This document shows, piece after piece, positions 1 through 64,000 of a DNA stretch of 64,000 nt. Made by a program: the position numbers and the translations under genes. How positions within the stretch are numbered: the first letter of the stretch is position 1; the number at the start of each line of letters is the position of its first letter. The notes under the pieces were generated by a model, which was not told where the DNA came from, did no database searches, and worked only from the letters and a program-made list of their open reading frames with translations. The DNA lies in NCBI GenBank assembly GCA_016184145.1, contig JACPDF010000030.1, positions 76 to 64,075 on the forward strand, in the 5' to 3' direction. The stretch comes from Candidatus Woesearchaeota archaeon (GTDB taxonomy: Archaea > Nanobdellota > Nanobdellia > Woesearchaeales > GW2011-AR4).

Positions 1-276
1 TTCAATGCCTATGCTGATGAGGTTGCTGAAAAATTAAGGAAGAATAGCATAAGGGTTGAGGTTGATAAGAGGGCAGAGTCTATACCTAAAAAAGTGAGGG
101 AAGCTCAAATACAATACGTTCCTTTGATTGTTACAGTTGGAGAAAAGGAAGAAACAAGCAATACTTTGGCAGTAAGGACTTTGGATGGAAATGTCAAATA
201 TGGAATGAAAGTTGATGAGTTTATACTTAAAGTTACTGGCGATATTGAGGAAAGAAATATTAAGGTTGAGATTTGA
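1..276 (+). CDS. thrS: threonyl-tRNA synthetase, C-terminal anticodon-binding domain (5' part lies outside the window)
   Basis: Frame 1 is open from nt 1. The translation ...KVREAQIQYVPLIVTVGEKEETSNTLAVRTLDG... follows the ThrRS C-terminal pattern (K.R.A....VPY..VVG.KE.....V.VR.R.G). TGA stop at 274-276. Confidence 0.7.
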   Translation, partial: FNAYADEVAEKLRKNSIRVEVDKRAESIPKKVREAQIQYVPLIVTVGEKEETSNTLAVRTLDGNVKYGMKVDEFILKVTGDIEERNIKVEI

Positions 277-362
277 GGCGAGTAAAATAGGTGGAATACG
301 GATTTTAAGAAAGAGGGTAAAATTACCGAGCAGAATTTATTGGGGGTTGGATTTGAAATAAA

Positions 363-563
363 ATGGTTAAACGAATAAATCCGTGTCCTGAAAAGTACGT
401 ATTAAAAATTAAATCAATTATCAATAGAAATCCTAAATTAACTTATAGAGAAATTATAAACGAAGGGAAAAAGCGATTTAATCGAAGTGTAAAGACCTGT
501 TGGATTACAGATGTAAAAGAGCAAATGGGATTCAAAGTTAGGAGGGCTTGGAATCGGAAATAA
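363..563 (+). CDS. hypothetical small basic protein
   Basis: 66-aa ORF, Lys/Arg-rich. No recognisable motif. Confidence 0.35.
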   Translation: MVKRINPCPEKYVLKIKSIINRNPKLTYREIINEGKKRFNRSVKTCWITDVKEQMGFKVRRAWNRK

Positions 564-660
564 ATTTTTAAGGTTATTTAACCCATCGTTAACTTAACAG
601 CCCTCAAAACAATTAGTTTTACAAAACAAAAATCCTTTCTTTAACGATTGCAAATGTAGT

Positions 661-961
661 TTATATCTGAAAAAGCCCATCTATCTGTTTGAGCAATTCT
701 TTATGGGTTTTCTTTGATATTTTTGCCACTTTTTTGATAGCCAAGTCTTTCAAGAAAGTATGTATCTGCCAATACTTTATTTTGCTCTTTAATGGAAGGC
801 TTCCTTCTTCAAAATTGTTAATTGGAACCCCTTCAGAATTAGGATTGCTTGTTATTGCACATCCAATAATATCCTCGCCTTTTTCAGCCAATCTTTTTTG
901 CATCTATAAGATCAGAAAAAGGAAAATTTATGATAATAACATCCCCTTTAGAGTACATCAT
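661..961 (-). pseudogene. MazF/PemK-like toxin, frameshifted in an A6 homopolymer
   Basis: An ATG at 959-961 overlaps the antitoxin stop and opens MMYSKGDVIIINFPFSDLIDAKKIG*. The tracked ORF 661-903 continues in another frame as ..RLAEKGEDIIGCAITSNP.., which is the MazF core. The two frames join at the T6 run 894-899. Confidence 0.6.
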
Positions 962-1181
962 CCCACCTTTCATCATAGGGGTTGTCCCACACTTTTTTTA
1001 ATGAAGATTCGCTTAGAAGCATAAGAAGATGCTTTTCCGTCAACTTTACCGGCTTAATAGTTATCTTGTCTTTGTCCTCGCTTACTATAAGCTTTGTGCC
1101 TTTGCTTATCTTAAGTTCATCTCTCATTTTTTTAGGTATTACAATTTGCCCTTTTTCGCCAACAGTTATTACTTCAGTCAT
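948..1181 (-). CDS. AbrB/MazE/SpoVT-type antitoxin
   Basis: N-terminus VGEKGQIVIPKKMRDELKISKGTKL is a swapped-hairpin AbrB-like motif. It sits directly upstream of, and overlaps, the MazF-like frame. Confidence 0.75.
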   Translation of the reverse strand: MTEVITVGEKGQIVIPKKMRDELKISKGTKLIVSEDKDKITIKPVKLTEKHLLMLLSESSLKKVWDNPYDERWDDVL

Positions 1182-1266
1182 ACAAGTAGGAATATCCTAC
1201 AAGTATAAATATCTTTTGGTTTTTCCCAGAAAAATTTAAATATGTAAACATCTTATTTGTTGTAGT

Positions 1267-2109
1267 ATGGACAAAGCCAAATCGACCTTGAGCATCATAT
1301 TTGCATTCTTGATAATTAGCATCCTTATTTCTGTTTATGCAATGGCAAAACCCAATACAGACAGGGTTACAGCTACCAACGTAAAGTCTGGCAATGTAGT
1401 TGTAATACCAGCAAACGCAGTAGAAGTTGCTCCAGACGTCTTTAGTTTAGGAACAGCAACGGATGTTGATGGAAGAGTTGTAGAGGGGTTTATGTTTGTT
1501 GACAGGAAGAGGGAAAATGCAAAGCCTCCATGGGCTGGCGGTGGCGGTGGAGGAGCTACAAAATGCTATTCATTTTTGGCAAAAGGCGCTAAATGGAAAG
1601 TTCTGGAGCCTTGGGTTGTAAATCCGGCTAATACTGAGGGATTAAGCGATAGTTTTGTTTTAGGTAACCTTGCAGCGGACATAACAAAATGGGAAGATGC
1701 CTCTTCAACTAATATACTTGGTAGCGGCAGCATAAACACATCTAATTTAGTTGCCGATACACAAAGTACTGATGGGGCAAATGAAGTCTACTTTGGCGAT
1801 GTCGACAGCCCGGGAGCAATTGCAGTCACAATAGTTTGGGGCATTTTCTCTGGTCCATCATTCGCAAGAGAATTAGTTGAGTGGGACCAGATTTATGACC
1901 AGGTTGATTATGACTGGTCTTCAACAGGACAAGCAGACAAGATGGACTTTGAAAATATAGCTACACATGAACTTGGCCATAGCGTTGGAATGGGACATCC
2001 GCCAAGCGAATGCACAGAAGAGACAATGTATGCGTATGCAGGCTTTGGAGAGACGAAGAAGAGAGACTTAAATGCAGGTGATATTACTGGAGTTAATGAG
2101 TTGTATTAG
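1267..2109 (+). CDS. secreted metzincin-type zinc metalloprotease
   Basis: N-terminal hydrophobic signal or anchor. HELGHSVGMGH matches HExxHxxGxxH, followed by a Met-turn-like MYAYA. Contains a Gly run. Confidence 0.8.
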   Translation: MDKAKSTLSIIFAFLIISILISVYAMAKPNTDRVTATNVKSGNVVVIPANAVEVAPDVFSLGTATDVDGRVVEGFMFVDRKRENAKPPWAGGGGGGATKCYSFLAKGAKWKVLEPWVVNPANTEGLSDSFVLGNLAADITKWEDASSTNILGSGSINTSNLVADTQSTDGANEVYFGDVDSPGAIAVTIVWGIFSGPSFARELVEWDQIYDQVDYDWSSTGQADKMDFENIATHELGHSVGMGHPPSECTEETMYAYAGFGETKKRDLNAGDITGVNELY

Positions 2110-2172
2110 ATTTGCAGAATTCTAATTTTTTATAATATTTATAATATAAGTGGTTGAAATAATTACTCTAAA

Positions 2173-4443
2173 TTACTCTACTACTGCGGGGCCAGCAGTT
2201 GCTATCCCAACTGAACCTCCTTCTACAGTAGTCCCATAGTAAGGTACTGGATAAGGGTAAGGCTTTTCGTAAGGAAGCTTTATTTCTTTTATCTCTTTGC
2301 TTACGTCTTCAAGCTCATTCATCTTTATTTTTCCTTCTGAGATAGTGTATAGCACATCATCCATGTACAATGACCTTCTGACTGCATTCGGGCTTCCATA
2401 ATAGTAATAGTCAGTTTCCTCATAATCATCGTTGTGCGTTATCTTCCCATTCAATTCAAAGCCATCCTCAGCAGTTAAATCAAAGACATAAGCCCCTTGC
2501 CAGTATCTTTGCCTGTAATAGCCATATTTTGGATCGTAAATTTGCTTCCCTTTGACTTCTGTAACCGGGATTACCAATAAATTCCTGTTTTTGTCAAAGA
2601 GGAATGCTTTATGCTCCCTTAAAGCCTCTGAGTCTGTTCCAGCCTCTCCAATTGTGTATTGATCCAATTGCTTTGGCTTCTCGACATCCGAAACATCAAA
2701 CAATGCCAGCTTAATGCCCTTCACAGATATCCCTCCCCATTCATTGCCTTCTGTCTCCTTGCCTACCCCTATGATGTGGTCTTCATCATAAGGATGCAAA
2801 TAATCCGAAAATCCGGGTATTTTCAGCTCTCCGAGTATTTTTGGATTTTGCGGGCTTGACAGGTCTATCACAAACAAGGGATCAATTCTCTTGAAAGTTA
2901 CCATGTAAAGCCTGTCGCCAATAAACCTTGTCGAGTATATTCTCTCATCTGGCGCAATTCCCTCAAGCTTTCCCGCAATTTTCAATTCATCATCAAGCAC
3001 ATATACATTATTGTGCATTATTTGCCCTCTATTGCCATAAAGCTCCAGAGTTGTCGCAATCCTGAAATAATCCTCATGCTCGTCCATTGAAAACTGGTTT
3101 AGCAAGTAGCCTGGAACTTCTCCCTTGGCATCGTACTCGATGCTGCCCTTATCAATATTTATCTTATGGATTACGGTCTTTGCCCTTTCTTCCTCCCGCT
3201 TTAGCTCATATTCATTTATTGCCTCCTCTATATCCTTAACCAATTCATATTTCTCCTCTTCATCCATTGAATTGTACATTTCTTCCAATACTTCAGAGAT
3301 TTCCTGCCATTTTTCATATGAATCTAAGCTTCCATCTGCCTTTATCTCGTCAATTTTCTCCCTGGCATCTGCAGGCAATAACGGCTTCACAACATCATAA
3401 AACCTGTCTTCATTATGGCTTTCATAGTAAACATAAGGCAAATTCTTCTGGTAAGTTATGTATAAATTGTCTTGGGATGCATAAATTGCATTTGAATACC
3501 CCATCATGAATGTTTTTGCATTTACATCATCATTTTCGTCGAAGATGTTAAATGAGGCAACTGTGTTAAAATTGTAGTTGTATTCGGGATTGTCAAAATA
3601 ATAAATATCCGGCCTTGCAATAGCCGTTGAAGCTTGTTTTATCACAGGCAAGTCAATTGACTGCGCATAATAATACACATCATCCCTTACTATGAAATAA
3701 ACATAATCATCTATCATTCTTGACTCGATATAATAGCCATTAAGGTTGTAATCCTTTACAAGCTCTGGATCTTCCCTGTCAGAGATGTCATAGACATAAA
3801 CATGAATTACACTGGTATATCTCGGTCTTGGAATATAATCATATTGCGCAAAAACCGGGACTTCCCCGTCTCTTTCCACAAATAAAGCCAGCCTGTCTTT
3901 GTTTACAAACATGTCTCTTGGCCTTCCATCTATTTTTGTTTCAGAAAGAATTTTTGCATCTTCTGCTGGGAAAGCATCTACTATAACCAGCTTGTTTTGC
4001 GTTAGTGTGTATATATACTTGCCATCATTCTTTACAAAGTCGGCTTCATCCACTCCTTCAACTTGAATATTTGTCTTAGAGTAGTCGGCAGCTGAAACGC
4101 CTGCGCTGCCTGAACTATCAGCAGATTTTGCCATTGGCGCAGCAGCACTTTCAGCCATAGCTGCCATTTCTCTCCCAATGCCAACTCCGCCGCCATAAAA
4201 TATGCCCCCATACTGCGCATTTGCTTGTGAGTCCTTAATATAATCCAAAACTTCCTGAGCGGAAGAAAATTTCTTCAATTCCTGCGTTGATTCAAATTGG
4301 GCTACTTTGGCGTCCTTTACACTAGTGGTTGCTTTCCCGTCTTTATCTGTAACTCCAACTTGGCACGATACAAGCAATATGCCTAAAAATACCAGTACAC
4401 AAATGTAAATTCCGTCAGCAAAATTTGTGTTTTTCATTTTCAT
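2173..4443 (-). CDS. secreted beta-propeller domain protein (COG4880/PF09826-like), probable lipoprotein
   Basis: N-terminal signal with LLVSC lipobox. C-terminal region ...RFIGDRLYMVTFKRIDPLFVIDLSSPQNPKILGELKIPGFSDYLHPYDEDHIIGVG is typical of this archaeal/Firmicute family (from memory). Confidence 0.7.
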   Translation of the reverse strand: MKMKNTNFADGIYICVLVFLGILLVSCQVGVTDKDGKATTSVKDAKVAQFESTQELKKFSSAQEVLDYIKDSQANAQYGGIFYGGGVGIGREMAAMAESAAAPMAKSADSSGSAGVSAADYSKTNIQVEGVDEADFVKNDGKYIYTLTQNKLVIVDAFPAEDAKILSETKIDGRPRDMFVNKDRLALFVERDGEVPVFAQYDYIPRPRYTSVIHVYVYDISDREDPELVKDYNLNGYYIESRMIDDYVYFIVRDDVYYYAQSIDLPVIKQASTAIARPDIYYFDNPEYNYNFNTVASFNIFDENDDVNAKTFMMGYSNAIYASQDNLYITYQKNLPYVYYESHNEDRFYDVVKPLLPADAREKIDEIKADGSLDSYEKWQEISEVLEEMYNSMDEEEKYELVKDIEEAINEYELKREEERAKTVIHKINIDKGSIEYDAKGEVPGYLLNQFSMDEHEDYFRIATTLELYGNRGQIMHNNVYVLDDELKIAGKLEGIAPDERIYSTRFIGDRLYMVTFKRIDPLFVIDLSSPQNPKILGELKIPGFSDYLHPYDEDHIIGVGKETEGNEWGGISVKGIKLALFDVSDVEKPKQLDQYTIGEAGTDSEALREHKAFLFDKNRNLLVIPVTEVKGKQIYDPKYGYYRQRYWQGAYVFDLTAEDGFELNGKITHNDDYEETDYYYYGSPNAVRRSLYMDDVLYTISEGKIKMNELEDVSKEIKEIKLPYEKPYPYPVPYYGTTVEGGSVGIATAGPAVVE

Positions 4444-4595
4444 TATCCCGTTTGATTTTTGTTTTTATTTTTTCCTTTATTGTCTTTTTGGTTTTGCCAC
4501 TTTGCTTATTTTTTGCTTATTTACTCATCCTGTTATTGAATTTGTAAAGTTGAGCATATTTAAATACTTATTTATGGTTTCAAATTGAGTTGAAG

Positions 4596-5204
4596 TTATC
4601 GGTTGAAGTCTTTCCTTATCATCCCAATAATAAGGTAGATTAGCAATGCGAATAACGCCCCCATTAAAAACCACAATGCCAGATTTTGCGTTAGTAATGG
4701 TGCTGCCTGCCCTGCAGGGGCTTCTGCAGCCATTGCCAGCGCAGATTCCTGCACCATAGCGGATTTAGCAACTGCAAAATCTTCAGCCACTACAGTCTTT
4801 GAAAAATAATTATTAACTAACTGTATGATTCCTGCTGCCCCGGCAGCTATTAAGGCTGCTGGCAATATCCCCATCAGCTTTTCCCTTATTCCGGAAGTTT
4901 TTTTGGGCGCAATGATAATATACTTATTGGCCAGCTTATAATGATAAACCTCCTTGCCCTTTTCGCTGTAATGGAATTCTTCCGCGATTAACAAGCCTGC
5001 ATCTGTTAGTTGTCTAAGGTTGTAATGCACAGTCGAAATTGGAATATTCAGGGCTTTAGCTATCTCTGATTCCGTGGCTTCCTTGTCCAGCAAATGATCT
5101 AATATTTTCCTGCAAGACTCATTGCTGACTATATTGGCTATTTTCTTTGTTTTTGAGTCTTCCAATGATAAAAGCAAAAAGTTTTTTTTTGCCATAGTAA
5201 ACAT
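4596..5204 (-). CDS. ArsR-family winged-helix regulator with C-terminal membrane segments
   Basis: ESCRKILDHLLDKEATESEIAKALNIPISTVHYNLRQL is an ArsR-type HTH. The tail is hydrophobic. The probable start is MAKKNF at 5195. Confidence 0.7.
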   Translation of the reverse strand: MFTMAKKNFLLLSLEDSKTKKIANIVSNESCRKILDHLLDKEATESEIAKALNIPISTVHYNLRQLTDAGLLIAEEFHYSEKGKEVYHYKLANKYIIIAPKKTSGIREKLMGILPAALIAAGAAGIIQLVNNYFSKTVVAEDFAVAKSAMVQESALAMAAEAPAGQAAPLLTQNLALWFLMGALFALLIYLIIGMIRKDFNR

Positions 5205-5325
5205 GATATGTCAAGCATTTATAAATAGTTTTCCTAAGCTTCAAGCTGGGTTGAAGTTATAGAAGTTATCCAAACTTGAAAAATAAATTAGATTGCACTT
5301 TCTATAATCAATAGCAAAACATTAA

Positions 5326-5335
5326 CTTTATAAAA
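5326..5335 (+). promoter_or_regulatory. TATA-box-like element (CTTTATAAAA) 22-31 nt upstream of the srp54 ATG
   Basis: The same motif and spacing recur upstream of the tRNAs and of the MutS-like gene, which suggests a leaderless or short-leader mRNA. Confidence 0.45.
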
Positions 5336-5356
5336 TAAAAACCATAACTACAGACT

Positions 5357-6712
5357 ATGGTACTGGAAAAGCTGGGAGATTCGTTAAAGAGCACTTTGCA
5401 AAAAATAGCGAGAGCTGTATTTGTTGATGACAAGCTGATAAATGAACTAGTCAAGGATATACAAAGAGCCTTATTGCAGGCAGATGTAAATGTGCAATTA
5501 GTTTTTGATTTAACCAATAACATCAAGGAAAGGATAAAAAAAGAGGAGACTCCTCCCGGGCTTACGAAAAAAGAGCATTTGATCAATATTGTTTACGAAA
5601 CTCTTGTTGATTTTCTTGGCAAAGAGCAGTACAAGATTGACATCAAGGAAAAGCCTTTCAAGATAATGCTTGTTGGCTTGTTTGGAAGCGGCAAGACTAC
5701 TTCTGCCGGCAAGCTGGCAAAATATTTTGCAAAAAGAGGCAATAAAGTCGCTTTATTGGGCTTGGATATACACAGGCCGGCTGCAATGGAGCAGATCGAG
5801 CAGATCGCCAAGCAGGCAAATGTTCCAGTATTTATGGACAAAAAAGAGAAAAATCCAATAAAAATCTATAATAATTATAAAAATGAATTAAGCAAATTTG
5901 ACATTGTTATAATTGATACTGCCGGAAGGGATGCTTTATCTAAAGAATTGATTGAGGAAATTGAGAATCTAAATGATGAAATAAGGCCCAATGAGAATTT
6001 TTTAGTTATTTCCGCTGATATTGGCCAGGCAGCTCAAAGACAGGCAGAGCAGTTTCACAAAAGCTGTAGCATAACTGGAGTTATTGTTTCTAAGATGGAC
6101 GGGACAGCAAGAGGAGGAGGCGCATTAACAGCGTGCTCTGTTGCTCAGGCTCCTATTGTCTTTATCGGTGTTGGGGAGAAAATAGATGACCTTGAGCACT
6201 TTAACCCGAAAGGCTTTGTGGGAAGGATTTTGGGAATGGGGGATTTAGAGGCTTTATTGGAGAAAGCAAAAGAAGCCATAAAAGTTGAGGATGCCGAAGA
6301 TTTGGGAAAGAAATTCCTGAAAGGAGAATTTAATTTGCTGGATTTGTATGAGCAGATGGCAGCAATGAAAAGCATGGGCTCCCTGAAGAAATTAGTGGAA
6401 ATGATTCCAGGCTTTTCATCTTTGCATTTGCCGAAGGAAATGCTTGATGTCCAGGAAGGCAAGCTTGAAAAGTGGAAAATTGCTATGCAATCCATGACCA
6501 AAGAGGAGCTTGAAGATCCTGATGTTATGTCCAATGAAAGACTGGAAAGGATAAGCAAAGGCTCCGGAGTTCAAATAAGCGCAATAAGGGAATTAATCAA
6601 ACAATACAGGCAGAGCAAGAAGATGGTCAAATTATTTAAGGGCAGCAAAGGAGACATGGGCAAGATTATGAAGAAATTTGGAGGACAGCTGCCAGGGAAC
6701 TTTAAGATGTAG
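5357..6712 (+). CDS. srp54: signal recognition particle protein SRP54
   Basis: GTPase motifs GLFGSGKTT, DTAGR and SKMDG. The C-terminal M domain is Met-rich. Confidence 0.95.
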   Translation: MVLEKLGDSLKSTLQKIARAVFVDDKLINELVKDIQRALLQADVNVQLVFDLTNNIKERIKKEETPPGLTKKEHLINIVYETLVDFLGKEQYKIDIKEKPFKIMLVGLFGSGKTTSAGKLAKYFAKRGNKVALLGLDIHRPAAMEQIEQIAKQANVPVFMDKKEKNPIKIYNNYKNELSKFDIVIIDTAGRDALSKELIEEIENLNDEIRPNENFLVISADIGQAAQRQAEQFHKSCSITGVIVSKMDGTARGGGALTACSVAQAPIVFIGVGEKIDDLEHFNPKGFVGRILGMGDLEALLEKAKEAIKVEDAEDLGKKFLKGEFNLLDLYEQMAAMKSMGSLKKLVEMIPGFSSLHLPKEMLDVQEGKLEKWKIAMQSMTKEELEDPDVMSNERLERISKGSGVQISAIRELIKQYRQSKKMVKLFKGSKGDMGKIMKKFGGQLPGNFKM

Positions 6713-6781
6713 TTTTCTAAAACCGAAATCTTTAAATAAACATTAAGTTATAATCCCGATAATAAAAAAGAGGTTGGTAGA

Positions 6782-7372
6782 ATGGCGGATGACGAGCCTT
6801 ATGACTTGTTGCCTCACCGTGAGATAGACGAATTGAAGAGGCAGGTGCAGGAATTAAAGACAAGATCCGATAAATCTTCTTCTCAGGAAATTGTAAGAGC
6901 CCTTGATCAGTTGACCAGGAGCATGGATGCCATGCTAAGGCTTTTTACAGAGGCTTCGCATGAAGTTACAGGCGAGGACAAAGGCCATGAAAAAATTGCG
7001 CAGAAGCTGGACGAAGTTATGGATCAAAACAAGACTATAGCAGAGGGCGTAGTAGCTGTTGCAGACATGGTAAGGGATTTTGCTGAAAAGCAAAAGTATG
7101 AACCAGCGCCTATGCCAAGACCAATGCCAAGGCCTAAATTCCCGCAGTCTGGGCCGGAGCCAAATTTTCCAGGGCCGGATTTTTCACAACCACCAAGATT
7201 TGAACCAGAATTCAATGAAATGCCAAAGACGCCAAGATTCGAGCCGGGCTTTAACGAACCGGGGCCTCAAGGGCCTGTTCCAATGCCAAGCATACCATTT
7301 TCAGATTTTAATCTAGGTAATCTAGGAGAAAAGCCGAAGAAAAAAGGAATTTTCGGCAGATTAAAAAAGTAA
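6782..7372 (+). CDS. hypothetical protein, coiled-coil N-terminus and Pro-rich repeats
   Basis: 196-aa ORF with repeated P(M/R)PRP and FEPxFNE units. Confidence 0.5.
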   Translation: MADDEPYDLLPHREIDELKRQVQELKTRSDKSSSQEIVRALDQLTRSMDAMLRLFTEASHEVTGEDKGHEKIAQKLDEVMDQNKTIAEGVVAVADMVRDFAEKQKYEPAPMPRPMPRPKFPQSGPEPNFPGPDFSQPPRFEPEFNEMPKTPRFEPGFNEPGPQGPVPMPSIPFSDFNLGNLGEKPKKKGIFGRLKK

Positions 7373-7373
7373 A

Positions 7374-7844
7374 ATGGAGCCTTTAGAGCATATAAGCCCT
7401 TCTCAGGTTAAAAGTTTCTTTACGAACTTATGCGCAGCAAGCAGAAGGTGCGAGAAAAAATACCATGATATTCAGGACTTAGGTAATCAGCTGGAGAAAA
7501 CTAAAAAATATTTAAAAGGAAACTTGGATACAGGCGATATTCCCAGGCTAAAATCAAAAATAAATGAGGTTCTTGAGTCAGAGAAAAAAATACTTGGCTA
7601 TAAAAGGGCGGAGACTGCAAAAGAAAAAAGGCTATCTGAAAAAATAGACGAGCTGGAACATGAGCTGCAGCAGGCAAGGCAGGAGAGAGACAATGCAATA
7701 GAGCAGAACAGGAAGCAAATTCATGAGCTTAATGCTGCTTTATCATCAATAAAAATGAGGATGGAGACATTCATCGAGCGCAAGAAGGAGAGGGAAACAA
7801 GAATAAGGGAATTAGAGAAGAAGGTAAAGAATAAAGTCAGGTAA
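7374..7844 (+). CDS. hypothetical coiled-coil protein
   Basis: 156-aa ORF that starts 2 nt after the previous stop. Strongly charged with heptad character. Confidence 0.5.
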   Translation: MEPLEHISPSQVKSFFTNLCAASRRCEKKYHDIQDLGNQLEKTKKYLKGNLDTGDIPRLKSKINEVLESEKKILGYKRAETAKEKRLSEKIDELEHELQQARQERDNAIEQNRKQIHELNAALSSIKMRMETFIERKKERETRIRELEKKVKNKVR

Positions 7845-7845
7845 A

Positions 7846-8037
7846 TCAAACGTCCCTTCCCATTAAAGTTGTCCTGTTGTTTGCTATCGCCCTGACACAG
7901 GCTTCCTCTATTATCTTCTGGACTTTCCTGTTCAAAGCCTCATAGAACTCGTTTGATATGTTTAATGCCTTTCCATTAATTTTTGCATAATTCTTTATCT
8001 GCGACCTTACGACAAGAGCTGTGCCCATCAAAACCAC
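7846..8037 (-). CDS. DUF1931-like histone-fold protein
   Basis: 63 aa. ...ALNISNEFYEALNRKVQKIIEEACVRAIANNRTTLMGRDV resembles the DUF1931 (Aq_328-like) pattern ..A.aNgRkT....D. Confidence 0.5.
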   Translation of the reverse strand: MVLMGTALVVRSQIKNYAKINGKALNISNEFYEALNRKVQKIIEEACVRAIANNRTTLMGRDV

Positions 8038-8099
8038 CTCATTGATTGTTTATTTTTAATTATTTAATAAAATAATTATTCCATCAATTCTAGGCTCGC

Positions 8100-8151
8100 C
8101 GCAGTGAATTGTGAGCGAGTTCGCAAAAAATTCGCTCACTCGCATCTCACT
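8100..8151 (+). repeat. copy 1 of a BHB-bracketed hairpin element, flanked by 7-bp direct repeats GGCTCGC
   Basis: 8104-8143 matches the reverse complement of 17835-17874 at about 36 of 40 positions. Layout: GTGA / ATT / GTGAGCGA..TCGCTCAC / TCGC / ATC. Termini CAGTGA...TCACTG. GGCTCGC occurs at 8093-8099 and 8152-8158. Confidence 0.7.
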
Positions 8152-8212
8152 GGCTCGCATCATTGGTACGTAGCTTTCCCAATCGCCCCATTGCGGGCGA
8201 TAATAAATATGC

Positions 8213-9904
8213 TTACTTATGAGTATACCAAAATATTAGCTTATTCTTCCCTTTTTTATCCAGCCTGCAAAATCCAAATCTTGCAAATTGCATGACATCA
8301 TTTTCCTTTAATTTACTTGCTAAAGGCTCCGCAATGCCTTTAACGAGCTTTTTATCGGGCATCAAAACCTCGGCCTTTGCCAAATCTTTTTGCTTTGGGA
8401 GCCAGTGCATTATAAGCCCTGGATTTTTCTTAAAGCTTGAATGCTCCAATGAGTCAAAAACAAGTTTAACTCCTTTTTTCCTGAAATTCAGGCAATCCAT
8501 CAGCCTGTTGATTTTATTTTCTTTGAATTTATTGTAATCCTCTTTTTCTATATAAAACGAATCTTTTGTCTTAAATTCCCTAAAGCCCCTTTCTTGGTGC
8601 TCAGGATGCAGCTTTAATTTGACAGTCTGCTCCGGGGCATTTTCTATCTTAATCTCCTTGGCGTCATGGATGAAGAAATACCTGTTTGACTGCGCATCAA
8701 GGATTCTTTTGTTCTGCACAATGAGGTCGTCCCATGCCAGCGTTGATTCTGTTTTTGTTATTCCTGTCGATAAAACAAAGTTCCTTATTGCTTCCGGCAC
8801 AAAGCCTCTCCTGCGCAGAGCAACAATTGTTGTTAATGAGGGGTCGTCCCATCCAATCAATTTTTTTTTCTTTATCAGATCCCTGATAACCCTTCCTGAG
8901 CTTTCAACGCCTTCAAGATTAAATCTTGCAAATTCATATATTTTTGTATTCGGAAAGCCCAAAGTCGTCTGGATGAAATTCTGCAGCTCATTCCTAAGCT
9001 CAAATTCCTTTGTCCTCAGCCTGTGTGTGACTCCCTGCAGTCCGTCTAAGACAGCATTTTCAAAATCATAGGTGGGCCATACGCGGTATTTGCTGCCAGT
9101 CCTGGGATGAGCATGCTTAATGATTCTTAGCAAAGCTGGATCTCTCATTGTCGTGTTTTCATGCTGCATGTAGCCTTTAAGCCTTAGCACCATGCTCCCT
9201 TCCGCCGCCTTAAACAGCTCTTCATACCTCCTTAGATGCTCATCTTCCAGCAAATACCTGCATGTGCATTCCTTGCCCTCCAGCCTGTCTTTCCTTATTT
9301 TTTCCTGGGGGCAGGTGCACACATATGCAAAGCCGTTTTTTACCATCTTCCCTGCAAGATCATAGAAATCCTGCATGTAGTCAGAAGCGTAAACAATCTC
9401 ATCTGCTTTTATGCCGAGCCATTTGTAATTGTCAAGCTGTATCTTGTAGAATTCTTTCTCTGCCAATCTTGGGTTTGTGTCCTCAAACCTTAAGATAAAT
9501 TTTCCATTGTATTTTTTAGCCAATTCGTAGTTTAAAAAAAGGGCTTTTGCATGGCCTATATGGGGATATTTGCTTGGCTCGGGAGGAAATGCGGTAACAA
9601 CTTTTTCATTCTCTTTTATATCAAATATGGAAAAGATATCCTTCTTTTCTTGCGCAGTTTCTTTTAGCTCACCGGAAAATTTTTCAAGCTCTTCCTTTTG
9701 CCTTTCCAGGTTTAGGGAATTGACCTCAGCAACTGTTTTTTTTATTTCCTGGCTTAATTTTTTCGTATCTTTTTTCAGCTCGGGATTTTCCGCCAGGACT
9801 TTCCCTATCACTGCCCCGATATTTGCTTTTCCCTTGTATTTGACCGCATTCTGCAATGCATACTTGAATATGATTTCCCTCATAAGCAAATATGAATGGA
9901 GCAA
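8213..9904 (-). CDS. gltX: glutamyl-tRNA synthetase (archaeal type)
   Basis: Class I signature PPEPSKYPHIGHAKALFLNYELAKKYNGKFILRFEDTNP. Length is typical for archaeal GluRS. Confidence 0.9.
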   Translation of the reverse strand: MLHSYLLMREIIFKYALQNAVKYKGKANIGAVIGKVLAENPELKKDTKKLSQEIKKTVAEVNSLNLERQKEELEKFSGELKETAQEKKDIFSIFDIKENEKVVTAFPPEPSKYPHIGHAKALFLNYELAKKYNGKFILRFEDTNPRLAEKEFYKIQLDNYKWLGIKADEIVYASDYMQDFYDLAGKMVKNGFAYVCTCPQEKIRKDRLEGKECTCRYLLEDEHLRRYEELFKAAEGSMVLRLKGYMQHENTTMRDPALLRIIKHAHPRTGSKYRVWPTYDFENAVLDGLQGVTHRLRTKEFELRNELQNFIQTTLGFPNTKIYEFARFNLEGVESSGRVIRDLIKKKKLIGWDDPSLTTIVALRRRGFVPEAIRNFVLSTGITKTESTLAWDDLIVQNKRILDAQSNRYFFIHDAKEIKIENAPEQTVKLKLHPEHQERGFREFKTKDSFYIEKEDYNKFKENKINRLMDCLNFRKKGVKLVFDSLEHSSFKKNPGLIMHWLPKQKDLAKAEVLMPDKKLVKGIAEPLASKLKENDVMQFARFGFCRLDKKGKNKLIFWYTHK

Positions 9905-9957
9905 TTATTTAAATATATACCCCTAAATTTAAATATTATCGCTATTCTCCCTTTTAT

Positions 9958-12648
9958 ATGAATGGGGGCAATATAGTAAAAAACAATATTCTCGGCTTTA
10001 TTATTCTTATTGTGGCAGCATTGTTCATTGCTGCGGGATTATATGCCGATTGGCTGTGGTTTGACTCATTAAGCTATCTTTCTGTCTTCAAGACAGTCCT
10101 TTTTTCGAAGATAATCATGGGCATTACAGCGTTTTTGGCGTTTTTTTCTTTCCTGTGGCTGAATTTTATCATATTAAAAAGAAGGATAAAAGTAAGCAAT
10201 CAGAGAATATATTTTTCAGTTATGGCTGCCGTTTCGGTGATTGCGGGCATTGTATCAAGCTCATACTGGTTTACTGCCCTCAGGTTCCTTGACTTTACAG
10301 GCTTTGGCTTTGTTGATCCTGTTTTCAGGAATGACATTGGCTTCTATATATTTGTCCTGCCTTTCTATAACTTTGTTCTAATGCTCTTGTTTTTCATGCT
10401 GATAGCGGCTATAATAATGGCAGCTGTCTCGTATGCATTTTCATCAAAGCCAAAAAAGATGGGCAGGGAGGAAGTGCCTGGCCAGAATATGCCCTTTGGC
10501 TTCGAGCCGGGATTCCCGAAAATAAAGATGGAGTTTCCGAAGAAAGGAAAAGCGCATCTTGCTTACTTATCAGGAATATTGCTGCTTGTAGCTGCAGCAT
10601 TCTTTTACCTGAAAAGATACTCTGTTTTAGCCTCTGCAAGGGGAGCTGTTTACGGGGCAGGATACACAGATATTCACATTATAATTCCATTGTATTTTAT
10701 CCTTGCAATAATCTCGTTGGCCACAGCGCTTATTGCTTTTTCTTACAGCTATATGCAAAACGCAAAGCTTGTCATTATTGGCATGGTTGTTTTGCTGGTT
10801 GCATTGCTCGGAGGAAATTTTGTTGCGGGAATAGTCCAGTTGCTGTATGTCGAGCCGAATGAATTTAACCTTGAGGAGCCTTATATCAAGCAGAACATAA
10901 AGCATACATTGTTTGCTTACGGCCTTACTGAGGTCAATGCAAGGGACTTTCCGGTTGCATACAACCTCACGCTTGATGATATAAGAAATAATCCTACTAC
11001 AATAAATAGCGTAAGGCTGTGGGACTGGAGGCCTTTGCTGACGACAAGCAAGCAGATACAGCTCTTTAGGACGTATTATGATTTTGTTGATGTTGATGTC
11101 GACCGCTACATAATCGATGGAGAGCTCAGGCAGCTTATGCTGTCTCCCCGCGAGCTAGACCAGAAGCAGCTGGACAGGAAAGCCCAGACATGGGTAAACC
11201 AGAAATTTGTCTATACTCATGGCTATGGCATCGTCGCTTCGCCTGTAAATGTTGTGACGCAGGAGGGGCTTCCGGAGCTTTTTGTGAAGGACATACCGCC
11301 AAAGACTGCTTATGAGGAGCTTGAGGTTTCACAGCCAAGAATTTATTTTGGGGAAAAGACAGACGGCTTTGTTGTGGTTAATACAAAGGCAAAAGAGTTT
11401 GACTATCCATTAGGCAATGAGAATGTTTTTGCAACCTATGAAGGCAGGGATGGCGTGCAGCTGTCAAATATGCTGAGAAAAACCGTTTTTTCCATCAAGC
11501 TTGCCTCTTTGAACCTGCTTGTTTCAAGCGCTGTTACTGACGAGAGCAAGGTTTTGCTTAGGAGGAATATTATTGACAGAATTAAAACTATAGCGCCTTT
11601 TTTGGAATATGACACTGATCCTTATATCGTGATTAATGACGGCAGGCTTTTTTGGATTATTGACGCTTACACCACAACAAATAAGTTTCCTTACAGCGAA
11701 TCTGTTTTTGGGCTTAACTATGTGAGGAATGCAGTCAAGGTTGTTGTGGACGTATATAACGGTGATGTTAATTTTTATATTATTGATAAGGAAGACCCTC
11801 TTATAAAAAATTATGCCAAAATCTTCCCTAGCTTGTTTAAGGATTTCAAGGAAATGCCTTTAGGACTAAAGGAGCATATAAGGTATCCTGAGGACTTGTT
11901 TAAGGTGCAAACAAGGATTTACGGAACTTACCACATGAAGGATCCGCAGGTTTTCTATAACAAAGAGGATGTGTGGAGGACTCCAATGGAGGTATTTGAA
12001 AGCAACCAGATAGAATTAAGCCCTTATTATATAATAATGAAGCTTCCCGATGCGGATAAAGAAGGGTTTTTCCTGATAATACCCCTGATACCCAGAGGCA
12101 AGGAAAACATGATTGCATGGTTTACCGCCAATTCAGACCCTGAAAACTACGGCAAATTAGAGGTTTTTGAGCTGAGCAAGCAGGAGCTTACTTTTGGTCC
12201 CATGCAAATTGAAGCAAGGATAAACCAGGATACTGAGATATCCCAGCTGTTTACGCTGTGGAACCAGCAGGGCTCAGAGGTAATAAGGGGCAACTTGATT
12301 GTAATACCTATAGAAAAAAGCTTCCTTTACATTGAGCCCGTATACCTTAAAGCCTCTGCAACCGGGGCATTGCCGCAATTCAAAAGGGTTATTGTAGCCT
12401 ATGACGACAAGGTTACAATGCAGGAAACTTTGGAAGACGCATTGAATGTGGTATTCAGCGGAAAAGCAATGCAAAAACAAAGTGAAAAAATCAGGCAGGA
12501 AACAGGCAAAGTTCTTGTAACCCTTGAGGAAAAATTTGCCAAAGCCTCCCAGCTTTATGAAGAAGCCCAGGCAGCCTTGCAGCAGGGAGATTTTGCAGCT
12601 TATGCAAACAAGATAGAGGAGCTTGGCAAGGTGCTTGGGAAGGATTAA
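9958..12648 (+). CDS. UPF0182 (COG1615) family large membrane protein
   Basis: 896 aa with about 7 N-terminal TM helices followed by a large soluble region. It contains ...YTHGYGIVASP.., ..DAYTTTNKFPYS.. and ..IEPVYLKA.., which I remember as typical of UPF0182. Confidence 0.8.
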   Translation: MNGGNIVKNNILGFIILIVAALFIAAGLYADWLWFDSLSYLSVFKTVLFSKIIMGITAFLAFFSFLWLNFIILKRRIKVSNQRIYFSVMAAVSVIAGIVSSSYWFTALRFLDFTGFGFVDPVFRNDIGFYIFVLPFYNFVLMLLFFMLIAAIIMAAVSYAFSSKPKKMGREEVPGQNMPFGFEPGFPKIKMEFPKKGKAHLAYLSGILLLVAAAFFYLKRYSVLASARGAVYGAGYTDIHIIIPLYFILAIISLATALIAFSYSYMQNAKLVIIGMVVLLVALLGGNFVAGIVQLLYVEPNEFNLEEPYIKQNIKHTLFAYGLTEVNARDFPVAYNLTLDDIRNNPTTINSVRLWDWRPLLTTSKQIQLFRTYYDFVDVDVDRYIIDGELRQLMLSPRELDQKQLDRKAQTWVNQKFVYTHGYGIVASPVNVVTQEGLPELFVKDIPPKTAYEELEVSQPRIYFGEKTDGFVVVNTKAKEFDYPLGNENVFATYEGRDGVQLSNMLRKTVFSIKLASLNLLVSSAVTDESKVLLRRNIIDRIKTIAPFLEYDTDPYIVINDGRLFWIIDAYTTTNKFPYSESVFGLNYVRNAVKVVVDVYNGDVNFYIIDKEDPLIKNYAKIFPSLFKDFKEMPLGLKEHIRYPEDLFKVQTRIYGTYHMKDPQVFYNKEDVWRTPMEVFESNQIELSPYYIIMKLPDADKEGFFLIIPLIPRGKENMIAWFTANSDPENYGKLEVFELSKQELTFGPMQIEARINQDTEISQLFTLWNQQGSEVIRGNLIVIPIEKSFLYIEPVYLKASATGALPQFKRVIVAYDDKVTMQETLEDALNVVFSGKAMQKQSEKIRQETGKVLVTLEEKFAKASQLYEEAQAALQQGDFAAYANKIEELGKVLGKD

Positions 12649-12726
12649 AACCAATTTTTAGCATAAACAACTTACCAACTTATTTTATCATTAACAAAAT
12701 TAAAGGATTTATTTTTGGGTGGCATT

Positions 12727-12942
12727 ATGGCTAGGAAAGCATCAACGATTCCAAAGGCGCCGGTAGGAAGGATTCTGATGAAAGCAGGGGCTAAAAGGGT
12801 TTCCCAGGATGCTGTTGATGCATTTACAGAGATCCTTACGGAAGAAACAGAGAAAATAGCAAAGAAAGCGGCAGAGATAGCAAAGCACGCAGGCAGGAAA
12901 ACCGTGCATGAAGGGGATATAAGGTTAGCGGCAAAGCAATAA
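12727..12942 (+). CDS. archaeal histone (HMf family)
   Basis: [61 protein letters not shown] is a canonical archaeal histone fold. ATG at 12727; the tracked TTG at 12715 is less likely. Confidence 0.9.
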
Positions 12943-12943
12943 T

Positions 12944-12953
12944 CTTTTTATAC
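12944..12953 (+). promoter_or_regulatory. TATA-box-like element (CTTTTTATAC) 25-34 nt upstream of tRNA-Ala
   Basis: Position and sequence resemble the other tRNA promoters in this window. Confidence 0.45.
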
Positions 12954-12977
12954 TGTTTCTAATTTCAGGTTTTATAT

Positions 12978-13079
12978 GGGCCGGTAGTTAAACCTGGTAT
13001 AATGCGCCCTTGGCTATTTATACCAAATTGGGTGAGGCTCCGGGTTCAAAGCGATTATGTGAAAGTCCCGGCCGGTCCA
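12978..13079 (+). tRNA. tRNA-Ala(GGC) with two BHB introns (13 nt at 37/38, 15 nt at 59/60)
   Basis: Acceptor GGGCCGG/CCGGTCC includes the G3:U70 Ala identity pair and A73. D arm GTTA/TAAT, anticodon stem CGCCC/GGGTG, T arm CCGGG..CCCGG. The extra segments 13016-13028 and 13051-13065 are each bracketed by a 4-bp helix (TTGG/CCAA; TTCA/TGAA) plus two 3-nt bulges. Confidence 0.8.
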
Positions 13080-13133
13080 TTTTATTAAGGTTCATCAATA
13101 AAATTTATAAACTAATAAACAATTACAGTCTTT

Positions 13134-13688
13134 ATGGCAAATATAATCTTATGGGCAATAGTTGGAATTGTAGCTTTAATTGCCTTATACATAGTCATAA
13201 CTTTTAACAGCTTAATTATGTTAAGGAACAGGGTAAATAATGCATGGAGCCAGATAGATGTGCAGCTTAAGAGAAGATATGATTTAATTCCTAACCTAGT
13301 AAATGCAGTTAAAGGCTACATGAAACACGAAAGAGGCACTTTAACAGAAATTACAAAAATGCGCTCAAAGCTTGTTTCTGGCTCAATGAGCGAAAAGTCA
13401 AAAGCAAGCGATGCAATAAGCAATGCATTAAAGACAATTTTTGCTGTTTCCGAAGATTATCCAAAATTACAGGCATCAGAAAACTTTAAGATGCTGCAGG
13501 AAGAACTTTCAGGAACAGAAAGCAAGATAGCATTTTCAAGGCAGTTTTATAACGATAATGTAATGTCTTTAAACAATAAAATACAGCAGTTTCCAAGCAG
13601 CATGATAGCAAATTGGCTTAACTTCAAGGAAAGGGAATTTTTCAAATCTCAAGAATCAGAGAGAAAACCTGTAAAAGTAGAGTTTTAA
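13134..13688 (+). CDS. lemA: LemA family protein
   Basis: N-terminal TM helix, then NSLIMLRNRVNNAWSQIDVQLKRRYDLIPNLV.., the classic LemA motif. Confidence 0.9.
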   Translation: MANIILWAIVGIVALIALYIVITFNSLIMLRNRVNNAWSQIDVQLKRRYDLIPNLVNAVKGYMKHERGTLTEITKMRSKLVSGSMSEKSKASDAISNALKTIFAVSEDYPKLQASENFKMLQEELSGTESKIAFSRQFYNDNVMSLNNKIQQFPSSMIANWLNFKEREFFKSQESERKPVKVEF

Positions 13689-13689
13689 G

Positions 13690-14586
13690 ATGAATTTGTA
13701 TGAGCACATCTCTTCTAACAAAAGAAAGTCAATATTCTTAATTGCTCTTTTTTTTATAATTATAGTTTCATTGGGCTATTTTTTTGGGTTTTATATCGGT
13801 GATATTTTTACCGGAGTTTTTGTTGCTGTTCTTATTTCTACAATAATGCTCTTAATTAGCTATTATTCCGGCGATAAATTAATATTGAAAATGAGCCATG
13901 CTATTCCTGCAGATAGGAAAAAATATCCTCATCTGGTTAATACTGTGGAAGGCTTGGCTATTGCAGCTGGAATTCAAACTCCAAAAATTTATGTCATTAA
14001 TGACGCAGCAATAAATGCATTTGCCACGGGAAGAAATCCAAAAAACGCTTCTGTAACTGTTACAACAGGAGCAATTGAAAGGCTTAAGAGAGATGAGCTG
14101 GAAGGAGTATTGGCCCATGAATTAGCGCATATAAGAAATTATGATATAAGGATGATGATGCTAGTTGTAATCCTTGTCGGCATTATAGCCTTATTAAGCG
14201 ATTTTTTCCTAAGAACATTAATTTATGGAAAAGGGCGTAGAGGTGTTAAAGCCAGCGGTATAATTGGAGTTTTGTTAATCATAATTGGTCTTGTTTTAGC
14301 ATTATTGGCACCTTTGATATCTCAACTGATTAAATTTGCGGTCAGCAGGCAAAGAGAGTTTCTTGCGGATGCAGACGGAGCCTTATTATCAAGAAATCCT
14401 CAAGGTCTGGCAAATGCACTAAAGAAAATTAGTAATGACAAAGAGCCATTGGTAGAGGCAGCAAACAAGGCAACTGCCCATTTATTCATTGAAAACCCGC
14501 TAAGGGTTTTTAAGGGCAGGATTAATACTCTTTTTTCAACGCATCCTCCAATTGACGAAAGGATTAAAAGACTGCAAAAAGATTGA
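13690..14586 (+). CDS. htpX: M48 zinc protease HtpX homologue
   Basis: HELAHIRNYD (HExxH) lies between TM segments. C-terminal ..STHPPIDERI is typical of HtpX. Confidence 0.9.
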   Translation: MNLYEHISSNKRKSIFLIALFFIIIVSLGYFFGFYIGDIFTGVFVAVLISTIMLLISYYSGDKLILKMSHAIPADRKKYPHLVNTVEGLAIAAGIQTPKIYVINDAAINAFATGRNPKNASVTVTTGAIERLKRDELEGVLAHELAHIRNYDIRMMMLVVILVGIIALLSDFFLRTLIYGKGRRGVKASGIIGVLLIIIGLVLALLAPLISQLIKFAVSRQREFLADADGALLSRNPQGLANALKKISNDKEPLVEAANKATAHLFIENPLRVFKGRINTLFSTHPPIDERIKRLQKD

Positions 14587-14661
14587 TTTATACGTTTAGA
14601 AAAAACAAAATTATTAAAAACAATCAAAAAAATTAAAAATAATTAAATTTTTTAACCTAAA

Positions 14662-15072
14662 ATGCCAGACTGTATCTTCTGCAAAATCGTGAAAGGGGAC
14701 ATTCCAGCAGCTAAAGTCTATGAAGGTAGCAAGTTTATTGCTTTCCTGGACATAAGCCCTGCCAATAAAGGCCATGTTTTGATAATTCCAAAAGAGCATT
14801 ATGAAAGGCTGGAGGAGATGCCTAATCCAGATGGGAAGGAATTTGGAGAGCTGCAGGTTAAAATTGCAAAAGCGGTAATGAAAGCAACTAATGCCGAGGG
14901 ATTTAATTTGCTGCTTAACAACGGAAAGGCGGCAGGGCAGGAAGTGATGCATGCTCATATGCACATACAGCCCAGATTTGGCACGGATGATTTCCATTAC
15001 AAATGGACTCATAAAAAATATGAAGAAGGAGAAATGAAGCAGTTTCAGGAGAAAATAAGGAAGTTTATTTAA
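14662..15072 (+). CDS. HIT-family (histidine triad) hydrolase
   Basis: N-terminus CIFCKIVKGDIP and the triad HAHMHIQP. Confidence 0.9.
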   Translation: MPDCIFCKIVKGDIPAAKVYEGSKFIAFLDISPANKGHVLIIPKEHYERLEEMPNPDGKEFGELQVKIAKAVMKATNAEGFNLLLNNGKAAGQEVMHAHMHIQPRFGTDDFHYKWTHKKYEEGEMKQFQEKIRKFI

Positions 15073-15079
15073 TAGCAAT

Positions 15080-15089
15080 CTTTTTAAAA
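15080..15089 (+). promoter_or_regulatory. TATA-box-like element (CTTTTTAAAA) 26-35 nt upstream of the tRNA
   Basis: Same spacing as at the other tRNA loci. Confidence 0.45.
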
Positions 15090-15114
15090 GCCCTACTTAT
15101 TCTTTTTGTCTTGC

Positions 15115-15252
15115 GCCGCTGTAGCTCAGCCTGGTTAGAGCGCTAGAAATTAGATTTTAGCGAAACTCATATTTTTGAGTTAGGACCGAAAGGGATGACT
15201 TACCTCAAACCGGGTTATCTAGAGGTCGTGATTTCAAATATCGCCAGCGGCA
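15115..15252 (+). tRNA. intron-containing tRNA, most likely CAU anticodon (elongator Met or Ile2); introns at 30/31 (18 nt) and 37/38 (about 45 nt)
   Basis: Acceptor GCCGCTG/CAGCGGC with A73. D arm GCTC/GAGC, anticodon stem CTAGA/TCTAG, variable loop AGGTC, T arm GTGAT-TTCAAAT-ATCGC. 63 extra nt lie inside the anticodon arm. A perfect BHB (CGCT/AGCG with bulges AGA and AAA) removes 15147-15164 and gives CTAGA-CTCATA. The 3' junction of the second intron is not fully resolved. Confidence 0.7.
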
Positions 15253-15262
15253 TTTTTATTTT

Positions 15263-15532
15263 TTATCTCAGGAATGTATTATCCCTTGATTTTTCTATTG
15301 AATCTAAGTATCCCAAATATTTCTCATCATACCTGTCAGAGGTCTTTGTTGGAGCATAATTCTGGTAACTATCATGAGAAACTTCAAAGTTTTGCATTGT
15401 TCCCGTGATTTCCTTAAAGCCGCCAAACTCCTTGTTTTGCTCTGTTTCGTTGACTAAAATTAAAGCTATTAAAACCACAAAAACAAGCGCTACAAGCAAT
15501 GCAAAAAGCATTTCCAGGGTTTTTGTTTTCAT
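15263..15532 (-). CDS. hypothetical small membrane-anchored protein (possible class III signal peptide)
   Basis: MKTKTLEMLFALLVALVFVVLIALILV has a charged N-terminus, then LE, then a hydrophobic helix. This is reminiscent of the pilin-like genes at 20.9-23.2 kb. Confidence 0.4.
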   Translation of the reverse strand: MKTKTLEMLFALLVALVFVVLIALILVNETEQNKEFGGFKEITGTMQNFEVSHDSYQNYAPTKTSDRYDEKYLGYLDSIEKSRDNTFLR

Positions 15533-15569
15533 TATACAGAAGTAATATGGCTTTATTTATAAATATTGA

Positions 15570-15655
15570 CGCCAAGGGCAGGATTTGAACCTACGTGTCC
15601 TTGCGGACACACGCTTTCGAGGCGTGCGCGTTAGACCGGACTCCGCCACCTTGGC
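15570..15655 (-). tRNA. tRNA-Ser(CGA), no intron
   Basis: Minus-strand read GCCAAGG..CCTTGGC-G. Anticodon arm CACGC-CTCGAAA-GCGTG. Long variable arm GTCC-GCAA-GGAC. T arm GTAGG-TTCAAAT-CCTGC. Confidence 0.9.
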
Positions 15656-15689
15656 ATAATAATATGCAAAGAATTCTTATTTTAAAAAC

Positions 15690-15800
15690 CTAATGGTCTG
15701 AGCAGTCTTCCATGAAGCCGCAGTTTAAACAAACAAGCTTGCAATGCCTCTCGATAAGGGTCGTTCCGCACCTCCCGCATTCGAGCTCAGAAACCTGCAT
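15690..15800 (-). CDS. small zinc-ribbon protein (36 aa), below the ORF-track cutoff
   Basis: MQVSELECGRCGTTLIERHCKLVCLNCGFMEDCSDH carries two CxxC pairs. Confidence 0.4.
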   Translation of the reverse strand: MQVSELECGRCGTTLIERHCKLVCLNCGFMEDCSDH

Positions 15801-15846
15801 AATCAAGCTAAATAAACAATGATATTTAAATTTTTATTGAATAAGA

Positions 15847-15860
15847 ATGCTCCCGCCGAG
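15847..15860 (-). repeat. 14-bp direct copy of the tRNA-Glu 3' end (ATGCTCCCGCCGAG)
   Basis: Identical to 16651-16664, which is the T-stem 3' strand plus acceptor 3' strand plus discriminator of tRNA-Glu. Same orientation, about 0.8 kb away. Confidence 0.6.
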
Positions 15861-15932
15861 CTACATACGTTTTTGTTAAAATTTAGGGAATTTAGAATTT
15901 GCCTGCATATTGTATTTTCCGGCTAATAAAAA

Positions 15933-16562
15933 TCACCAGCACCAAGTTTGAAGTTGCGGCGCTAGCCACTCCCGTGTTAGGCAGCAGTAGGGTTTAGTTA
16001 CAGTAGGGTCTGAATAATTGTCAAGCCTGTAAAAAGGAAAACCAGTAGTAAGAGGATAGTAAGTGCAATTCACAGTAAAGTACCCTTCTAGGTAGTTGTT
16101 GTTCTCATTAGATTCACGCACTTTTGAAGTCACATCAACTGTAAAAGCTATTTTATACCTTCCGTTAGGGATTTGCCCAAGAAATGCACCAATCCCGCTT
16201 CCCTCGCCAGCGTTCAGCGATGGCATTTCATACCTAACGTTCATATAGTCTGGTACACTCATTTCAGCTATATATCTACCAGCTTTTGCAGTGCCGCTAT
16301 TAAGTATCCAAGTAGACACACGCAATGAATCTGGGTCTGCATAGTTGCTATATGTACCGTAACTAAACCACATGTCTAAGTATTTAATGTCATAAAATAC
16401 TAAGTCTGGCTTGGGGTTGCTCGACCTTACTGCACCTCCGGTTAGCGAAGACAAACCATTAGAAATTATTGCTATAAATACTGCTAAAATAATCAAAACA
16501 AGCAGAATAGGATACCATTTATGAGTTTTGCTTTCTTCCGCCTCGGCCTCTTTTTTTGGCAT
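15933..16562 (-). CDS. membrane-anchored protein with CARDB-like domain
   Basis: N-terminal TM helix. PDLVFYDI... and ..VRESNENNNYLEGYFTV resemble CARDB (cell-adhesion-related) motifs. Confidence 0.5.
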   Translation of the reverse strand: MPKKEAEAEESKTHKWYPILLVLIILAVFIAIISNGLSSLTGGAVRSSNPKPDLVFYDIKYLDMWFSYGTYSNYADPDSLRVSTWILNSGTAKAGRYIAEMSVPDYMNVRYEMPSLNAGEGSGIGAFLGQIPNGRYKIAFTVDVTSKVRESNENNNYLEGYFTVNCTYYPLTTGFPFYRLDNYSDPTVTKPYCCLTREWLAPQLQTWCW

Positions 16563-16651
16563 TTTTCCGCTATTTTTTAATTTTATGAGAATTAGTGTTT
16601 ATAAACTTTCTTATTTCCAATTTGTAATTGCTTAATCAGAAGTAAAATTTG

Positions 16652-16844
16652 ATGCTCCCGCCGAGACTTTCAATGCTAAAGTCCCTTTAGCTTCTTTGAA
16701 CTCGGGTCACCGGCGCGAGAGGCCAGTATGATTGTTTGTCCATCTGGTTGCGAGCGTTTAGCGAGCACGTGGGGCTTTGCGAAGCAAATGCCGCACCTTG
16801 CGTGTCAACCGCGCGTAACCAGTTGCCGGACTACACCACAGGAG
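16652..16844 (-). tRNA. tRNA-Glu(CUC) with two BHB introns (90 nt in the D-loop, 28 nt at 59/60)
   Basis: Acceptor GCTCCTG/CGGGAGC with A73. Anticodon arm CTGGC-CTCTCGC-GCCGG, T arm CCGAG..CTCGG. The D-loop intron 16735-16824 is bracketed by GTCC/GGAC plus bulges GGC and AAA; removing it gives GTGTAGTCCGGACAATCAT, a normal Glu-type D arm. The T-loop intron 16666-16693 is bracketed by TTCA/TGAA. Confidence 0.8.
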
Positions 16845-16869
16845 CACAAGGTAAGAGAAAAATTACCGC

Positions 16870-16879
16870 TTTATAAATA
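16870..16879 (-). promoter_or_regulatory. TATA-box-like element (TTTATAAA core) 26-35 nt upstream of tRNA-Glu
   Basis: CTTTATAAATAT at 16869-16880. It lies in a divergent spacer shared with the GTPase gene. Confidence 0.45.
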
Positions 16880-16927
16880 TTTGTGGTGTCAAATTAAAAT
16901 AATAAGCAGTTTTTTAAATCTGGCGGC

Positions 16928-17695
16928 ATGAGCAAGCTCATGAAGAAAGGATTCTGGGTTGTAGTCAAGGATATGATTAGGAATGCAGACGTTATTCTGG
17001 AAGTGCTAGATGCAAGAATGCCTGAGCTTACCAGAAACAAAAAACTGGAAAAGTATGCCTCAATTTTAGGAAAAAGGCTGATCCTAGTCATAAACAAAAT
17101 CGACATAGTATCTCCAAAAACAATTGAAAGCATAGAAAAAAGATACTCCGGCCAGGATTATGCCCTTGTATCTTCCACAGCAGGCAAAGGCATGGAGCAT
17201 TTTATCAGGTTAATAAGAGGCAAAACAAAAAAAGACGCTTTCAAAGTGACCGTTATTGGTTATCCCAATACCGGAAAGAGCTCGCTTATAAACAGATTAT
17301 CAAGGGGAGGAAAGGCAAAAACAAGCTTAGAATCAGGTTTTACTAAAGGAATGCAGCTGATTACTGGCAAAAGCGGCCTTATGCTCATAGACACTCCAGG
17401 TGTAGTGCCTTATGGGGCAAGGGAAGAGGCTATGCTCGGATTAACATCTGCTATCAGCCCAGATAAGTTAAGCGATCCAGAAGCTGTCGCTTACCATCTT
17501 CTCAAAATATTCAAGCAAAATAATCCGATTGTTCTTGAAAAAGAGTATGGTCTTAATGCTGATTTAAGCCCGGAAGAATTACTGCTGGAATTCGGAAAGA
17601 AGAGAAACATGCTTATCAAAAAAGGAATGGTTGATGAGAGAAGAGCTGCAATACAGCTTCTTACTGACTGGCATAAGGGCAAGATTAGGCTGTAA
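16928..17695 (+). CDS. circularly permuted GTPase (YlqF/RbgA-like ribosome-biogenesis GTPase)
   Basis: G4 (NKIDIV) precedes G1 (GYPNTGKSS) and G3 (DTPGV). Confidence 0.85.
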   Translation: MSKLMKKGFWVVVKDMIRNADVILEVLDARMPELTRNKKLEKYASILGKRLILVINKIDIVSPKTIESIEKRYSGQDYALVSSTAGKGMEHFIRLIRGKTKKDAFKVTVIGYPNTGKSSLINRLSRGGKAKTSLESGFTKGMQLITGKSGLMLIDTPGVVPYGAREEAMLGLTSAISPDKLSDPEAVAYHLLKIFKQNNPIVLEKEYGLNADLSPEELLLEFGKKRNMLIKKGMVDERRAAIQLLTDWHKGKIRL

Positions 17696-17716
17696 GCATT
17701 TGCATGAATATAAAAA

Positions 17717-17948
17717 CGCCGAGACTGGGACTTTCAAACAGCTGCCTAGTTGTTAAGTCAGGCAACAAGCGGCTCGTGCAAAAGCTCAAGCCAATTTGCA
17801 AATTGCTGTCTTTGAACCCAGATGCCCCTCGCCTGCGAGTGAGCTCCTTTTTTGCGAACTCGCTCACAATTCACGGGCCAGGCTTGCTTGCATAATTCCA
17901 GGCTTACACCCTAACGGTCTGTGCAATACCGGGTTATGCGATCTCGGC
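17717..17948 (-). tRNA. intron-rich tRNA-like locus; anticodon arm not resolvable by eye
   Basis: Acceptor GCCGAGA/TCTCGGC with G73. D arm GCAT-AACCCGGTA-TTGC. T arm CTGGG-TTCAAA..T-CCCAG with an 80-nt 59/60 intron (17731-17810, TTCA/TGAA BHB). About 78 further extra nt lie between the D and T arms, including the BHB element 17833-17868. TATA-like TTTAAAAAG at 17973-17981. Confidence 0.55.
17833..17868 (-). repeat. copy 2 of the BHB-bracketed hairpin element, inside the tRNA-like locus
   Basis: Minus-sense layout GTGA / ATT / GTGAGC..GCTCAC / TCGC / AGG. 17835-17874 is the reverse complement of 8104-8143 apart from a 4-nt patch. Confidence 0.7.
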
Positions 17949-18025
17949 ATGAAATAAAAGAGTTTGTTATTGTTTAAAAAGCTTTATTATTTGATGAGAA
18001 ATAAGAAAATAAAAAAGAAAAAAAT

Positions 18026-18238
18026 TTATTTTTTCTTGGCCATTCCACCTGTCCTTACTGCCTTGCAGTCCGGGCAACCAGCAGATGCCAAACTGCCAAC
18101 ACCGCCTGCTATGAATGCTGCTGTCCACCACTGGATATTCCAGAAGTCCCAGTAGCCCAGGTCAACAACCAGGAATACTATGCCCAACACCAAAAAAATG
18201 GCGCCGCATATCTTCATGCACTTATCACACATACACAT
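18026..18238 (-). CDS. hypothetical small Cys-rich membrane protein
   Basis: 70 aa. MCMCDKCMKICG.. at the N-terminus, two TM helices, and a C-terminal CPDC. Confidence 0.4.
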   Translation of the reverse strand: MCMCDKCMKICGAIFLVLGIVFLVVDLGYWDFWNIQWWTAAFIAGGVGSLASAGCPDCKAVRTGGMAKKK

Positions 18239-18406
18239 TAGGCATCACCCTTTTTAGTTTAATTCTATACCTCTAAGAAGCAGTGTTTAAATACCTTTTT
18301 ATATTTTTAGAAACAGAATCGCTCTAACATTTCAATTTCGATATTCAAACCCTCGGGCAGTGGAAAATTTCTTTGAAATTTTCTAGCTTTCGGGACTTTT
18401 AAAGAA

Positions 18407-18709
18407 CTATTCGAGCATTTCGATTTCGATATTGAGCCCCTCAGGAATAGGAACCCTCATGACCAGCCTTAAAGCCCTTTCATCAAGGCCAAGGTCAATA
18501 AGCCTTTTATGAACGCGCATCTCATATCTTTCCCATGTGGCAGTTCCTTCGCCATCCGGGCTTTTTCTTGTGGTAACTTTAAGCTTTTTGGTAGGCATAG
18601 GAATAGGACCGCGCATTTCTACTCCGGTCTTGTCTGCAATGTCCTTTATGTAGCTGCAGACTTCGTTTATCTTGTTTATGTCTATGCTTGCTAACTTTAT
18701 TCTTGCTTT
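18407..18709 (-). CDS. rps10: 30S ribosomal protein S10 (start codon unresolved)
   Basis: [42 protein letters not shown] is the S10 core. The same frame is open upstream and encodes ..[31 protein letters not shown], the S10 N-terminus. There is no ATG, GTG or TTG between the in-frame TAG (18719-18721) and Met 18616. Confidence 0.85.
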
Positions 18710-19994
18710 ATTTCTTGACTAGGTCAATGCACATTCCTGCTGCTACTGTCGTGCCAGAGTCCCTTATTGCGAACCTCGACATCTGCGGAATGTCTTTTTG
18801 CCTTTCTATAACCATCGGCTGTATAGGCTTTATCTTCACTATAGCAGCATCCCCGTTCTTGATGAAATCTGGATTCTCTTCTTTCACCTGCCCTGTTGCA
18901 GGATCAAGCTTCTTCTCTATCTTAATGACTTGGCATGCCACCTGCGCTGTGTGCACGTGGAATACGGGCGTGTAGCCTGCGCTTATGACAGTTGGGTGAT
19001 TCAATACAACAAGCTGTGCAGTAAACTCGGTTGCAACAGTTGGCGGATTGTCAACATGCCCAAGAACATCTCCTCTTGCAATATCTTTTTTGCCTAGGCC
19101 GCGAACGTTAAACCCTACATTATCTCCTGGCTCTGCCTGCTGCAGCTGCTCATGGTGCATCTCTATAGTCTTTACTTCTCCATGCACTCCTTTGCCTTCC
19201 CTTCCGGGCATTATTATAACCTTGTCATTGACTTTCATTATGCCTGTCTCTACTCTTCCAACTGGCACAACACCAATTCCAGTGATGTTGTAAACATCCT
19301 GTATAGGCAGCCTTAATGGAAGCTGAGTTGGCTTTTCAGGCTCTTTTAATGTGTCTAATGTTTCCAACAATGTCTTTCCAGTATACCATGGCATTTTATC
19401 TGATTTTTTAGCTACATTCTCCCCTAGCAATGATGCTCCTGCAACAAATGGAATTTCATCCGGCTTGTAGCCAACGCTCTTTAGCAAGTCAGAAACCTGC
19501 TTCTTTACATCATCAAACCTTTTCTGGTCGTACTTTGCCATGTCCATCTTGTTGACATAGACAATAAGCTGGTTAACTCCCAATGTCCTGGCTAAGAAAA
19601 CGTGCTCTTTTGTCTGCGCCTGCACACCATCTCCAGGGTTTCCTGAAACAACCAGGACGCCTGCATCAGCCTGTGATGCTCCTGTAATCATGTTCTTGAT
19701 GAAATCCTTGTGGCCCGGTGCATCAATTATTGTAAAATAATATTTTGGCGTTTCAAACTTCCTATGGGCAAGGTCAATTGTAACTCCTCTTTCCTGCTCT
19801 TCCTTTAAATTGTCCATTACGAAAGCGAACTCAAAGCCTCCTTTTCCCAAGCTTTCAGCTTTTTCCTTGAGTTTCCTCATGGCCTGTTCGTCTATATTCT
19901 TTGTGTCATACAGCATTCTGCCTACTGTAGTGCTTTTTCCATGATCAACATGACCAATGAATACAAGGTTAATATGCACTTTTCCTTTAGCCAT
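18708..19994 (-). CDS. tuf: translation elongation factor EF-1 alpha
   Basis: [17 protein letters not shown] and NKMD motifs; full-length 428 aa. Confidence 0.97.
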
Positions 19995-20109
19995 TTTCTA
20001 CCTCCAAATTGTAATTTTTGACTGTAATTTGCTATTAGTGGGAAAGATGAGTTATTTATAAAGCTTATGGTTTTTATTTTTTGGCTTCTAAGGCAGTTTC
20101 CGAGAAAAA

Positions 20110-20634
20110 CTACTTGTTTTCTGTAGTCTGTATGGTGCATGAGCCAGGAAGCTTTTTAGAGGCCCTGGTTAGGGCTGTTTTTGCAAGCCCTAAATTAGCT
20201 TTGTCCACAGAAATCTGGAATATTGTGTCTCCCCTCCTTATCTGGGCTGCTACGCCAATAGGCTTTCCAAAAGACTTCTGCATTCCCGTGCTAAAACGGT
20301 CAGCGCCGGCTCCTGCAGCTATGGGGTTTTCCCTTAAAACATGATGAGGATACGGCTTTATCTTCAAATGATAGGCTCCCAGGCCAATGCCCTTTTCAAG
20401 GACCCTGTTGGATGTTTGCTTTGCGCTTTCCAATGCATTATCCCTTATCTGCAGGTCAACTTTTGATATAAGATTTAATGTATACTGGAACTTTTTTTTA
20501 GGTGTTCCTGTCTCAAATGCAATTACCTTTAAATTTGGATTCATCCTGATGAATGATTTTTCCTTATACTTAGAAACTCTAGTGTAAGGCCTTTCAATTC
20601 TCCTGTAGCTTACAAATTTTCTTATCCTTGCCAT
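20110..20634 (-). CDS. rpl10e: 50S ribosomal protein L10e (uL16)
   Basis: MARIRKFVSYRRIERPYTRVSKYKEKSFIR... is the typical L10e N-terminus. Confidence 0.93.
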   Translation of the reverse strand: MARIRKFVSYRRIERPYTRVSKYKEKSFIRMNPNLKVIAFETGTPKKKFQYTLNLISKVDLQIRDNALESAKQTSNRVLEKGIGLGAYHLKIKPYPHHVLRENPIAAGAGADRFSTGMQKSFGKPIGVAAQIRRGDTIFQISVDKANLGLAKTALTRASKKLPGSCTIQTTENK

Positions 20635-20672
20635 TTTCTATAGTTTAGTTTAAGGCAAAGGCTCGAAACACG

Positions 20673-20719
20673 CGAAAATCTTTGATTTTCGGTGTGCAGA
20701 AAATCTTTTTGGATTTTCT
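20673..20719. repeat. double-hairpin repeat, copy A (intergenic)
   Basis: CGAAAATC-TTT-GATTTTCG (20673-20691), 6-nt spacer, AGAAAATC-TTTTTG-GATTTTCT (20698-20719). Embedded in a longer imperfect palindrome GGCAAAGGC...TGCCTTGCC (about 20654-20746). Confidence 0.75.
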
Positions 20720-20919
20720 CGCACTTCAGTTTCCGCTGCCTTGCCATAAGATTTTGAAAATAGCGGCGGTTTTTAAATGTTTCTGATAAAAATTCCAGAA
20801 TAAAATAATTACCGAAATCAGATTGAAAAATTATAACATATCCGATTTGAAATCACCGATAAATAGAAAATTTTATAAAGAAGCTAGAATATGGTAATAA
20901 TATTAAAAGAGGTGCCAGA

Positions 20920-21474
20920 TTGATGCTTAAAAATAAGAGAGCTTCTTTAGAAATTTCAATACAGGCCATAGTCATTGTAATCCTTGCCATGACTCTTCTT
21001 GGGTTGGGCTTGGGATTCATAAGGGGTATGTTCAAGGACATAGGCGGAGTTACCACAGACGTTACAGAGCAGATAAGGCAGCAGATTCTTGATGATTTGA
21101 TAACCAACGACAAAAAAGTGTCGTTTCCAAAAACAGAGATAACAATTGATAAAGGGGGCTCTGAAGTCTTGACAGTGGGAATAAGGAATAAGAAAGATCA
21201 GCCATTGAACTACAGGATGCAGTTTTCTGCTATCTCCGGTCCTGATGGCGACATTGTCCCTGACGCATTAGATGAATGGTTTCAGTTTTCCACAGAGGAC
21301 GACACACTGCCTCCTGCGGATGCAACTGTCAGGAACGTCAGGCTAAGCATACCTTCTGGATGGAGATCAGGTTCATACTTCCTTACATTTGATGTGATAA
21401 ATGTAGACTCTCAAATAGGGGAAGACGATTATACATATGCATCAAAAGACTTTTTCATTGTTGTGAGGGGCTAA
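20920..21474 (+). CDS. archaeal type IV pilin-like protein (class III signal peptide)
   Basis: N-terminus MMLKNKRA|SLEISIQAIVIVILAMTLLGLG has basic residues, a small residue, then xLExS and a hydrophobic helix. The remainder looks like a beta-rich secreted domain. Confidence 0.6.
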   Translation: MMLKNKRASLEISIQAIVIVILAMTLLGLGLGFIRGMFKDIGGVTTDVTEQIRQQILDDLITNDKKVSFPKTEITIDKGGSEVLTVGIRNKKDQPLNYRMQFSAISGPDGDIVPDALDEWFQFSTEDDTLPPADATVRNVRLSIPSGWRSGSYFLTFDVINVDSQIGEDDYTYASKDFFIVVRG

Positions 21475-21479
21475 AACCA

Positions 21480-21524
21480 TGAAAATCAAAGATTTTCAGG
21501 TGCCAAAAATACGGAGGATTTTTG
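21480..21524. repeat. double-hairpin repeat, copy B (intergenic)
   Basis: TGAAAATC-AAA-GATTTTCA (21480-21498), 5-nt spacer, CAAAAAT-ACGGAGG-ATTTTTG (21504-21524). Confidence 0.7.
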
Positions 21525-21749
21525 AGCATGGCTAAGATGAAAAGAAGGCTTTCGGAGCAGCAGGAATTTGAAATCATGAAGCTTGTTCTGGACAAGTTCT
21601 TATGGCTCGGATTCATTATTATGGGCTTTGGATTATACCAGATGTTTGCAACAGGGATTCCTGTTGGCCTCATGTGGATGGTTGTCGGCGCAGTAGTGCT
21701 GATATTGTTCATGATTCTGGTAGTAAAACAATACGAGATGGTAAGATAG
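21522..21749 (+). CDS. hypothetical small membrane protein
   Basis: 75 aa with two predicted TM helices. The first ATG is at 21528. Confidence 0.45.
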   Translation: MSMAKMKRRLSEQQEFEIMKLVLDKFLWLGFIIMGFGLYQMFATGIPVGLMWMVVGAVVLILFMILVVKQYEMVR

Positions 21750-21811
21750 TTTGTTCTTATAGCAACTTTTTTATATATGTTATCCAATAATTTTTCTGGA
21801 TTAACTGAAAA

Positions 21812-22624
21812 ATGAGGCATTTCAAAATAAAATACAGGTTTTTGCTTTTTGTTGTAGCTTCTTTTTTGCTGCTTATTCTTGCAAATGGCTGCGGAAAGCC
21901 TGCCGAGTGCAAGGTTGATGCTGATTGCGGAAAGAGGACATGCTCTAGTGCTTCGTGCGCAGACAATGAATGCACATACAATACAGTGCAAAACTGCTGC
22001 GGCAACAAAATCAAGGATTCCATAGAGGATGGAAAGTTGGGGAACAGCTGCACATGCCCACAAGATTATGGCACATGCGCAGGCAAGGCCGAAATACAGG
22101 CAGGAGGCAGGACTTACGATGCCCAATACGTGCAATATTTCTGCGAAAATGCCGAGTGTGTTTTAGGGGTTCCTCCAGAGGATATAAGGCCTGTAACGCT
22201 GCTGGACGAGAAGGATTTTGGCTTGTTCACATTGGAAACTACAGTAACTTATAATGAGCCTTTTGATGCCGCAAAAGACACTTTCGCTTTCAGGATATCA
22301 TTGAAAGACTATAAGGAAGGAATAGTTCTTCCTGTAAACCTCAACAAGCTGCTCCTCAAAAACGGGGAAATACTTTTTGGAGAGAAAGAGGTTAAGCTCG
22401 CTTTGGGAAAAATAGGCGATACCGTTACTGTAAACGTGCCTTTGGATTATCGCTTGGAACAGGTCGAGGAAGCAGGAGGCCTTACCTACCAGATGAATTA
22501 TGAATATACTCAAAAAGTCAAGGACGAAAGGCTGCAAGATGGCTCTTACTCCTATAAAGATGAGCTGGTGAGGGATGACTACCAAAAGAGATTTACCACA
22601 AAAATAACTTTTGTAAATCCGTAA
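21812..22624 (+). CDS. Cys-rich putative lipoprotein
   Basis: Signal peptide ending LILANGC (lipobox), followed by a Cys-rich module (CKVDADCGKRTCSSASCADNECTYNTVQNCCG). Confidence 0.6.
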   Translation: MRHFKIKYRFLLFVVASFLLLILANGCGKPAECKVDADCGKRTCSSASCADNECTYNTVQNCCGNKIKDSIEDGKLGNSCTCPQDYGTCAGKAEIQAGGRTYDAQYVQYFCENAECVLGVPPEDIRPVTLLDEKDFGLFTLETTVTYNEPFDAAKDTFAFRISLKDYKEGIVLPVNLNKLLLKNGEILFGEKEVKLALGKIGDTVTVNVPLDYRLEQVEEAGGLTYQMNYEYTQKVKDERLQDGSYSYKDELVRDDYQKRFTTKITFVNP

Positions 22625-22629
22625 GCAAA

Positions 22630-23163
22630 ATGAAAAAAGGGATTGAGCTTTCATTAAATTTTCTTGTTACCATAATAATTGCATTTACAATTTTCATGCT
22701 TGGGGTAAGGTTCATTTATACTCTTGCCAGCGAGGCAACAGAGCTTGAAAGCATGACAACTGATGAGTTGGATACTCAGATAGGCCAGCTGCTTTGCGAC
22801 AGCACAGACAGGGTATGCATTGGCATAGACAAGGAAACCATCCAGAAAGGGAAATTTGATGTTTTCGGAATCAAGGTAATAAACATAAATCCAGGAAGCA
22901 ATTTTGAGATGCAGATAACGCCTACAGGACATATAAAAAACAATGGCCCTATTATTCCGGTTGAACAAGGCAAGCTTAAGCTAAAATACAGGCAGGCTTT
23001 TTTTATTAACAGGAATGAGGAAGAATCTCTCGGAGTTGGTGTGGAAGTCTCCAAGGATGCAGAGTCAGGCACTTACATCCTTGATGTCGAAGTAAAGCAG
23101 ATTATAGATGAGGGGGCAGTGCCTTATGGTGGGCTGCACAAGCTTTATGTTGATGTGCCCTAG
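22630..23163 (+). CDS. archaeal type IV pilin-like protein (class III signal peptide)
   Basis: N-terminus MKKG|IELSLNFLVTIIIAFTIFMLG has the same xLExS pattern as 20920-21474. Confidence 0.6.
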   Translation: MKKGIELSLNFLVTIIIAFTIFMLGVRFIYTLASEATELESMTTDELDTQIGQLLCDSTDRVCIGIDKETIQKGKFDVFGIKVININPGSNFEMQITPTGHIKNNGPIIPVEQGKLKLKYRQAFFINRNEEESLGVGVEVSKDAESGTYILDVEVKQIIDEGAVPYGGLHKLYVDVP

Positions 23164-23963
23164 GTGTTGCATATTTCCGCAAAGCTTTTTGGGTCTAGAG
23201 AAGCTCCTCCAACCAAGGCGCCATCGATATTTTTCATAGCCAGTAATTCTTTGGCATTTTTTTCATTAACACTTCCACCATAAATAATTCTTATATTTTC
23301 AGAAATATCCACATTGTATAATTTTTTTAATAATCCCCTTATAAACAGATGCACTTCCTCTGCCTGCTCTGGGGTAGCATTTTTTCCTGTTCCGATTGCC
23401 CAGACAGGCTCATATGCAATTACAATGTTCTTTATTTCCTCATTATTTATGCTTCTTAAGCAATTTTCCAATTGAAATTTTATCACTGCTTTTGTTTCGT
23501 TGCTTTCTCTTTGCTCCAAAGTCTCCCCAATGCACAAAATGGCTTTTAATTTATTTTTTAGTGCCGCCTTTATTTTCTTGTTTATTATCCCGTCTGTTTC
23601 ATCAAAATAAGCCCTTCTTTCGGAATGGCCAAGAATCACATATTCACAGCCCGCATCCCTCAACATCGGCGCGGATATTTCGCCAGTAAAGGCGCCTTTT
23701 TCCTCAAAGTGCATGTTTTGCGCCCCCAATTTTATTTTTGTGCCTTTTATTGATTTTTTCACTTCATTCAATGAAGCAAACGGAGGGCAGATCACTATCT
23801 CATTTTTTGAACTCACTGGAAAATCCTTGGGATTTTCTGTGTCCCGAAAATCTTTGATTTTCGTGGATTTTATTGAATTTTTAAAATTATCAATGAAAGA
23901 AACCGATTCTGGAATGCTCTTGTTCATCTTCCAGTTTGCTGCAATAAGCTTTTTTCTCGGCAT
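23160..23963 (-). CDS. tpiA: triosephosphate isomerase, bacterial-type, with a 17-aa in-frame repeat insertion
   Basis: AANWKMN, ..GHSERR.. and ..AYEPVWAIGTG.. motifs. 267 aa. The extra segment TKIKDFRDTENPKDFPV is encoded by hairpin repeat 23818-23863. Confidence 0.9.
   Translation of the reverse strand: MPRKKLIAANWKMNKSIPESVSFIDNFKNSIKSTKIKDFRDTENPKDFPVSSKNEIVICPPFASLNEVKKSIKGTKIKLGAQNMHFEEKGAFTGEISAPMLRDAGCEYVILGHSERRAYFDETDGIINKKIKAALKNKLKAILCIGETLEQRESNETKAVIKFQLENCLRSINNEEIKNIVIAYEPVWAIGTGKNATPEQAEEVHLFIRGLLKKLYNVDISENIRIIYGGSVNEKNAKELLAMKNIDGALVGGASLDPKSFAEICNT
23818..23863. repeat. double-hairpin repeat, copy C (inside tpiA, in frame)
   Basis: GGAAAATCC-TTG-GGATTTTC(T) (23818-23838), spacer GTGTCC, then CGAAAATC-TTT-GATTTTCG (23845-23863). 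Same two modules as copy A, in the opposite order. Confidence 0.75.
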
Positions 23964-24125
23964 TTATTCCCTTCCCCTTTTAAAATAATTCCTAAGCTTT
24001 TTAATAAAACCCTCTCCTTTTGGCCTGTTCTTGTAGCTTTCCCTGTCTTCCATATCCTGCTCGCAGAAATAGCAATATCTCTCGTCTTCAACCAGTTTCT
24101 TGCCGCAGTAAGGACAGTTTGGCAT
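23964..24125 (-). CDS. small zinc-ribbon protein (53 aa), below the ORF-track cutoff
   Basis: MPNCPYCGKKLVEDERYCYFCEQD... has CxxC...CxxC. Its stop abuts the tpiA start codon. Confidence 0.5.
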   Translation of the reverse strand: MPNCPYCGKKLVEDERYCYFCEQDMEDRESYKNRPKGEGFIKKLRNYFKRGRE

Positions 24126-24176
24126 TTTTACAATGTATTTTGATTATTATTAATAAATTTAATTGTTTCTGCAAGA

Positions 24177-24590
24177 TCATCTGACCAGCAGCTTACTGAC
24201 AAGAGCCCTCAAGGCTTTTATCCTTAAAATCATTTCTTTCGCTTCCTGCTCAGAAACTTCCTTGCCATAATAATTTACGCTATTCCTTGCCTTTCTTATC
24301 TCATCAAATTCCTCTGCCTGATGGCTTTCACTTAGGACTTCTCTCAGAAATGCAGTATAGCACTCATGATTGTAGACTTTAAACCCGTTTTTAAGCGCCA
24401 AAGCCTCCAAAAGCTCCCTAAGCGAGTCATAGGCGAGGGACAGCTTTGAGGCTGCGGTAATATTATCCATGCTAAGCTTGCTTTCAGACTCCATTTTGTT
24501 TTTGCTGGACTTTACAAGAGAATTTATCATGTCCTCATCAGGCTTTGCTTCCTTGGCAATTCTTTTATTGCAGCACTCTTCCCAGTCCAT
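24177..24590 (-). CDS. HEPN domain protein (toxin partner of an MNT nucleotidyltransferase)
   Basis: ..EFDEIRKARNSVNYYG.. (R-N-x-x-x-Y HEPN motif). Lies 1 nt downstream of the NTase gene. Confidence 0.75.
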   Translation of the reverse strand: MDWEECCNKRIAKEAKPDEDMINSLVKSSKNKMESESKLSMDNITAASKLSLAYDSLRELLEALALKNGFKVYNHECYTAFLREVLSESHQAEEFDEIRKARNSVNYYGKEVSEQEAKEMILRIKALRALVSKLLVR

Positions 24591-24591
24591 G

Positions 24592-25101
24592 CTAGGTTCT
24601 CAGCCTCCCGCTTAAAACATAGCCGTTGGCTATATTGCTTGCCAATTCCCTGCTCTTGGCTTTTGCCAATCCCTCAAACCAGTAAATCTGTATTTTTCTC
24701 TTCAGCTTATTTTCAAAACTTTTAATGTCGAGCTTTCTTTCGCTTGCGAAGATCGCCAAATCAATATCAGAATCATTTTTTGCCTCCGCCTTGGAAAGCG
24801 AGCCAAAAAGCACTATTGCGGGGCTCATTAAATGCTCCTCAATATAGGCTGTCAATTCTTTTAATTTTTGGCGCCAATAGATTCTCGACAAGTCTATGAA
24901 AACTTTGCTGTCCTTGTTTGCATAGAACAGGAGGTTATTCCTATACGCGGTTTTGAGCAGCAATCCTTCTTTCACATAGTAATTCAGCATTTTGGATGAG
25001 GTTGGGGGTGTTATATGGGTCAATTTCGCATACTCCCTCACATTGATTCTTCTGTAGCAATCCTCAAAAAACGGGCTTAAATCATTAATTATTTTTAACA
25101 T
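24592..25101 (-). CDS. minimal nucleotidyltransferase (MNT) with N-terminal wHTH
   Basis: LFGSLSKAEAKNDSDIDLAIF matches GS-x(9-10)-DxD. Confidence 0.8.
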   Translation of the reverse strand: MLKIINDLSPFFEDCYRRINVREYAKLTHITPPTSSKMLNYYVKEGLLLKTAYRNNLLFYANKDSKVFIDLSRIYWRQKLKELTAYIEEHLMSPAIVLFGSLSKAEAKNDSDIDLAIFASERKLDIKSFENKLKRKIQIYWFEGLAKAKSRELASNIANGYVLSGRLRT

Positions 25102-25175
25102 ATGTTAATTAAAATTAACAGATGTTTAAATACTTTTTGGTTTTACTCGAGTTTCCCAGACTTCCTACAAGAATT

Positions 25176-25727
25176 CTACTTCTTCCACTTGATGCTGCAT
25201 CCCATAGAAGGCTGCTGCTCTAATGCAATCTTGCCGTTTTTTAGGAATTGCCCAATGGCTTCGTGCATCTCATGCTTATTTGCTTCTTCCTGGCCGTGGG
25301 TGTCATCCAATCGGCTATGAAATATTAGGTTAAAATTGCCGTCAAACAGGAATGGATCCGGAGTGCAGCTTGCTCCATAGTCTTTTGCGGTTTTTTGTGT
25401 TTCATCCCTTAGATAGATGAAGTTAATGCCCCTTTCTTTGGCAGTTTTCTTCATGCCTTCAAAATTGTCTTCCGGGACAAAATTCTCATCATTTGGGTTA
25501 ATGCCAACAACAACCACCCCTTTGTTTTTATAGTCGGATTGTATTCTTTTAAGCTCATTGATTTTTGGCTTTACATAGGGGCAATGGTTGCACATGAAAA
25601 CAACAAGCAATGCTTTTGCATTTTTAAAATTTGATAAAGAATATGTTTTATTATCTACACCGGGAAGCTTGAAATCCGGAGCATTCATTCCTTTTTTTAA
25701 TTTGCTTATTGATTCTACCAATGCCAT
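25176..25727 (-). CDS. thioredoxin-fold redoxin (AhpC/TSA-like thiol-disulfide oxidoreductase)
   Basis: ..LLVVFMCNHCPYVK.. has a CxxC in a redoxin context. Confidence 0.75.
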   Translation of the reverse strand: MALVESISKLKKGMNAPDFKLPGVDNKTYSLSNFKNAKALLVVFMCNHCPYVKPKINELKRIQSDYKNKGVVVVGINPNDENFVPEDNFEGMKKTAKERGINFIYLRDETQKTAKDYGASCTPDPFLFDGNFNLIFHSRLDDTHGQEEANKHEMHEAIGQFLKNGKIALEQQPSMGCSIKWKK

Positions 25728-25828
25728 TTTATCACCTTAATTCCGGGAAGCGCTTATTATATTTAAAAATAATGTTTTTTGCTGCAAAACGAAAGCAATT
25801 TATATTCAATTTAATTCCGTTAATAATC

Positions 25829-26143
25829 ATGATTATTGCAAACACAGATTATGTCGCTGGCAAAAAGATAAAGGAAACCCTCGGCATAGTGAGGGGCAGC
25901 ACAGTAAGGGCAAAGCACATAGGCAAGGATGTAATGGCTATGCTAAAGCAGATTGTAGGGGGAGAGATTACAGGATATACTCAAATGATAAATGAAGCCA
26001 GAGATGAAGCAGTAAAAAGAATGGTGGAAGAGGCAAAAAAGCTGAAAGCCGATGCAATTGTCAATGTAAGGTTTGCAACATCCGATATAATGCAGGGAGC
26101 TGCTGAAGTCATGGCTTACGGGACTGCTGTTAGGTTAAAATAA
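25829..26143 (+). CDS. YbjQ/UPF0145 family protein
   Basis: ..GIVRGSTVRAKHIGKDVMAMLKQIVGGEI.GYTQMINEARDEA...M.EEAKKLKADAIVNVRF.. is typical YbjQ. Start taken at the internal Met MIIANTD (25829). Confidence 0.8.
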   Translation: MIIANTDYVAGKKIKETLGIVRGSTVRAKHIGKDVMAMLKQIVGGEITGYTQMINEARDEAVKRMVEEAKKLKADAIVNVRFATSDIMQGAAEVMAYGTAVRLK

Positions 26144-26156
26144 TCATAGAGGAAAA

Positions 26157-26282
26157 TTAGTCTACTAAAGAATCAATAAGCTCTTTCTGCTGCCGGGACC
26201 AGACCTTGTCAGGATGGTTTCTGATGTATTTAGCCCAGTACCTGATCATCCATTCCCTGTCTTCCTTGTTCTTATTTTCCAT
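26157..26282 (-). CDS. hypothetical 41-aa protein
   Basis: MENKNKEDREWMIRYWAKYIRNHPDKVWSRQQKELIDSLVD. Its start overlaps the 3' end of the upstream NTase-fold gene by 11 nt. Confidence 0.3.
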   Translation of the reverse strand: MENKNKEDREWMIRYWAKYIRNHPDKVWSRQQKELIDSLVD

Positions 26283-26844
26283 ATTCCTTAATTAGGCTTT
26301 CATAGTATTTAATTTTTTCTTCAGAGACATGCCCTTTAAATACCTCTTTCAGGTGCAGAGCATCTTCTTTGTCCTTTTCGCTTCCAAGCACTATTAGCTT
26401 ATAAGGTATCTGAATCTCAATCGGGGATATGAACAAGGTTACACCTCTTATTTTTACCTTAGCTTTTTCCTTTAAGGTCTCTTTGTCTATCAAAGAATCA
26501 GCAAACTTAAGCTCGATATTTGGAATGACTTTTTTCTTTCTTGCAAACCTTATCGAGTGTTTTGTCTGCAACAGTTCAAAAAGTTCACTAATTTCTTCTT
26601 CATTAATGCACCAGAACTCTTTTGACAAATCCTTATAGAGCTTTTTGAAATTGCCTTCATCAATCTTTGGGATTAATATATCTATGTCTTCTGAAATGCG
26701 GCTCCTGCCAAAAAGTATGGCAACATACCCAGAAACCAGAACATAATCTGTATGCCTTTTAAGGACATTTACAAAGTCAATGACTAATTTATCGAGATTG
26801 TTTAATATTTTATCCAAGATAACAACTTTGCCTTTTATTTTCAT
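26272..26844 (-). CDS. nucleotidyltransferase-fold protein (AbiEii/DUF6036-like)
   Basis: SGYVAILFGRSRISEDIDILI matches G-x-x-A...R.S.DxD. I place the start at Met30 (26844) because codons 1-29 of the tracked ORF read through a tRNA-derived repeat. Confidence 0.55.
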   Translation of the reverse strand: MKIKGKVVILDKILNNLDKLVIDFVNVLKRHTDYVLVSGYVAILFGRSRISEDIDILIPKIDEGNFKKLYKDLSKEFWCINEEEISELFELLQTKHSIRFARKKKVIPNIELKFADSLIDKETLKEKAKVKIRGVTLFISPIEIQIPYKLIVLGSEKDKEDALHLKEVFKGHVSEEKIKYYESLIKEYGK

Positions 26845-26913
26845 GCAATAGGGGAGTTCTTTTTGCTTTATATATTCTTCCCCTAAATGTCCAGTGGTAA
26901 TTAATGAGCCTGC

Positions 26914-26934
26914 AGGGATTCGAAAATACATTTT
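26914..26934 (-). repeat. distal 21-bp copy of the tRNA-Arg 3' exon (candidate att site)
   Basis: ATGAGCCTGCAGGGATTCGAA is identical to 31162-31182, in the same orientation. Confidence 0.8.
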
Positions 26935-26984
26935 CTCATCTCAATTTGTTATGCAAGCAGATACTATCCATTTCCCCCAGTAAC

Positions 26985-26994
26985 CTTTATAAAT
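26985..26994 (+). promoter_or_regulatory. TATA-box-like element (CTTTATAAAT) 22-31 nt upstream of the MutS-like gene ATG
   Basis: Same motif and spacing as srp54. Confidence 0.45.
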
Positions 26995-27015
26995 TGACAC
27001 TACTACCAAATAACA

Positions 27016-28944
27016 ATGTTAGATGATAAGGTAAGAGCTATCGATTATGAAACTATTGCCATCCTCTTTAGAAACCAGCCATTACGAACCGGGAAATATT
27101 CTGAATGGTGTTTGAGTCCTCGGTATGAGAAAGAAAAAAGACCTGAAAGGATGTTGGTTGATTCTTTTTATGGGCCACTCCAAGAAAGATTATCTAATCT
27201 AATGCCCCCGCTAGAAAAAACAAAAAGGGAGATTAAAGTCAAAAGGGAATATCCATTTAAAGGGGAAAAAGTGATTCATATACCCATAAATAACTTTTTA
27301 ATGGCTTCGTATGGTATGATGGGCGGTAAAAGTCTCGAATATTTCCCTACAATTAGAAAAGACAAGGAAAGGGAAGTTATTATGCTTTATGAAGATTCTT
27401 GGGTGAAGCCTCTACCAAACATTAATGCAATTCAGAGAAGACAGCAAGAATTGCGGGAATTGGTAGAAGATAAACCATATGCAGATGGGATTGATGCTCT
27501 TGCTCAATCCTTGAATAACATACTCCTGCCTCACCTCCATCTTTCCTCACTTACAAAATTGCTGGTTTCAAATACCTTAGGCGCATCAAGGTCTATGCCT
27601 ATCCATAGAAAGGACCAAGATGCCTTTTACCAGGATTACCTACGTTTTTGCAGGGAGTTTGTCCGTTGGTATGATGAAGCGAAAGACATTTCTTCCTCTG
27701 TTCAGCCAACATCCCAAAATATGAAGGGAACTGTCAAAGGGATTTGTTCTATTTTAGCTGAAAGCCCTCTCGTTGCTTCCTATAAGACAGCTCGCAATCT
27801 TGTGGATGATGCTCCTGCTTCTTTTGGCAAATTACGTGAGAGGGTTATGGCGTGCACTTCAGGAAAACCATTAGTTACACAAGAGAAACTGGAGAAATTG
27901 ACTGAAATGGTTCGCAATGAAGCGAGGAAAGCGCGAGACTTTTATTTTGAACACCCACCTGAGTGGTTAAGAATATTTCAAGAAGACAAATCAAAAAAAG
28001 GAAGTGTGATGGCAACAGAAAAGGAATACATGGATTTCTATCTTTACAAAGAACAAATGAGGAGATTAGGTTATTTTTCCATAAAGTCAGGCTTAACCGT
28101 CCCATGGCCATTTGCCCAATCTGACAATGCAATCGTGACAATAAATCGCCTTGCAAATCACTTTACAGCAGCCCTCTCTCATGCTGAATATATTAGAAAT
28201 AAGGAAGGGTGGACAGTTCCCAATACTCTTCCAAAAAGATTAGGGGTTATAGATATTAAAAACGGGTGGTATCCTCTAACTCCGCTATACAAAGGAGAGA
28301 AGTTTGCCTATAATGACACCTACCTTAACGGCCAGCAAAGAGTGGAAATACTTGATGGCACCAATAGGGGCGGCAAAACAATTGATATGAGAAAAACCGC
28401 TTTTGCAGTTGTTTGCGCGCTTGCAGGAAATTATGTCCCGGCTGGAGAAGGAACAAGAATATCTTATTTTGATAATGTCTATATTCGTCTCAGAAGTGGT
28501 GGATTGAACGACCAAAGTGCTCTTGAGCAGGAGCTTAATTCTACACATAAACTCATTGAAAAAATAAAATCTGGCTCTGCAGCCCTGGTCTGCATTGATG
28601 AGCCTTGGTCTTCTACGAATGCAAAGGAAGGGGAAGGGCTGACATATGGGTTAGTGAGGCGAATATCGGAAATCAGGCAAATAGCGGAAATTCCGAGCGC
28701 GAGGGGAGTTTTCGCAATCCATTACCCTCAAATGAGGCAGCATACTTTAGGAATTGAAGGGGTTGCACATTCCCATTTCGAATATAGTGAGGAAAATGGA
28801 GAAGTCATAACAAATCACCAAAAGCTTCCTGGGCCAAATCCACAGCCAGGGTACGCTTTCGTGATAGCGCGCGCAGAAGGACTCCATCCACAGGTGTTAG
28901 CCCATGCAATGAGGCTTTACCAGGAGAAGCACCATGAAAAGTAG
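27016..28944 (+). CDS. MutS-core/domain V-like ABC ATPase, paralogue A (no mismatch-binding or Smr domain seen)
   Basis: C-terminus YNDTYLNGQQRVEILDGTNRGGKTIDMRK (Walker A-like), ..NYVPAGEG.., ..DQSALEQELNS.., ..LVCIDEPWSSTNAKEG (Walker B), ..FAIHYPQM. The order and spacing match MutS domain V. Confidence 0.7.
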   Translation: MLDDKVRAIDYETIAILFRNQPLRTGKYSEWCLSPRYEKEKRPERMLVDSFYGPLQERLSNLMPPLEKTKREIKVKREYPFKGEKVIHIPINNFLMASYGMMGGKSLEYFPTIRKDKEREVIMLYEDSWVKPLPNINAIQRRQQELRELVEDKPYADGIDALAQSLNNILLPHLHLSSLTKLLVSNTLGASRSMPIHRKDQDAFYQDYLRFCREFVRWYDEAKDISSSVQPTSQNMKGTVKGICSILAESPLVASYKTARNLVDDAPASFGKLRERVMACTSGKPLVTQEKLEKLTEMVRNEARKARDFYFEHPPEWLRIFQEDKSKKGSVMATEKEYMDFYLYKEQMRRLGYFSIKSGLTVPWPFAQSDNAIVTINRLANHFTAALSHAEYIRNKEGWTVPNTLPKRLGVIDIKNGWYPLTPLYKGEKFAYNDTYLNGQQRVEILDGTNRGGKTIDMRKTAFAVVCALAGNYVPAGEGTRISYFDNVYIRLRSGGLNDQSALEQELNSTHKLIEKIKSGSAALVCIDEPWSSTNAKEGEGLTYGLVRRISEIRQIAEIPSARGVFAIHYPQMRQHTLGIEGVAHSHFEYSEENGEVITNHQKLPGPNPQPGYAFVIARAEGLHPQVLAHAMRLYQEKHHEK

Positions 28945-30556
28945 TGTTCTTGATGAGGAAACAAGAAAAATTTTTACCTATGATGACGAATTAGAAAGAT
29001 GGGACCGTCTCTGGAGGAAGATTGATGGCCTCATTAATTTTGGGGTGCCAAATGTTCCGTCCTTGGATGATTTGCTCTTAAGCCCCAAAACTGACATAAA
29101 TGAAATAAATGGCCAATTGGATGCAGTGGAATATTTAATCAGGAATCCGGATTTCTTAAAGCAATTTAAAAGAATTGATGAAGATACTCATGCTGCTATT
29201 GGCGGGTTCTTTTTTTCTGAGTCTCCAAGACTGGTAAGAAAAGGATGGGAGAACTATCTGGCCAACTCACCAAAAGATAAGCAATTAGCCGAATTATTAA
29301 GATATTTGGAGCGAGAAACAAAAGACCATTGGGAGCAGGCAATTGAGGGAATAAAAAATGCAATAGGATTTTTCAATCTGGCGCAAAAGCTTCCAAGAAA
29401 ATTAGAAATTAAAAAACATACTCCAAAAAAAATTGAAAGCATATGTGCGGAATATGATAAGTTAATTTCATCCCCACAGGTTACTGAAGCATTAGATTAT
29501 GCTTCAAGAGCAGTTGGTCATTTTGAAACCATTCAACAAAAATACTCATCAGATAAACAAAAAGAAAAGTATGCGCATGTCATTGATTTGAGGCGAAAAA
29601 AAGTAGATAACCCTAATTTGAGATTGAAAGATTATGATAAACATATAGAAAAACTAAGGAGAAGCCAAGAACGTTCTAGGGATTATGAAATTAGACTTGT
29701 AAAGCGATTAATTTCTGAGCTTGGCGATTTGATTAAAACGGAAGATGCCAACAGAAACTTAGAAATCCTTACTGGGATGAAAAAACAGTGGAATTTAACC
29801 GAGCTGTTCACCTATATGGAATTAGCAGCAGTTGCCTACAGAAACAATTGGACTCGCCCTGAGATTGCTCCAAGGGAAGAAAATTGCCTCATCATAAGGA
29901 ATGGTGTGTTTTACCCCCGTCAGAGAAGAAGGCATGATTATACACCTAATGACACTTACTTGAATTTGTATCTGGCCAATACTCATCGTGTCGAAATTCT
30001 TGAGGGAGTTAATATGGGCGGTAAAACTATGGATATGAAAAAGGCCCTCTATATTGCTACATTGGCATTGTCTGGCAGCTTTGTCCCAGCAACATATGCA
30101 TGTGTTTCTGCCAGAGACAGGATTATCCTCAGAGGCAAGGGAGATGGCCAGGATCGCTCAGCCTTCGTACAGGATGTTGCAAGAGTAAACGAAATTGTGC
30201 CTCCTGCTGGGCAATATTGGCTGGCCGCATTAGACGAGCCATTTACTTCTACAGAAGCTGATGGAGGGATGTATCTTACGGCAGGTGTTGCAATAACTGT
30301 CGCTGGACAAGGAAATTCATTGTTGATTCTCTCCAGCCATTATCCCAGCTTAAAAGAATTATTAGATGGTGATTCTACAGTTAAATTCAATCATTTCCCT
30401 TTTACTATGGAAGGAAAAAAAGTGACGTTTCCGCATAAAAAACAAGAAGGAGGGTTAAAAGATTATGCGTATGCTATCGCAGTTGCCAGGTCTCGCGGGT
30501 TTGATGAAACAACCTTGCAATACGCAAGTGAGTATCTCCAAAATCAGAAAAAATGA
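28934..30556 (+). CDS. MutS-core/domain V-like ABC ATPase, paralogue B
   Basis: PNDTYLNLYLANTHRVEILEGVNMGGKTMDMKK, ..SFVPATYA.., ..DRSAFVQDVAR.., ..LAALDEPFTSTEADGG, ..LSSHYPSL. Its start overlaps the stop of paralogue A by 11 nt (ATGAAAAGTAG). Confidence 0.7.
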   Translation: MKSSVLDEETRKIFTYDDELERWDRLWRKIDGLINFGVPNVPSLDDLLLSPKTDINEINGQLDAVEYLIRNPDFLKQFKRIDEDTHAAIGGFFFSESPRLVRKGWENYLANSPKDKQLAELLRYLERETKDHWEQAIEGIKNAIGFFNLAQKLPRKLEIKKHTPKKIESICAEYDKLISSPQVTEALDYASRAVGHFETIQQKYSSDKQKEKYAHVIDLRRKKVDNPNLRLKDYDKHIEKLRRSQERSRDYEIRLVKRLISELGDLIKTEDANRNLEILTGMKKQWNLTELFTYMELAAVAYRNNWTRPEIAPREENCLIIRNGVFYPRQRRRHDYTPNDTYLNLYLANTHRVEILEGVNMGGKTMDMKKALYIATLALSGSFVPATYACVSARDRIILRGKGDGQDRSAFVQDVARVNEIVPPAGQYWLAALDEPFTSTEADGGMYLTAGVAITVAGQGNSLLILSSHYPSLKELLDGDSTVKFNHFPFTMEGKKVTFPHKKQEGGLKDYAYAIAVARSRGFDETTLQYASEYLQNQKK

Positions 30557-30665
30557 GTCATCTCCTATAGAAGTGCACTTTCTGATCCTCTTCCCCGGAT
30601 ATGGGAGAAAGGTAAAATGAGCCCGAGGGGACTTCCAAATCCTGACCAAAAAGTCCGGGATATTT

Positions 30666-30695
30666 GAATTTTCCGGCCGAAAATTCGCAATTTTC
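30666..30695. repeat. overlapping short hairpins related to the GAAAAT(T)C family
   Basis: GAATTTTC-CGGCC-GAAAATTC (30666-30686) and GAAAATT-CGC-AATTTTC (30679-30695), nested in GTCCGG...CCGGAC (30652-30707). Confidence 0.5.
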
Positions 30696-30754
30696 AAGCA
30701 TCCGGACTCACCCATTCCTAGAATAAGTTTTATATATAAAAATAGTGTTTTGGA

Positions 30755-31093
30755 TTACGCTTGATTGTATAGCATATTATGGACTAGATACTCAACATTT
30801 CTTAAGACATCAATAGAAGTTGGGCGATAACCGTCAGGATTTTCAAAGCCTTCCTTTCCATAATTCCAACAAACAGAGAGAGGGACATCCGATTTAAATA
30901 CGAGGGCTTTGTGTTCTCCTCTAATGTCAATTATCCTACCAGCTGACCTTTCCCTTACCAGATACTCAATGAGTTTCTCTATTCCGGAAAATTCCTCATG
31001 GTGAAGCTCAAAGCTGCTGCCTGCAGGCCTCTGATGCATTACGCCCCATTCCTTCTTTGGTTTTGATGTCATGTATAGAATTATTGTTGGCAT
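30755..31093 (-). CDS. hypothetical protein (orphan; islet cargo)
   Basis: 112-aa ORF with no recognisable motif. It lies between the MutS-like pair and tRNA-Arg. Confidence 0.45.
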   Translation of the reverse strand: MPTIILYMTSKPKKEWGVMHQRPAGSSFELHHEEFSGIEKLIEYLVRERSAGRIIDIRGEHKALVFKSDVPLSVCWNYGKEGFENPDGYRPTSIDVLRNVEYLVHNMLYNQA

Positions 31094-31161
31094 ATTTTTT
31101 AGTGGAGGATTGTTATTTATAAATTTAGCTCTTTTTTAGTGATAACTAAACAAGTAAGATG

Positions 31162-31182
31162 ATGAGCCTGCAGGGATTCGAA
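31162..31182 (-). repeat. proximal 21-bp repeat, equal to the 3' exon of tRNA-Arg
   Basis: Identical to 26914-26934. It covers TTCGAATCCCTGCAGGCTCA plus 1 nt, which is exactly the part downstream of the 53/54 intron. Confidence 0.8.
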
Positions 31183-31298
31183 GTTCAGTACTGCAAAAAT
31201 AAACTTGCAATATCCCTGATCAATCGGTCCCTGCAAGCAACGCTTGCTCGCGTCACCCACCGAAGCCGACCGCACTATCCTGGTTATGCTACAGGCCC
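31163..31298 (-). tRNA. tRNA-Arg(UCG) with two 31-nt introns (37/38 and 53/54)
   Basis: Acceptor GGGCCTG/CAGGCTC with A73. D arm GCAT/GTGC. Anticodon stem GTCGG/CCGAT with loop CTTCGG..A. T arm CAGGG..TTCGAAT-CCCTG. The 53/54 intron (31183-31213) has a perfect BHB (TCAG/CTGA with bulges GGA and ACT). The anticodon intron (31229-31259) has a 3-of-4-bp central helix. Confidence 0.8.
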
Positions 31299-31322
31299 AT
31301 TAGGAAAATTATTATCACTTTC

Positions 31323-31330
31323 TTTATAAA
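31323..31330 (-). promoter_or_regulatory. TATA-box-like element (TTTATAAA) 25-32 nt upstream of tRNA-Arg
   Basis: CTTTATAAATA at 31322-31332. Confidence 0.45.
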
Positions 31331-31423
31331 TATTATTCAAATGCCGCAAGATAAAAACAATTAAAAACCGGCAATACTTTCAATACAATAATTAATAATA
31401 AAAAAATAATAAAAAATTAGAAG

Positions 31424-32569
31424 ATGAATGAAGGAAAACTATCCAAAGAAGAGCAAATAAGGTATTCGAGGCATTTAGCGCTTCCAGAAATAGGCATTGA
31501 GGGGCAGAAAAAGCTGAAGAAAGCTAAAGTGCTGATTGTAGGAGCTGGCGGCTTAGGAAGCCCTGCTGCTGTTTATTTGGCTGCTGCCGGTGTCGGAAAA
31601 ATAGGCATTGTTGATTATGACAAAGTTGACCTGTCTAATCTGCAAAGGCAAATTCTTTATTCATTAGGGGACATTGGAAAAAGCAAAACAGCAATAATAA
31701 AAAATCAATTGAAAAAAATTAATCCAAATGCAAAAATAATAACCCATGATAAAAAATTAACTTCAAATAATGTCATGGAAATAATAAAAGATTATAATGT
31801 AATAATTGACGGCTCTGATAATTTTCCAACCAGGTATTTAGTCAATGATGCATGCGTTTTGCTAAATAAACCAGATGTTTATGGCTCTGTTTACAGGTTT
31901 GACGGACAAGTTTCGGTTTTTAATTATGAAAACGGGCCTTGTTATAGGTGTTTGTTTCCTAGTCCGCCGCCTGCAAATTTGGTTCCAAATTGCGCGGAAG
32001 CCGGTGTTTTGGGGGTATTGCCCGGAGTTATAGGAATGATACAGGCAACTGAAGCGATAAAAATAATCCTGGGGAAAGGAGAAACCTTATCCGGAAGGTT
32101 GTTGGTTTATAATGCTTTGAGCATGAAATTCAGGGAGCTAAATTTGAAGAAAAACAAAAATTGCCCCGTTTGCTCAGAGAATGCAGCAATCAAGGAGCTG
32201 ATAGATTATGATGAATTCTGCAACGGAAAAAAAGAAGATAAAAATGAAATTACAGTTCATGAATTAAAGCAAATGATTAACAACAAGGAAGATTTTGTCT
32301 TGGTAGATACAAGGGAAAAGGCTGAGCAGGATATGTGCAAAATAGAGAATGCAAAATTAGCCTCTTTTTCGGAAATTGCCAGAGGGAATCTAAAAATTTT
32401 TGATAATATCGGCAAAAACAAAAAAATTGTCTTATACTGCCATACCGGCAACAGGAGCGCATTTGTTATGCATATGCTAAAGAAAAAAGGCTATAAGAAT
32501 GTAAAGAATCTTGTTGGCGGCATAGATGCTTGGGCAAAGGAGATAGACCAACAAGTGCCAATATATTAG
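31424..32569 (+). CDS. MoeB/ThiF/UbaA-type E1-like adenylyltransferase with C-terminal rhodanese domain
   Basis: GAGGLGSP nucleotide loop, CYRC...CPVC zinc motifs, and a rhodanese active-site loop YCHTGNRS. Confidence 0.9.
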   Translation: MNEGKLSKEEQIRYSRHLALPEIGIEGQKKLKKAKVLIVGAGGLGSPAAVYLAAAGVGKIGIVDYDKVDLSNLQRQILYSLGDIGKSKTAIIKNQLKKINPNAKIITHDKKLTSNNVMEIIKDYNVIIDGSDNFPTRYLVNDACVLLNKPDVYGSVYRFDGQVSVFNYENGPCYRCLFPSPPPANLVPNCAEAGVLGVLPGVIGMIQATEAIKIILGKGETLSGRLLVYNALSMKFRELNLKKNKNCPVCSENAAIKELIDYDEFCNGKKEDKNEITVHELKQMINNKEDFVLVDTREKAEQDMCKIENAKLASFSEIARGNLKIFDNIGKNKKIVLYCHTGNRSAFVMHMLKKKGYKNVKNLVGGIDAWAKEIDQQVPIY

Positions 32570-32604
32570 AATCAAAAGAAAAATAAAATTTTTTATTTAC
32601 TTTT

Positions 32605-32919
32605 TTACTGGTTTCTCCCCAATGTTATCTCAATTGTTGAGACTCTTATATCCCTGCCTTCGTTGTTCTTGAAGCCTTCGCTGTCTATCTTTATGTCCTT
32701 GACACCCACAGTGTTGTCCAGGAACCTTTTTGCTGCAACTTCCGCCACATCAACAGCCCTGCTTATGAACTTGCCTCTTGCCTTAACAATCACTTCATCC
32801 GCATTCTTTGTCGTAAACTGCATCACTACTCCTGTGACATAGTTCATAAAAGGCTTTCCACCAATAAAAACGCTGTTGTCCCTTGAAGCCATCCCTTCTT
32901 CCATATTACCACCTTCCAT
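32605..32919 (-). CDS. albA: DNA/RNA-binding protein Alba
   Basis: ..VFIGGKPFMNYVTGVVMQF....DEVIVKARGKFISRAVDVAEV...RF.. is canonical Alba. Start placed at an internal Met; the tracked ORF extends to 32973. Confidence 0.9.
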   Translation of the reverse strand: MEGGNMEEGMASRDNSVFIGGKPFMNYVTGVVMQFTTKNADEVIVKARGKFISRAVDVAEVAAKRFLDNTVGVKDIKIDSEGFKNNEGRDIRVSTIEITLGRNQ

Positions 32920-32981
32920 TTCTTGATTAATGTTTTCGCTTTGCTGTAGAACCAATATTCCATTTATAAACATTTCTCTTC

Positions 32982-33920
32982 CTAAAAAACAGAATCAAGA
33001 GCATACGCAGCTGTTAATAACAGCCCAAAAACAAGATGAAGCATAATAGTGGCTTTGTTTGTCGGCAATAATTCCTCAATTTTATCATAATTTTTGATTA
33101 GGTTTTTTATTGCTGTATAGGCTAATGGCAGTGAAAAAAACACTATCAGGGCATAATACGGCATCAATCCGGAAATTGCTCCTGCCATCACAATAATATA
33201 AGCCAATATTAAAAATGCAATGTAAATATTAACAGAAAATTTCTTACCAAATAGGACAACTATGGTGTTTTTTCTCACTTTTTTATCCGCTTCATAGTCC
33301 GGAAACTCGTTTATGAAAAGCACCAAGGCAATTAATATAGCGACAGGAATTGAGATGAAAAATGAGCTTAAAGTAACGGCTTTAGCCTGCACAAAATAAG
33401 AGCCCAAAACCATAAGGGGGCCAAAACCAATGCCCGTGGTTATTTCCCCAAGGCCGTTGTAGCCGATCTTAAATGGAGGCGCAGTGTAAAACAATCCCAA
33501 AAATATCCCAATACCGACTAAAACCAGAATAGTATTTCCTGGAAGAATATAATTCAGGTAAATGCCGATGGATGCTCCAAGGGCAAAAAACAATATTGCA
33601 GCTGTTAAAATTTGCCCAGCAGAGATGAGTTTTTCCTGAATAACGCGGCTTCCTCCGCTAAACATGGTTGGAGTTTTGTTGGCTTCGTCATTTCCGCTTA
33701 TATGGTCAAAATAATCATTTGACAGATTGACTCCCAGATGGACAAATACAGCGCCTATCAGAGCGAGAAAAAACAGGGGCCAAGAAAAAACATTAAAGTC
33801 GTGCCATGCCGCCACAGCTCCAAAAATAACCGGGACTAAAGTTGCAGTAAGGAAAGGCACCCTTGTAGCCCTAAACCACAGCTTTATTTTTTCCATTTTA
33901 AAAAATCCAATAATTAACAA
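32982..33920 (-). CDS. UbiA-family prenyltransferase (MenA-like)
   Basis: About 8-9 TM helices and an NDYFDHISGNDE motif (NDxxDxxxD). Confidence 0.8.
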   Translation of the reverse strand: MLIIGFFKMEKIKLWFRATRVPFLTATLVPVIFGAVAAWHDFNVFSWPLFFLALIGAVFVHLGVNLSNDYFDHISGNDEANKTPTMFSGGSRVIQEKLISAGQILTAAILFFALGASIGIYLNYILPGNTILVLVGIGIFLGLFYTAPPFKIGYNGLGEITTGIGFGPLMVLGSYFVQAKAVTLSSFFISIPVAILIALVLFINEFPDYEADKKVRKNTIVVLFGKKFSVNIYIAFLILAYIIVMAGAISGLMPYYALIVFFSLPLAYTAIKNLIKNYDKIEELLPTNKATIMLHLVFGLLLTAAYALDSVF

Positions 33921-33973
33921 TGAAAATTATAATTTCAATTTTTAATAATCAAATAAAAAAAATAAAAAAAAGC

Positions 33974-34420
33974 TCAAAAGTCCTTTTTGAACAAGGCTTT
34001 TTCCAATGACCATTTTCCTGCTCCGCTCAAAACCAAAGCTATCGCAATAAGGAACAGCGCAAATACGAACTCAAATCCCATTGGCAGGAAAAATCCACTT
34101 TTCATATGCACCAATATGAATGCAAAGAACATGTCTATCGCTATCAGCAAGGATGCATATCTGGTAAACAAGCCCAATAAAACCAATAATCCTCCAAAGA
34201 ACTCGACAGCAGCAACCACCACTCCAATTAATCCTGGCAGCACAACCCCCAAGCTTGCCATAAATCCCTGGGTGCCGCTAATCCCTGGACCTCCAAAAGC
34301 GCCAAACATTTTTTGCGCGCCATGCATTAAAAATACGATGCCTAAAGCAAGCCTTAAAGGCATTGTCGCCCAATCAGCATATTCTTTTTTCCAAAGCATA
34401 TGACCACCCAATTCAGCCAA
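33974..34420 (-). CDS. DoxX family membrane protein
   Basis: Four TM helices. ..PLRLALGIVFLMHGAQKMFG.. is typical DoxX. Confidence 0.75.
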   Translation of the reverse strand: MAELGGHMLWKKEYADWATMPLRLALGIVFLMHGAQKMFGAFGGPGISGTQGFMASLGVVLPGLIGVVVAAVEFFGGLLVLLGLFTRYASLLIAIDMFFAFILVHMKSGFFLPMGFEFVFALFLIAIALVLSGAGKWSLEKALFKKDF

Positions 34421-34455
34421 ATTCTAGCATATATTTAAATTTTATTATTCTTATT

Positions 34456-35292
34456 CTATTTTTTACCTCCGATTTTTTCCATGATCTCTTCCCTTATCTT
34501 GGTTTTTATTATGAATACTTTCCCTACAGTCATATTGCTGCTGACAGTTATGCTGATCTCGCCTATTATATACGGGCCTGACATTCTCAGCCTCAAATCC
34601 TTCAGCTTCACTTTTGGATGCTTACTGATTATTTTTAAAATCTCTCTTACTAATTCAGGGTTGTTAAAGCCGTCAATCAAAATCAATGAAGCCTGTTTTA
34701 TTGTGGTAATCGCAACCGAGATAATAAACACGCCTACAATTAAGGCGCCTATGGCATCCCCCCAAGCAAAGCCCATATAAGAGAGAAAAACTCCGGTAAG
34801 AATTACCAGCGAGCTAGTCCAGTCTTTTGTAGAAACTTTCGCATCTGCTTTGACAGAAAGCAGCTTGTAGGATTTAGCCAGCCTGTTTTTGATTATTGAA
34901 ATCCATAATGAAGTTAAGCCGCCTATCAGCAGGATTATCATTGCCGTCAATGGATATACTATTCTGACAGGATTAACAAGCCTTAAATACGCGCTATAAA
35001 AAATGAAAATGCCCATAATTATCATAGCCAGCGCTACCATCATGGATACCAGCGTCTCAACGCGGTAATAGCCGAAATGGAATTTGTTATCGGGGGTTTT
35101 TCTGGAAATCCTGAGGCCAAACCATACCATGAATGATATGACGGAATCGCTGATGGAGTCTATGCCGTCTGCAATCAAGCCGATGCTTTTTGAGAAATAC
35201 CCCGCAAAAATTTCCACTATGCCTATTAAAGTTAATACTATTGCGGAAACCAATACGATTTTTTCTATTTTTCTTAGGTCTTTTGCCTTCAT
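34456..35292 (-). CDS. cation diffusion facilitator (CDF) family transporter
   Basis: ..SIGLIADGIDSISD.. and ..FHFGYYRVETL.. motifs, six TM helices and a C-terminal cytoplasmic domain. Confidence 0.85.
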   Translation of the reverse strand: MKAKDLRKIEKIVLVSAIVLTLIGIVEIFAGYFSKSIGLIADGIDSISDSVISFMVWFGLRISRKTPDNKFHFGYYRVETLVSMMVALAMIIMGIFIFYSAYLRLVNPVRIVYPLTAMIILLIGGLTSLWISIIKNRLAKSYKLLSVKADAKVSTKDWTSSLVILTGVFLSYMGFAWGDAIGALIVGVFIISVAITTIKQASLILIDGFNNPELVREILKIISKHPKVKLKDLRLRMSGPYIIGEISITVSSNMTVGKVFIIKTKIREEIMEKIGGKK

Positions 35293-35377
35293 TTTGATTT
35301 ACTTCAATAAATTAAAATTAATGGCGCTGCAAATCAAGTTTTAAGCAGCCTAAAGCTGATATTTATATTTGAATTGC

Positions 35378-37039
35378 TTACATTTTCTCCAGAACACCTA
35401 TGCCAAGCAGATTTAAGCTGTTTTTTAGCGTCTGCCTTACACTTTCCGCTAATAGCAGCCTTGCTTCCCTGACGCCTTTTTCCTCTTTCAGGATGTTATG
35501 GATATGATAGAATTCATTAAACTGCTTTGCAAGCTCGTAAGCATAGTTTGCTATTATGTTCGGCCTTAATTCCTTTGCAGCCCTTTCCAGCAAATCTGGA
35601 AACATTGCTGTTTTTTTAATTAGCCCAGTCTCCTCTTTTTTGACCAATAATGAGAAATCCGCTTTTTTCGGCATCTGCCTGCGGTGCTTTTTTATTATGC
35701 TGCTTATCCTTGCATAGGCGTACTGTATGTAAGGCGCTGTCTCGCCCTCAAAGCTTAAAGCCTGCTGCCAGTTAAAGATGACATTTTTTTCAGGGCTCAC
35801 TTTCAGGATGCTGTACTTCAATGCTCCATGGCCGATTGCATTAGCTGCTTTCTGGTCTATTTTTTTGTATCTTTGCTTTAATTCATCAGATGATTTTTTT
35901 ACCGCTTCCTGCATAAAATCCTCTAAAAGCACCAGGTTTCCTTTTCTTGTTGACATCTTGCCCTCTTCCAGCAAAACGAAAGAGTAATGCACTGCTTTCC
36001 TGGGCTTTTTTTCCAGCATCAATAAAGCTGCGTTAATCTGCTCATTGTAGAGCTTCTGGTCTTCCCCCAAAACAACAATGTTTTCCCTTTTTTTCCCCAT
36101 ATCCAGTGCATAGGCAATGTCCCTTAATGAATATAAGGATGTGCCGTCGCTTCTTGTAAGGACGAGTACCGGCATCTTCATTCCAAGCTCAAAGCCCTTC
36201 TGGTCAAGAACAACCCTGTCATCCTTGTCAAAATAGAATTTTCCGGTTTTTTTTAGCAGCTCTAAAACCTCATTTGTCTTTTTGCTCCAGAGGTAAGATG
36301 ATTCATAATCAAAAACATCATACTTAATCCCTAATTCCGAGAGAATTTTTACCTGGCCTTTTACAGCAATATCCACAACTTTTTTGAATTCGCTTTTTAT
36401 CTTTTTGTCCCCTTTTTCAAGCTTGTTGAGTGTATCAAGAACTTCCTTTTCCTTTTCAGGATTGCTTTCCACTTCCCTGCTTATTCCCTGGTAGATTTTC
36501 AATAAACTCTCAAAAGCAGCATCTTTCTTTTTTCTTGTGCCTAGAACAAGCATAGCAATCTGCTTTCCGATATCATTTACATAATAATGGACTTCTACCT
36601 TATAGCCCTGGAATCTCAGGATTCTTGCCAAACAATCCCCTATCAATGCGTTCCTTGCCCTGCCTACATGGGGGCTTGCATTTGGGTTGATGCTTGTATG
36701 CTCTAAAATTATCTTTTTGTTTTTTCCGATGTTTGAAGAGCCGTATTTTTCCTTTTCTTTCAGGATTTTTTTTAATGTCTCTTCTGTTAAAGCATTTTTG
36801 TTTATGAAGAAATTGAGGTAAGGGCCTATAACCCTTATTTCATCTATGAACCTGTCTTTTTTCAGTTTTTTTGATAAATCCGAGGCAATATCATTCGGGT
36901 TCTTTTTGTATGTTTTTGCCAAAGGAAAGCACGGAAAAGCGTAATCTCCCATTTCAGGGTTTGGAGGGATTTCCAATTCTATTTCCTGGTTTACCTCTTT
37001 TTTTAATAAATTAATAATATGCTCCTTGAATTTGTTCAT
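35378..37039 (-). CDS. argS: arginyl-tRNA synthetase
   Basis: ..HTSINPNASPHVGRARNALIGD.. (HIGH-like) and a C-terminal DALR anticodon-binding region ..ANYAYELAKQFNEFY... Confidence 0.95.
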   Translation of the reverse strand: MNKFKEHIINLLKKEVNQEIELEIPPNPEMGDYAFPCFPLAKTYKKNPNDIASDLSKKLKKDRFIDEIRVIGPYLNFFINKNALTEETLKKILKEKEKYGSSNIGKNKKIILEHTSINPNASPHVGRARNALIGDCLARILRFQGYKVEVHYYVNDIGKQIAMLVLGTRKKKDAAFESLLKIYQGISREVESNPEKEKEVLDTLNKLEKGDKKIKSEFKKVVDIAVKGQVKILSELGIKYDVFDYESSYLWSKKTNEVLELLKKTGKFYFDKDDRVVLDQKGFELGMKMPVLVLTRSDGTSLYSLRDIAYALDMGKKRENIVVLGEDQKLYNEQINAALLMLEKKPRKAVHYSFVLLEEGKMSTRKGNLVLLEDFMQEAVKKSSDELKQRYKKIDQKAANAIGHGALKYSILKVSPEKNVIFNWQQALSFEGETAPYIQYAYARISSIIKKHRRQMPKKADFSLLVKKEETGLIKKTAMFPDLLERAAKELRPNIIANYAYELAKQFNEFYHIHNILKEEKGVREARLLLAESVRQTLKNSLNLLGIGVLEKM

Positions 37040-37133
37040 AAGGGAAATTAAAAGTAGGTGGAATATATAGTTTTTGGTTGTACTGGTGTAAATAGAAAAG
37101 TTTAAATAGTATTACTATAGTAATACTTTTTAG

Positions 37134-37334
37134 GTGATGCAAATGGACACTGTTCCTGCGAAATTGACTAAAAGGCTCATAGAAGAGGCAGATGAGCTCA
37201 TAAAAGAAGGATGGTACGCAAACAAATCCGAACTTATAAGGGACGCTGTAAGGGAGCTCATTAACAAGAACAAAATGCAGAAATTGGAGAAGGCCATAAA
37301 GGAAGATGTAGAGTGGGGACTCTATGGCAGATAA
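37134..37334 (+). CDS. ribbon-helix-helix (CopG-like) antitoxin
   Basis: ..VPAKLTKRLIEEADELIKEGWYANKSELIRDAVRELI.. is an RHH pattern. It overlaps the downstream PIN-like gene. Confidence 0.6.
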   Translation: MMQMDTVPAKLTKRLIEEADELIKEGWYANKSELIRDAVRELINKNKMQKLEKAIKEDVEWGLYGR

Positions 37335-37812
37335 AGCCTGCTCTGATACTGGACCTGTCCTGCATTTGCATGAAATAAGCCAATCTCAATTGTTAAAAGT
37401 TTTCTCAAAAATTTTTATTTCTGGTTTTATAAATGAAGAATTATTAAAATACAAAATTGAAAAGCTGCCAAGGAATATAGAATTAAAGCCTGTGGATAAT
37501 GACCAGGTAGCGCTTTTAGCTGAAAGATTTGCCCTGAGCATCGCAGAAGCCTCTGCTCTCTGGATGTGCGAATGCCTCAAAGTGCCTATTTTGCTCACTG
37601 ACGATTTAGATGCAAGGCAAGCTGCAATTGATATGGGCATAAAGCCTGTGGGCACAATTGGAATAATAATAAGATGCTTTAGGGAAGAGATTATTAATGA
37701 AAAAGAAGCAGTGCAAATCTTAGAAGGCATTTATAAAAATTCATCGCTTTTTTTGACCCGCTCCTTGATAAAATACGCTGTTAGCGAAATCAGAAGATTC
37801 AGAAAAAAGTGA
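37324..37812 (+). CDS. DUF3368-type PIN-like nucleic-acid-binding protein
   Basis: ..SDTGPVLHL... and ..LLTDDLDARQAA.. resemble COG2405/DUF3368. Confidence 0.6.
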   Translation: MADKACSDTGPVLHLHEISQSQLLKVFSKIFISGFINEELLKYKIEKLPRNIELKPVDNDQVALLAERFALSIAEASALWMCECLKVPILLTDDLDARQAAIDMGIKPVGTIGIIIRCFREEIINEKEAVQILEGIYKNSSLFLTRSLIKYAVSEIRRFRKK

Positions 37813-37986
37813 GAGTTATTCAGCTTACTTGAAGTTGTTCATAAAAAATTTAGAATTAAGTTTAATATAAATTTAATGGTTTTTGATTAATAGTATATTC
37901 TGCAGCTTTATCTAAAAATGTCATCAAAATCTTATAAGACTTAAGCGTTTTTCTGTCCATGCCTTACTAAGTATAGTTATTGCATT

Positions 37987-38583
37987 TTAACGAATCCCAT
38001 AATTATCTAACATACGTGTCAATCTTTTTTCTACATGAGCATCTCTTACGGAAGGAACTCTTTCTCTAGTAATATTAATTGAGTGGCCTTCAAGGCTATA
38101 TTGCATTTTTCTATCGCCAATTTGAGTTGGAATTGGATGTTGTCCTTTAACATATTCAACTAAAGCGTCATTTAGAGAGGTTGGTTGGACTACCCAAAAA
38201 TTGCTCCAATATGTTAAGTCAGATGAGCAAGCCAATGTAGCTAATCTTCTTTGTCTAATCAGCACCGTAGTTTTTCCATTTTCATGAGCCAAACAAATTC
38301 CAATTCCTGGCCCTTCCCCAATAAGCTCCAAAACATTTTTATTTTCTAAGAGTTCACTTATGTCAGCTGATCCACTTTTTGTCACATAAATTGGATTATC
38401 TCCTAATGCACTTTGATATGTTGCAAGAACTCTGTTATGCAAGTAATTTGCAATACTAACAAAGCCTCCAGGTGTAATTTCGACTTTCAGCATTTCCAGT
38501 TCAGGGTTGCCAGCACTAAAGTCTACAGGCACAACTCTGACTACATTGCCTTCTTCATGTTGTACGGGTTTTATTAATTTCAT
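37987..38583 (-). CDS. hypothetical protein
   Basis: Start taken at MKLIKPVQ (38583), 1 nt after the upstream lipoprotein stop. No motif recognised. Confidence 0.45.
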   Translation of the reverse strand: MKLIKPVQHEEGNVVRVVPVDFSAGNPELEMLKVEITPGGFVSIANYLHNRVLATYQSALGDNPIYVTKSGSADISELLENKNVLELIGEGPGIGICLAHENGKTTVLIRQRRLATLACSSDLTYWSNFWVVQPTSLNDALVEYVKGQHPIPTQIGDRKMQYSLEGHSINITRERVPSVRDAHVEKRLTRMLDNYGIR

Positions 38584-38584
38584 T

Positions 38585-38950
38585 TTAATCAACCACTTCC
38601 TTAAAATCTGGATTATCAAGCTCTTTTTTATAGCCAACAACCAATTCATCATCAACTATCCTTCTTACGTTCTTATACGTGCTTTCATAATAAAATTCTT
38701 CCTGCTCATCTTTATCTTCCCTCAATGCCCTTATTTTATTGAGTTCGCTTCTTTTTTCTTTTGTTTCTGTATTCCATGCCAAAGGGGCATTTTCCTCAAC
38801 AACAAATGTTTTTGGCTGCCCTTTTTCCGCTGCCATAGACTCATCCACAACATAGACTTTTGGAGCTGCTGGAACTGGCTGCTCATAAGCGCAGCTAGAC
38901 AAAAGAAATATTGCTAATACTGATAAAACAAACATTAATTTCACTTTCAT
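38585..38950 (-). CDS. putative lipoprotein
   Basis: Start at MKVKLMFVLSVLAIFLLSSC (lipobox LSSC). The tracked ORF extends to 39022. Confidence 0.5.
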   Translation of the reverse strand: MKVKLMFVLSVLAIFLLSSCAYEQPVPAAPKVYVVDESMAAEKGQPKTFVVEENAPLAWNTETKEKRSELNKIRALREDKDEQEEFYYESTYKNVRRIVDDELVVGYKKELDNPDFKEVVD

Positions 38951-39102
38951 ACAGTAGTGAATAATTCTATTTTCATTTATAAATCTATCGGTTTTTTGAT
39001 AGGGAAATCTGGTATAAAACAAAAATCATTCCGTTGCTTCGCAACAAATTTTACACTCGGCAAATTTTTTTTCCTGCCAATAAAATTTCGCCTCGAATCT
39101 CA

Positions 39103-39148
39103 TAGAAATCTGAAGGATTTCTAGGATGCCAAAAATCTTTGATTTTTG
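39103..39148. repeat. double-hairpin repeat, copy D (intergenic)
   Basis: TAGAAATC-TGAAG-GATTTCTA (39103-39123), spacer GGATGC, CAAAAATC-TTT-GATTTTTG (39130-39148). More small palindromes follow up to about 39235 (AGGCAC..GTGCCT, GTGC-GAA-GCAC). Confidence 0.7.
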
Positions 39149-39264
39149 TGCATATTGACAATAAATAGGCGAGGCACGAGCGCAATGTTGAGAAGCGAGT
39201 GCCTAGCACTATAATTTGTGCGAAGCACCGAATTAAAAAGCATTCAATTATTTAATCGAAGAAA

Positions 39265-39495
39265 TTATTTCTTTTTCTTGGCAATATCATCAATCTTCTG
39301 CTCAAGCCTTGCCATATCATTTTTAATTTGCTTATAGAACTCAAATGTTTTTTTCAGATAAATCAGCCTTATAGCAAGAATCACCAAATAAATCCCGAAA
39401 ATGCCGCCAACAAGCAGGCTTATAGTGCCGATAAGCTGCTCTACAGTTGAATAATACGGGGTCAGAAATGCAACAGTAGTGTTTAAATCAGCCAT
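39265..39495 (-). CDS. hypothetical small membrane protein
   Basis: 76 aa with one TM helix and a C-terminal coiled coil. It overlaps the ribB stop. Confidence 0.4.
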   Translation of the reverse strand: MADLNTTVAFLTPYYSTVEQLIGTISLLVGGIFGIYLVILAIRLIYLKKTFEFYKQIKNDMARLEQKIDDIAKKKK

Positions 39496-40135
39496 AGACT
39501 ACACTGCTTTCTTCAACTTTATTAACCTTTTTATTTTTCAGATAACGCGCTAAATCGCTTATCTTGACTATTTTCATGCCATTGTGCTTTTTTGAGAACT
39601 CAATAAGGTCAGGCATCTTTGCCATTGTGCCGTCTTCGTTTATTATCTCGCATATTACGGCTGCGGGATACAAAGCAGCAAGCTTTGCCAGGTCCACAGA
39701 AGCTTCCGTATGCCCTTGTCGCGCCAAAACGCCCCCTTCACGGTATATCAAGGGAAATAGATGACCCGGCCTGATGAAATCTTCCGGTTTTGTTTTTGAA
39801 TCGACAAGGGCCTTTATTGTTGCTGCGCGGTCAGCTGGAGAAATCCCTGTTGTTGTCCCGTTCTTATAATCAACTGACACTGTGAACATGCACCTGTTTA
39901 TCTCATTATGGTTTACCATTGGAGGTATTTTAAGCTGCTCCAGCCTTTCCCTTACTATTGGCATGCAGACTAAGCCGCGGGCATGGGTTATCATATAATT
40001 TATCTTATGGGCACTTGCTTTTTCTGCCGCAAGAACCAAATCCCCTTCATTTTCCCTGTCTTCATCATCAATGACAATTACAAATTTTCCCCTTTTAATA
40101 TCGCTAATTGCCTCTTCTATTTTGCTGAATACCAT
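39488..40135 (-). CDS. ribB: 3,4-dihydroxy-2-butanone-4-phosphate synthase
   Basis: ..VIVIDDEDRENEGDLV.. and ..GHTEASVDLA.. motifs. Confidence 0.93.
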   Translation of the reverse strand: MVFSKIEEAISDIKRGKFVIVIDDEDRENEGDLVLAAEKASAHKINYMITHARGLVCMPIVRERLEQLKIPPMVNHNEINRCMFTVSVDYKNGTTTGISPADRAATIKALVDSKTKPEDFIRPGHLFPLIYREGGVLARQGHTEASVDLAKLAALYPAAVICEIINEDGTMAKMPDLIEFSKKHNGMKIVKISDLARYLKNKKVNKVEESSVVYG

Positions 40136-40213
40136 CTCCCGTAAGTTTAAGTAAGAGGTTTTTATAGTTTTCTATTTTAAAATTAAAATAAAAAGCCTGT
40201 ATGGCCCTGCTTT

Positions 40214-41284
40214 TTACAGGTAACCTTCTACTAGAAAATCCTTGCCTATTTTCTGTGTGGAAACATTCTTAAGGTTGAGGGCCTTGTTTACTTTTTTTAT
40301 GTTGAGGTTCTTTATGGGGCTAAAGCCATTGCCTATGATCTTTGGTGCAGTGAACATCATTATCTTGTCCAAAATCCCTTCTTTTATTGCGCTGCCGCTC
40401 AGCTCAGCGCCGCCTTCTATCATCACAGAGGCTATGTCTGATTTTACAAGTTCTTTCATTAATTCTTTCAAGTCAACGAGGCCTTTTTTAGGCTTTAATG
40501 TCAATATTGTAACGCCTTTCTGGTGCAATTTGTCTATCCTGCTTTTTGACGCTTTATTTGTTGTTGCTATGATAACCTTGCTGGGATCCTTTAGGACTTT
40601 TGCTTTTTCAGGAATCTTTAATGTTGAGTCAACTATTATCTTTATCGGGTTTTTTCCCTTGACAAGCCTTGAATCAAGCAATGGGTCGTCTCTTATTACA
40701 GTATTTATCCCTACCATAACAGCATCCGCCTCATTCCTTATCTGATGCACATATGTCCTGGCTTCCTTGCTCGTTATGTATTTTGAGTCACCGCTCTGGG
40801 TTGCAATTTTGCCGTCAAGGCTTGTTGCCAATTTCAATATAACAAAGGGCATTTTCTTTTTCATGTACTTGATATAGATTTCATTAAGCTTTTGCGCTTC
40901 GTTCTTTAGAATTCCTATCTTTGTTTTTAAGCCGCGGAATTTCAGCTCTTTGAAGCCGTCCACAACCGGATTGGGGTCTTCCATCGCTACAATAACTTCC
41001 CTTATCCCTGCCTGGACAATGCTTTCAGTGCACGGAGGAGTTTTTCCCCAATGAGAACAAGGCTCTAAATTGACATACATTGTGGCATTATTTGCCTTCT
41101 TTCCTGCCGACCTTATGGCATTGATTTCTGCATGCTCTTCGCCATATTTTTTGTGGTAGCCCTTGCCAACGATTTTTCCGCGCTTTACGATAATGCAGCC
41201 AACAAGCGGGTTAGGGCTTACATAGCCCCTGCCTTTTTCAGCAAGCTTAAGGGCTATATCCATATATTTCTTATGCGAAATCAT
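40214..41284 (-). CDS. ribD: bifunctional riboflavin deaminase/reductase RibD (bacterial type)
   Basis: HAEINAI and PCSHWGKTPPC deaminase motifs plus a C-terminal reductase domain. Start at MISHKKYMD (41284). Confidence 0.9.
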   Translation of the reverse strand: MISHKKYMDIALKLAEKGRGYVSPNPLVGCIIVKRGKIVGKGYHKKYGEEHAEINAIRSAGKKANNATMYVNLEPCSHWGKTPPCTESIVQAGIREVIVAMEDPNPVVDGFKELKFRGLKTKIGILKNEAQKLNEIYIKYMKKKMPFVILKLATSLDGKIATQSGDSKYITSKEARTYVHQIRNEADAVMVGINTVIRDDPLLDSRLVKGKNPIKIIVDSTLKIPEKAKVLKDPSKVIIATTNKASKSRIDKLHQKGVTILTLKPKKGLVDLKELMKELVKSDIASVMIEGGAELSGSAIKEGILDKIMMFTAPKIIGNGFSPIKNLNIKKVNKALNLKNVSTQKIGKDFLVEGYL

Positions 41285-41308
41285 CCAACCAAAACCCCCA
41301 TTGCCAGC

Positions 41309-41406
41309 GGGAATTTCTAACGAAATTCCGAGCATTCAGCAAACTGAATACAACGGGAATTGTTTGCACAATCCCGAGTATTTGACAAGCAAATATAACG
41401 GGAATT
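41309..41406 (-). promoter_or_regulatory. repeat-containing leader upstream of ribD (three AATTCCCG units plus hairpins)
   Basis: Minus sense: AATTCCCGTT at 41397-41406 and 41352-41361. Palindrome CGGAATTTC-GTTA-GAAATTCCCG at 41309-41330. Hairpin ATTCAG-TTTG-CTGAAT between them. Confidence 0.4.
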
Positions 41407-41496
41407 TAATTGTTTATTTAAATTTGTTTGTTTTAATTAAATGGGGATAACAGAAACTATGCGTATAAACAAATCTTGGGCGAATATAATCCTGTC

Positions 41497-42270
41497 CTAT
41501 GCACCTATTCTTACTTCAGGTTTATAATCAAATGCGTGGCTTGCCAGCTTAAAATACCTTGATAAAAAATACGCAGAAAAAGCAACCTTAAACCACAAAG
41601 GGGCATTTGTTTCAAATATTCCAGCTGAATTTTTTGGAATTGCCACTAAGATTTTTCTCTTAGTAAATTCGTAAAAATGAAGCAGATCCAAAACACCATA
41701 CCTACAAAATTTAGCCAACTCCTCTCTTGGAAATAGGTACAGATAATTTGGAAAGTCTTCCCGAATATCAATTAGAGCATCATATTGTATGTATGTATCT
41801 CCCATCCTTTCAAATTTTCTTCCAAATTCAAACTCCCTTTCAAAAAGGATCAATGAGGTAATCTTAAATCCTGACAAGTAATGTTTTTTATTCCTTTCTC
41901 TAAGCTCAGCTTCACTTAAGGGAGACCTGCTTCTTATTATGCTATTATCAACTAGGAACCCTTCTATGTTGGCTATAAAATAATCTATAATTCCCCGACC
42001 ATATGCGTCAGACAGTCTTCCAAAAAATGAGGATGTTCTTATACCCCTCTTAAAGTCGTGCATCTTATTTATCTCGTCCTCTAATTCAGATTTAACCTCT
42101 TCAGCACCTTTCTCATTATTATCATTCAAATTATCTAAATTTCTTAGATAGCAGTATGATCTTAGAAATTCTTGTACTTTTTTCTCTCCATAAACTACCC
42201 TAATCAACTCAGCAAAACGTATTGCAGCCTTTACTTTCTCTTGTGCAAAGAAATTGCTTTCATCTAGCAT
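41497..42270 (-). CDS. squalene/phytoene synthase-like protein with a degenerate first Asp-rich motif
   Basis: ..YCYLRNLDNLND.. stands where Y.f.R..DD..D is expected. ..YIQYDALIDIREDFPNYLYLFPREELAKF.. resembles Q..NilRDv.eD...gR.YlP.eeL. Confidence 0.4.
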   Translation of the reverse strand: MLDESNFFAQEKVKAAIRFAELIRVVYGEKKVQEFLRSYCYLRNLDNLNDNNEKGAEEVKSELEDEINKMHDFKRGIRTSSFFGRLSDAYGRGIIDYFIANIEGFLVDNSIIRSRSPLSEAELRERNKKHYLSGFKITSLILFEREFEFGRKFERMGDTYIQYDALIDIREDFPNYLYLFPREELAKFCRYGVLDLLHFYEFTKRKILVAIPKNSAGIFETNAPLWFKVAFSAYFLSRYFKLASHAFDYKPEVRIGA

Positions 42271-42348
42271 TATAAGAGCTAAAGTGCTTTTATTTAAAAA
42301 TGTTTACTCCTTTCTAATAAGAACTTTTTTAACTGCTATACAGCACTT

Positions 42349-42747
42349 CTATTCTTTCCCCTTAAACCCCAAAGCCAGGGAATTTATGCAGTACCTTTTT
42401 CCTGTCGGTTTTGGGCCATCATTGAAGACGTGCCCCAAATGCCCTTTGCATTTTTTGCACATAGCTTCTATGCGGTGCATTCCATGGGAAAAGTCGTCTT
42501 TTAGTTCTATCTTGTCTTTAGAAACAGCGTCATAGAAGCTCGGCCAGCCGCTGCCTGAATCAAACTTTGTATCGGAAGAAAACAATTCATTTCCGCAGGC
42601 TGCGCAAACATACCTCCCTTTTTTCTTGTTGTGCAAAAGCTCTCCGGTAAAAGCAAGCTCTGTTCCTTTCTCCCTTAATATCCTGTATTGCTCAGGGCTT
42701 AGTTTTTTCTTCCATTCATCTTCCGGCAAATCACTTTTATTTTTCAT
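42349..42747 (-). CDS. msrB: peptide-methionine (R)-S-oxide reductase
   Basis: CAACGNELF..., GWPSF and ..[10 protein letters not shown]...RYCINS. Confidence 0.95.
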
Positions 42748-42789
42748 GAATTATAATCAAAAATAAGAATTAATGAACTTATTGGAAAC

Positions 42790-43023
42790 TCACATCTTCT
42801 TCAAAGCCTTCTGAATCAAGGGAACAACTGCCTCAGCTTCGTCCTTGAACATCCTGCCCAATTTTGCAAAAGACCATACGCCTTCCTGGCTCATGTTTTC
42901 CCTTGAAATCTGCATCTTCTTTTCCCCGTCATTGTAAGAATATATGCCTACTTTTATCCTTGTTGTTTCAAAATTTGCTGTTTCTGAAAACAATTCCTTG
43001 TCAAGATTTTTATCAAATGCCAT
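42790..43023 (-). CDS. small PC4/YdbC-like protein (tentative)
   Basis: 77 aa. ..RIKVGIYSYNDGEKKMQISRE......WSFAKLGRMFKDEAEAV.. loosely fits YdbC-type ssDNA-binding proteins. Confidence 0.35.
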   Translation of the reverse strand: MAFDKNLDKELFSETANFETTRIKVGIYSYNDGEKKMQISRENMSQEGVWSFAKLGRMFKDEAEAVVPLIQKALKKM

Positions 43024-43073
43024 ATATTATCACCACAAATCAGGAATTGAGGCTGTTTTAAAAGTGTTTGGGT

Positions 43074-46000
43074 TTACCCATACTCATCCCAATCCTTAAT
43101 CTCAAGGTCTTCCATCTTTAACTTGGAAATCGATTCAATGAACAGCTTTGTGTTCTGGGGGTTTGTCAATAAAGGTATGTTGAAGTCAACTGCACTTCTC
43201 CTTATCAAGTAATCATTCTCCAGCTCTTCCTCTTCATAGCTTTTTGGAATGTTAATGACCAAATCGATTTTCCTTTCCTTGAGATAAGTCAGGATGTTTG
43301 GCTCTTTTTTCTCCAAAGGCCAGTAAAGGATTTTTGTGTTTATGCCATATTTCTTGTAGAAATCATGGGTTCCTTTTGTCGCATACAGATTAAACTTGTT
43401 CTCTTCCAGCTTTTTTATGCTTTCAAGCAGATAAGCCTTGTTTTTTACCGTTCCTGTTGACAGCAAAATATTTTTTTCAGGCATTTTATAGCCTACGGAC
43501 AATAACGCTTTCAGGAAAGCCTCGCTAATATTTTCCCCCAGGCAGGCAACTTCTCCGGTAGACGCCATCTCAACGCCTAAAACCGGATCCGCCCCATGCA
43601 GCCTTGAAAAAGAAAACTGAGGGGCTTTTACGCCTACATAATCAAGGTCAACAGTATTATACCTCTCGTTTTTTACAATATCGAGCATTGCTTTGGTTGC
43701 AATATCTATAAAATTATATTTGGTCACTTTTGAAACAAACGGAAAACTTCTTGAGCTTCTTAGATTGCATTCAATAACCTTAATCTCATTGTTTTTTGCT
43801 ATGAACTGTATGTTAAACGGGCCTGTTATTTCCAGGGCAGATGCAAGCTTTTTTGCTATGCCTTTTATCCTTCTTATTGTTTCTATATATGTAAACTGCG
43901 GCGGCAAGACAAGGGTTGCATCCCCTGAATGGACCCCGGCATTCTCAACATGCTCGGATATGGCATAAACCAGTATTTTTCCCTTGTAAGCAACCGCATC
44001 TATCTCAATCTCTTTTGCATTGGTAATGAATTTGCTTATCACCACAGGATGCTCTTTGCTTACTTCGGTTGCTTTTTGCAGGTATTTATCAAGATATTTC
44101 TTGTTGAATGCCACAGACATGGCCGCTCCTGACAGGACATAGCTCGGCCTTATCAAAACAGGGTATTTAACGCGGTTTGCGAACTCTTCTGCTGACTTGA
44201 TTGTTGCTGCTTCTATCCATTCCGGCTGGTCTATTTGGAGCCTGTCGCATAATTTTGAGAATTTGTGCCTGTCTTCAGCATTGTCTATGCTTTCCGGGCT
44301 AGTCCCTAAAACCCTTACTTTCTGCTTATGCAGCCTCATTGCGAGATTATTGGGAATCTGGCCGCCCATCGAGATTATTACCCCATTAGGAGCTTCTTTT
44401 TCATAAATGTCCAAAACCCTTTCAAAAGACATCTCCTCAAAATACAAACGATCGCAGACATCATAGTCTGTTGAGACAGTCTCAGGGTTGTAGTTTATCA
44501 TTATCGTATTATACTTTAGCTCTTTTAACGTCAAAACGGCATTTACGCAGCACCAGTCAAATTCGACAGAGCTTCCAATCCTGTATGCGCCTGAGCCAAG
44601 AACTATCGCAGAATTCTTATCTTGAAACCTTATATCATCCCTGCTGCCGTTGTATGTTACATAAAGATAATTTGTCTTTGCAGGCCATTCAGCAGCCAGG
44701 GTGTCAATCTGCTTTACATATGGGACAATATTGTATTTTTTCCTTAGATTCCTTACAGCAAGAGCATTATCTTCATAATTTTTGTCGGCGAATAATAATC
44801 TTGCAATCTGGAAATCGGAAAATCCTTGCTGCTTTGCCAGCCTTATCAGCTCAGAAGGAACAGTTTTTATGCCATGCTTCCTAATCTCTTTCTCAGTATC
44901 AACAATGTTTTTTATTTTGTACAGGAACCATTTGTCTATTTTTGTCAAAGAATAAATCTTATCTATAGAATAATTCCCTTTTATGGCTTCTGCTATCGCC
45001 ATTACTCTTTTGTCAGTTGGATTTTTCAATTCCGTATTTAAATTATTATTTATTTTTATTGAGTTACAAACCAAACCATGCAATCCGATGCCTAGCATCC
45101 TCAATGCCTTCTGCAAGGCTTCCTCAAACTTCCTGCCGATTGCCATTACCTCCCCTACAGACTTCATCTCGCTTCCTATCTGGAACTTTACTTTCCTGAA
45201 TTTCTCAAGGTCCCATCTGGGGATTTTTATGACAACATAATCAAGCGCTGGCTCAAAGCAGGCCATTGTCTTCTTTGTTATCTTGTTCTCAATTTCCGTC
45301 AGGGAATATCCTAAAGCCAATTTTGCCGCTATAAACGCCAAAGGATAGCCGGTTGCCTTTGACGCCAAGGCAGAGCTCCTGGACAAGCGGGCATTCACTT
45401 CTATGACACAGTAATCCTCGCTTTCAGGGTCAAGCGCATATTGTATATTGCATTCCCCTACAATCCCAAGATGCCTTATAACCCTTATTGCAATCTCTCT
45501 TAATTTATGATACTCGGAGTTTGTAAGTGTTTGGGAAGGGGCAACAACAATGCTCTCTCCTGTATGTATCCCCATGGGGTCAAAGTTTTCCATGTTGCAG
45601 ACTGTAATGCAATTATCAAACTTGTCGCGGACAACCTCATACTCTATTTCCTTCCAGCCTCCAACATATTTCTCAACTAAAATCTGCTTTGAATAGGAAA
45701 ATGCCTTTGTAAGAATTTCTTTCAGCTCTTTCTCGTTATAGGCTATCCCGGAGCCTTGGCCGCCTAATGCATAGGCAATGCGGGCCATGACTGGGTACTT
45801 GATTTTTTTCGCTGCTTTGAGGCCTTCATTTACTGTTCCAACGGCTTTGCTTTCAGGGACTTTTACATTAATTTCCGATAATCTCTTTTTGAACAAATTC
45901 CTGTCTTCTGTATCAATGATTGTCTGCACAGAAGTTCCTAAAACATCTACATTATATTTTTTAAAAATTCCTTTTTTATATAGCTCAACGCCGCAGTTTA

Positions 46001-46283
46001 GCGCTGTTTGGCCTCCAAATGCAAGCATAATACCATTAGGCTTTTCTTTCTTAATTACTTGCTCGACAAAATAAGGGGTTACAGGAAGGAAATAGATTTT
46101 GTCGGCCATGCCTTTTGAAGTTTGTATTGTGGCAATGTTCGGATTTACCAAAATTGTCTTTATTCCTTCTTCACGCAAGGCTTTCAAGCATTGAGAGCCT
46201 GAGTAGTCGAATTCGCCCGCTTGCCCAATGGTCAGAGCTCCAGAACCTACCAACAATACTTTTTTCAATTTTATTTTTTCCAT
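43074..46283 (-). CDS. carB: carbamoyl-phosphate synthase large subunit
   Basis: 1069 aa with duplicated ATP-grasp halves (..[19 protein letters not shown].. and ..[16 protein letters not shown]..) and a C-terminal MGS-like domain. Confidence 0.97.
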
Positions 46284-46363
46284 TTTATTATTCTATTCTC
46301 AATGATAATTTTTTATTGTTATTTTGTTTTTATTGGAATTATCTTTTATTTTTGACAATTTTA

Positions 46364-47764
46364 TTATTGGCTTAGTTTTTTAACAAACTCATCAAACAAA
46401 AACTCAGTATCTACAGGTCCAGGATTCGCTTCCGGATGGAATTGACAGGAAAAAAAAGGCTTAGTTTTATGTTTAATTCCTTCATTTGTATTATCATTTA
46501 TATTCGTGAATAATGGCTCCCATTCTTTCGGCAGTGTTTTAGTGTCAACCGCATACCCGTGATTCTGTGTTGTTATGAAGCATCTTTTGGTGCCTTCCAT
46601 TACGCAAGGCTGGTTCTGGCTCCTATGACCATACTTTAATTTGTAAGTGTCGGCCCCTGCTGCAAGGGCAAGAATTTGGTTTCCGAGGCATATCCCAAAA
46701 ACCGGAATATTTTTTTCAATGGCTTTTTTTATATTTGCTATAGCTGTTTTGCACATCTTGGGGTCGCCAGGTCCGTTGCTGAGCACAATACCGTCAAAAT
46801 CAAGCTTGAAGAAGTCATAATCATAAGGAACCCTAATTACAGCTAACTCCCTTTTAAGCAAGTTCCTCATAATATTGTTTTTTACGCCACAATCAACGAG
46901 AATTACTATTTTTTTATTTTTACTATTTTTTTTGATAATTTTTATTTTGTCAAAAACCGACCCCGCACTAAAGTGCGTGGCGTGTTTTTGAGCATGCTCG
47001 GAAATCGCTGGCTTACTCTGAGCTGAAGCACAAGAGATTGCACCTTTTGCGATTTCCGACATTTCAATTATTGAATTATTTTGATTTAATTTTTTATTTC
47101 TATTGAAATTATCTTTTTTATCGGAGTTATTTTCTATTGAATTCACAGAAATCAGAGATTTCTGGGACACAAGAGCGAAGCTCTGTGCCGAACTCCGTTC
47201 GTGCACCGAAAATCTTTGATTTTCGCGTGCTTTATTATTGGAATTATCATAAATTACCGGCTTTTTTATTGTGACCTCTTTTACCAAATCAACCTTATTG
47301 GGATCGTAGAGCTCGACATCCTTGCCGTTTATTATAATTTTGCCGAGCATTGAGCCCTTTTCCCTGAGCTTTTTAGTCAGTTCCCTTGTGTCAACGCCAT
47401 AGATTCCAGGTATGTTATGCTCCTTGAGCCATTCTCCAAGGCTTTTTTTTGCGCTCCAATGGGAATACTCAAAAGAATAATCAGAGATTACAAGCCCTTG
47501 TATGTGGATTGCATAGGATTCAAAATTTTTCGGCATGCTATATCTGTCAGTCTCATTCGAAGGGATTCCGTAGTTTCCTATTAAGGGATATGTAAGGCAG
47601 AGTATCTGGCCTTTATAGCTGGGGTCTGTAAGACTTTCAGGGTAGCCTACCATGCCTGTGGAAAAAACAACCTCTCCGGAAACAGAGCTTTCAGAAGCGA
47701 ATGAGAAGCCGTAAAAAACAGAGCCGTCCTCAAGAATAAGCTTTGCGTTCTTTTTTAGCAGCAT
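46364..47764 (-). CDS. carA: carbamoyl-phosphate synthase small subunit with a roughly 105-aa in-frame insertion
   Basis: N-domain ..GMVGYPESLTDPSYKGQIL.. and GATase ..PVFGICLGNQ.., ..QFHPEA... Between VKEVTIKKPVIYD and IVILVDCGVKNN lies a low-complexity insert encoded by the palindromic repeats (about 46927-47251). Confidence 0.9.
   Translation of the reverse strand: MLLKKNAKLILEDGSVFYGFSFASESSVSGEVVFSTGMVGYPESLTDPSYKGQILCLTYPLIGNYGIPSNETDRYSMPKNFESYAIHIQGLVISDYSFEYSHWSAKKSLGEWLKEHNIPGIYGVDTRELTKKLREKGSMLGKIIINGKDVELYDPNKVDLVKEVTIKKPVIYDNSNNKARENQRFSVHERSSAQSFALVSQKSLISVNSIENNSDKKDNFNRNKKLNQNNSIIEMSEIAKGAISCASAQSKPAISEHAQKHATHFSAGSVFDKIKIIKKNSKNKKIVILVDCGVKNNIMRNLLKRELAVIRVPYDYDFFKLDFDGIVLSNGPGDPKMCKTAIANIKKAIEKNIPVFGICLGNQILALAAGADTYKLKYGHRSQNQPCVMEGTKRCFITTQNHGYAVDTKTLPKEWEPLFTNINDNTNEGIKHKTKPFFSCQFHPEANPGPVDTEFLFDEFVKKLSQ
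46961..47225. repeat. cluster of hairpin repeats inside carA (includes double-hairpin copy E)
   Basis: CAAAAAC..CGCAC-TAAA-GTGCG..GTTTTTG (46961-47001). TCGGAAATCGC (46998-47008) pairs with GCGATTTCCGA (47049-47059). CAGAAATC-AGAG-ATTTCTG (47146-47164). GAGC-GAA-GCTC and CGAAC-TCC-GTTCG. CGAAAATC-TTT-GATTTTCG (47207-47225). Confidence 0.7.
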
Positions 47765-47825
47765 ACTAAAAAAAAGAAGCAGTAATGGATTATATATAAA
47801 GTTTGCTGTTTTTCAAAGCAATCTT

Positions 47826-48194
47826 TTATTTAACGAACTCCACTCCTTCCAAGCCTTTAAACATATAGTCTCCTGTCAGGAATTCTGCATTATATCTGCG
47901 CGCAGTTACATAGCCGATGCAATCCGCAAAACTAAATCTTTTTTTCTTGTGCTTGATTTTGAACATATTTGCTTCTCTTACAATTGAATCGTCAATTCTT
48001 ACAACCATGTCCTTTACAATATTGTAGATAACATCAGCATCTTTTTGCCCATGATGCTTTAAATAATAAAAATGCACTTCTACAAGGTTGAAGATTGTGG
48101 CGATTCCAATGTTTCCCTGCTCAACATATTTTCTGTAGAGTGGATTATCTATCGCTATTTCTATTATTGCATACGTGTCAAGAAAGATTACCAT
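47826..48194 (-). CDS. vapC: PIN-domain toxin VapC
   Basis: N-terminus VIFLDTYAII (acidic D), 122 aa. It overlaps the upstream AbrB-type antitoxin. Confidence 0.75.
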   Translation of the reverse strand: MVIFLDTYAIIEIAIDNPLYRKYVEQGNIGIATIFNLVEVHFYYLKHHGQKDADVIYNIVKDMVVRIDDSIVREANMFKIKHKKKRFSFADCIGYVTARRYNAEFLTGDYMFKGLEGVEFVK

Positions 48195-48394
48195 TCTTTT
48201 CTAATCTCGTCCTTGGCTTTCTGAGCATCTATTTTCAGATGTTTGCTCTTTCCCAAAAGGCTCTTTAAATTCACTTTCTTAAAAATCTGGTACTCTACAA
48301 TTTCCCCTATCTTGACATTCCTTTCCCTAACAACTTCTGGCGGTATAACCAGCACTGTGCTGTTTCCCGACTTTCTTATTTTTGCTGTTGGCAT
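48188..48394 (-). CDS. vapB: AbrB/SpoVT-type antitoxin VapB
   Basis: ..KIRKSGNSTVLVIPPEVV.. is a swapped-hairpin motif. Confidence 0.75.
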   Translation of the reverse strand: MPTAKIRKSGNSTVLVIPPEVVRERNVKIGEIVEYQIFKKVNLKSLLGKSKHLKIDAQKAKDEIRKEW

Positions 48395-48544
48395 TGTATT
48401 ACATATGTATTACATAAAGTATATAAAGTTTTCTATTTTGGATTTTGTCAAAAACACAGCAACCCAAACCGATGATAAATAGGCGTGATATTCATAATTG
48501 CCAGTCCAGCGAAAGATTTATATAGTTTGCACCCGCGATTAATA

Positions 48545-48844
48545 ATGTTAAGAATGGCTTTTAAGCAAAGGCTTTCAAAACACGACAGATATGTGCTGGA
48601 GTTGCGCGACAAAATAAGGCACAGGTATGATTCTATTTCTGTTAATGTAAAAGTGGCTGGAAAGAAGAGAAGCTTAGACCTGGTTGCAAGGAAAGGCAAG
48701 AAAGTTGACCTGTATGAGGTAAAGTGCAGCCACAGGATTGTCAAGGCAAGGAAGCAACTGAACAGGATGAGAAGGCTGATGAATATGGAGAAATCAGGGG
48801 CTTATTTCTACTGCGGCAGCTCAGGTATGCTGGTGAGCGTTTAG
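48545..48844 (+). CDS. small PD-(D/E)xK nuclease-fold protein (YraN-like, tentative)
   Basis: ..SLDLVARKGKKVDLYEVKCS.. fits D-x(n)-E-x-K. Start taken at the internal Met (MLRMAFK). Confidence 0.4.
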   Translation: MLRMAFKQRLSKHDRYVLELRDKIRHRYDSISVNVKVAGKKRSLDLVARKGKKVDLYEVKCSHRIVKARKQLNRMRRLMNMEKSGAYFYCGSSGMLVSV

Positions 48845-49459
48845 CTGGACTATATTTTCTAAAGGTTTTTGCTGGTACGAACTGATTCCAGCCTTTATTA
48901 TAGTTGCAGGCTTTGCAGCCGCTAATGATGCCACATGCTCAAAAATGTATCTTGGATCTGCACCATTTGCCAATTCGCTAAAACCGAAACCATGGACGAA
49001 ATAATTGCTTATAATAGCTGGGCTATTGCCAAATTCTGAATGGGCTTCGTATTTTCTGCTTATGTCTGCATCTGATGTCCTCCATATAGTAGGAATGCCT
49101 TTTTTTCTCTTACCGGACTCTATTGCTTTCGCCGCATACATCAAATCCGCTAAAGTGCCATTACCCCACCTTTCCGGAGATACTGCTATCTTGTCTATTA
49201 CAACATAGGCGTCAAGGCCATCGCTTTTCATTTCATCGTCAGCTTCCTGATGCAATGCGAGCATGACTCCGCCAACGGAACCATTTTGAATTGTATCCAA
49301 CACAATATACGCAACCTGTTCATTTTCCAGGCTTTCAAAAAATCCCGGTACTATAGAATACCTTCTGGCACGAAATGCGTCTTCGATTGTATCTCTGAAT
49401 GCTTCATAGAGCTTATCGTCTTTGAGGTGTTTTAACCCTGTTTTTATGTGCAATACCAT
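48821..49459 (-). CDS. GNAT-like acetyltransferase-fold protein (tentative)
   Basis: ..VVIDKIAVSPERWGNGTLADLM.. resembles GNAT motif A (R/Q-x-x-G-x-G/A). Confidence 0.4.
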   Translation of the reverse strand: MVLHIKTGLKHLKDDKLYEAFRDTIEDAFRARRYSIVPGFFESLENEQVAYIVLDTIQNGSVGGVMLALHQEADDEMKSDGLDAYVVIDKIAVSPERWGNGTLADLMYAAKAIESGKRKKGIPTIWRTSDADISRKYEAHSEFGNSPAIISNYFVHGFGFSELANGADPRYIFEHVASLAAAKPATIIKAGISSYQQKPLENIVQLNAHQHT

Positions 49460-49888
49460 CCTAATGATAATTATGCTTCCTCTTTTAAGCTTAACGCCTC
49501 ATTTTGGACAAATTAGACAAAAATGTCTAATATTGGACATTATTAGCTAGAAGAGATATTGTCGAATAAAAAACTATTTGTTTTTTATCAATATAAAATG
49601 TCCAAAACAAAACATTTAAATACAAGTTATAGGAAGGATATAGATGAGCGATGTGTCTTTTTGAAAAGAGTACCACAAAGGCCAAGACATAGACGCTCCA
49701 TATTTGAAAATTCCAGAGCCGCAGTATGAAAATACGCGGCTCCGGTTTATGCTCATTTATCATGCAAAAGGACCTTTCTGACTGGATAAACACAGCAGAA
49801 ATAAGGATAGACAACAAAACCGCAGAGAAAATAAGCAGGCCAATTGCTGAATATTAAAAACATACTTGCTTAAGTTGGGGGTGTATAA

Positions 49889-50524
49889 TTGGCAAATATA
49901 ACCAAGCTTACAGAGGGCTATATAGCAGAGCACCCTTTTGTAAAAGACTGCCTGAAGAAAGGGCTGATAAATTATTCTTCCCTGGCAAGGCAGATCTGCC
50001 TGGATTTGAATCTGGATGCGAAAAAGAGCTTTGACGCTGTTCTGATTGCCTGCAGGCGCTTCTATAATAAAATTAAATCAGAGGCTACAATAGAAAAAAA
50101 AATACTGGAAATACTTAAAAATAGCAAGATTGAGGTGAAAAATAAGATTAATGCCATAGTTCTTGAAAAGAATATTTTTTTCCCTAATCTCATTGATATC
50201 GAGAAGGAAGCAAAAAAATCAATGGAAACTTTCCATATTGTTGATGGAGCGACAGCGATAACAATAATAGTCTCTGACGAATTTGCAGTAAAAATCAAGC
50301 AGGCTTTTAGGAACAAAATATTAAAGGAAAGCAAGGATTTGGTTGAGGTTATATTGAAGAGCCCAAAGCAGATAGAGACTACAGCTGGGGTAATCTCTTA
50401 TTTATATTCTCTGCTGGGGGAAAATGATATAAATGTCTACGAAACCCTGAGCTGCTGGACCGACACGATATTTCTGATTGAGGAAAAGGATCTGAGCAAA
50501 GTTATGGCTTTATTGAGATTTTAA
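49889..50524 (+). CDS. ACT-domain-containing protein (COG1707-like)
   Basis: N-terminal HTH-like ..INYSSLARQI.. and a C-terminal ACT-like ..GVISYLYSLLGENDINVYE... TTG start according to the track. Confidence 0.5.
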   Translation: MANITKLTEGYIAEHPFVKDCLKKGLINYSSLARQICLDLNLDAKKSFDAVLIACRRFYNKIKSEATIEKKILEILKNSKIEVKNKINAIVLEKNIFFPNLIDIEKEAKKSMETFHIVDGATAITIIVSDEFAVKIKQAFRNKILKESKDLVEVILKSPKQIETTAGVISYLYSLLGENDINVYETLSCWTDTIFLIEEKDLSKVMALLRF

Positions 50525-50561
50525 GAAATATTTATATTCTTTCTGTCAAAAATATCAGGCA

Positions 50562-51092
50562 ATGGAAAAAACAAGAGGGTGGAAGCATGATGTTGAGGTA
50601 ATTGTTGACAGGGCAATACCTTACGCTTTAATATTGCTATTTTTTTTAATTATAGGAGAAATACTCTTTGCAGAGCAAATCCAGCATTATTCGCTTTTTG
50701 TGTCCACTATAGACGGCTTTATAATAGGCGCTTTTGTTTTTGACCTATTCTTCAAATATAAGCACAGTAAAAATATTCCAACATTTTTGAGAAAACACTG
50801 GCTGCAGATAATTGCATTGTTTCCGGCATTTCTAATAGTAAGATTGGTGGAGGAATTTTTGATTGTCACAAAGCTCGAGGATGCTGTCAAATTTTCACAA
50901 GAGGCCTTGGAAATTGGGCAGAGAACAGTATTAGGTCCAACAAGATTATCTTATTTTTCAAAAATTATGGAGCCATTGGCAAGACTGCCGAGATTTTTGG
51001 CCGCATTCCACTTTTACGAGAAGCCAACCCACAGGCATTTGCATAAGCATATTTACAAAAATGCAGCGCAAATAAAAAGCGAAAAGAAATAA
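50562..51092 (+). CDS. hypothetical membrane protein
   Basis: 176 aa with 3-4 TM helices. Confidence 0.45.
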   Translation: MEKTRGWKHDVEVIVDRAIPYALILLFFLIIGEILFAEQIQHYSLFVSTIDGFIIGAFVFDLFFKYKHSKNIPTFLRKHWLQIIALFPAFLIVRLVEEFLIVTKLEDAVKFSQEALEIGQRTVLGPTRLSYFSKIMEPLARLPRFLAAFHFYEKPTHRHLHKHIYKNAAQIKSEKK

Positions 51093-51104
51093 AACCTCAA
51101 TTGC

Positions 51105-51698
51105 TTACTCAACAAATCCCTTATCTTCCAAATAATGCCCAAGCTTTTCTTTCTTGGTCTTTAAGTATTTTATGTTCGTTGCAGAGGGCTTTATTACCAA
51201 AGGAACTCTTTCAACAATCTTAATGCCGTATTTTTCAAGGCCTTCTATCTTTTTTGGGTTGTTTGTTATGAGCCTTATTTTTTTCACGCCAAGATCCGCT
51301 AAAATCTGAGCAGCAAGATTATAGTCTCTCATATCTGCCTTGAAGCCGAGCTTTTCATTTGCTTCAACAGTGTCCATGCCGCTGTCCTGCAGATTATAGG
51401 CTTTTATTTTGTTCAATAAGCCTATGCCGCGGCCTTCCTGCCTCAAATAAAGCAAAACCCCATTTTCCTTGGCTATAAGCCTTAAGGCCTTGTCAAGCTG
51501 CTCACCGCAATCGCACCTTTTTGAATGGAAAACATCTCCTGTAAGGCATTCTGAATGCATCCTTACCAATACTGCATCCTTGCTTTTGATGTCTCCCTTG
51601 ACCAATGCAAGATGGTGCAGGTGTTCGGAGCACTCGTAAACGTATGCGGTAAAATTGCCATATTCTGTCGGCAGTTTTGCAGTTTCCTTTCTTTGCAT
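51105..51698 (-). CDS. ribA: GTP cyclohydrolase II
   Basis: ..[22 protein letters not shown].. and ..[14 protein letters not shown].. motifs. Confidence 0.95.
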
Positions 51699-51789
51699 CT
51701 CTATCTTCCCTTTGATGATGTATCTTAAGTCCTTATATAAACATTATCTTTAATCAACAGAATTCCACTATTCGTGAAATTCTGAGCAT

Positions 51790-51850
51790 CAAAAACCACT
51801 AAAGGTACGCTAAACAAATCATGTTAGCCGTGTTTGATTGGTGGTTTTTG
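51790..51850. repeat. 61-nt hairpin with perfect 10-bp stem (CAAAAACCAC / GTGGTTTTTG)
   Basis: 51790-51799 is the reverse complement of 51841-51850. The stem sequence resembles the CAAAAAC/GTTTTTG hairpin inside carA. Confidence 0.55.
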
Positions 51851-51900
51851 ACACATTGCAGAAACAGACAGAAGCATGTAGAAAAAACAAAAGAACAAGT

Positions 51901-52089
51901 TTATTCTTCCTCTTCCTTTTTCTCTTCTTTCTCCTCTTTCTCTTCGTCAGCGTCTTCATAGCCCTGCATGAATGCCTGCTCTTCAGGGCTTACTTCATCG
52001 CTTTCTATGAGCTCTTCCCTGCCTTCCTCGTCATAGACGCTGTCCTCTTCCTTTTCCTCTTCCTCCTTATAGTCCTCTTCTTTTGCCAT
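51901..52089 (-). CDS. hypothetical highly acidic small protein
   Basis: 62 aa, more than 50% Glu/Asp, with a central EEQAFMQGYEDA. I prefer it to the overlapping plus-strand ORF 51838-52299, which is a Phe/Leu-rich antisense artefact. Confidence 0.4.
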   Translation of the reverse strand: MAKEEDYKEEEEKEEDSVYDEEGREELIESDEVSPEEQAFMQGYEDADEEKEEKEEKKEEEE

Positions 52090-52207
52090 TATAACTATAA
52101 AAAATTCTGCAGCTCATTTAAAAACTTTTCTGTTGGAATTTATTTTACTGCAATTTTTTTCTATGGAAATGAAAAAATTTATATAGTGGGCTGTTATGTT
52201 CAGCATT

Positions 52208-52375
52208 ATGGCAATGGACAAGACTTTTTTAATCGCTTTCGGGATTATCATAGGAATCTACATATTGTACAAGCTTCTCTTTGGAAAAAGCCAGCTTGAT
52301 GAGGAATTTGAGCATAAGTACAACAAGATCCTGACTTCTGACGAGTACAAGGTCAAGGGGCAGTATGACAAGTAA
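52208..52375 (+). CDS. hypothetical 55-aa single-pass membrane protein, below the ORF-track cutoff
   Basis: MAMDKTFLIAFGIIIGIYILYKLLFGKSQLDEEFEHKYNKILTSDEYKVKGQYDK. Confidence 0.4.
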   Translation: MAMDKTFLIAFGIIIGIYILYKLLFGKSQLDEEFEHKYNKILTSDEYKVKGQYDK

Positions 52376-52390
52376 GTATTATGAGTAAAT

Positions 52391-52639
52391 TTATTGGTTT
52401 CTAAGAAGGTACGGCAGTATAATAAAGAACAATGCTAATGCAGCCATTATTCCTACCACTATCCAAAGCATTCTTTTGTCATTCGCAAACCCAAACGGAA
52501 TAAATCCTATAAATCCTCCAACAGCTACTTTTGTTTCGCTTTTTTGCGTTCCAAGGAAAGAGCCTATGAAAACGATTGCAAAACCAATTAAGATTACCAA
52601 AATTCCTATTGATATCAGCTGCTGGTTCATATATGGCAA
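52391..52639 (-). CDS. DUF131-like small membrane protein
   Basis: 82 aa with two TM helices flanking ..VAVGGFIGFIPFGF.., as I recall for archaeal DUF131. Confidence 0.5.
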   Translation of the reverse strand: MPYMNQQLISIGILVILIGFAIVFIGSFLGTQKSETKVAVGGFIGFIPFGFANDKRMLWIVVGIMAALALFFIILPYLLRNQ

Positions 52640-52893
52640 TATTATTTTTTAATATTTAATTTTATTGCTTATTATTTGACATTATTATTTTATGTATTTT
52701 AACCTATATTCTACAGAATATAAATAATCCGAAAGGTTTAAATATCAGTAATGTGGAGATTTGTATACTAGTTTACAATTACCTTTTATGTCAAAAGGGG
52801 CATAAAAGGTATCATAGATGAGGACAAAATGATTTTCATTAGACCTCTCTGCTACGATATCAAAGCCCCTTTGTAAAAGTCTTCATTGACAAT

Positions 52894-53112
52894 GTGGACG
52901 CTTGGATTAAGCAGATAAGGAGGGAATTTTCAAATTTCCAGGATGTTCCCAGTATTATTTCTGAGAATACAGACAATATACAACACAATTACGAATTGAT
53001 ATATGAATTAAAAGACCAGGTAGAGGAATTAAAGCAGGAAATAAATGCATTAAAGCTTATACAGATAATAAGCCTCAAGAAAACCAAGCAGGAAGCCAAA
53101 AATCTCAGCTAA
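52894..53112 (+). CDS. hypothetical coiled-coil protein
   Basis: 72 aa with a GTG start according to the track. Confidence 0.3.
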   Translation: MDAWIKQIRREFSNFQDVPSIISENTDNIQHNYELIYELKDQVEELKQEINALKLIQIISLKKTKQEAKNLS

Positions 53113-53422
53113 GTTCATTAACTATTTTCTTTAAAGCATTATCCACTGCTATAAACAGGTTTCTTTCAACAACCTCAGAGACAAAAGGCTTTCCGTTATC
53201 AATCAGTTTGGCGTGTATCTCATATTTCTCGCTTTTCTCTGTCTCATGCACCGGCTTCATGGTAACGTGCAGCTTCTCGAATTTTTCGGAAAGCTCAGAC
53301 ATCCGGCGGGCATAATTGCCTATTATTTTCTTTAGAACCACCATAGAAGCGCCATCTATATCCCTAAAACCAGACAACTCTATATTGCCGCCCAACTGCA
53401 CATTGTCATCCATACCAACCAC
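53105..53422 (-). CDS. HPF/RaiA-like ribosome-associated protein (tentative)
   Basis: ..IELSGF.......V.KKI......L.EKFEKLHVTM.......KYEIHAKL.DNGKPFVSEVVERNLFIAVDNALKKIVNEL follows the S30AE/HPF pattern ending d.y.AiD...dkl.rql. Confidence 0.45.
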   Translation of the reverse strand: MVGMDDNVQLGGNIELSGFRDIDGASMVVLKKIIGNYARRMSELSEKFEKLHVTMKPVHETEKSEKYEIHAKLIDNGKPFVSEVVERNLFIAVDNALKKIVNELS

Positions 53423-53474
53423 TCGCTGTATTCCATTTTTTATTGATTTTGTTTAAATAGTTTGCTATTTTAAG

Positions 53475-53638
53475 GAGTTTGTCGATTAATTCTCGCTAAT
53501 GCTTGGGTGCCATCGGGTTCGCATTTGATGTCGTAAGCTATGGCAGACATTCCCCGTGAGGGACATCCCCCTTGTCTGCTAGTTATAAGCAGTAAAGATG
53601 CTCACAAGATGATGGCACCTTCATTAATCGACAAACTC
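53475..53638. mobile_element. MITE: 164 bp, perfect 16-bp terminal inverted repeats, 9-bp target-site duplication
   Basis: GAGTTTGTCGATTAAT (53475-53490) is the reverse complement of 53623-53638. TATTTTAAG flanks both ends (53466-53474 and 53639-53647). There is an internal nested palindrome GGTGCCATC/GATGGCACC and no ORF. Confidence 0.7.
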
Positions 53639-53736
53639 TATTTTAAGCTGAGGGCCTGGGAATCAGATGGCCATGGTTTTTGATTCTTAGGGAGGCACAA
53701 AAAAGCTTATATATATAGATTATATAATCTGTTTCT

Positions 53737-55143
53737 ATGCCTTTGGTGGAATCTTTTTCGGGCATTCGCGGAATTTATGATGACGGGATGGATGAGCAGG
53801 TAACTGTTAGATATGGCTATGCCTACCTTTCCTTTCTAAAGAAAAAATACGGCAATAACCTCAAGGTTGTTATAGGGACTGACACAAGGCCTTCCAGGGA
53901 TATTTTAAAAAACGCCTTAATAGAGGCTTTTGATTGCGAGATAATTGATCTGGGCATTGTAAGCACTCCAATGACGGAGTTTGCTGTAAGACGCTATAAA
54001 GCCAATGGCGGCATAGTGGTAACAGCCTCGCATAATGAGCCGTACTGGAACGGGTTCAAGTTTCTGGATAAGGATGGCGCAGTTCTGAAAGCCAATGAGA
54101 TGGGTGCAATAATAAGGAATTACCACAAATTAAAGAAATTAAGCAATGAAAACTTTTTCAATAATTATTTGTATAAAAACACCAATCCAAAAAAAATAAA
54201 AATCAAAAAAATCCAAAAAAAATATGAGGAAATCAATAAGGAATATTCTGAGTATGTTTTAGGCTTTCTTTCAAATAAGGAAAAGGAAAAAATAAGAAAT
54301 TCTAAATTTAAAGTTATTATTGATCCTAATGGCGGTTCTGGAATCATTGCAAAGCAGATTCTTGAAAAATTAAATGTTAAAGTTATGGGAATTAATATGG
54401 AGCATGGAGTCTTTAACAGGGCTGTTGAGCCGAATGAGGACTCTTTATTGTACCTTTCAAATATGGTAAGGGACAGTAATTATGATTTTGCTGCAGGATT
54501 TGACTGCGATGCTGACAGGGTGGAGATTATGGCTGCCACAGGCCTTATTTCCGGAAATCAACTGCTTGCTTTGATTGCAGATGATATATTGAAAAAATCA
54601 AAAAATAAAGTCATTGTGGTGAATGACGCTACCTCTTTTATGGTAAGGGATATAGCAAAAAAGCATAATGCAAAATATGTTGAGACAGAAGTTGGAGAGA
54701 TAAATGTTGTCAATGAGATGCACAGGCTAAAGGCGCCTGTCGGAGGGGAAGGAAGCTCCAGCGGCGTAATAATACCTGACAGCAGATGCAGGGATGGCAT
54801 ATTAACCTTGCTGTTTTTAATAAAAATTATTGCGAACAAAGGCAAAAAAATAGAAGAATTGATTAGGGAATTGCCGCAATACTATAACTTAAAAACAAAG
54901 GCAACTATTGATTCGAAAAGATATGATTCAATACTCAAAAAAATATATAATTATTATAAGAGAAAAAATTATAAAATAAAGAAATCAAAAGAAGGAAGCC
55001 TGAAAGTCATGCTTGATCATAATTCGTTTATATGGTTCAGGGCTTCAAGGACAGAAGCAAACTTATTAAGGGTTATTGCAGATGCCCAAAAGAAAGAGCA
55101 GGCAGAACTCATAGTTAAGGAAGCTTTAAAGCTTATAAAGTAA
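53737..55143 (+). CDS. phosphoglucomutase/phosphomannomutase family protein
   Basis: Active-site loop VTASHNEPYWNGFKF, metal loop GFDCDADRV and sugar loop GGEGSSSG. Confidence 0.9.
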   Translation: MPLVESFSGIRGIYDDGMDEQVTVRYGYAYLSFLKKKYGNNLKVVIGTDTRPSRDILKNALIEAFDCEIIDLGIVSTPMTEFAVRRYKANGGIVVTASHNEPYWNGFKFLDKDGAVLKANEMGAIIRNYHKLKKLSNENFFNNYLYKNTNPKKIKIKKIQKKYEEINKEYSEYVLGFLSNKEKEKIRNSKFKVIIDPNGGSGIIAKQILEKLNVKVMGINMEHGVFNRAVEPNEDSLLYLSNMVRDSNYDFAAGFDCDADRVEIMAATGLISGNQLLALIADDILKKSKNKVIVVNDATSFMVRDIAKKHNAKYVETEVGEINVVNEMHRLKAPVGGEGSSSGVIIPDSRCRDGILTLLFLIKIIANKGKKIEELIRELPQYYNLKTKATIDSKRYDSILKKIYNYYKRKNYKIKKSKEGSLKVMLDHNSFIWFRASRTEANLLRVIADAQKKEQAELIVKEALKLIK

Positions 55144-55160
55144 TCCCAAAGGCTGGAAAT

Positions 55161-55295
55161 ATGGTAGAGGACAATATATGCAAAAAATGCGGGCAGGAAA
55201 TGGAACTTTTAAGGCAGGAGACTATAGCCAGAACCAGATATAAAATCCTAAAATGCGGGAAATGCAGGAAGCAGATAGCAAGGGCGCAGAACTGA
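55161..55295 (+). CDS. small zinc-ribbon protein (44 aa), below the ORF-track cutoff
   Basis: MVEDNICKKCGQEMELLRQETIARTRYKILKCGKCRKQIARAQN has two CxxC pairs. Confidence 0.4.
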   Translation: MVEDNICKKCGQEMELLRQETIARTRYKILKCGKCRKQIARAQN

Positions 55296-55344
55296 TGCAT
55301 AACAACAATCCTATAATCTCATTTATTCAATTTCATAAAATACA

Positions 55345-55824
55345 ATGTTAATGCAAAAAACTTATGAAGAGCCAGAGGTTTTTTTGGAATACCTTGCCAT
55401 GCCAAATAAGAAGTCTGCTAATGACAATAAACCAAAAAGCGAGCTTGAAAACATAGTGGACGAAGATACAGAAAAAAAGCCTTCTTCAAACGTAGTGTAT
55501 TTAGATGATTACAGGCAAAAAAGACAAAATGCAGATTATGAGTCAACAACAGGGACTTACTTAAACAGAAGGCAGCAGGCCCTTAATGATTTCTCCGACA
55601 GGGTTCCTGGAAAATGGGTTGATGTTTTTCCAGCAAACATGATGGGCTCTGTGCTTGGGTTTACTTACCTTGGGCAGGGCTACATGGCATTGAGGGACGA
55701 TTTGACAGGAAAAACAAAGAAAATGGTTGACATACATGAATCAATACATACTCCGGATGAGTATGAGACAAGAATTCTTACAGAATGGATAATGAGCAGA
55801 CTCAGGATTAAGTACATTAAATGA
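55345..55824 (+). CDS. hypothetical protein with HExxH motif
   Basis: ..MVDIHESIHTPDEYE.. could be a minimal metallopeptidase site. Otherwise unrecognised. Confidence 0.4.
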   Translation: MLMQKTYEEPEVFLEYLAMPNKKSANDNKPKSELENIVDEDTEKKPSSNVVYLDDYRQKRQNADYESTTGTYLNRRQQALNDFSDRVPGKWVDVFPANMMGSVLGFTYLGQGYMALRDDLTGKTKKMVDIHESIHTPDEYETRILTEWIMSRLRIKYIK

Positions 55825-56088
55825 TCATTTTCTTTCTTCGAAAAGCCCAATCTCTTTCCCGGCATCAAGCCAGCCAAAAGCATAATTCAAGGCGCCAAAA
55901 GCAGATGCCCTGTCGTTTTTATTTTTAAAATATTTAGCATCCTCATAATACCTTTTTGCCGTATCAAGGAATTTAATGGCATGCTTGTAGTTTTTATTGC
56001 CTTTTTTTATTTTGATTTTAATATTGTTGAGAACTTTTTCAGTGACTTTGAACTCCCTTTCAAGCCTTTCATCTGTTAGAGTGTCCAT
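55825..56088 (-). CDS. DUF357 family protein
   Basis: ..AKRYYEDAKYF.......ASAFGALNYAFGWLDAG.. matches the archaeal DUF357 pattern. Confidence 0.65.
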   Translation of the reverse strand: MDTLTDERLEREFKVTEKVLNNIKIKIKKGNKNYKHAIKFLDTAKRYYEDAKYFKNKNDRASAFGALNYAFGWLDAGKEIGLFEERK

Positions 56089-56100
56089 TTTATTTTCAAT

Positions 56101-56577
56101 TTACAGCAGCTCTAAAAACCTTGCGTAAACTTCCGTGGATATATAAAAGCCGTCTTTTATCATAGTTTTTAAAATATTTTTTGCATCTTCTTTGCCAATA
56201 ACTCCTTTAGTATATGCAAGATAAATGGCATATAATGTTCCATGAATTTCTACCCTCAGCAATAAAGCAAATTTTTTTGCAGTTTCGTCATCAATAAGCG
56301 CTTTAGCTTTATGCTCCTTTGCCAGTGATATTGTTTCTTTTTCTGCTTGCCCAATGTTTTTTGTTTGCAGAACTCTGCTTATTGCAGCATTTTCAACAAG
56401 AATCCATTTTTCCCTTATTGCCTTTTCTAACGCTATAAATTCTGGAGTTTGTGCTTTTTTTCTTATCTCTTCATAAATATTCTTTGAAATCATTATAGTG
56501 TTAAAGCATTTTTTAAGCAGCTCTAATCTGCCTTGCTTGCCAAGCATAATTATTGGGGAAGAATTAGAAACAATCAT
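56101..56577 (-). CDS. DUF3368-type PIN-like protein (toxin candidate)
   Basis: ..SNSSPIIMLGK.. and ..ALIDDETAKKFA.. It is a paralogue in kind of 37324-37812. Confidence 0.65.
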   Translation of the reverse strand: MIVSNSSPIIMLGKQGRLELLKKCFNTIMISKNIYEEIRKKAQTPEFIALEKAIREKWILVENAAISRVLQTKNIGQAEKETISLAKEHKAKALIDDETAKKFALLLRVEIHGTLYAIYLAYTKGVIGKEDAKNILKTMIKDGFYISTEVYARFLELL

Positions 56578-56882
56578 TTTTTTCTTAAGGCTGCCTTAAA
56601 ATCCGCTTCCAAAGACTCAACTGTGTAGTTAATGGGTATTTTTCTGTCTGCAGCAACTTTCATGAAATCAGCTAATGGAACACTGGCTATTTCTGAGGCT
56701 CTTCCTAGGCTTATATTTCTTTTACTGTATTCATCCAGAGCATATTCCAATTTTTTTTGTTTGACAGCGCTAGTCAGGAGCCTCCTTATTATATTCGACT
56801 TGTCTGTCTGCTCCTGCCTTGCAAAAAACTCTATATCCTTCTTTACGTCCTTTGGGACCCGCGCAACTACTCCTTCTGCCAT
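56574..56882 (-). CDS. UPF0175 family antitoxin candidate
   Basis: ..EYSKRNISLGRASEIASVPLADFMKV...R.IP.. is the typical UPF0175 HTH. It overlaps the downstream DUF3368 gene by 4 nt. Confidence 0.65.
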   Translation of the reverse strand: MAEGVVARVPKDVKKDIEFFARQEQTDKSNIIRRLLTSAVKQKKLEYALDEYSKRNISLGRASEIASVPLADFMKVAADRKIPINYTVESLEADFKAALRKK

Positions 56883-56966
56883 TTTGTTCTTCTATGTTTA
56901 CGATATATATAGATTGTAAACATATATTTAAATCTTTTGTTTTCACGGACTTTGCATATAAGAAAT

Positions 56967-57740
56967 CTACCTAATCAATCTCCTTAGCTCTTTTGCTTTC
57001 CCCAAAGCAATATGGACCATCTTATCAATGTCTTCCGCTGTCAATGGATAGTCGCCGCCTTTCTGCAAAGCACATAATGTGCCGTCACTTAATGAAGCTA
57101 CAGTAAGCCTTGCGTCTATCACCTTTTCCTCGTCAAGATCAGGATCGACAATAAGCTTGTCTCCAATCTTTATTACTGTTACTGTTATCGGCAAATCTTT
57201 GAGATCAAGCTTTTTGTCTGTCTTTTCCTTGTAGTCCAGCTTCTCATTTTCATATTTCGGAAAGCGCATGTCTTTTAATGCGGCGACAGCAGCCAAAGCG
57301 GATGCATCCAGCAGGTTTCCGGAATCATTGATTGTGCATATGTCTATTACCAGCATCCATACCTTTTCATTCTCCTTTATGCACAGCTTTTTGAAATTTA
57401 TTGCTTTGCTTTCCCTTATGCCCCTATCAACAACCCTTGCTATCTCTATGGCTTCTATGCCTGGCGGCCCAAGCTCAAAGTCAGGGTTTGACAATGGCAG
57501 CAGCTCAGCGCCGACCATTATGCCCCCTTCATCAGGTGTATCAGGAAATGGCTCCATAACCTCTGTTTTTATTCCTACAATGACATCGGTCTTTCCTATG
57601 TTAACCCTGGCAGAGCCTTCTGCTGAGCTTGCGACTCCTGTCTCAAGCTTTATAGGCCTGAAATCAGTAAATTTGCGCCCATCCAGCCTTGTATCAGATC
57701 CAAAAAGCTTGATGATATGGTTCCTTAGCTCCTTGTACAT
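56967..57740 (-). CDS. rrp42: exosome complex component Rrp42
   Basis: RNase PH-like fold (..RLDGRKFTDFRPI..) lacking the phosphate-binding residues. It occupies the position after rrp41 in the conserved operon. Confidence 0.9.
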   Translation of the reverse strand: MYKELRNHIIKLFGSDTRLDGRKFTDFRPIKLETGVASSAEGSARVNIGKTDVIVGIKTEVMEPFPDTPDEGGIMVGAELLPLSNPDFELGPPGIEAIEIARVVDRGIRESKAINFKKLCIKENEKVWMLVIDICTINDSGNLLDASALAAVAALKDMRFPKYENEKLDYKEKTDKKLDLKDLPITVTVIKIGDKLIVDPDLDEEKVIDARLTVASLSDGTLCALQKGGDYPLTAEDIDKMVHIALGKAKELRRLIR

Positions 57741-57749
57741 TGTTTCACC

Positions 57750-58460
57750 TTATTCTGCCTCAGCTTTGTATTTTTCTTTTAGCGCCTTGTTCTGCACCTT
57801 GTAAATGTCCTTGCATGCTTTCTTGGCCATCTCGATCACTTTTTTCAGCTCGTCCGTTGATATCAAGCCATCCATCTGCAATAAGGTTATCTTGTCATGG
57901 TTTGGCATCATAGCAACAGGAATATCTGCTACTGGACCGTCTTCGTATGATTCTTCATTATAGTCAAGGTCGACAACAAGCTTATCGTCCACACGGCCAA
58001 CGGATACAGCAGCCACCAAATCCTTCATTGAAAGCCCTGCATCTGCAAGCGCCATTGCAGCAGCAGAAATGCCCGCGCACCTGCTTCCGGCTTCTGTCTG
58101 CGGAAACTCTATAAAAACATCAACAACCGAGTTCGGATACTCATTCAAGTCAAGCACCGGCAATAACGCTTTCTCAGTTACCAAAGAAATTTCTTTTGAT
58201 CTTCTGCTTCCACCAGGCCTTACCCTTTCCCCAAAACTTGAGAAAGGCATCATGTTGTAGTTGCACCTCAAAATTCCCTTGGAAGGGTCCTGCAAAAATC
58301 TTGGATGCAAATTCCTAGGGCCATAAACAGCTGCATAAGCCACCGTGTTCCCTGTCCTGAACATTGCACTGCCGTCAGCCCTCGGTATAATGCCAACTTT
58401 TGCCTCTATTTTCCTCGTCTCATCAAATTTCCTTCCGTCTATCCTTTGTTTGTAAGCCAT
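57750..58460 (-). CDS. rrp41: exosome complex exonuclease Rrp41 (RNase PH-like)
   Basis: ..RIDGRKFDETRKI..ADGSA....GNT.V.AAVYGP.. and ..GGSRRSKEI... Confidence 0.93.
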   Translation of the reverse strand: MAYKQRIDGRKFDETRKIEAKVGIIPRADGSAMFRTGNTVAYAAVYGPRNLHPRFLQDPSKGILRCNYNMMPFSSFGERVRPGGSRRSKEISLVTEKALLPVLDLNEYPNSVVDVFIEFPQTEAGSRCAGISAAAMALADAGLSMKDLVAAVSVGRVDDKLVVDLDYNEESYEDGPVADIPVAMMPNHDKITLLQMDGLISTDELKKVIEMAKKACKDIYKVQNKALKEKYKAEAE

Positions 58461-58494
58461 TTTGGTTTTTTTATTTTTATTGAATTATTGTCTT

Positions 58495-59256
58495 TTATTG
58501 ATTATTATCATCTGTTGTATCTTTCTTTCCCTCTATTTTTTCCCTCCAGTTAGTAATCCTTCCTTTGTTGTTCTTTTCCAAAAACTCCTTTATCTTGTCT
58601 GTCAATCCTGAAAGATGGCTCTCTTCCTCTATCTTTCTTATTGCCATTATTGCAAGAAGCTCGCCTTCAGGGCTTCCGTCAATCCATACAAGGCCATTTT
58701 GTCCTACGCTTATATTGCATCCTGTTGCATCCTTTATCATTGAAACCATGCTGCCCTGCTTCCCTATGATTCTTGGCACTTTGTTGCTCGCAACCTCAAT
58801 CATTCTGCCTCCTTTAAGCCTTCTCAGCCCAGGGCCTTTCATGCTGATATCAACAAGCTTCTGGCTCGTGACATTGACAATTTTGCCTACAATATAATCG
58901 CCTATATCATAAAATTGAGTTAGGTCAGCGCCCCTTTCAATGAATTGCGAGGTCGCTTCCTTCATTGACAGCATTGCCTGGTATGGGCTGTTAGTATCAA
59001 GGCGCCAGCCGTTGACTGTCACATCTGTCACTTTGCATATTATTGTGTCAAATTTTTTTGGTATATACCTTCCTGATAAAGGTATGAGCTTTATCGTCCT
59101 TCCGTCAAGCTGCGCCAATCCCAATCTTGATGCAACAATATTTTCGCCTTCCCTGTAAGTGCCTTGCCCCGGAAAATTATCCATTCCTACTGCTAATGTC
59201 TCTCCTGGAACTACAATGTCCTTGTCCTTCACGTTTATTTTTCCCATGCTAATCAT
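58495..59256 (-). CDS. rrp4: exosome RNA-binding subunit Rrp4 (S1 + KH)
   Basis: N-terminal ..IVVPGETLA.., an S1 domain, and KH ..IIGKQGSMVSMIKDATGCNISVGQNG... Confidence 0.9.
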   Translation of the reverse strand: MISMGKINVKDKDIVVPGETLAVGMDNFPGQGTYREGENIVASRLGLAQLDGRTIKLIPLSGRYIPKKFDTIICKVTDVTVNGWRLDTNSPYQAMLSMKEATSQFIERGADLTQFYDIGDYIVGKIVNVTSQKLVDISMKGPGLRRLKGGRMIEVASNKVPRIIGKQGSMVSMIKDATGCNISVGQNGLVWIDGSPEGELLAIMAIRKIEEESHLSGLTDKIKEFLEKNNKGRITNWREKIEGKKDTTDDNNQ

Positions 59257-59957
59257 TATTTAGTTTTCAAAACCCTTACCTCTGCCTCTCCATGGCAGAT
59301 GTTGTTGAGCTTTTCATAAAACTCCTCTTCTAAACCACCGGGCATCTCTATTACGGCCATGTAGTAGCCGTTATTTTGCCATTCGTCCCTTAAGATTGTA
59401 CCATAGCTTTTTACTGTGGGGTAGGCTTTGCCTGCATACTGCGGCCCAATCTTGACTTCCAGCTCCTTAACCTCAAATTTTATCGGCAGTATAGGCTTCA
59501 GCTTGTTTAAAGCCTCTTGCACCTGCTGCTCTACTGGTAAAAATTCATCGACATGGAACTTTGCCTCTTCAAACGCATTTTCTATCCTTATTACCGGATG
59601 CGGCAAATGCGTTTTTGGATCAACGCCGTTCCTGTGGATTATGCCTATGATCTGCCTTCTCTTCCTTTCCTTAAGCTGGTTCCTGTATTCAGCTGTCAGC
59701 TGTATTTCGCCTTTTTTTATTATATGCCTCGCAACCTCCTCTGCATCTGCAGTCTGAAAAATCTGCCGCATAGCATGCTCAGATGCTTCCAGGCCTTTTT
59801 TAGCGTCTGCATATATATGGGGTGCTGCAAGAACATCCTTCATATCAATACTTTTGCCTTCCCTTAATGCTATTGCATTGCTGCAGTCAACCAGAATCTC
59901 AAAATTCTGGCCGTGCGTTTTTAATCTTGCAATCACTGCCTCATCAACAGTTACCAT
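59256..59957 (-). CDS. SBDS-family ribosome maturation protein
   Basis: ..AVIARLKTHGQNFEILVD.. is the typical SBDS N-terminus. Start taken at MVTVDE; the tracked ORF extends to 59990. Confidence 0.9.
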   Translation of the reverse strand: MVTVDEAVIARLKTHGQNFEILVDCSNAIALREGKSIDMKDVLAAPHIYADAKKGLEASEHAMRQIFQTADAEEVARHIIKKGEIQLTAEYRNQLKERKRRQIIGIIHRNGVDPKTHLPHPVIRIENAFEEAKFHVDEFLPVEQQVQEALNKLKPILPIKFEVKELEVKIGPQYAGKAYPTVKSYGTILRDEWQNNGYYMAVIEMPGGLEEEFYEKLNNICHGEAEVRVLKTK

Positions 59958-60002
59958 ACTCAAAAATCCTCTGTGTATTTTTGGCGCCAACTCCGTGGTT
60001 TT

Positions 60003-60770
60003 TTATCTTTTCTTCTTGTCCTTTGCTTCTTTGGATTCCCCTGATGTTTTCTCTATCTTTTCCTTGGAGAATTTGCGGAACTTTTTCTCGTCTATGCCGA
60101 TATAAGCGGCGTCTATCCTCTCTATCTTGAAATTTTCCCCTAAAACTTTTTTCAATGCCTTTAATGAAAGCCTTAAGCCCTCCTCTATCGTAAGCTCCGG
60201 CCTGTATTCATTATGCAGTATCTCCTCAACTTCAACCTCTCCTTCGCCTATTGCAGTGGCTTTATACTGGAAAAATATTCCTGTTGGGTCAGTCTCGTAG
60301 AGCCTAGGGGCGTGGTCTTCAATTCCAGCTATTAATAAGGAGACTCCAAACGGCCTTAAGCCGCCGCTTTGAGTGCAAATCTGCTTTAAGTCGCAGATTT
60401 CCTTTACGACTGAAAGAGTGTCTATCGGGCTGTCATAAGTGATGCGATGCTGCTGCGCCTTTAGCTGCGCCCTTTCTATCAAAACCCTTGCATCAGACAA
60501 TATTCCTGATGCGGTTGCGCCCATATGCTCGTCTATCTGCCATATCTTTTCAACAGCTTCCGGGACAACCAGGGAATCAATTACCCTCTTGTCTGTTACA
60601 AATAAAACGCCATCTGCGCATACCATCGCTATTGCTGTGCTTCCCTGCCTTACAGTCTTTTTTGCATACTCTACCTGCAAAAGCCTGCCATCGGGGCTGA
60701 ACATTGTTATTGCCCTGTCATAGCCCATCAGCTGATGGGGCATCGGCTGCATACTTTCTCCCTTTACCAT
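60003..60770 (-). CDS. psmA: proteasome subunit alpha
   Basis: ..GYDRAITMFSPDGRLLQVEYA.. is the canonical alpha-subunit N-terminus. Confidence 0.95.
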   Translation of the reverse strand: MVKGESMQPMPHQLMGYDRAITMFSPDGRLLQVEYAKKTVRQGSTAIAMVCADGVLFVTDKRVIDSLVVPEAVEKIWQIDEHMGATASGILSDARVLIERAQLKAQQHRITYDSPIDTLSVVKEICDLKQICTQSGGLRPFGVSLLIAGIEDHAPRLYETDPTGIFFQYKATAIGEGEVEVEEILHNEYRPELTIEEGLRLSLKALKKVLGENFKIERIDAAYIGIDEKKFRKFSKEKIEKTSGESKEAKDKKKR

Positions 60771-60783
60771 TTTTACCTCGTTT

Positions 60784-61143
60784 TTAGTTTAAATATTTTT
60801 GCTGTGCTTTTTTCAAAATTCCAGAAGCTCCAACGCTTCTTATAATAACATCATTATTATCTATTTTGTCTGCGAAAATTAATGACGCCCTTAAATTGTC
60901 AAGGTGCTTGTTGCTTACTCTTAATAGGCCTCTCTGCTTTTCCTTGTTGAATTGGTCATTTATCATCATAATGCCTGCTTTTGCCATTCCTAGGTTTCCT
61001 AAAAATTCCTTTGCAGCATCCATTATGGCCTTGTTTACCTCAAATGCATCATTAAACTTATGCCCTGAAATCACTTCGTATGCTAAATAGCGCTTTTTTT
61101 CCCTTAATGTCGGCAATAATGGTTTTGTTTTTGCCTTAGCCAT
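60784..61143 (-). CDS. RNase P protein component Pop5 (Rnp2)
   Basis: ..LPTLREKKRYLAYEVIS.. is the Pop5 signature. It occupies the conserved position upstream of psmA. Confidence 0.85.
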   Translation of the reverse strand: MAKAKTKPLLPTLREKKRYLAYEVISGHKFNDAFEVNKAIMDAAKEFLGNLGMAKAGIMMINDQFNKEKQRGLLRVSNKHLDNLRASLIFADKIDNNDVIIRSVGASGILKKAQQKYLN

Positions 61144-61380
61144 TGTAATTTTAAAGAAGATAGTTTGCTTCTCCTTTTCTCTCTGATGCCAGGATATTTT
61201 GGTGATATTTAAAGTTTGCTGTTTTGAAATTGGAATAGGATGCAGCTTATAGAGAAAGACAAAAGTCGGTTATAATTTGTTTGTCTTTCTATAAATATTA
61301 GCAGGTATTTATTATAATTTACTTTAGTCTGCTACTATTAAATTAGAAATATTTTTATATGATTTAAAGAATGGATTTTT

Positions 61381-62439
61381 ATGCTCATTTACTGGTTTCT
61401 TCCAATTATATTGCTCTTTGGTATTGTTACTTCCTATGAGGATGTTAAGTTCGGGAAGATAAGGAACAAGTGGATTATTTTAGCTTTGGCTTACAGCATA
61501 GCTGCCAATATTGTGCTTTTTTCGCTGAAATATTATGATGCAGATTATTTAACAAAATTTTTAATAAACAGCTTGTTGTCGCTGGCTGCCGGCTTTTTAA
61601 TCTGGCATTTAAATTTATGGACTGCCGGAGACGCAAAATTGTTTTTTGCCTTTACAACACTCATGCCAATTTACAAGCCCTACTCTTATTTTTTCTTTAT
61701 CAGCTTTTTATCAAACGCATTTATTCCAATTTCAATAGTTTTTTTTATTTATATGCTGTTTAAAACCACCGCGGAGAAAAAATTATTTTATTTTAAAAAA
61801 ACTTTCAATGCCAAGACTATTTTTGATATTATCCTTTTTATTTTTGGTTTTTTGTGGATAATAATATCAGTGTTTGATTTAATAGGCTTAAGAAGCAATA
61901 TACTCCTGTCTTTATTTGCTGTGTTCTTAATGTATTATTTTATTGAAAGAATCCTGAAAATTAAAATACTTTATATCAGCCTGTTAATGTCATTATTAAG
62001 ATTAATTTTTGACAGCTCAGTTTACTCATTAGAGTTTATTGGGGAATTTGCGATGCTGGCATTGCTTTTCTTGATAATCAGAATATTTTTGTTTTCAATG
62101 GGCTCTGGGCATTTCGCAAGGGAAGTAAAATTCACCGAATTAAAAGAGGGGATGATTCCGGCAGAAACCATTTTTAAATCCAAAGGAAAATACTTTAAAA
62201 GCCCAGTGGCATTTTCTATAATCGGGCTGGCTAAACGGAAAAATATTGGAAAGCTTTTATTCAAAAATTCTGCCAAAGGGCTGGGCAAAAAAGAAATAAG
62301 GATTCTCCAGTCTTTGCAGGGAAAATCGCCTCTCAATTCTTTAAAAGTGCAAACCACAATGCCTTTTGACCCTTTCATATTTCTTGGCGCTATATTGACT
62401 ATTGTTTTTCATGGAAATTTTATAGGCGCTTTGGTGTAG
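61381..62439 (+). CDS. A24-family prepilin/preflagellin peptidase with C-terminal extension
   Basis: Polytopic membrane protein. ..SYEDVKFGKIRN.. and ..WTAGDAKLF.. supply the two catalytic Asp motifs. Confidence 0.75.
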   Translation: MLIYWFLPIILLFGIVTSYEDVKFGKIRNKWIILALAYSIAANIVLFSLKYYDADYLTKFLINSLLSLAAGFLIWHLNLWTAGDAKLFFAFTTLMPIYKPYSYFFFISFLSNAFIPISIVFFIYMLFKTTAEKKLFYFKKTFNAKTIFDIILFIFGFLWIIISVFDLIGLRSNILLSLFAVFLMYYFIERILKIKILYISLLMSLLRLIFDSSVYSLEFIGEFAMLALLFLIIRIFLFSMGSGHFAREVKFTELKEGMIPAETIFKSKGKYFKSPVAFSIIGLAKRKNIGKLLFKNSAKGLGKKEIRILQSLQGKSPLNSLKVQTTMPFDPFIFLGAILTIVFHGNFIGALV

Positions 62440-62474
62440 CAAAGTTTATAAAATGCTCCCGCATACCTCTTTTT

Positions 62475-62588
62475 ATGGAAAATTTTGAGATAAAGGATGG
62501 AAGCGCGTTTGTTTCTGTAAACCCCAAGATATATCCTTTGGATGTTATTTTTTCAGCTGCCTATATATTTACCGACAAAATTATATAA
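62475..62588 (+). pseudogene. 37-codon fragment (possible truncated gene)
   Basis: MENFEIKDGSAFVSVNPKIYPLDVIFSAAYIFTDKII* looks like the N-terminus of a larger conserved family (..iYp.d.i..aaY.f.dk.y..) cut by TAA. Confidence 0.25.
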
Positions 62589-62613
62589 AGGTTCATAACT
62601 GTTAACTTCAATT

Positions 62614-64000
62614 ATGGAATATAAAATATTTGAAGCAAAAAAGAGGTTAAGACAATTAATTTTAGATCATGGATTAAAGTGGGCGGAAGGCACATTTAGG
62701 AATGGCACAACACCCAAGTGGATTTTTGATTTAAGAGAAATTGTCCTACGGCCTGATGGCTTAAAGCTGGCGACTCTTTTAATGTATGAGGAACTTAAAA
62801 AATTCAAATTTGAGCATATTGGTGGCCCTTCTATCGCAGCCGAGCCAATTGTGGAGTCGCTTGTCTTGCATAGTTACATTCAAGGCAATTCTATTCAGGG
62901 ATTTATAGTTAGAGATAAGCTCAAAGAATCTGGCTTAATCAAATGGATTGAAGGCCCCGATATAAGTAGAAAAGAAGTGGTTTTAGTAGATGATGTAATA
63001 AATTCTGGAAATAGCATTCTTAAGGCTATAAACGCTGTCCAGCAGCTAGGTTGCAAAGTTACAGGTGTTGTTACAATAGTTGATTTCATGAAAGGCGGTC
63101 GGAATAAATTAAATGATCTTGGTATAAGGCTGCACTCGCTATTTAATTTGCAGGACTTCAAGCTCCAGATAAACCAAAAAGTATCTTATACGGATGTCAG
63201 CTTAACTCCTATTGACAAACCAACAACTCAACCAATACTGCCAATAAATGAGTTATTTTCGAAATTGAATGTCCAAGTAAAAGACTTTATAATGTCTGAT
63301 GAAAAAACAATTTTTATTGAACAAGATGATAGTATAAACTGCATGGACCAGGAATACAGGCTATTATGGAGAACTAATCTCGGCAGTATTTCTTCTAATG
63401 CGTTAATAGCGCCTAATAGAAATGGCTTGATAGTCCCAGTATATTCTGGATTAAAAGTAAGCAGTATTTTCTTGATCGATATAAATCAAGGAAGTGTTAT
63501 TAATAGCTTCAGAGTCGATTCAGCTATAAAATCAAACTTGATTTTGAATAATGCTCACTTAATTTTTGGCACAGATAATGGGATAGTCTACCAATTAGAT
63601 GGCACTGAATTAAATACTTTATGGAAATATAATGCTAATAGTAGGATAATCTACTTAAGACTGGATGAAAAAAGTGCTATGCTGTTTATTTGCACTGATA
63701 ATGGATTTCTGCATGCTTTAAGCATAGACGGAAAACTAATTTGGAAAAAGCACCTTGGTAACACTTTTAATCATCAAATGATGATTAGTGGTAACTCCAT
63801 TATCATTAAGCCAGATTTAAATATACTATTCAATTTAAATAAAAAAAATGGTAGCCTAAACTGGTTCTTTGAGCCAAAAAATAGGATAAAAGATATGAAA
63901 AGGATTAACGGCAATATAGTAGTAAACTGCAGATACGGCAATTTATTTTTCTTAGATCCAAAAAATGGGGAGTTGATATTAAGTGCGAAAATGCCTTTTG
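62614..64000 (+). CDS. phosphoribosyltransferase domain fused to PQQ/beta-propeller-like repeats (3' end outside the window)
   Basis: ORF open from ATG 62614 to the window edge, so it is absent from the track. PRPP loop EVVLVDDVINSGNSI. This is followed by repeats ..LLWRTNLG.., ..GIVYQLDG..LNTLWKY.., ..GFLHALSIDGKLIWKK.., ..NGSLNWFF... Confidence 0.7.
   Translation, partial: MEYKIFEAKKRLRQLILDHGLKWAEGTFRNGTTPKWIFDLREIVLRPDGLKLATLLMYEELKKFKFEHIGGPSIAAEPIVESLVLHSYIQGNSIQGFIVRDKLKESGLIKWIEGPDISRKEVVLVDDVINSGNSILKAINAVQQLGCKVTGVVTIVDFMKGGRNKLNDLGIRLHSLFNLQDFKLQINQKVSYTDVSLTPIDKPTTQPILPINELFSKLNVQVKDFIMSDEKTIFIEQDDSINCMDQEYRLLWRTNLGSISSNALIAPNRNGLIVPVYSGLKVSSIFLIDINQGSVINSFRVDSAIKSNLILNNAHLIFGTDNGIVYQLDGTELNTLWKYNANSRIIYLRLDEKSAMLFICTDNGFLHALSIDGKLIWKKHLGNTFNHQMMISGNSIIIKPDLNILFNLNKKNGSLNWFFEPKNRIKDMKRINGNIVVNCRYGNLFFLDPKNGELILSAKMPF

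Follow-up and report, generated by a model that had tools for sequence, protein, structure and literature searches.

In a window of 64,000 nucleotides, the whole stretch of DNA analysed here, five of the six tRNA genes are interrupted. They hold 12 inserts of 11–90 nt (two, two, two, two and four per gene), which, as read from their sequence, are very probably (we would put it at about 0.9) archaeal protein-spliced introns of the BHB type, processed by EndA cutting and RtcB-type ligation. With what appear to be four introns, tRNA-Ser(GGA) passes the highest number published for a single tRNA gene, which is three (PMC4033280, PMC8450103). Intron-rich tRNA genes are a known system, described in Thermoproteales, in ARMAN and, briefly, in DPANN archaea; the density found here and the four-insert gene go beyond what has been published. 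The host, to judge from its genes, is a Woesearchaeota-like DPANN archaeon. EF-1alpha (18708–19994, minus strand) is 90% identical to that of Woesearchaeota MAGs, which bears out DPANN among the lineage options offered by the initial annotation, and the archaeal markers among the ORFs of the window also include the exosome, the proteasome and Alba.

Recovery of the six tRNA genes

The unspliced window was searched with ARAGORN and with Rfam, at the gathering threshold and then in E-value mode. The sole tRNA match of ARAGORN and of the Rfam gathering threshold was tRNA-Ser(CGA) (15570–15655, minus strand; 55.9 bits in Rfam), the only uninterrupted gene; the E-value mode added a tRNA at 15115–15252 on the plus strand (47.3 bits), whose anticodon arm is interrupted by 70 nt. 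When each 3-nt bulge is cut 3' of its second nucleotide and the product is folded by ARAGORN, removal of the 12 inserts yields five canonical cloverleaves, one at each interrupted locus. The initial annotation had claimed BHB introns in five of six tRNA loci, and the cloverleaves, the junction geometry and the orthologues all uphold it. Its remark that only tRNA-Ser is uninterrupted is true of Ser(CGA), but a second tRNA-Ser, with the anticodon GGA at 17.7 kb, is interrupted four times.

It should be stressed that BHB-like motifs are abundant by themselves, with about 20,000 of them per strand of the window. Cloverleaf restoration is not, and at the five loci it exceeds chance: 408 ARAGORN calls were obtained from 125,833 splice combinations, against one poor call from about 4.1 million combinations in the control, 18 other intergenic regions. 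At every one of the six genes a TATA-like box starts between -31 and -34 (-31 for Ala, -33 for Ser(CGA), -34 for Met, and -32 for Glu, Arg and Ser(GGA)) and a T-rich tail follows, and the spliced tRNAs bear the correct identity marks, such as G3:U70 in Ala. Ser(GGA), Ser(CGA), Ala, Met, Glu and Arg are best explained as six independently transcribed tRNA genes.

The BHB geometry is correct at all 12 junctions, relaxed forms included. The 4-bp helix with two 3-nt bulges, described earlier as present in nearly every case, is perfect at nine junctions and has a single central mismatch at the other three. The outer helix is absent at three (Glu 19/20, Ser(GGA) 29/30 and the Ser(GGA) variable arm), which are relaxed forms, and some of the minimum-free-energy folds lack the BHB arrangement. 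As had also been noted, the positions are mostly non-canonical (eight of 12: 19/20, 29/30, 30/31, 53/54, the variable arm and, three times, 59/60). Several related loci carry intron-less or differently interrupted orthologues, and the intron-less ones (L008, L077, L074, L011, L046 and L056) independently fix the junctions of nine introns. The central helix is perfect in seven of the nine, a result whose chance we estimate at roughly 1e-7 if about 0.02–0.06 is assumed per site.

The course of processing we infer from what is established for tRNA splicing in archaea. Each exon–intron boundary of the precursor RNA would fold into a BHB or relaxed BHB, EndA would cleave 3' of the second nucleotide in each 3-nt bulge, and the exons would be joined by an RtcB-type ligase. 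The stem introns at tRNA-Met 30/31 and Ser(GGA) 29/30 probably leave before the 37/38 introns, because each of them splits the anticodon stem, which serves the 37/38 motif as its outer helix. Neither an EndA nor an RtcB domain was found among the 59 window ORFs scanned or in the related loci compared. It is reasonable to expect a broad-specificity splicing endonuclease, since most of the introns are non-canonical and several of the motifs are relaxed, and such an enzyme would agree with the findings of Kaneta et al. 2018 given below.

One could also imagine that the inserts are removed or tolerated without EndA and BHB motifs, through self-splicing or through trans-splicing of split or permuted halves, given that group I introns occur in Woesearchaeota rRNA genes (PMC6125680) and that split and permuted tRNAs occur in other archaea (PMC4033280). 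We give this almost no credence. Inserts of 11–90 nt are too short for self-splicing ribozymes and match no intron family in Rfam, which excludes introns of group I or II, and the junction geometry is that of BHB motifs. Split or permuted genes were not found either: the exons of each interrupted gene are colinear and contiguous within 102–232 nt at a single locus, so that no permutation or trans-splicing is needed.

Anatomy of the interrupted genes

The tRNA-Ala(GGC) gene (12978–13079, plus strand; 74 nt spliced) holds two strict BHB introns; here and below, introns lie on the strand of their gene and bulges are cut after the second letter. The 13-nt intron at 37/38 (13016–13028) has an outer helix CGCCC/GGGTG and a central helix TTGG/CCAA with bulges CTA and ATT, while the 15-nt intron at 59/60 (13051–13065) combines outer CCGGG/CCCGG with central TTCA/TGAA and bulges AAG and AGT. 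The elongator-like tRNA-Met(CAU) (15115–15252, plus strand; 75 nt spliced) has orthologues in the related loci L046, L011, L120, L094 and L083. Its first intron, 18 nt at 30/31 (15147–15164), shows a central CGCT/AGCG, bulges AGA and AAA and an outer helix of 3 bp; the site is contiguous in L046 (CTAGA-CTCATA) and interrupted at the identical place in L120. The second, 45 nt at 37/38 (15172–15216), is of relaxed form, with an A.C mismatch in the central CTCA/CGGG, and its outer helix forms only once intron 1 is gone. The whole anticodon arm is uninterrupted in L011 (CTACG-CTCATAA-CGTAG), and the 37/38 introns of L046 and L120 have homologous 3' ends.

A box C/D guide RNA can sit inside an archaeal tRNA intron, as in the tRNA-Trp type. 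The Met 37/38 introns of L046, L026, L056 and L041 hold GUGAUGA-like and CUGA-like boxes of this kind. The window copy is excluded as such a guide: it has no recognisable C and D boxes, and there is no Rfam C/D match in the tRNA loci.

Spliced tRNA-Glu(CUC) (16653–16845, minus strand; 75 nt) is identical to the intron-less gene of L008 at 74 of 75 positions. The 90-nt intron in its D-loop, at 19/20 (16736–16825), has a perfect central GTCC/GGAC with bulges GGC and AAA, an inner helix of 7 bp with one mismatch, and no outer helix. L014 is interrupted at the same site, and the family to which the intron belongs has members at other positions in other genomes: L026 carries one at 37/38, L046 one at 59/60. 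The 28-nt intron at 59/60 (16667–16694) is a strict BHB, at a site also interrupted in L006 and L069. Two introns of 31 nt each occupy tRNA-Arg(UCG) (31163–31298, minus strand; 74 nt spliced), which has no orthologue among the related loci compared. The one at 37/38 (31229–31259) has an outer helix of 7 bp, a central CTTC/GCAG with one mismatch and an inner helix of 9 bp; the one at 53/54 (31183–31213) is a strict hBHBh' with an outer helix of 4 bp, central TCAG/CTGA and an inner helix of 9 bp. The restored cloverleaves agree with the intron positions first proposed for Ala (37/38 and 59/60), Met (30/31 and 37/38), Arg (37/38 and 53/54) and Glu (D-loop, now placed at 19/20, and 59/60), and the TTCA-AAG...TGAA-AGT context described for the 59/60 junctions is found at all three.

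For the locus at 17.7–17.9 kb, an intron at 59/60 and at least one more had been proposed. The 59/60 intron stands; the count was understated, since ARAGORN calls tRNA-Ser(GGA) (17717–17948, minus strand; 90 nt spliced) only with all four inserts out. Intron-less orthologues exist in L077 and L074. The 15-nt intron at 29/30 (17904–17918) has a central GCAC/GTGT with bulges AGA and AAG and no outer helix, and the same site is interrupted in L073, L006 and L099, where the central helices are altered and still complementary, with compensatory changes (GCGC/GCGT and GCAC/GTGC in place of GCAC/GTGT). The 11-nt intron at 37/38 (17885–17895) has one mismatch in its central CTGG/CAAG, and its removal leaves a mature anticodon loop, CTGGAAA, the same as in L077. 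The third insert, 36 nt in the loop of the variable arm (17833–17868), shows a perfect central GTGA/TCGC, bulges ATT and AGG and a 6-bp inner helix, with no outer helix. The fourth, an 80-nt strict BHB intron at 59/60 (17731–17810), holds the conserved motif GTTGCCTGACTTAACA. The four-insert gene is kept in the metagenome contig L099, with exons identical at 88 of 90 positions and with introns that have diverged in length and sequence while keeping their pairing. This conservation of exons against diverged introns lends indirect support to excision in vivo.

The same comparison weighs on the suspicion that what interrupts these loci is pseudogene decay or chimeric assembly, with the functional tRNAs encoded elsewhere. 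The DNA does come from an uncultured organism, some of the BHB motifs are relaxed, and there are unusual nucleotides, namely the T-stem pair U53-A61 of tRNA-Met and U37 of tRNA-Ala. These oddities, however, are common to orthologues (relatives of the Met gene, and the intron-less Ala genes of L056 and L080). Interrupted architectures recur in the independent assemblies L099, L120, L014, L006 and L046, every tRNA gene has its promoter box at a fixed distance, and spliced Glu nearly equals an intact gene. With the L099 exons conserved as well, decay or chimerism is highly improbable.

The variable-arm insert and its repeat

The 36-nt insert of tRNA-Ser(GGA) is a copy of a widespread repeat that has a BHB-like geometry of its own, with two copies in the window and others in 70 metagenome contigs. 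The second window copy lies in an intergenic spacer (8104–8150, plus strand); it is identical to the insert over 27 of 27 nt at the 5' end, a match that never arose in 100 shuffles, and Blast aligns the two at 38/41. Two different Ser tRNAs contain the repeat, and further copies lie within other introns and in intergenic DNA; an antisense copy is seen only inside another intron (L094, L083). Filled and empty orthologous sites are seen for Ser(GGA), for Ser(CGA) and for an unknown RNA at 53.5 kb. Because it also occurs in intergenic DNA, the insert may be a mobile element and not a classical intron.

One could then argue that tRNA-Ser(GGA) has three true introns only, the 36-nt insert being an unspliced mobile repeat that leaves either a giant variable arm or an inactivated gene. 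This we consider unlikely, though it has several observations behind it besides the copies outside tRNA genes. The insert has no outer helix in the tRNA, its 5' GTGA can pair with a downstream TCAC in most repeat copies to give a non-BHB fold, and the minimum-free-energy fold within the tRNA differs from the BHB form; even after excision by the BHB rule, the variable region is 7 nt longer than in relatives. Against it, the insert has exact BHB geometry, with the 4-bp central helix, a 3-nt bulge per strand in the right order and the 6-bp inner helix, and it must go before ARAGORN recognises the tRNA. L099 keeps it between conserved flanking exons, which argues against a dead gene. Repeat copies at exonic tRNA positions (in the window, in L099 and in Ser(CGA) of L120) are all three in the sense direction, the sole geometry-valid orientation. 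We know of no tRNA-Ser variable arm of about 57 nt, which further counts against an unspliced insert.

The repeat could represent lineage-specific small mobile elements with their own complete BHB cassette (candidate GTGA-ATT-(hairpin)-TCGC-ATC-TCAC), a self-disarming mobile intron. We offer this tentatively, at somewhat short of even odds; in its favour are the copies in the window and in the 70 contigs, the filled and empty sites at three loci, and the sense direction of the copies at exonic tRNA positions. Such elements would land in hairpin loops of structured RNAs, the variable arms of tRNAs among them, as well as within other introns and spacers; a sense copy in an RNA gene would be excised by the host splicing endonuclease, and the excision would leave a small, harmless hairpin scar, GTGA-AUC-UCAC. 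If true, a mobile BHB cassette would account for the presence of four introns in a single tRNA gene.

Comparison with known systems and significance

Among the closest parallels are the tRNA genes with several introns described in Thermoproteales (Sugahara et al. 2008; Fujishima et al. 2010; review, PMC4033280; tRNAscan-SE 2.0, PMC8450103), where the record genome, that of P. calidifontis, has 71 introns in 46 tRNA genes and the mean is 0.84 per gene. Common to both are several BHB introns per gene, mostly at non-canonical positions (59/60, 53/54, 29/30, D-loop), nested introns that would need ordered removal, and introns of similar sequence found at different positions in tRNAs, implying that introns transpose. 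The present host, in contrast, belongs to the DPANN archaea and not to the crenarchaea, and is of mesophile type and low in GC (38%); its local density is 12 introns in six genes, or 2.0 per gene; and the enzyme expected is alpha4 with the L3 loop, as in DPANN, in place of (alpha-beta)2 with the crenarchaeal loop.

Within the same superphylum, DPANN archaea with alpha4 plus L3-loop or epsilon2 EndA are described as having multiple non-canonical introns and relaxed BHB motifs (Fujishima 2011; Hirata 2012; PMC5829648). In the parts of their study that bear on this, Kaneta et al. 2018 (PMC5829648) link the DPANN alpha4-type EndA with L3 loop to more tRNA gene disruption and take incomplete DPANN tRNA sets to point to undetected disrupted genes; one Woesearchaeota genome is included, with proportions at the genome level, and those parts do not contain the exon–intron structures, four-insert gene, intron families or repeat described here. 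In the red alga Cyanidioschyzon merolae, a gene can hold as many as three BHB-type introns, sites in the D-loop, the variable arm and the T-loop are interrupted, and ordered removal was shown by RT-PCR (Soma et al. 2013, PMC3728597). That is a eukaryotic nuclear genome, however, with a single variable-arm intron reported and a maximum of three.

Fragmentation of tRNA genes here stands above published values in two respects, a density of 2.0 introns per gene and a gene with four inserts. The locus predicts that a DPANN alpha4-type endonuclease accepts motifs without an outer helix. Filled and empty sites, introns that shift position and a repeat with splice signals make intron gain testable outside Thermoproteales. 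Finally, as five of the six tRNA genes here escape standard finders, the tRNA sets of Woesearchaeota and other DPANN archaea are probably badly under-annotated, with consequences for completeness estimates as well as for claims of missing tRNAs or host dependence.

Interrupted tRNA genes and their splicing in silico

Scanned without splicing, the window yields a single tRNA with both ARAGORN and the Rfam gathering threshold, namely tRNA-Ser(CGA) at 15570-15655(-). In its E-value mode Rfam adds one more, at 15115-15252(+), with an anticodon arm carrying a 70-nt insert; in the same mode the Rfam tRNA model misses the exons of the four loci that have non-canonical introns. At each of the five loci for which bulge-helix-bulge (BHB) introns had been proposed in the initial annotation, BHB candidates were enumerated and spliced in silico, and the products were rescanned with ARAGORN. 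The motif was read on its 5' strand as outer helix, 4-nt central strand and 3-nt bulge, and on its 3' strand as 4-nt central strand, 3-nt bulge and outer helix, the cut being placed after the second bulge nucleotide.

All five spliced products are called by ARAGORN as canonical cloverleaves. The plus strand carries tRNA-Ala(GGC) with a G3:U70 pair (12978-13079, mature 74 nt), interrupted by 13 nt at 37/38 (13016-13028) and 15 nt at 59/60 (13051-13065), and tRNA-Met(CAU) (15115-15252, mature 75 nt), interrupted by 18 nt at 30/31 (15147-15164) and 45 nt at 37/38 (15172-15216). The minus strand carries tRNA-Glu(CUC) (16653-16845, mature 75 nt), with 90 nt in the D-loop at 19/20 (16736-16825) and 28 nt at 59/60 (16667-16694), and tRNA-Arg(UCG) (31163-31298, mature 74 nt), with 31 nt at both 37/38 (31229-31259) and 53/54 (31183-31213). 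The fifth gene, a second tRNA-Ser with the anticodon GGA (17717-17948(-), mature 90 nt), has four inserts: 15 nt at 29/30 (17904-17918), 11 nt at 37/38 (17885-17895), 36 nt in the variable-arm loop (17833-17868) and 80 nt at 59/60 (17731-17810). Every intron position in the initial annotation proved correct under this procedure. For the locus at 17.7 kb, which it had left unnamed, the 59/60 intron and the existence of a further one hold, and there are four inserts in all.

The motifs themselves vary in quality. The 4-bp central helix is perfect at nine of the 12 junctions and has a single mismatch at the other three (the 37/38 sites of Met, Ser(GGA) and Arg), and an outer helix is missing from the primary transcript at three junctions (Glu 19/20, Ser(GGA) 29/30 and the Ser(GGA) variable arm). 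The three 59/60 introns all share the arrangement TTCA-AA/G...TGAA-AG/T, the slash marking the cut. Minimum free energy folding of the junction segments gives a BHB-like form in some and competing helices in others. The number of motifs is ruled out as evidence, since about 20,000 BHB-like motifs whose outer helix is 3 bp or longer occur by chance per strand in 64 kb. A better measure comes from the splicing itself: 125,833 one- or two-intron splice combinations at the five loci gave 408 ARAGORN calls, and one call came from about 4.1 million combinations taken on both strands of 18 other intergenic regions, a 99-nt structure full of mismatches that lies within an ORF. Allowing up to two introns per gene, the same scan revealed no additional tRNA in those 18 regions; a heavily interrupted gene with three or more could escape it. 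Candidates rejected on inspection were GTTCAAATC at 7197-7205 (inside a coding ORF), AGTCCGGTA at 49111 (coding sequence) and a tRNA-Asn call near 18.1 kb (a poor false positive within an ORF).

Independent support for the tRNA genes is provided by their promoter boxes. In all six, a TATA-like box (TTTATAAA, TTTTTAAA or TTTATAC) begins 31-34 nt before the 5' end predicted for the mature tRNA, and T-rich sequence follows the 3' end.

Orthologues and intron families in related genomes

The window comes from the chromosome of an archaeon and has a GC content of about 38%; its genes include those for SRP54, GluRS, ArgRS, EF-1alpha, ribosomal protein L10e, TIM, Alba, the exosome subunits Rrp4/41/42, SBDS, proteasome alpha and an RNase P protein. 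Because EF-1alpha (18708-19994(-)) is 90% identical to its top matches, MAGs labelled Candidatus Woesearchaeota or Nanoarchaeia, the host can be assigned to the Woesearchaeota group of DPANN archaea. A pair of adjacent genes at 27016-30556(+) encodes proteins of 642 and 540 aa, each with MutS domain V alone.

For comparison we used the regions around EF-1alpha in 80 related genomes (L001-L080), where ARAGORN likewise reports hardly any tRNAs. The 24 EF-1alpha loci among L001-L035, mostly 6-21 kb long, gave eight in total, and several interrupted tRNA orthologues are visible in these same loci, so that under-annotation of tRNAs seems to be general in the clade.

For tRNA-Ser(GGA), two genomes (L077 and L074) have the gene without introns, and this establishes the mature sequence as well as four of the eight exon ends in the window. 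About 20 orthologues carry between zero and three inserts each, at the D-loop, 29/30, 37/38 and 59/60, and the central helix at 29/30 varies in sequence with its pairing preserved: the window and L073 have GCAC/GTGT, L006 has GCGC/GCGT, and the metagenome contig L099 has GCAC/GTGC. This last contig has all four inserts at sites identical to those of the window, with 88 of 90 exon positions identical; its inserts measure 21, 13, 30 and 70 nt as against 15, 11, 36 and 80 nt, and its intron sequences have diverged with the pairing kept. As far as sequence comparison can speak, this contig is the strongest single item of evidence for spliced tRNA genes, and its pattern is the one expected for a functional gene from which the introns would be removed.

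tRNA-Glu is intron-less in L008 and matches the spliced window gene at 74 of 75 positions, and L014 shares the 19/20 intron site. In tRNA-Met, the anticodon stem and loop are contiguous at the 30/31 site in L046, the anticodon arm is uninterrupted in L011, and L120 has three introns in total, the one at 30/31 in common with the window. tRNA-Ala(GGC) is without introns in L056 and L080; both have U37, so the U37 of the spliced window gene is a lineage trait and not decay. The same can be said of the U53-A61 pair in the T-stem of spliced tRNA-Met, where G53-C61 is near-universal, because it recurs in the orthologues of L094 and L083. No orthologue of tRNA-Arg was found among the related loci compared, and this gene stands without comparative support. 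The restored cloverleaves, the motif geometry and the orthologues support the BHB-intron interpretation of the five loci, and we put the probability that they are real, spliced tRNA genes at roughly 90%.

Some of the introns belong to recognizable families. Homologues of the structured 90-nt D-loop intron of tRNA-Glu, whose core is CAACTGGTTAYGCNCGGTTGACACGCAAG, are found at 37/38 of tRNA-Glu in L026 (18480-18570) and at 59/60 of tRNA-Glu(UUC) in L046 (14525-14600). One family at three positions (19/20, 37/38 and 59/60) implies that the intron has moved, in parallel with the intron transposition known from Thermoproteales (PMC4033280). In the 59/60 intron of tRNA-Ser(GGA), the core GAGC...GTTGCCTGACTTAACA does not vary among nine genomes (the window, L004, L006, L008, L010, L014, L026, L069 and L099), the remainder having diverged; the consensus fold of this family shows no covariation and a weak 5-bp stem only. 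The 37/38 introns of tRNA-Met in L046, L026, L056 and L041 contain GUGAUGA-like and CUGA-like motifs, which suggests that they may be box C/D RNAs. A box C/D RNA is not supported for the corresponding window intron (15172-15216), from which the boxes are absent; its ends are homologous to those of the relatives' introns. Separately, a copy of the first 15 nt of tRNA-Glu(CUC) lies directly upstream of the intact gene in L029 (12300-12420), followed by sequence that resembles the 5' portion of introns of the Glu family, and it may be the remnant of an intron or of an integration event.

The variable-arm repeat of tRNA-Ser(GGA)

The third insert of tRNA-Ser(GGA) is a copy of a repeat. An exact copy of the first 27 nt of the unit (exon GTGAAT and the first 21 nt of the insert) lies in an intergenic spacer at 8104-8130(+), a match equalled in none of 100 shuffles, and the window holds two copies, the variable-arm insert and 8104-8150(+). 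A pattern search recovered the repeat in 70 metagenome contigs (L081-L150); none of the 80 EF-1alpha loci contains it. Its consensus is X-GTGA-ATT-GTGAGCGAG-[variable loop]-CGAGCTCAC-TCGC-ATC-TCAC-X', and the conservation of the core is not evidence, since the core positions were fixed by the search pattern.

The repeat is found in several contexts. It occupies the site identical to the window's in the tRNA-Ser(GGA) of L099, the variable arm of tRNA-Ser(CGA) in L120 (a contig syntenic with the window, where Ser(CGA) is empty), 59/60 introns in L096 and L110, a tRNA-Met intron in antisense in L094 and L083, the apical loop of a conserved structured RNA in L093, L119 and L135 (the window copy, near 53.5 kb, being empty with a GTGA loop), and spacers. 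At orthologous sites, some genomes have the repeat and others lack it. Rfam gave no meaningful match to a repeat copy, and on 20 repeat-bearing contigs it found one RNase P RNA and two tRNAs only, none hosting the repeat.

Two folds can be drawn. Pairing of the 5' GTGA with TCGC gives the exact BHB geometry, and pairing with the downstream TCAC forms a long hairpin interrupted by a 3x7 internal loop; a contiguous outer helix is present in the flanks of about 9-11 of 62 distinct copies. A K-turn was rejected on reading the sequence, the tandem G.A pairs being present and the bulge and strand arrangement unfit. We tentatively regard the repeat as a mobile element with built-in splice signals, whose excision by the tRNA splicing endonuclease EndA would leave a short hairpin scar. 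That the insert stays in tRNA-Ser(GGA) unspliced seems unlikely to us; with it retained, ARAGORN makes no call. The gene probably contains four excised introns.

The RNA near 53.5 kb is a conserved GC-rich, intergenic structured RNA (about 53480-53640(+)). It is closed by the helix GGGTGCCATC...GATGGCACC, and its hairpin GACATTCCCC-GTGA-GGGACATCCCCCTTGTC carries the repeat in the loop in the three homologues; Rfam gave no meaningful match to this RNA. At 53601-53690(+) Rfam reports a weak box C/D match (E = 6); the stretch contains GAUGAUGG and CUGA motifs and may represent a C/D box sRNA adjoining that RNA.

Proposed splicing pathway and known multi-intron tRNA genes

The established archaeal pathway is the best-supported reading, in which EndA would cut both bulges and the exons would be joined, presumably by the ligase RtcB. 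The stem introns, Met 30/31 and Ser(GGA) 29/30, would be removed before the 37/38 intron; such an order is likely because they break the anticodon stem, and this stem supplies the outer helix for the 37/38 motif. For Thermoproteales, ordered removal has been described in the tRNAscan-SE 2.0 paper (PMC8450103), and it has been demonstrated experimentally in C. merolae (PMC3728597). The eight of 12 introns at non-canonical positions, together with several relaxed motifs, would fit an enzyme of broad specificity. According to Kaneta et al. 2018 (PMC5829648), an alpha4-type EndA of DPANN with an L3 loop is associated with more tRNA gene disruption, and the incomplete tRNA sets of DPANN indicate that disrupted genes have gone undetected. 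The 59 window ORFs scanned contained no EndA or RtcB domain, and a consensus-like approximate probe gave no match to either in the related loci.

tRNA genes carrying several BHB introns at non-canonical positions are well established for Thermoproteales (PMC4033280); they have also been reported in ARMAN and, briefly, in other DPANN including one Woesearchaeota genome (PMC4033280, PMC5829648). The window, a very small sample, has 12 introns in six genes, compared with 71 in 46 for the record genome and a Thermoproteales mean of 0.84 introns per gene (PMC8450103). The four inserts of tRNA-Ser(GGA) exceed the stated maximum of three (PMC4033280, PMC8450103), and a literature search found no archaeal tRNA gene with four introns. 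What goes beyond the literature consulted is the local intron density, the four-insert gene, one intron family at differing positions outside Thermoproteales, and a repeat that bears the BHB motif.

Follow-up and report, generated by a model that had tools for sequence, protein, structure and literature searches.

The in-frame colonization of essential genes by selfish palindromic DNA is a textbook peculiarity of Rickettsia. In the mitochondria of Allomyces and other fungi, double-hairpin elements (DHE) occur both between and within genes, and their mobility was deduced from filled and empty sites. In the part of PMC10969869 that concerns them, the Rickettsia palindromic elements (RPE) (Ogata et al. 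2000) are given as about 100 to 150 bp long, restricted to Rickettsia, and located in intergenic regions as well as in frame in housekeeping genes. Among archaea, the portions of the Haloquadratum paper that deal with small elements (PMC3119063) describe PATEs, which are derived from IS200/IS605 and include 52-bp "terminal-only" forms, and SMR-A, an element that measures about 110 bp, has prominent inverted terminal repeats, and is mobilized in a manner called enigmatic. Full-text literature searches for an archaeal equivalent of in-frame palindromic elements returned a MITE review and the Haloquadratum paper only and found no description of one, in keeping with the original prediction for the locus described here, which knew of none; a search with the element sequence itself found nothing.

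We analyzed a 64-kb stretch of DNA (the window) from a Woesearchaeota-like (DPANN) archaeon, in which a double-hairpin repeat lies within the gene for triose-phosphate isomerase (TIM). We consider it probable (roughly 0.8) that this repeat is a mobile double-hairpin element that was inserted in frame in tpiA and is tolerated as a surface loop. Such in-frame colonization in DPANN archaea, by a much smaller two-hairpin element, would extend the behavior beyond Rickettsia. The features at the locus are as follows.

23160..23963, minus strand: tpiA, bacterial-type triose-phosphate isomerase, an ORF of 267 aa with a PF00121 match
23814..23867, plus strand (hp1 to hp2 orientation): double-hairpin element of 54 nt, or 18 codons, corresponding to an exact gap in L001-L003
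23819..23837, plus strand: hairpin 1 (hp1), 8-bp stem with a 3-nt loop, GAAAATCC-ttg-GGATTTTC
23845..23863, plus strand: hairpin 2 (hp2), 8-bp stem with a TTT loop, CGAAAATC-ttt-GATTTTCG

The product of tpiA has homologues among the TIMs of Woesearchaeota and Nanoarchaeota and matches TIMs of the PDB (E = 1e-74). It keeps the residues that are invariant in the family, including N10, K12, H113, and E185. To set the limits of the insert, the DNA was aligned with L001-L003, which are syntenic; the alignment permits a single gap placement and reveals no target-site duplication. Both hairpins were found at the positions originally predicted (23819-23837 and 23845-23863), and the insertion is in frame as proposed, although the insert comprises 18 residues (54 nt) rather than the estimated 17. 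In the TTT-loop orientation, the element reads CACTG GAAAATCC ttg GGATTTTC TGTGTCC CGAAAATC ttt GATTTTCG TGGA, and the sense strand of tpiA reads its 18 codons as S-TKIKDFRDTENPKDFPV. The insert sits directly 3' of TAAAA on the gene strand, with the feet of the hairpins 4 to 5 nt from both of its ends. As single-stranded DNA, the region is predicted to fold into exactly two hairpins (z = -7.2 for the plus strand and -6.3 for the minus strand), and 0 of 200 shuffles folded equally well. The hp2 hairpin is further extended by an outer helix of 3 to 4 bp with a 1-nt 3' bulge, an extension greater than that of the shuffled control.

The syntenic closest orthologue of tpiA, at about 83% DNA identity, is without the insert, which is also missing from 57 of 57 other aligned TpiA orthologues, one of them at 89% protein identity; none of these repeat-less orthologues has the insert peptide. 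The tpiA insertion postdates the split from the closest sequenced relative. A gap of the same size separates the protein from 18 TpiA orthologues and from the solved TIM structures of C. perfringens and T. maritima, which bears out the earlier statement that this loop is shorter in other TIMs. Two Logan contigs, L149 (SRR12113422) and L151 (SRR12113428), contain an identical left junction, AATAAAA directly followed by TCCACGAAAATCAAAGATTTTCGGGA, and both stop within the element, a reminder that short-read assemblies may break off in elements of this kind. The insert is no artifact of a single assembly, given that its left junction is reproduced in two independent ones; the independent support is for this left junction, and the complete filled gene is found in only one full-length contig. 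That single contig is what speaks for an ancestral loop deleted in the relatives, or for an assembly chimera, yet with 57 orthologues lacking the insert, the left junction present in two other assemblies, and the same DNA recurring as a dispersed repeat, we regard either explanation as scarcely credible. The TIMs of relatives have acquired independent hairpin inserts of their own, and TIM has three different inserts in all. The TIM of P0010 (contig ERZ27296333) has 18 additional residues in a different loop, a candidate double hairpin.

The reading frame of tpiA continues through the element because the insert is 54 nt long and free of stop codons in its present orientation and frame. Translated, it would add a hydrophilic and disordered loop of 18 residues. 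The AF2 model of TpiA has an overall pLDDT of 90 and was matched by Foldseek to 4y8f (TMt 0.96), indicating a TIM fold, with residues 34 to 54 modeled as coil at a pLDDT of about 50. This low-confidence coil connects helix α1 (H17-33) with strand β2 (E55-59) in an otherwise confident model, which is consistent with the surface loop that the original prediction had suggested looking for by modeling. The loop would lie on the side of the barrel that faces away from the active site, where the enzyme could tolerate it.

A search of the window for hp2 with up to 3 mismatches gave 8 matches when both strands were counted, against 0.07 expected; they fall at 5 loci (20673, 21480, 23845, 39130, and 47207). 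Besides the tpiA copy and a copy in carA, the family has three intergenic members in the window.

20673..20719, plus strand: copy A, intergenic; hp2, gtgtgc, then AGAAAATC tttttg GATTTTCT
21477..21528, minus strand: copy B, a 52-nt double hairpin between two co-directional genes
39103..39148, plus strand: copy C, intergenic, downstream of ribB; TAGAAATC tgaag GATTTCTA, aggatgc, CAAAAATC ttt GATTTTTG

The copies originally reported at 20.67, 21.48, and 39.10 kb are thus real, and the claim of a dispersed repeat held in that the family exists and behaves as mobile, although the fifth copy, at 47146-47225 within carA, had been missed. Copy A lies 39 nt upstream of the start of an L10e/L16 gene. 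L001, which is syntenic, does not have copy B, and the sequence of its empty site is GGGGCTAAAATGGCT. The predicted folds of the elements have z-scores of -3.8 to -7.2. Near copies of the whole tpiA unit, 82 to 87% identical, were found on unrelated contigs (L034:1056-1122 and L088:7703-7768). The family is dispersed in the source genome and in many other archaea, and filled/empty polymorphism is seen at other copies too.

The gene carA, encoding the small subunit of carbamoyl-phosphate synthase, is the second host gene in the window and contains two inserts.

46364..47764, minus strand: carA, 466 aa versus about 358 to 421 aa in relatives
47144..47230, plus strand: carA insert 1, 87 nt or 29 codons, a string of four hairpins, absent from the carA of L125 and L126
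46949..47062, plus strand: carA insert 2, 114 nt or 38 codons, a hairpin element of another type, likewise lacking in L125 and L126

The hairpins of insert 1 are hp2; CGAAC tcc GTTCG; CACAAGAGC gaa GCTCTGTG; and CAGAAATC aga GATTTCTG, and the insert encodes ARENQRFSVHERSSAQSFALVSQKSLISV. Insert 2 encodes MSEIAKGAISCASAQSKPAISEHAQKHATHFSAGSVFD and has a fold z-score of -4.9. Loop inversion and local duplications are seen around the carA insert. These same changes indicate that template switching happens in these sequences, and they would favor the tpiA insert having formed locally, through slippage during replication or through template switching (quasi-palindrome formation), without any pre-existing element. 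We consider this very improbable indeed, given that copies of the whole 54-nt unit with 82 to 87% identity occur at unrelated loci and in unrelated genomes and that the clean 54-nt gap in the relative has the unit appearing all at once.

All defined coding inserts in the window are multiples of three in length (54, 87, and 114 nt), and in-gene copies are always oriented such that all three frames are stop-free and hydrophilic. The GRAVY values of the insert peptides are -0.8 to -1.9 in the sense orientation, whereas the opposite orientation gives +0.55 or a TGA stop. This pattern of multiples of three without stops and with hydrophilic products argues for selection on a translated product and is not expected of an intron, which bears on the alternative that RNA processing takes out the 54 nt, through a bulge-helix-bulge (BHB) intron or otherwise, to leave a mature TpiA without the loop. 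Two observations speak for removal: BHB introns are spliced in a few archaeal mRNAs, and in L138 a tandem hp2 pair separates two halves of Iso_dh whose frames differ. The fold predicted for tpiA, however, consists of two plain hairpins with irregularities of 1 to 2 nt and has no 3-4-3 bulge-helix-bulge, the flanking exon sequences are not complementary, and copies outside the window have the same stop-free, hydrophilic orientation, leading us to regard removal from the RNA as very unlikely. If the elements are translated, selection would act as a filter, and the survivors in essential genes would be those with a length that is a multiple of three, a hydrophilic orientation, and a position in a permissive loop or linker.

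In-frame family copies were also found on other archaeal contigs, in the genes for LspA, Pop5, a T2SSF-like protein, and a PUA-domain ORF. RPE-type insertion in frame at permissive sites was found in tpiA, twice in carA, and in these four genes elsewhere. Like RPE, as far as PMC10969869 describes them, the elements are short, mobile palindromes found in intergenic DNA as well as in frame within housekeeping genes that are unrelated to one another, where they add peptide segments at sites that the fold can accommodate. They differ in that the units are 52 to 58 nt long (composites up to 114 nt), consist of two discrete hairpins of 7 to 9 bp, and are archaeal. The parallel with RPE that had been drawn for tpiA thus stands for the recurring in-frame colonization of ORFs, and the resemblance is functional only: size, sequence, and host all differ, and a 54-nt element with AT-rich 8-bp hairpins does not belong to the RPE families. 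The DHE share the two-hairpin architecture and the size range, although they are found in an organellar genome and are unrelated in sequence. Tiny mobile elements would then be a general source of new loops and linkers for conserved proteins, one that would account for variation in protein length in DPANN archaea, such as the range of CarA from 346 to 466 aa and the three different inserts of TIM.

The segment is best explained as one copy of a non-autonomous mobile element of very small size, built of two short hairpins about 6 to 7 nt apart. In addition to tpiA, three filled/empty comparisons support mobility: copy B versus L001, the carA inserts versus L125 and L126, and a haloarchaeal TnpB element (L129) versus L131 and L132. 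No target-site duplication was found in the four filled/empty comparisons (tpiA, copy B, carA, and L129), in which the gap could be placed in one way only or with an ambiguity of 1 nt. The nested 52-nt double hairpin of L045, which carA insert 2 lacks, forms a further filled/empty pair, likewise with no duplication. The copies in tpiA and carA and copy B have TAAA(A) on their 5' side, in a genome that is AT-rich, and the haloarchaeal site differs. The hp2 hairpin is followed by TTT in 11 of 11 tpiA-type copies and in 17 of 34 overall, compared to a background of 15%. The element is small and multicopy, and the ends of the tpiA copy form imperfect inverted repeats (CAC(T)GGAAAATC ... GATTTTCGTG), as would be the case for a classical MITE moved by a DDE transposase. 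This explanation is highly improbable, given that none of the four defined insertions has a target-site duplication, that no parent transposon was found among the hp2 neighbors and the ten window ORFs, and that the hairpin stems are unrelated in most copies (more than 25 partner stems), so that terminal inverted repeats are lacking.

An enzyme acting in trans that recognizes hairpins on single-stranded DNA would move the element. Insertion on the 3' side of TAAA(A), with no duplication and with hairpins near the ends, would point to a single-strand mechanism like that of IS200/IS605 (PATE), and it is conceivable, though doubtful, that the enzyme is an IS200/IS605-type Y1 (HUH) transposase and the element a minimal "terminal-only" PATE-like unit. 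In IS608, the distance from the hairpin foot to the end is longer than the 4 to 5 nt seen here, which counts against an IS200/IS605-like step. As described in the Haloquadratum paper, PATEs share with the elements studied here a hairpin near each end, a length of about 52 bp, dispensable terminal inverted repeats, the lack of target duplication, and abundance in archaea, and perhaps also insertion beside a short specific oligonucleotide. With its hairpins 4 to 5 nt from the ends, the 54-nt insert has the subterminal hairpins of a PATE, but its hairpins come very close to the ends, and neither a parent IS200/IS605 with these hairpins nor a TnpA was found. No IS200/IS605 element (TnpA with or without TnpB) ending in these hairpins was found among the hp2 neighbors and the ten window ORFs; a Pfam scan of the latter identified housekeeping genes or no family match, and no transposase. 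Pfam analysis of 148 archaeal and 110 bacterial ORFs adjoining hp2 copies showed no enrichment of any transposase family, and all-against-all clustering of ORFs near 120 hp2 copies gave neither an enrichment nor a transposase.

We also considered that the double hairpin could be the right end of an IS605 element, given its position 3' of a haloarchaeal tnpB, and rejected this candidate. The closest TnpB copies are without it, and 32 of 33 similar copies do not adjoin annotated transposases. In L129, the sole case that adjoins TnpB, the 58-nt double hairpin does not form the end of the TnpB element but has been inserted in the loop of that element's right-end hairpin; the site lies after GGGG, so that the TAAAA target is not shared, and L131 and L132 are without the insertion. 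SMR-A, in the account of PMC3119063, is likewise small, lacks a transposase and target duplication, and inserts into near-terminal IS605-type palindromes as in L129; in-frame insertion into genes is not among the properties reported there for SMR-A, and the likeness noted here is one of architecture and behavior. The REP and BIME sequences of bacteria, which are mobilized by RAYT, are also short imperfect palindromes, paired or in mosaics, near housekeeping genes and without duplication. REPs, however, are extragenic by definition, have a conserved 5' tetranucleotide, and are linked to RAYT, features that we did not find here: several copies are intragenic, and the hp2 neighbors include no RAYT-like ORF. 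The origin hairpin of Rep-Arvir and ωRNA, judged by their papers, are unrelated to the element. The 19-nt hairpin and the putative TAAAA target provide a defined substrate for finding the responsible enzyme.

The exact 19-nt hp2 hairpin is present in more than 120 archaeal and bacterial genomes, and a 19-mer scan of viral contigs gave 0 matches. Methanobacterium sp. ACI-7 and Halovenus salina JCM 30072 are among the genomes with the element. Given this occurrence of the exact 19-mer across archaea and bacteria, a simple lineage-specific selfish element is insufficient as an explanation. In 42 of 52 archaeal copies, a second perfect hairpin lies within 10 nt of hp2, with a modal spacer of 6 nt, and the archaeal copies have more than 25 different partner stems. 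The hp2 sequence is unchanged across very different genomes, including haloarchaea of 67 to 71% GC, and in Omnitrophota the hairpins that lie upstream of rpoA, pheS, and tuf have it as their constant tip. In the window, copy B provides a GGAGG 11 nt upstream of the ATG of the next gene, and the orientation relative to the local gene is identical in 4 of 4 orientable transcription-unit copies (tpiA, carA, B, and C). These four observations would fit hairpins that serve the host in RNA stability or processing, protein binding, or translational coupling, with the intragenic copies being by-products or adaptive loops. Such a role is compatible with mobility and does not exclude it, but we consider it unlikely as the explanation, given that close relatives differ in presence or absence at every examined site, that the neighboring genes have no function in common, and that the loop (TTT or AAA) is inverted relative to the flanks among copies. 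Moreover, there is no Rfam family for the hairpins: with the window searched at gathering thresholds, and 8 loci and the carA linker searched permissively, only tRNAs reached a gathering score, and matches over the element regions were far under it.

Returning to a mobile element, we tentatively suggest that the double hairpins could belong to an undescribed superfamily of ultra-small (about 25 to 60 nt) mobile elements, built around a near-invariant CGAAAATC-NNN-GATTTTCG and moved by a hairpin-specific enzyme, whose hosts might comprise many archaea (DPANN, methanogens, and haloarchaea) and some bacteria (Oscillospiraceae and Omnitrophota). If so, the enzyme would target A-runs and the loops of existing hairpins, and insertion at such sites would lead to constant tips on variable stems and to nested strings of hairpins. 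Where DPANN genomes are reduced, the elements would then regularly supply surface loops and linkers to core enzymes. The sharing of a single conserved hairpin across domains is now directly testable.

These copies also have a bearing on annotation. A phmmer search of the carA linker against 1.84 billion representatives retrieved nothing beyond tiny ORF calls over intergenic copies, and relatives of carA insert 2 are annotated as ORFs of 56 to 78 aa in other genomes; small "MSEIAKG..." ORFs are copies of the element. The intergenic L045:2855-3035 is 80 to 85% identical to carA insert 2 and contains an additional, nested 52-nt double hairpin.

Alignment of the tpiA gene, which encodes triose-phosphate isomerase (TIM), with DNA of its nearest relatives bore out the original prediction that a double-hairpin repeat is inserted in frame in this gene. 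The nearest orthologue (P0002) is a protein of 249 aa with 89% identity over the aligned residues, and its gene lies on contigs L001 to L003, where synteny with the window extends over 2.4 kb at ~83% DNA identity. The alignment contained a single clean gap of 54 nt, uniquely placed and without duplication; on the gene strand, the filled site of the window reads AATAAAA/TCCACGAAAATCAAAGATTTTCGGGACACAGAAAATCCCAAGGATTTTCCAGTG/AGTTC and the empty site of L001 reads AATAAAA/AGTTC. The insert was missing from 18 of 18 and then from all 57 aligned orthologues, as well as from the TIM structures of C. perfringens and T. maritima, and the product keeps the TIM-family invariant residues, including N10, K12, H113, and E185.

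Features of the tpiA locus
23160 to 23963, minus strand: tpiA, bacterial-type TIM, 267 aa (ORF, PF00121 match)
23814 to 23867: tpiA insert, 54 nt, 18 codons, peptide S-TKIKDFRDTENPKDFPV (DNA alignment with L001)
23819 to 23837, plus coordinates: hairpin 1 of the insert, perfect 8 bp, 3-nt loop (sequence scan)
23845 to 23863, plus coordinates: hairpin 2 (hp2, TTT loop), perfect 8 bp, 3-nt loop (sequence scan)

Both hairpins were found perfect where they had been placed. As single-stranded DNA, the segment 23808 to 23873 folded into two adjacent hairpins and no other structure on either strand (z-scores of -7.2 and -6.3); none of 200 shuffles folded equally well. An assembly artefact is countered by Logan assemblies of two other runs, SRR12113422 (L149) and SRR12113428 (L151), which have an identical upstream gene, tpiA start, and left junction (...AATAAAATCCACGAAAATCAAAGATTTTCGGGA). 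Both contigs end within the element, which would be consistent with short-read assembly breaking at a repeated palindrome; for the right junction, the sole evidence is the contig of the window itself. Close homologues of the product carry the names Woesearchaeota or Nanoarchaeota, and PDB TIMs matched it at E = 1e-74. As a separate observation, the TIM at 23160 to 23963 is of bacterial type (~250 aa, NWKMN motif), with top PDB matches from Clostridium and Thermotoga, and the other Woesearchaeota and Nanoarchaeota matches are likewise of bacterial type, which suggests an old gene transfer into the archaeal group.

An AlphaFold2 model of the product, built with 58 sequences (mean pLDDT 90, pTM 0.89), superposed on TIM structures (4y8f: TMt 0.96, rmsd 1.1 Å). 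The region of the insert was modeled as low-confidence coil (residues 34 to 54, pLDDT ~50) from helix 17-33 to strand 55-59. Given that the α1-β2 connections of a TIM barrel lie on its N-terminal face, opposite the catalytic loops, a disordered hydrophilic loop here would be expected to be tolerated.

Allowing up to 3 mismatches, hp2 had 8 matches (both strands) at 5 loci in the window versus 0.07 expected, and a hairpin scan found nine such hairpins forming five double-hairpin elements. The dispersed copies predicted at 20.67, 21.48, and 39.10 kb were thus recovered, while an intragenic copy at 47146 to 47225 had been overlooked. Hairpin elements within genes account for 3 of the 6 in the window, and all three are stop-free with lengths that are multiples of three.

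Double-hairpin elements and related features in the window
20673 to 20719: double hairpin (hairpin scan)
21480 to 21524: double hairpin (hairpin scan)
23819 to 23863: double hairpin (hairpin scan)
39103 to 39148: double hairpin (hairpin scan)
47146 to 47225: double-hairpin element (hairpin scan)
21477 to 21528: copy B, 52 nt, between two co-directional genes (comparison with L001)
46364 to 47764: carA, 466 aa (ORF; relatives 346 to 442 aa)
46949 to 47062: carA insert 2, 114 nt, 38 codons, hairpin element of a different kind (versus L125/L126)
47144 to 47230: carA insert 1, 87 nt, 29 codons, string of four hairpins beginning with hp2 (versus L125/L126)

The two genes flanking copy B abut in L001, whose sequence at the empty site is GGGGCTAAAATGGCT; the window has GGGGCTAAAA/CCATGAAAATC...TTTTTGAGCA/TGGCT there, placed with a 1-nt ambiguity and without duplication. 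Copy B supplies GGAGG 11 nt upstream of the ATG of the next gene. Intergenic copies may serve the host through RNA stability, coupling, or protein binding, which is compatible with mobility. Nearby, ~390 nt of L001 (2354 to 2740) have no counterpart in the window (junction ~21786 to 21797) and hold, on the reverse strand, a small Cys-rich, zinc-finger-like ORF.

Relative to the carA DNA of L125 and L126, the interdomain linker has two extra in-frame segments (inserts 1 and 2), the first placed 3' of AATAAA. Insert 2 has 80 to 85% identity to an intergenic element of another genome (L045:2855-3035), within which an additional 52-nt double hairpin is nested. Its relatives in databases are ORF calls of 56 to 78 aa starting MSEIAKG (P0242 to P0248); these translate copies of the element and probably represent a noncoding repeat mistaken for genes. 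The CarA proteins P0123 and P0124 (L125:1032-2297) have a different insert of 19 to 20 residues (NDNQSEIGRINPPTSPQSHQ) within the glutaminase domain, the DNA of which has the hairpin ACCAATC gga GATTGGT, and the linkers of other CarA orthologues contain additional inserts, e.g., ARKLEISGTNYV.

Double hairpins in long open frames recur elsewhere. Several of the 12 JGI metagenome contigs with a double hairpin had such a copy, checked by Pfam.

Double hairpins in open frames of other contigs
L143: LspA/Peptidase_A8, mid-domain (Pfam)
L144: RNase P Pop5 (Pfam)
L139: T2SSF/FlaJ-like membrane protein (Pfam)
L140: K/E-rich protein (no Pfam match)
L135: MazE-like protein, C-terminal tail (weak match below the Pfam cut-off)
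L088: PUA-domain ORF, peptide AKIKDFRDIKNPRDFLV, frame as in tpiA (weak Pfam match)

TIM itself bears inserts in more than one relative: the α1-β2 loop of the L004 protein (P0011) likewise contains a mini double hairpin (CGGACaaaGTCCG-gc-ATCAACtccGTTGAT), and a different loop of P0010 contains an insert of 18 residues (VHEKQGFSGRRKKIVFSS) whose peptide sequence resembles that read from frame 3 of the element (HENQRFSGHRKSQGFSS). Coding copies are uniformly oriented, with the AAA-loop hp2 first on the sense strand. None of the three frames then contains a stop, and each gives a hydrophilic peptide (GRAVY -0.8 to -1.9); the reverse orientation gives hydrophobic peptides (+0.55) or TGA. This bias fits a selective filter acting on translated inserts. 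Removal of the 54 nt from tpiA at the RNA level is unlikely, since a bulge-helix-bulge motif is absent from the fold, and a length divisible by three, frames free of stops, and the hydrophilic orientation together point to translation. A counter-example to in-frame insertion is an isocitrate/isopropylmalate dehydrogenase gene (L138:250-1285), which two hp2 copies in tandem (period 25 nt) split into two frames and which would be in frame with one hp2 unit; a pseudogene, or duplication of a single unit that was once in frame, is the probable explanation.

The exact hp2 19-mer (CGAAAATCTTTGATTTTCG) occurred in at least 120 contigs of GTDB representative genomes, where by our own estimate chance would give a few matches in 596 Gb, and had 0 matches in the viral collection. 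Among the matches listed, hosts included Woesearchaeota, Pacearchaeota, Nanoarchaeota, Aenigmatarchaeota, Altiarchaeales, Methanobacterium (complete genomes included), MAGs labeled Methanosarcinales, cultured haloarchaea of 67 to 71% GC, and bacteria (Oscillospiraceae/Faecousia, Omnitrophota, Nitrospirae, and others); one 19-nt hairpin common to archaea and bacteria is an unexplained extra. A second perfect hairpin lay within 10 nt of 42 of the 52 archaeal copies listed, with a modal spacer of 6 nt and more than 25 different partner stems. A short outer helix around hp2 was commoner than in shuffled controls (mean extension 1.87 bp versus 0.91 bp). At least 10 other contigs share the 54- to 55-nt layout of the tpiA copy, which has 82 to 87% identity to the aligned copies in L034 and L088. 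The neighbor survey of the matches listed found ordinary housekeeping genes, no recurrent family, and no transposase. In Clostridia and haloarchaea the hp2 loop is TTT whichever its orientation relative to the flanks; this suggests that the loop sequence is under no constraint and that conservation lies in the stem. In gut Clostridia (e.g., L013, L019, and L048; Oscillospiraceae/Faecousia), the 19-mer sits in a conserved ~100-nt repeat, often at contig ends, seen in both orientations with the loop still TTT ("flip-flop") and with no transposase nearby.

The element is an archaeal counterpart, in behavior, of Rickettsia palindromic elements, a parallel drawn in the original prediction, and differs from them in sequence and host. 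Full-text literature searches turned up no account of archaeal hairpin elements that lie in frame in genes. The two-hairpin structure resembles that of mitochondrial double-hairpin elements. The element does not fit the REP/RAYT group, and it departs from MITEs in target duplication and terminal inverted repeats; a DDE-type MITE is ruled out by the lack of target duplications, and local de novo palindrome formation by a sequence common to several genomes.

Four defined insertions (tpiA, copy B, carA, and a haloarchaeal case) lack target duplication. TAAA(A) precedes the element in all three defined window insertions; on the other strand, TTT(T) follows 11 of 11 copies of the tpiA-type subfamily, and TTT follows 17 of 34 copies overall versus a 15% background. 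In the haloarchaeal case, on a Salinirubellus plasmid (L129:2475-2540), a 58-nt double hairpin occupies the right-end hairpin loop (GCCTCGGGG/CTTGACCCCGAGGC) of an IS605-type TnpB element and alters the final codons of tnpB; the nearest TnpB copies (L131 and L132) have the empty site. By insertion signature, palindrome-associated transposable elements (PATEs) and small mobile repeats are closest. According to Dyall-Smith et al. (PMC3119063), PATEs derive from IS200/IS605, mobile 52-bp "terminal-only" versions included, and enigmatic small mobile repeats insert into near-terminal palindromes of IS605-type elements, the same situation as in L129. The likeness to PATEs described there extends to hairpins near both ends, inverted termini not being required, no duplication, an apparent short one-sided target, and a size of ~52 nt. 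Because the survey of hp2 neighbors turned up neither a Y1 transposase nor a RAYT nor any parent IS bearing these hairpins, a PATE-like mobilizing step by an IS200/IS605-type enzyme is offered as a hypothesis that we consider rather doubtful.

Elements may insert into the loops of existing hairpins, which would explain the nested strings of archaeal elements and the constant tip on variable outer stems in Omnitrophota. In the latter (L030, L042, L086, L094, and L118), a leader-like repeat (aattcgcac...gtgctcatt) lies directly upstream of rpoA, pheS, tuf, and others and forms a long hairpin with the constant tip TTACGAAAATCTTTGATTTTCGTAA and an outer stem that differs in each copy. Relatives of the L129 double hairpin occur in 31 to 33 haloarchaeal plasmids, with a copy ~1 kb from an orc1/cdc6 gene in the two inspected (L127 and L128). 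Elsewhere in the window, two 43-nt direct repeats (18323 to 18453; 77% identity, 88 nt apart) enclose a 9-bp hairpin (GAAAATTTC ttt GAAATTTTC, 18363 to 18383), in a region (17.7 to 18.7 kb) that lacks ORFs of 80 aa or more and adjoins the aEF-1α gene. Overlapping hairpins at 30666 to 30695 (GAATTTTC cggcc GAAAATTC and GAAAATT cgc AATTTTC), in the gap of convergent genes, may be kin of the double-hairpin family or a terminator-like structure.

Follow-up and report, generated by a model that had tools for sequence, protein, structure and literature searches.

A tRNA-Arg(UCG) gene with a probable fossil composite insertion at its 3' end in a Woesearchaeota-like archaeon

The window (the whole stretch of DNA analyzed, 64,000 nucleotides) carries an intact tRNA-Arg(UCG) gene and, kilobases away in the same orientation, a second copy of the 3' end of that gene. 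This raises the question of whether the DNA between the two copies, here called the islet, was inserted at the tRNA gene, and by what route. We consider it a little better than even (probability about 0.55) that the 4.3 kb between the repeats are the fossil of a composite insertion into the chromosome of a DPANN (Woesearchaeota-like) archaeon, where it joined the 3' end of the tRNA-Arg(UCG) gene.

We examined the repeat across the whole window. The sequence ATGAGCCTGCAGGGATTCGAA has two exact copies in the 64 kb, both on the plus strand, at 26904-26924 and 31162-31182. No additional match was found in the 64 kb even when up to three mismatches were allowed, and 100 dinucleotide shuffles yielded no match at all. 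Identity between the copies ends at either edge of the 21-mer. The first-pass annotation had reported this 21-bp repeat at 26914-26934 and 31162-31182; the repeat and its proximal site were confirmed, and the distal coordinates were a 10-nt slip, as that copy sits at 26904-26924.

The unspliced tRNA-Arg gene at 31.2 kb was missed by ARAGORN and by Rfam. After removal of both 31-nt introns, the resulting 74-nt sequence was folded by ARAGORN as a canonical cloverleaf tRNA-Arg(tcg). The gene and the two repeat copies are arranged as follows.

31163-31298, minus strand: intact tRNA-Arg(UCG) gene, 'W' allele, with exons at 31260-31298, 31214-31228 and 31163-31182 by in-silico splicing
31229-31259, minus strand: 31-nt intron at the canonical position 37/38
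31183-31213, minus strand: 31-nt intron at position 53/54, directly abutting the proximal repeat
31162-31182: proximal 21-nt repeat, consisting of the 3' exon (T54-A73) plus 1 nt
26904-26924: distal 21-nt repeat, an orphan relic copy of the W 3' exon

As previously proposed, the proximal copy is the T-loop-to-discriminator end of the intact minus-strand gene. It runs from T54 to the discriminator A73 plus one base, and its start therefore coincides with the exon boundary of the 53/54 intron, in agreement with the spliced gene. An intron at this position is rare: among about 50 tRNA-Arg(UCG) loci compared, it was present only in the window and in L093.

We looked for relatives in which the site is empty. 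Two related contigs, L144 and L145, contain MoeB, tRNA-Arg and o219 (the gene on the outer flank of the islet) without the MutS-like gene pair or the orphan ORF o112 that the islet holds. Both are collinear through ArgRS, cation-efflux, DoxX, UbiA, Alba, MoeB, tRNA-Arg, o219, YbjQ and Redoxin. Because a related genome lacks the stretch, we take the islet to be a genuine insertion, and one of a known type. The empty-site check suggested in the first-pass annotation turned up these islet-free contigs; however, the tRNA-Arg of L144 and L145 is a different allele ('X'), and the exact 21-mer attB was not found in them. The true attB of the 21-mer is unseen because the empty-site genomes bear the X allele. 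A W-type empty site was not found among the relatives, and an attB for the 21-mer is hypothetical; in such a site, TAATTACC would be expected after the W tRNA, ahead of the spacer and o219. Among GTDB species genomes compared via MoeB, the closest were Woesearchaeota (62-63% identical), without tRNA-Arg beside MoeB.

The islet interior holds a second, different tRNA-Arg 3' relic at 30618-30668, which was overlooked in the earlier annotation. This relic and the outer junction comprise the following features.

30618-30668, minus strand: relic of the X tRNA-Arg allele, with T-loop, 60/61 intron and 3' exon
30589-30668, minus strand: whole X relic, including its native 21-nt spacer (30597-30617) followed by GGGGAAGA (30589-30596)
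26876-26903, minus strand: native 20-nt spacer (26884-26903) and GGGGAAGA (26876-26883)

Aligned over 83 nt with the 3' part and spacer of the functional tRNA-Arg in L144/L145, the whole X relic shows 89-90% identity. The X allele carried by these empty-site contigs has introns at 37/38 and 60/61; when its introns of 17 nt and 32 nt were removed, the L144 allele folded as tRNA-Arg(tcg). Homology to the empty-site contigs restarts at the distal GGGGAAGA, the same octamer that closes the internal relic. On this strand, GGGGAAGA occurs only twice within 26-32 kb, each time 20-21 nt past a tRNA 3' relic, and both relics, W-type and X-type, start at T54. In the sense of the tRNA, the order is thus intact W tRNA, o112 module, X-type 3' relic, spacer, GGGGAAGA, MutS-pair module, W-type 3' relic, spacer, GGGGAAGA and o219. 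Because an X-allele relic with its own native spacer sits inside, the islet is composite and arose by at least two events. The attL/attR footprint proposed earlier therefore holds in that the segment next to the partial tRNA copy does vary in presence between relatives, but not as a single simple unit.

A decayed 5' half of the X allele may tentatively be placed at about 30669-30739. The alignment was not significant against the unspliced allele; against the spliced X allele it beat all 3000 shuffles. We keep this assignment tentative because it is significant only against the spliced version, a post hoc test.

We next consider the age of the islet. In the occupied relatives L084, L096 and L149, the distal copy is kept with one or two substitutions (variants TTCGAAT, TTCAAAT and TACAAAT), and the universal U55 is lost in L149. 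The dS of the islet (0.38-0.51) matches that of the flanking YbjQ (0.31-0.40). The islet is old and has been inherited vertically in its clade. In Logan, nine contigs of this strain (eight places shown) contain the islet in integrated context only, with no circular form among them. The earlier description of a decayed remnant fits both this uniformly integrated state and the mutating distal copy. The islet is not an assembly artefact, because the same junctions recur in independent assemblies. In the outgroups L081, L100 and L110, a W-type tRNA-Arg is followed by Redoxin within about 1 kb; therefore the tRNA-adjacent DNA grew stepwise.

Divergence on the far side of the distal repeat is uneven. 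A tract at about 26008-26883, covering o219, has a dS of 0.03-0.05 against every lineage, whereas neighboring genes have 0.3-1.0. A sharp drop in identity at the repeat (window versus L084: 98-100% to the left, about 87% inside) was considered as proof of the boundary and set aside as weak, since the high identity is confined to o219 and the dS of YbjQ equals that of the islet. The coding sequences of the islet and of this flank are listed below.

30755-31093, minus strand: o112, orphan ORF (module a), 112 aa, with its own TATA-like box upstream
28934-30556, plus strand: MutS-like ATPase B, 540 aa, with MutS domain V and a weak match to domain III; domain I and a nuclease are absent
27016-28944, plus strand: MutS-like ATPase A, 642 aa, with MutS domain V only and a 400-aa N-terminal region without a known domain
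26272-26844, minus strand: o219 true CDS, 190 aa, a conserved archaeal gene

As the first-pass annotation stated, ORF 26272-26931 carries 29 spurious codons and its call is too long by that number. The true start is MKIKGK, with the ATG at 26844. More than 350 homologues were listed at about 180-220 aa, most of them 186-203 aa, and the query from MKIKGK aligns over 85-100% of its length. In L084, a 1-nt indel shifts the N-terminal extension into another frame.

The cargo consists of three genes, two MutS_V-only proteins and one orphan, as earlier described. The end of MutS A overlaps the start of MutS B by 11 nt, and A was paired with B every time in L081-L085. Only six MutS-like relatives were retrieved from 5.8 billion proteins. 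The dN/dS was 0.21 for MutS B against L084 and L096, and 0.26 for MutS A; by this measure, the pair is under purifying selection. Both proteins scored 82-100 bits against an NCBIfam cutoff of 480 bits. They do not correspond to MutS1, as they have MutS_V only, with a sub-threshold MutS_III in B and domain I (PF01624) absent. They do not correspond to MutS2 either, as both terminate with domain V and have no Smr nuclease domain. MutS2, found in solved structures, likewise has a recognizable ABC ATPase domain V, but its Smr nuclease is absent here. MutS-family clamps without domain I include MSH4-MSH5 and archaeal MutS5. In comparison with MutS2, MSH4-MSH5 and MutS5, the N-terminal 300-400 aa of the window pair match no detectable family. 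Two MutS paralogues encoded side by side suggest a heterodimer, and A and B probably act together as a heterodimeric DNA-clamp ATPase that has neither a mismatch-recognition domain nor a nuclease.

The only close homologue of o112 is 96% identical and comes from the same strain (a contig 99.8% identical to the window). An exhaustive HMMER search with o112 gave only weak ankyrin-repeat-like matches, judged to be noise, and its single-sequence AlphaFold2 model was uninformative (pLDDT 52).

The cargo need not be foreign, because the distant L081 has the MutS pair in the same neighborhood, with tRNA-Arg, Alba, Redoxin and TIM no more than about 6 kb away. The MutS cargo may thus be ancestral rather than imported. 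Tests for tRNA-end repeats around the pair gave no significant result in L081 (beside tRNA-Pro, p = 0.24) or L083 (near tRNA-Glu, p = 0.93). The pair is a very rare two-gene module that moves between genomic contexts.

We searched for the enzyme that could have made the insertion. No integrase or transposase was detected in the islet ORFs by Pfam, NCBIfam, PHROGs or PADLOC, in line with the first-pass annotation. Neither the islet nor the unannotated ORFs elsewhere in the window yielded an integrase, whether whole or split. PADLOC and PHROGs gave no informative defence-system or phage match for the islet. A split integrase of the SSV type was rejected, as the ORF crossing the distal copy is the conserved protein of about 190 aa starting with MKIKGK and its extension is frameshifted in L084. 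A DNA transposon or IS element was also rejected: there is no transposase, terminal inverted repeats were not found with any of three boundary definitions, and only GGGGAAGA is duplicated, inside duplicated homologous blocks. In the 57 metagenome loci fetched, no integrase was among the 25 commonest Pfam families (63 ORFs 3' of tRNA-Arg). An integrase-bearing element for the 21-mer would be expected to carry TTCGAATCCCTGCAGGCTCAT as attP. IMG/VR yielded no cognate integrase-bearing element using the same att and no matching att, MutS B or o112; the viral search of the cargo suggested in the first-pass annotation drew no match there. Its composition check gave a mixed answer. GC and GC3 are ordinary, and for GC the islet is nearly indistinguishable from the host, which had been named as an argument against insertion, but a mild k-mer deviation is present, the islet ranking second most atypical among 60 segments by tetranucleotide distance. 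The islet is apparently no longer autonomously mobile.

Other DPANN contigs likewise have short inserts without a recombinase piled up at this end of the tRNA. Compared with L117/L126, L103 has a 1.3-kb insert flanked by 14-nt copies of this tRNA end. The newest insert of L103 adjoins the tRNA, since its distal 14-nt copy is followed by the proximal cassette of L117. The arm on the element side, CTAATTTGGTRTYAC, is conserved. L135 has two additional short copies of the tRNA end. The chance expectation for second tRNA-end copies was 0.005 in the 332 kb scanned. Bacterial cis-mobilizable elements are att-flanked, lack recombination genes and form tandem stacks with the newest member beside the target gene. 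L103 versus L117 shows similar stacking, but here the hosts are Archaea and no cognate integrase-bearing partner was found in IMG/VR.

What the comparisons show directly is an exact repeat, an intact tRNA, relatives without the islet, an additional relic inside it, decay of the relics, co-divergence with the flank, no recombinase in the ORFs searched, and similar relics at this tRNA in other DPANN contigs. In the history that we propose, incoming DNA would have crossed into the tRNA gene where the T-loop begins (53/54) and supplied its own copy of the 3' exon, so that the tRNA would have remained functional. The earlier 3' end with its native spacer would have been displaced downstream as a relic. 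This process would have happened at least twice, with the recombining enzyme provided in trans or lost since. In the present state, the islet would be non-mobile and vertically inherited, its relics decaying and the MutS-like A/B pair retained by selection. We infer that the mechanism was site-specific (att-type), as well as the sequence in which the events took place and what the MutS pair does biochemically. The 21 nt of chromosomal spacer and GGGGAAGA retained by the internal relic are not expected from a clean integrase reaction; they call for an imprecisely excised donor or homologous exchange.

It is unlikely that no dedicated integrase took part and that chromosomal DNA of a divergent strain entered by homologous or homology-facilitated (Campbell-type) recombination, with the tRNA T-loop-to-GGGGAAGA block and o219 as anchors and the block duplicated as a result. 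Both relics keep the 20-21 nt tRNA-to-o219 spacer and GGGGAAGA, like tandem alleles of one site, and no recombinase was found in the ORFs searched. The low dS of the o219 tract relative to its neighbors indicates recent inter-lineage homologous exchange, and this exchange ends exactly at GGGGAAGA. However, the W/X homology is limited to very short patches of 7-8 nt (TTCRAAT and GGGGAAGA), and this route leaves unexplained why both relics start exactly at T54 and why 14-nt tRNA-end repeats and a conserved element-side arm occur in other DPANN.

It is quite unlikely that the composite (or, failing that, the presence of the MutS pair here) is ancestral and that L144/L145 became empty by deletions, one between the GGGGAAGA octamers and the other between the tRNA 5' regions, the repeated 3' exons being scars of an older local duplication or inversion. 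The neighborhood of the pair in L081 agrees with this, as does the equal dS of islet and flank, which means long residence. A deletion between 8-nt direct repeats would recreate the L144 junction exactly, and the possible X 5' half upstream of the relic points the same way, although it failed the first test with the unspliced allele. Against this, L100, L110, L127 and L081 have Redoxin directly after tRNA-Arg with no MutS pair between; L081 has one small ORF before Redoxin, and L100 has no MutS pair within 9 kb beyond. With such outgroups the composite was built by insertions anyway, and the ancestral model adds two losses. Two cuts at T54 are also not expected from random duplication.

A function of the distal 21-mer, as the 3' half of a split tRNA or as a signal that regulates o219 or MutS A or guides their processing, is very improbable. 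Its start coincides with an exon boundary, and the TATA-like box of o219 follows about 25 nt downstream of it, but it has no adjacent intron-2-like sequence or leader complementary to a 5' half, its identity stops at T54, relatives have substitutions in it (in L149 even at the invariant U55), and empty-site genomes lack such an element upstream of a near-identical o219.

The fossil composite insertion was compared with known systems. In pNOB8-type and SSV-type archaeal elements, an intact tRNA lies at one end, a same-orientation partial copy lies kilobases away and a strain-variable segment lies between them, as here (PMC3293823). However, pNOB8-type elements have an intact integrase beside the tRNA and SSV-type elements a split integrase overlapping the att sites, whereas the window has no integrase and its distal-copy ORF is a conserved non-integrase with a spurious extension; the SSV1 repeat is 44 bp, against 21 nt in the window (PMC3293823). 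The tRNA-Thr(GGU) of Caldiarchaeum subterraneum (Sugahara et al. 2012, PMC3293823) likewise has two alleles with different introns, a tRNA fragment kilobases away with an insertion between, and an extra intron on the insertion-bearing allele. There the fragment is a 5' one and the 1.8-kb insert encodes a recombinase and occurs six times in the genome, whereas the window has 3' fragments of two alleles and a single-copy insert without a recombinase (PMC3293823). In Thermococcaceae, integrated elements leave behind non-canonical pieces of tRNA genes (PMC9897764); Thaumarchaeota contain cryptic integrated elements (PMC6563490). In both groups orphan tRNA fragments are footprints of integration and many elements are decayed, as here; the window differs in its DPANN host, its cargo of a MutS-like pair and its fragments from two intron-bearing tRNA alleles. 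On balance we read the islet as a fossil of accretion targeted to a tRNA gene.

One natural population carries two very different, differently interrupted alleles of one tRNA at one locus, and a single genome still preserves relics of the two. Multi-intron tRNAs of DPANN genomes evade standard tRNA finders, yet a partial tRNA copy still marks a past insertion. The two-allele locus is rare comparative material on mobile-element integration as a driver of archaeal tRNA intron gain and gene replacement (PMC3293823). A broader reading is speculative and somewhat unlikely: the tRNA-Arg(UCG) 3' end in these DPANN may be a cassette-accretion site served by a recombinase in trans, at which cassettes of 0.08 to 4 kb without a recombinase would accumulate, every one supplying a new 3' end for the tRNA and the newest being tRNA-proximal. 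Such events may also exchange one tRNA allele for another and give rise to T-arm introns or shift their position (53/54 in the window, 60/61 in X). If this is true, the point where intron meets repeat would be no coincidence but the fossil of a recombination joint, and the locus would be a direct natural snapshot of mobile-element integration linked to tRNA gene disruption.

The 21-mer ATGAGCCTGCAGGGATTCGAA was found by sequence search in two plus-strand copies, and no other match with three or fewer mismatches was present in the window, nor any match in 100 dinucleotide shuffles. Identity between the two copies stops at either edge of the 21-mer. The first-pass annotation had placed the distal copy at 26914-26934, an offset of 10 nt from its true position. 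The second copy was correctly located at 31162-31182 in a minus-strand tRNA-Arg(UCG), which is 74 nt long without its two introns and is folded by ARAGORN as a canonical tRNA-Arg(tcg). The 21-mer corresponds to T54 through the discriminator A73 plus one base; thus, as had been claimed, the repeat begins exactly at the 53/54 exon boundary. The original observation is real, aside from this slip in coordinates, and its interpretation is right in part. ARAGORN and Rfam both missed the unspliced tRNA-Arg at 31.2 kb and called only a tRNA-Ser (15568-15656) in the 64 kb, from which automated tRNA sets for such genomes will be incomplete.

Features of the tRNA-Arg locus and islet. W is the tRNA-Arg(UCG) allele of the window; X is the allele of the related contigs L144 and L145.
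26904-26924, plus strand: 21-mer ATGAGCCTGCAGGGATTCGAA, distal copy
27016-28944: MutS-like A, 642 aa, only MutS domain V matched
28934-30556: MutS-like B, 540 aa, MutS domain V and a sub-threshold domain III match
30596 to 30589, minus strand: GGGGAAGA ending the X relic
30617 to 30597, minus strand: X relic spacer, 21 nt
30668 to 30618, minus strand: X relic, T-loop, 60/61 intron and 3' exon
30755-31093, minus strand: o112, single close homologue
31162-31182, plus strand: 21-mer ATGAGCCTGCAGGGATTCGAA, proximal copy
31163-31298, minus strand: tRNA-Arg(UCG), W allele, two introns, folded by ARAGORN after in-silico splicing
31183-31213, minus strand: W tRNA intron at 53/54
31229-31259, minus strand: W tRNA intron at 37/38

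The scores of MutS-like A and B fall well short of the cutoffs for MutS1 and MutS2, and domain searches detected neither domain I nor Smr in them. The only close homologue of o112 (96% identical) lies on a contig that is 99.8% identical to the window and represents the same strain; an exhaustive HMMER search of 1.84 billion representatives added only weak ankyrin-repeat-like matches. No islet ORF matched a recombinase, defence-system or phage family, in agreement with the claim that the islet holds no integrase or transposase. Pfam scans of the other window ORFs without obvious function detected no integrase, and the remaining ORFs look housekeeping by eye (SRP54, aminoacyl-tRNA synthetases, EF-1 alpha, carbamoyl-phosphate synthase, exosome and proteasome subunits). 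The 29 codons said to be spurious in ORF 26272-26931 are indeed so: the true gene, o219, encodes 190 aa from a start at 26844, more than 350 homologues among the matches listed are about 180-220 aa long, and the N-terminal extension is frameshifted in the related contig L084. Within MutS-like A, segment 27767-28064 is hypervariable, with indels and 55-76% nucleotide identity to L084 and L096, against 80-96% over the remainder of the gene. The orthologue in L082 (3229-5141) is broken into ORFs of 238 and 393 aa; it may be a pseudogene, carry a frameshift or result from misassembly.

Contigs with near-identical o219 were compared at this site. Two of them, L144 (7.6 kb) and L145, match the gene order of the window (ArgRS, cation-efflux, DoxX, UbiA, Alba, MoeB, tRNA-Arg, o219, DUF8150, YbjQ and Redoxin; 67-93% amino-acid identity over shared genes) and lack o112 and the MutS pair. 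They answer the first-pass annotation's call for empty-site alleles only in part, as the tRNA-Arg(UCG) at that locus (4773-4895 in L144) is the different allele X. X has the acceptor stem GGGCCCG/CGGGCTC, a D-arm and anticodon stem unlike those of W, and introns of 17 nt at 37/38 and 32 nt at 60/61, and it folds correctly once spliced in silico; compensatory differences separate W and X throughout all stems. L084, L096 and L149 are occupied, carrying o219, the distal copy and MutS A/B. Contigs L086, L146-L148 and L151-L158, which belong to the window's own strain, all share its integrated context, and no circular or alternative junctions were found in them.

A relic of X lies in the window between o112 and the MutS B stop, with 89-90% identity to L144 and L145 across 83 nt. 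The distal W relic has the same build, with the 21-mer followed by 20 nt of spacer and then GGGGAAGA (26883 to 26876), and L144 homology picks up again exactly at this octamer. No GGGGAAGA besides these two occurs on that strand in 26-32 kb. Both relics begin at T54, and a post-hoc alignment points to a possible decayed X 5' half upstream of the X relic. Together with the intact W tRNA, the relics make three tRNA-Arg 3' ends in direct orientation at one locus. The islet comprises two modules, o112 and the MutS pair, and two relics of two alleles require at least two recombination events.

Recurrence was examined in 57 metagenome stretches fetched by the 3' exon pattern. In three further lineages, the tRNA-Arg 3' end has additional copies on the same strand; 0.005 second copies are expected by chance in the 332 kb scanned. 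In L117 (3077-3468) and L126, TCCCTGCAGGCTCA occurs again about 300 nt downstream, enclosing one 54-aa ORF. In L103 (157-1494), from the same source metagenome as L126, the 14-mer TCCCTGCAGGCTCA occurs again 1.3 kb downstream, enclosing an EF-P/aIF5A-like ORF and a 75-aa ORF; after its distal copy comes the L117 proximal cassette (95% identity), an arrangement that amounts to tandem accretion with the newest insert adjoining the tRNA. A conserved arm, CTAATTTGGTRTYAC, precedes the distal copies in both L103 and L117. L135 (749-905) has two more short copies, 60 and 137 nt downstream. These inserts of about 0.08-1.3 kb have 13-14-nt copies of the tRNA-Arg(UCG) 3' end at their boundaries, are stacked in tandem, and are all too small to encode a recombinase. 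Their recurrence supports a targeted att-type process that would act at this tRNA end in DPANN archaea.

We favor a series of tRNA-targeted insertions, by a recombinase that was either lost or supplied in trans, at a probability of roughly 0.55. Each insertion would bring a replacement 3' exon and displace the 3' end already there. The chief obstacle to this reading is the chromosomal spacer and GGGGAAGA kept by the internal relic, for which the donor would need to have acquired flanking host DNA. Homologous or Campbell-type exchange between strains is an unlikely alternative, although such exchange is clear here: the o219 tract (~26008-26883) ends at GGGGAAGA, and its dS is only 0.03-0.05 against every lineage, L144 among them, in contrast to 0.67-0.99 for MoeB, Alba and Redoxin against L144. 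We also doubt that the composite is ancestral and that L144 lost both modules through microhomology deletions, as outgroup polarity speaks against it. Distant relatives with Alba-to-tRNA-Arg linkage (L081, L100, L110, L127 and many others) have a W-type tRNA without the 53/54 intron, which occurs only in the window and L093 among ~50 tRNA-Arg(UCG) loci of the fetched set, and Redoxin lies within about 1 kb after the tRNA in L100, L110 and L081. From L100 through L144 to the window, the DNA directly 3' of the tRNA has grown stepwise, with o219, DUF8150 and YbjQ probably first, the MutS module next and the o112 module last. Of the two alleles, W is the older one here, and L144 carries X as its replacement. 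A functional distal copy is highly improbable given its decay and the absence of any leader sequence; it reads TTCGAAT... in the window but TTCAAAT... in both L084 and L096, and L149 has TACAAAT..., where the invariant U55 is lost, as expected for an unselected relic. Transposition was ruled out, as there are neither terminal inverted repeats nor a transposase.

Between the window and both L084 and L096, dS is 0.41 for MutS A (dN/dS 0.26) and 0.38-0.51 for MutS B (dN/dS 0.21), and the flanking YbjQ gives 0.31-0.40 (dN/dS 0.06-0.13) against L096 and L149. By these values, the islet has co-diverged with its flank and was already there in the ancestor that these lineages share, and it holds functional genes. 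In the compositional comparison proposed by the first-pass annotation, GC (0.37-0.43) and GC3 are ordinary; the tetranucleotide distance is second largest of 60 equal-size windows, a value comparable to some housekeeping regions. The MutS pair is very rare; the two genes are adjacent in all six relatives retrieved, and their contexts in L082 and L083 are unrelated. In L081, the pair (about 50% amino-acid identity) is ~6 kb from tRNA-Arg, in a TIM/Alba/Redoxin neighbourhood like that of the window and directly after a tRNA-Pro. No significant tRNA-end repeats surround it in L081 or L083. From these contexts, the pair appears to relocate between genomes, yet it may have resided in this neighbourhood for a long time. 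In L081, a second tRNA-Pro 5'-like segment (GGGGCTGTAGTGTA..., 9757-9896) lies immediately upstream of the tRNA-Pro(CGG); it may be either a fragment or a paralogue with an intron.

MoeB, Alba, L10e and o219 have their best relatives in MAGs labelled Woesearchaeota or Nanoarchaeota, and the window is DPANN DNA of chromosomal origin; Hainich groundwater assemblies are among the sources of related contigs. At 26008-26883 (to 26939 against L084 and L096), o219 and part of YbjQ are 95-100% identical to three other lineages, and neighbouring genes have a dS of 0.3-1.0. This segment, which stops exactly at the octamer beside the distal relic, marks a recent inter-lineage recombination tract. MoeB (ThiF and rhodanese, 31424-32569) lies between Alba and tRNA-Arg, where Alba directly precedes the tRNA in most relatives; its best GTDB matches are two Woesearchaeota (62-63% identity) and otherwise bacterial (Marinimicrobia and Acidobacteriota, 53-56%), a pattern suggestive of an older insertion 5' of the tRNA. 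Small toxin-antitoxin-like pairs occur at 24177-25101, 47826-48194 and 56101-56882 (types: nucleotidyltransferase and partner; PIN protein; DUF3368 (PIN-like) protein and UPF0175), one of them just left of the Redoxin flank, where L144 synteny ends.

The architecture is that of tRNA-integrated archaeal elements, but their defining integrase is missing; therefore, we do not file the islet as a pNOB8-type or SSV-type element. It behaves like a decayed, att-flanked, recombinase-less islet. Cryptic integrated elements are documented in Thaumarchaeota (PMC6563490), and tRNA fragments of integration origin in Thermococcaceae (PMC9897764). Among published loci, that of Caldiarchaeum tRNA-Thr comes closest: one population there has an insertion and a tRNA fragment alongside two alleles that differ in their introns, and an integration model for intron gain was proposed (PMC3293823). 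To these, the present case adds two tRNA alleles of one locus with relics of both in one genome, a 53/54 intron abutting the repeat and, in other DPANN lineages, recurrent small inserts at this tRNA end.
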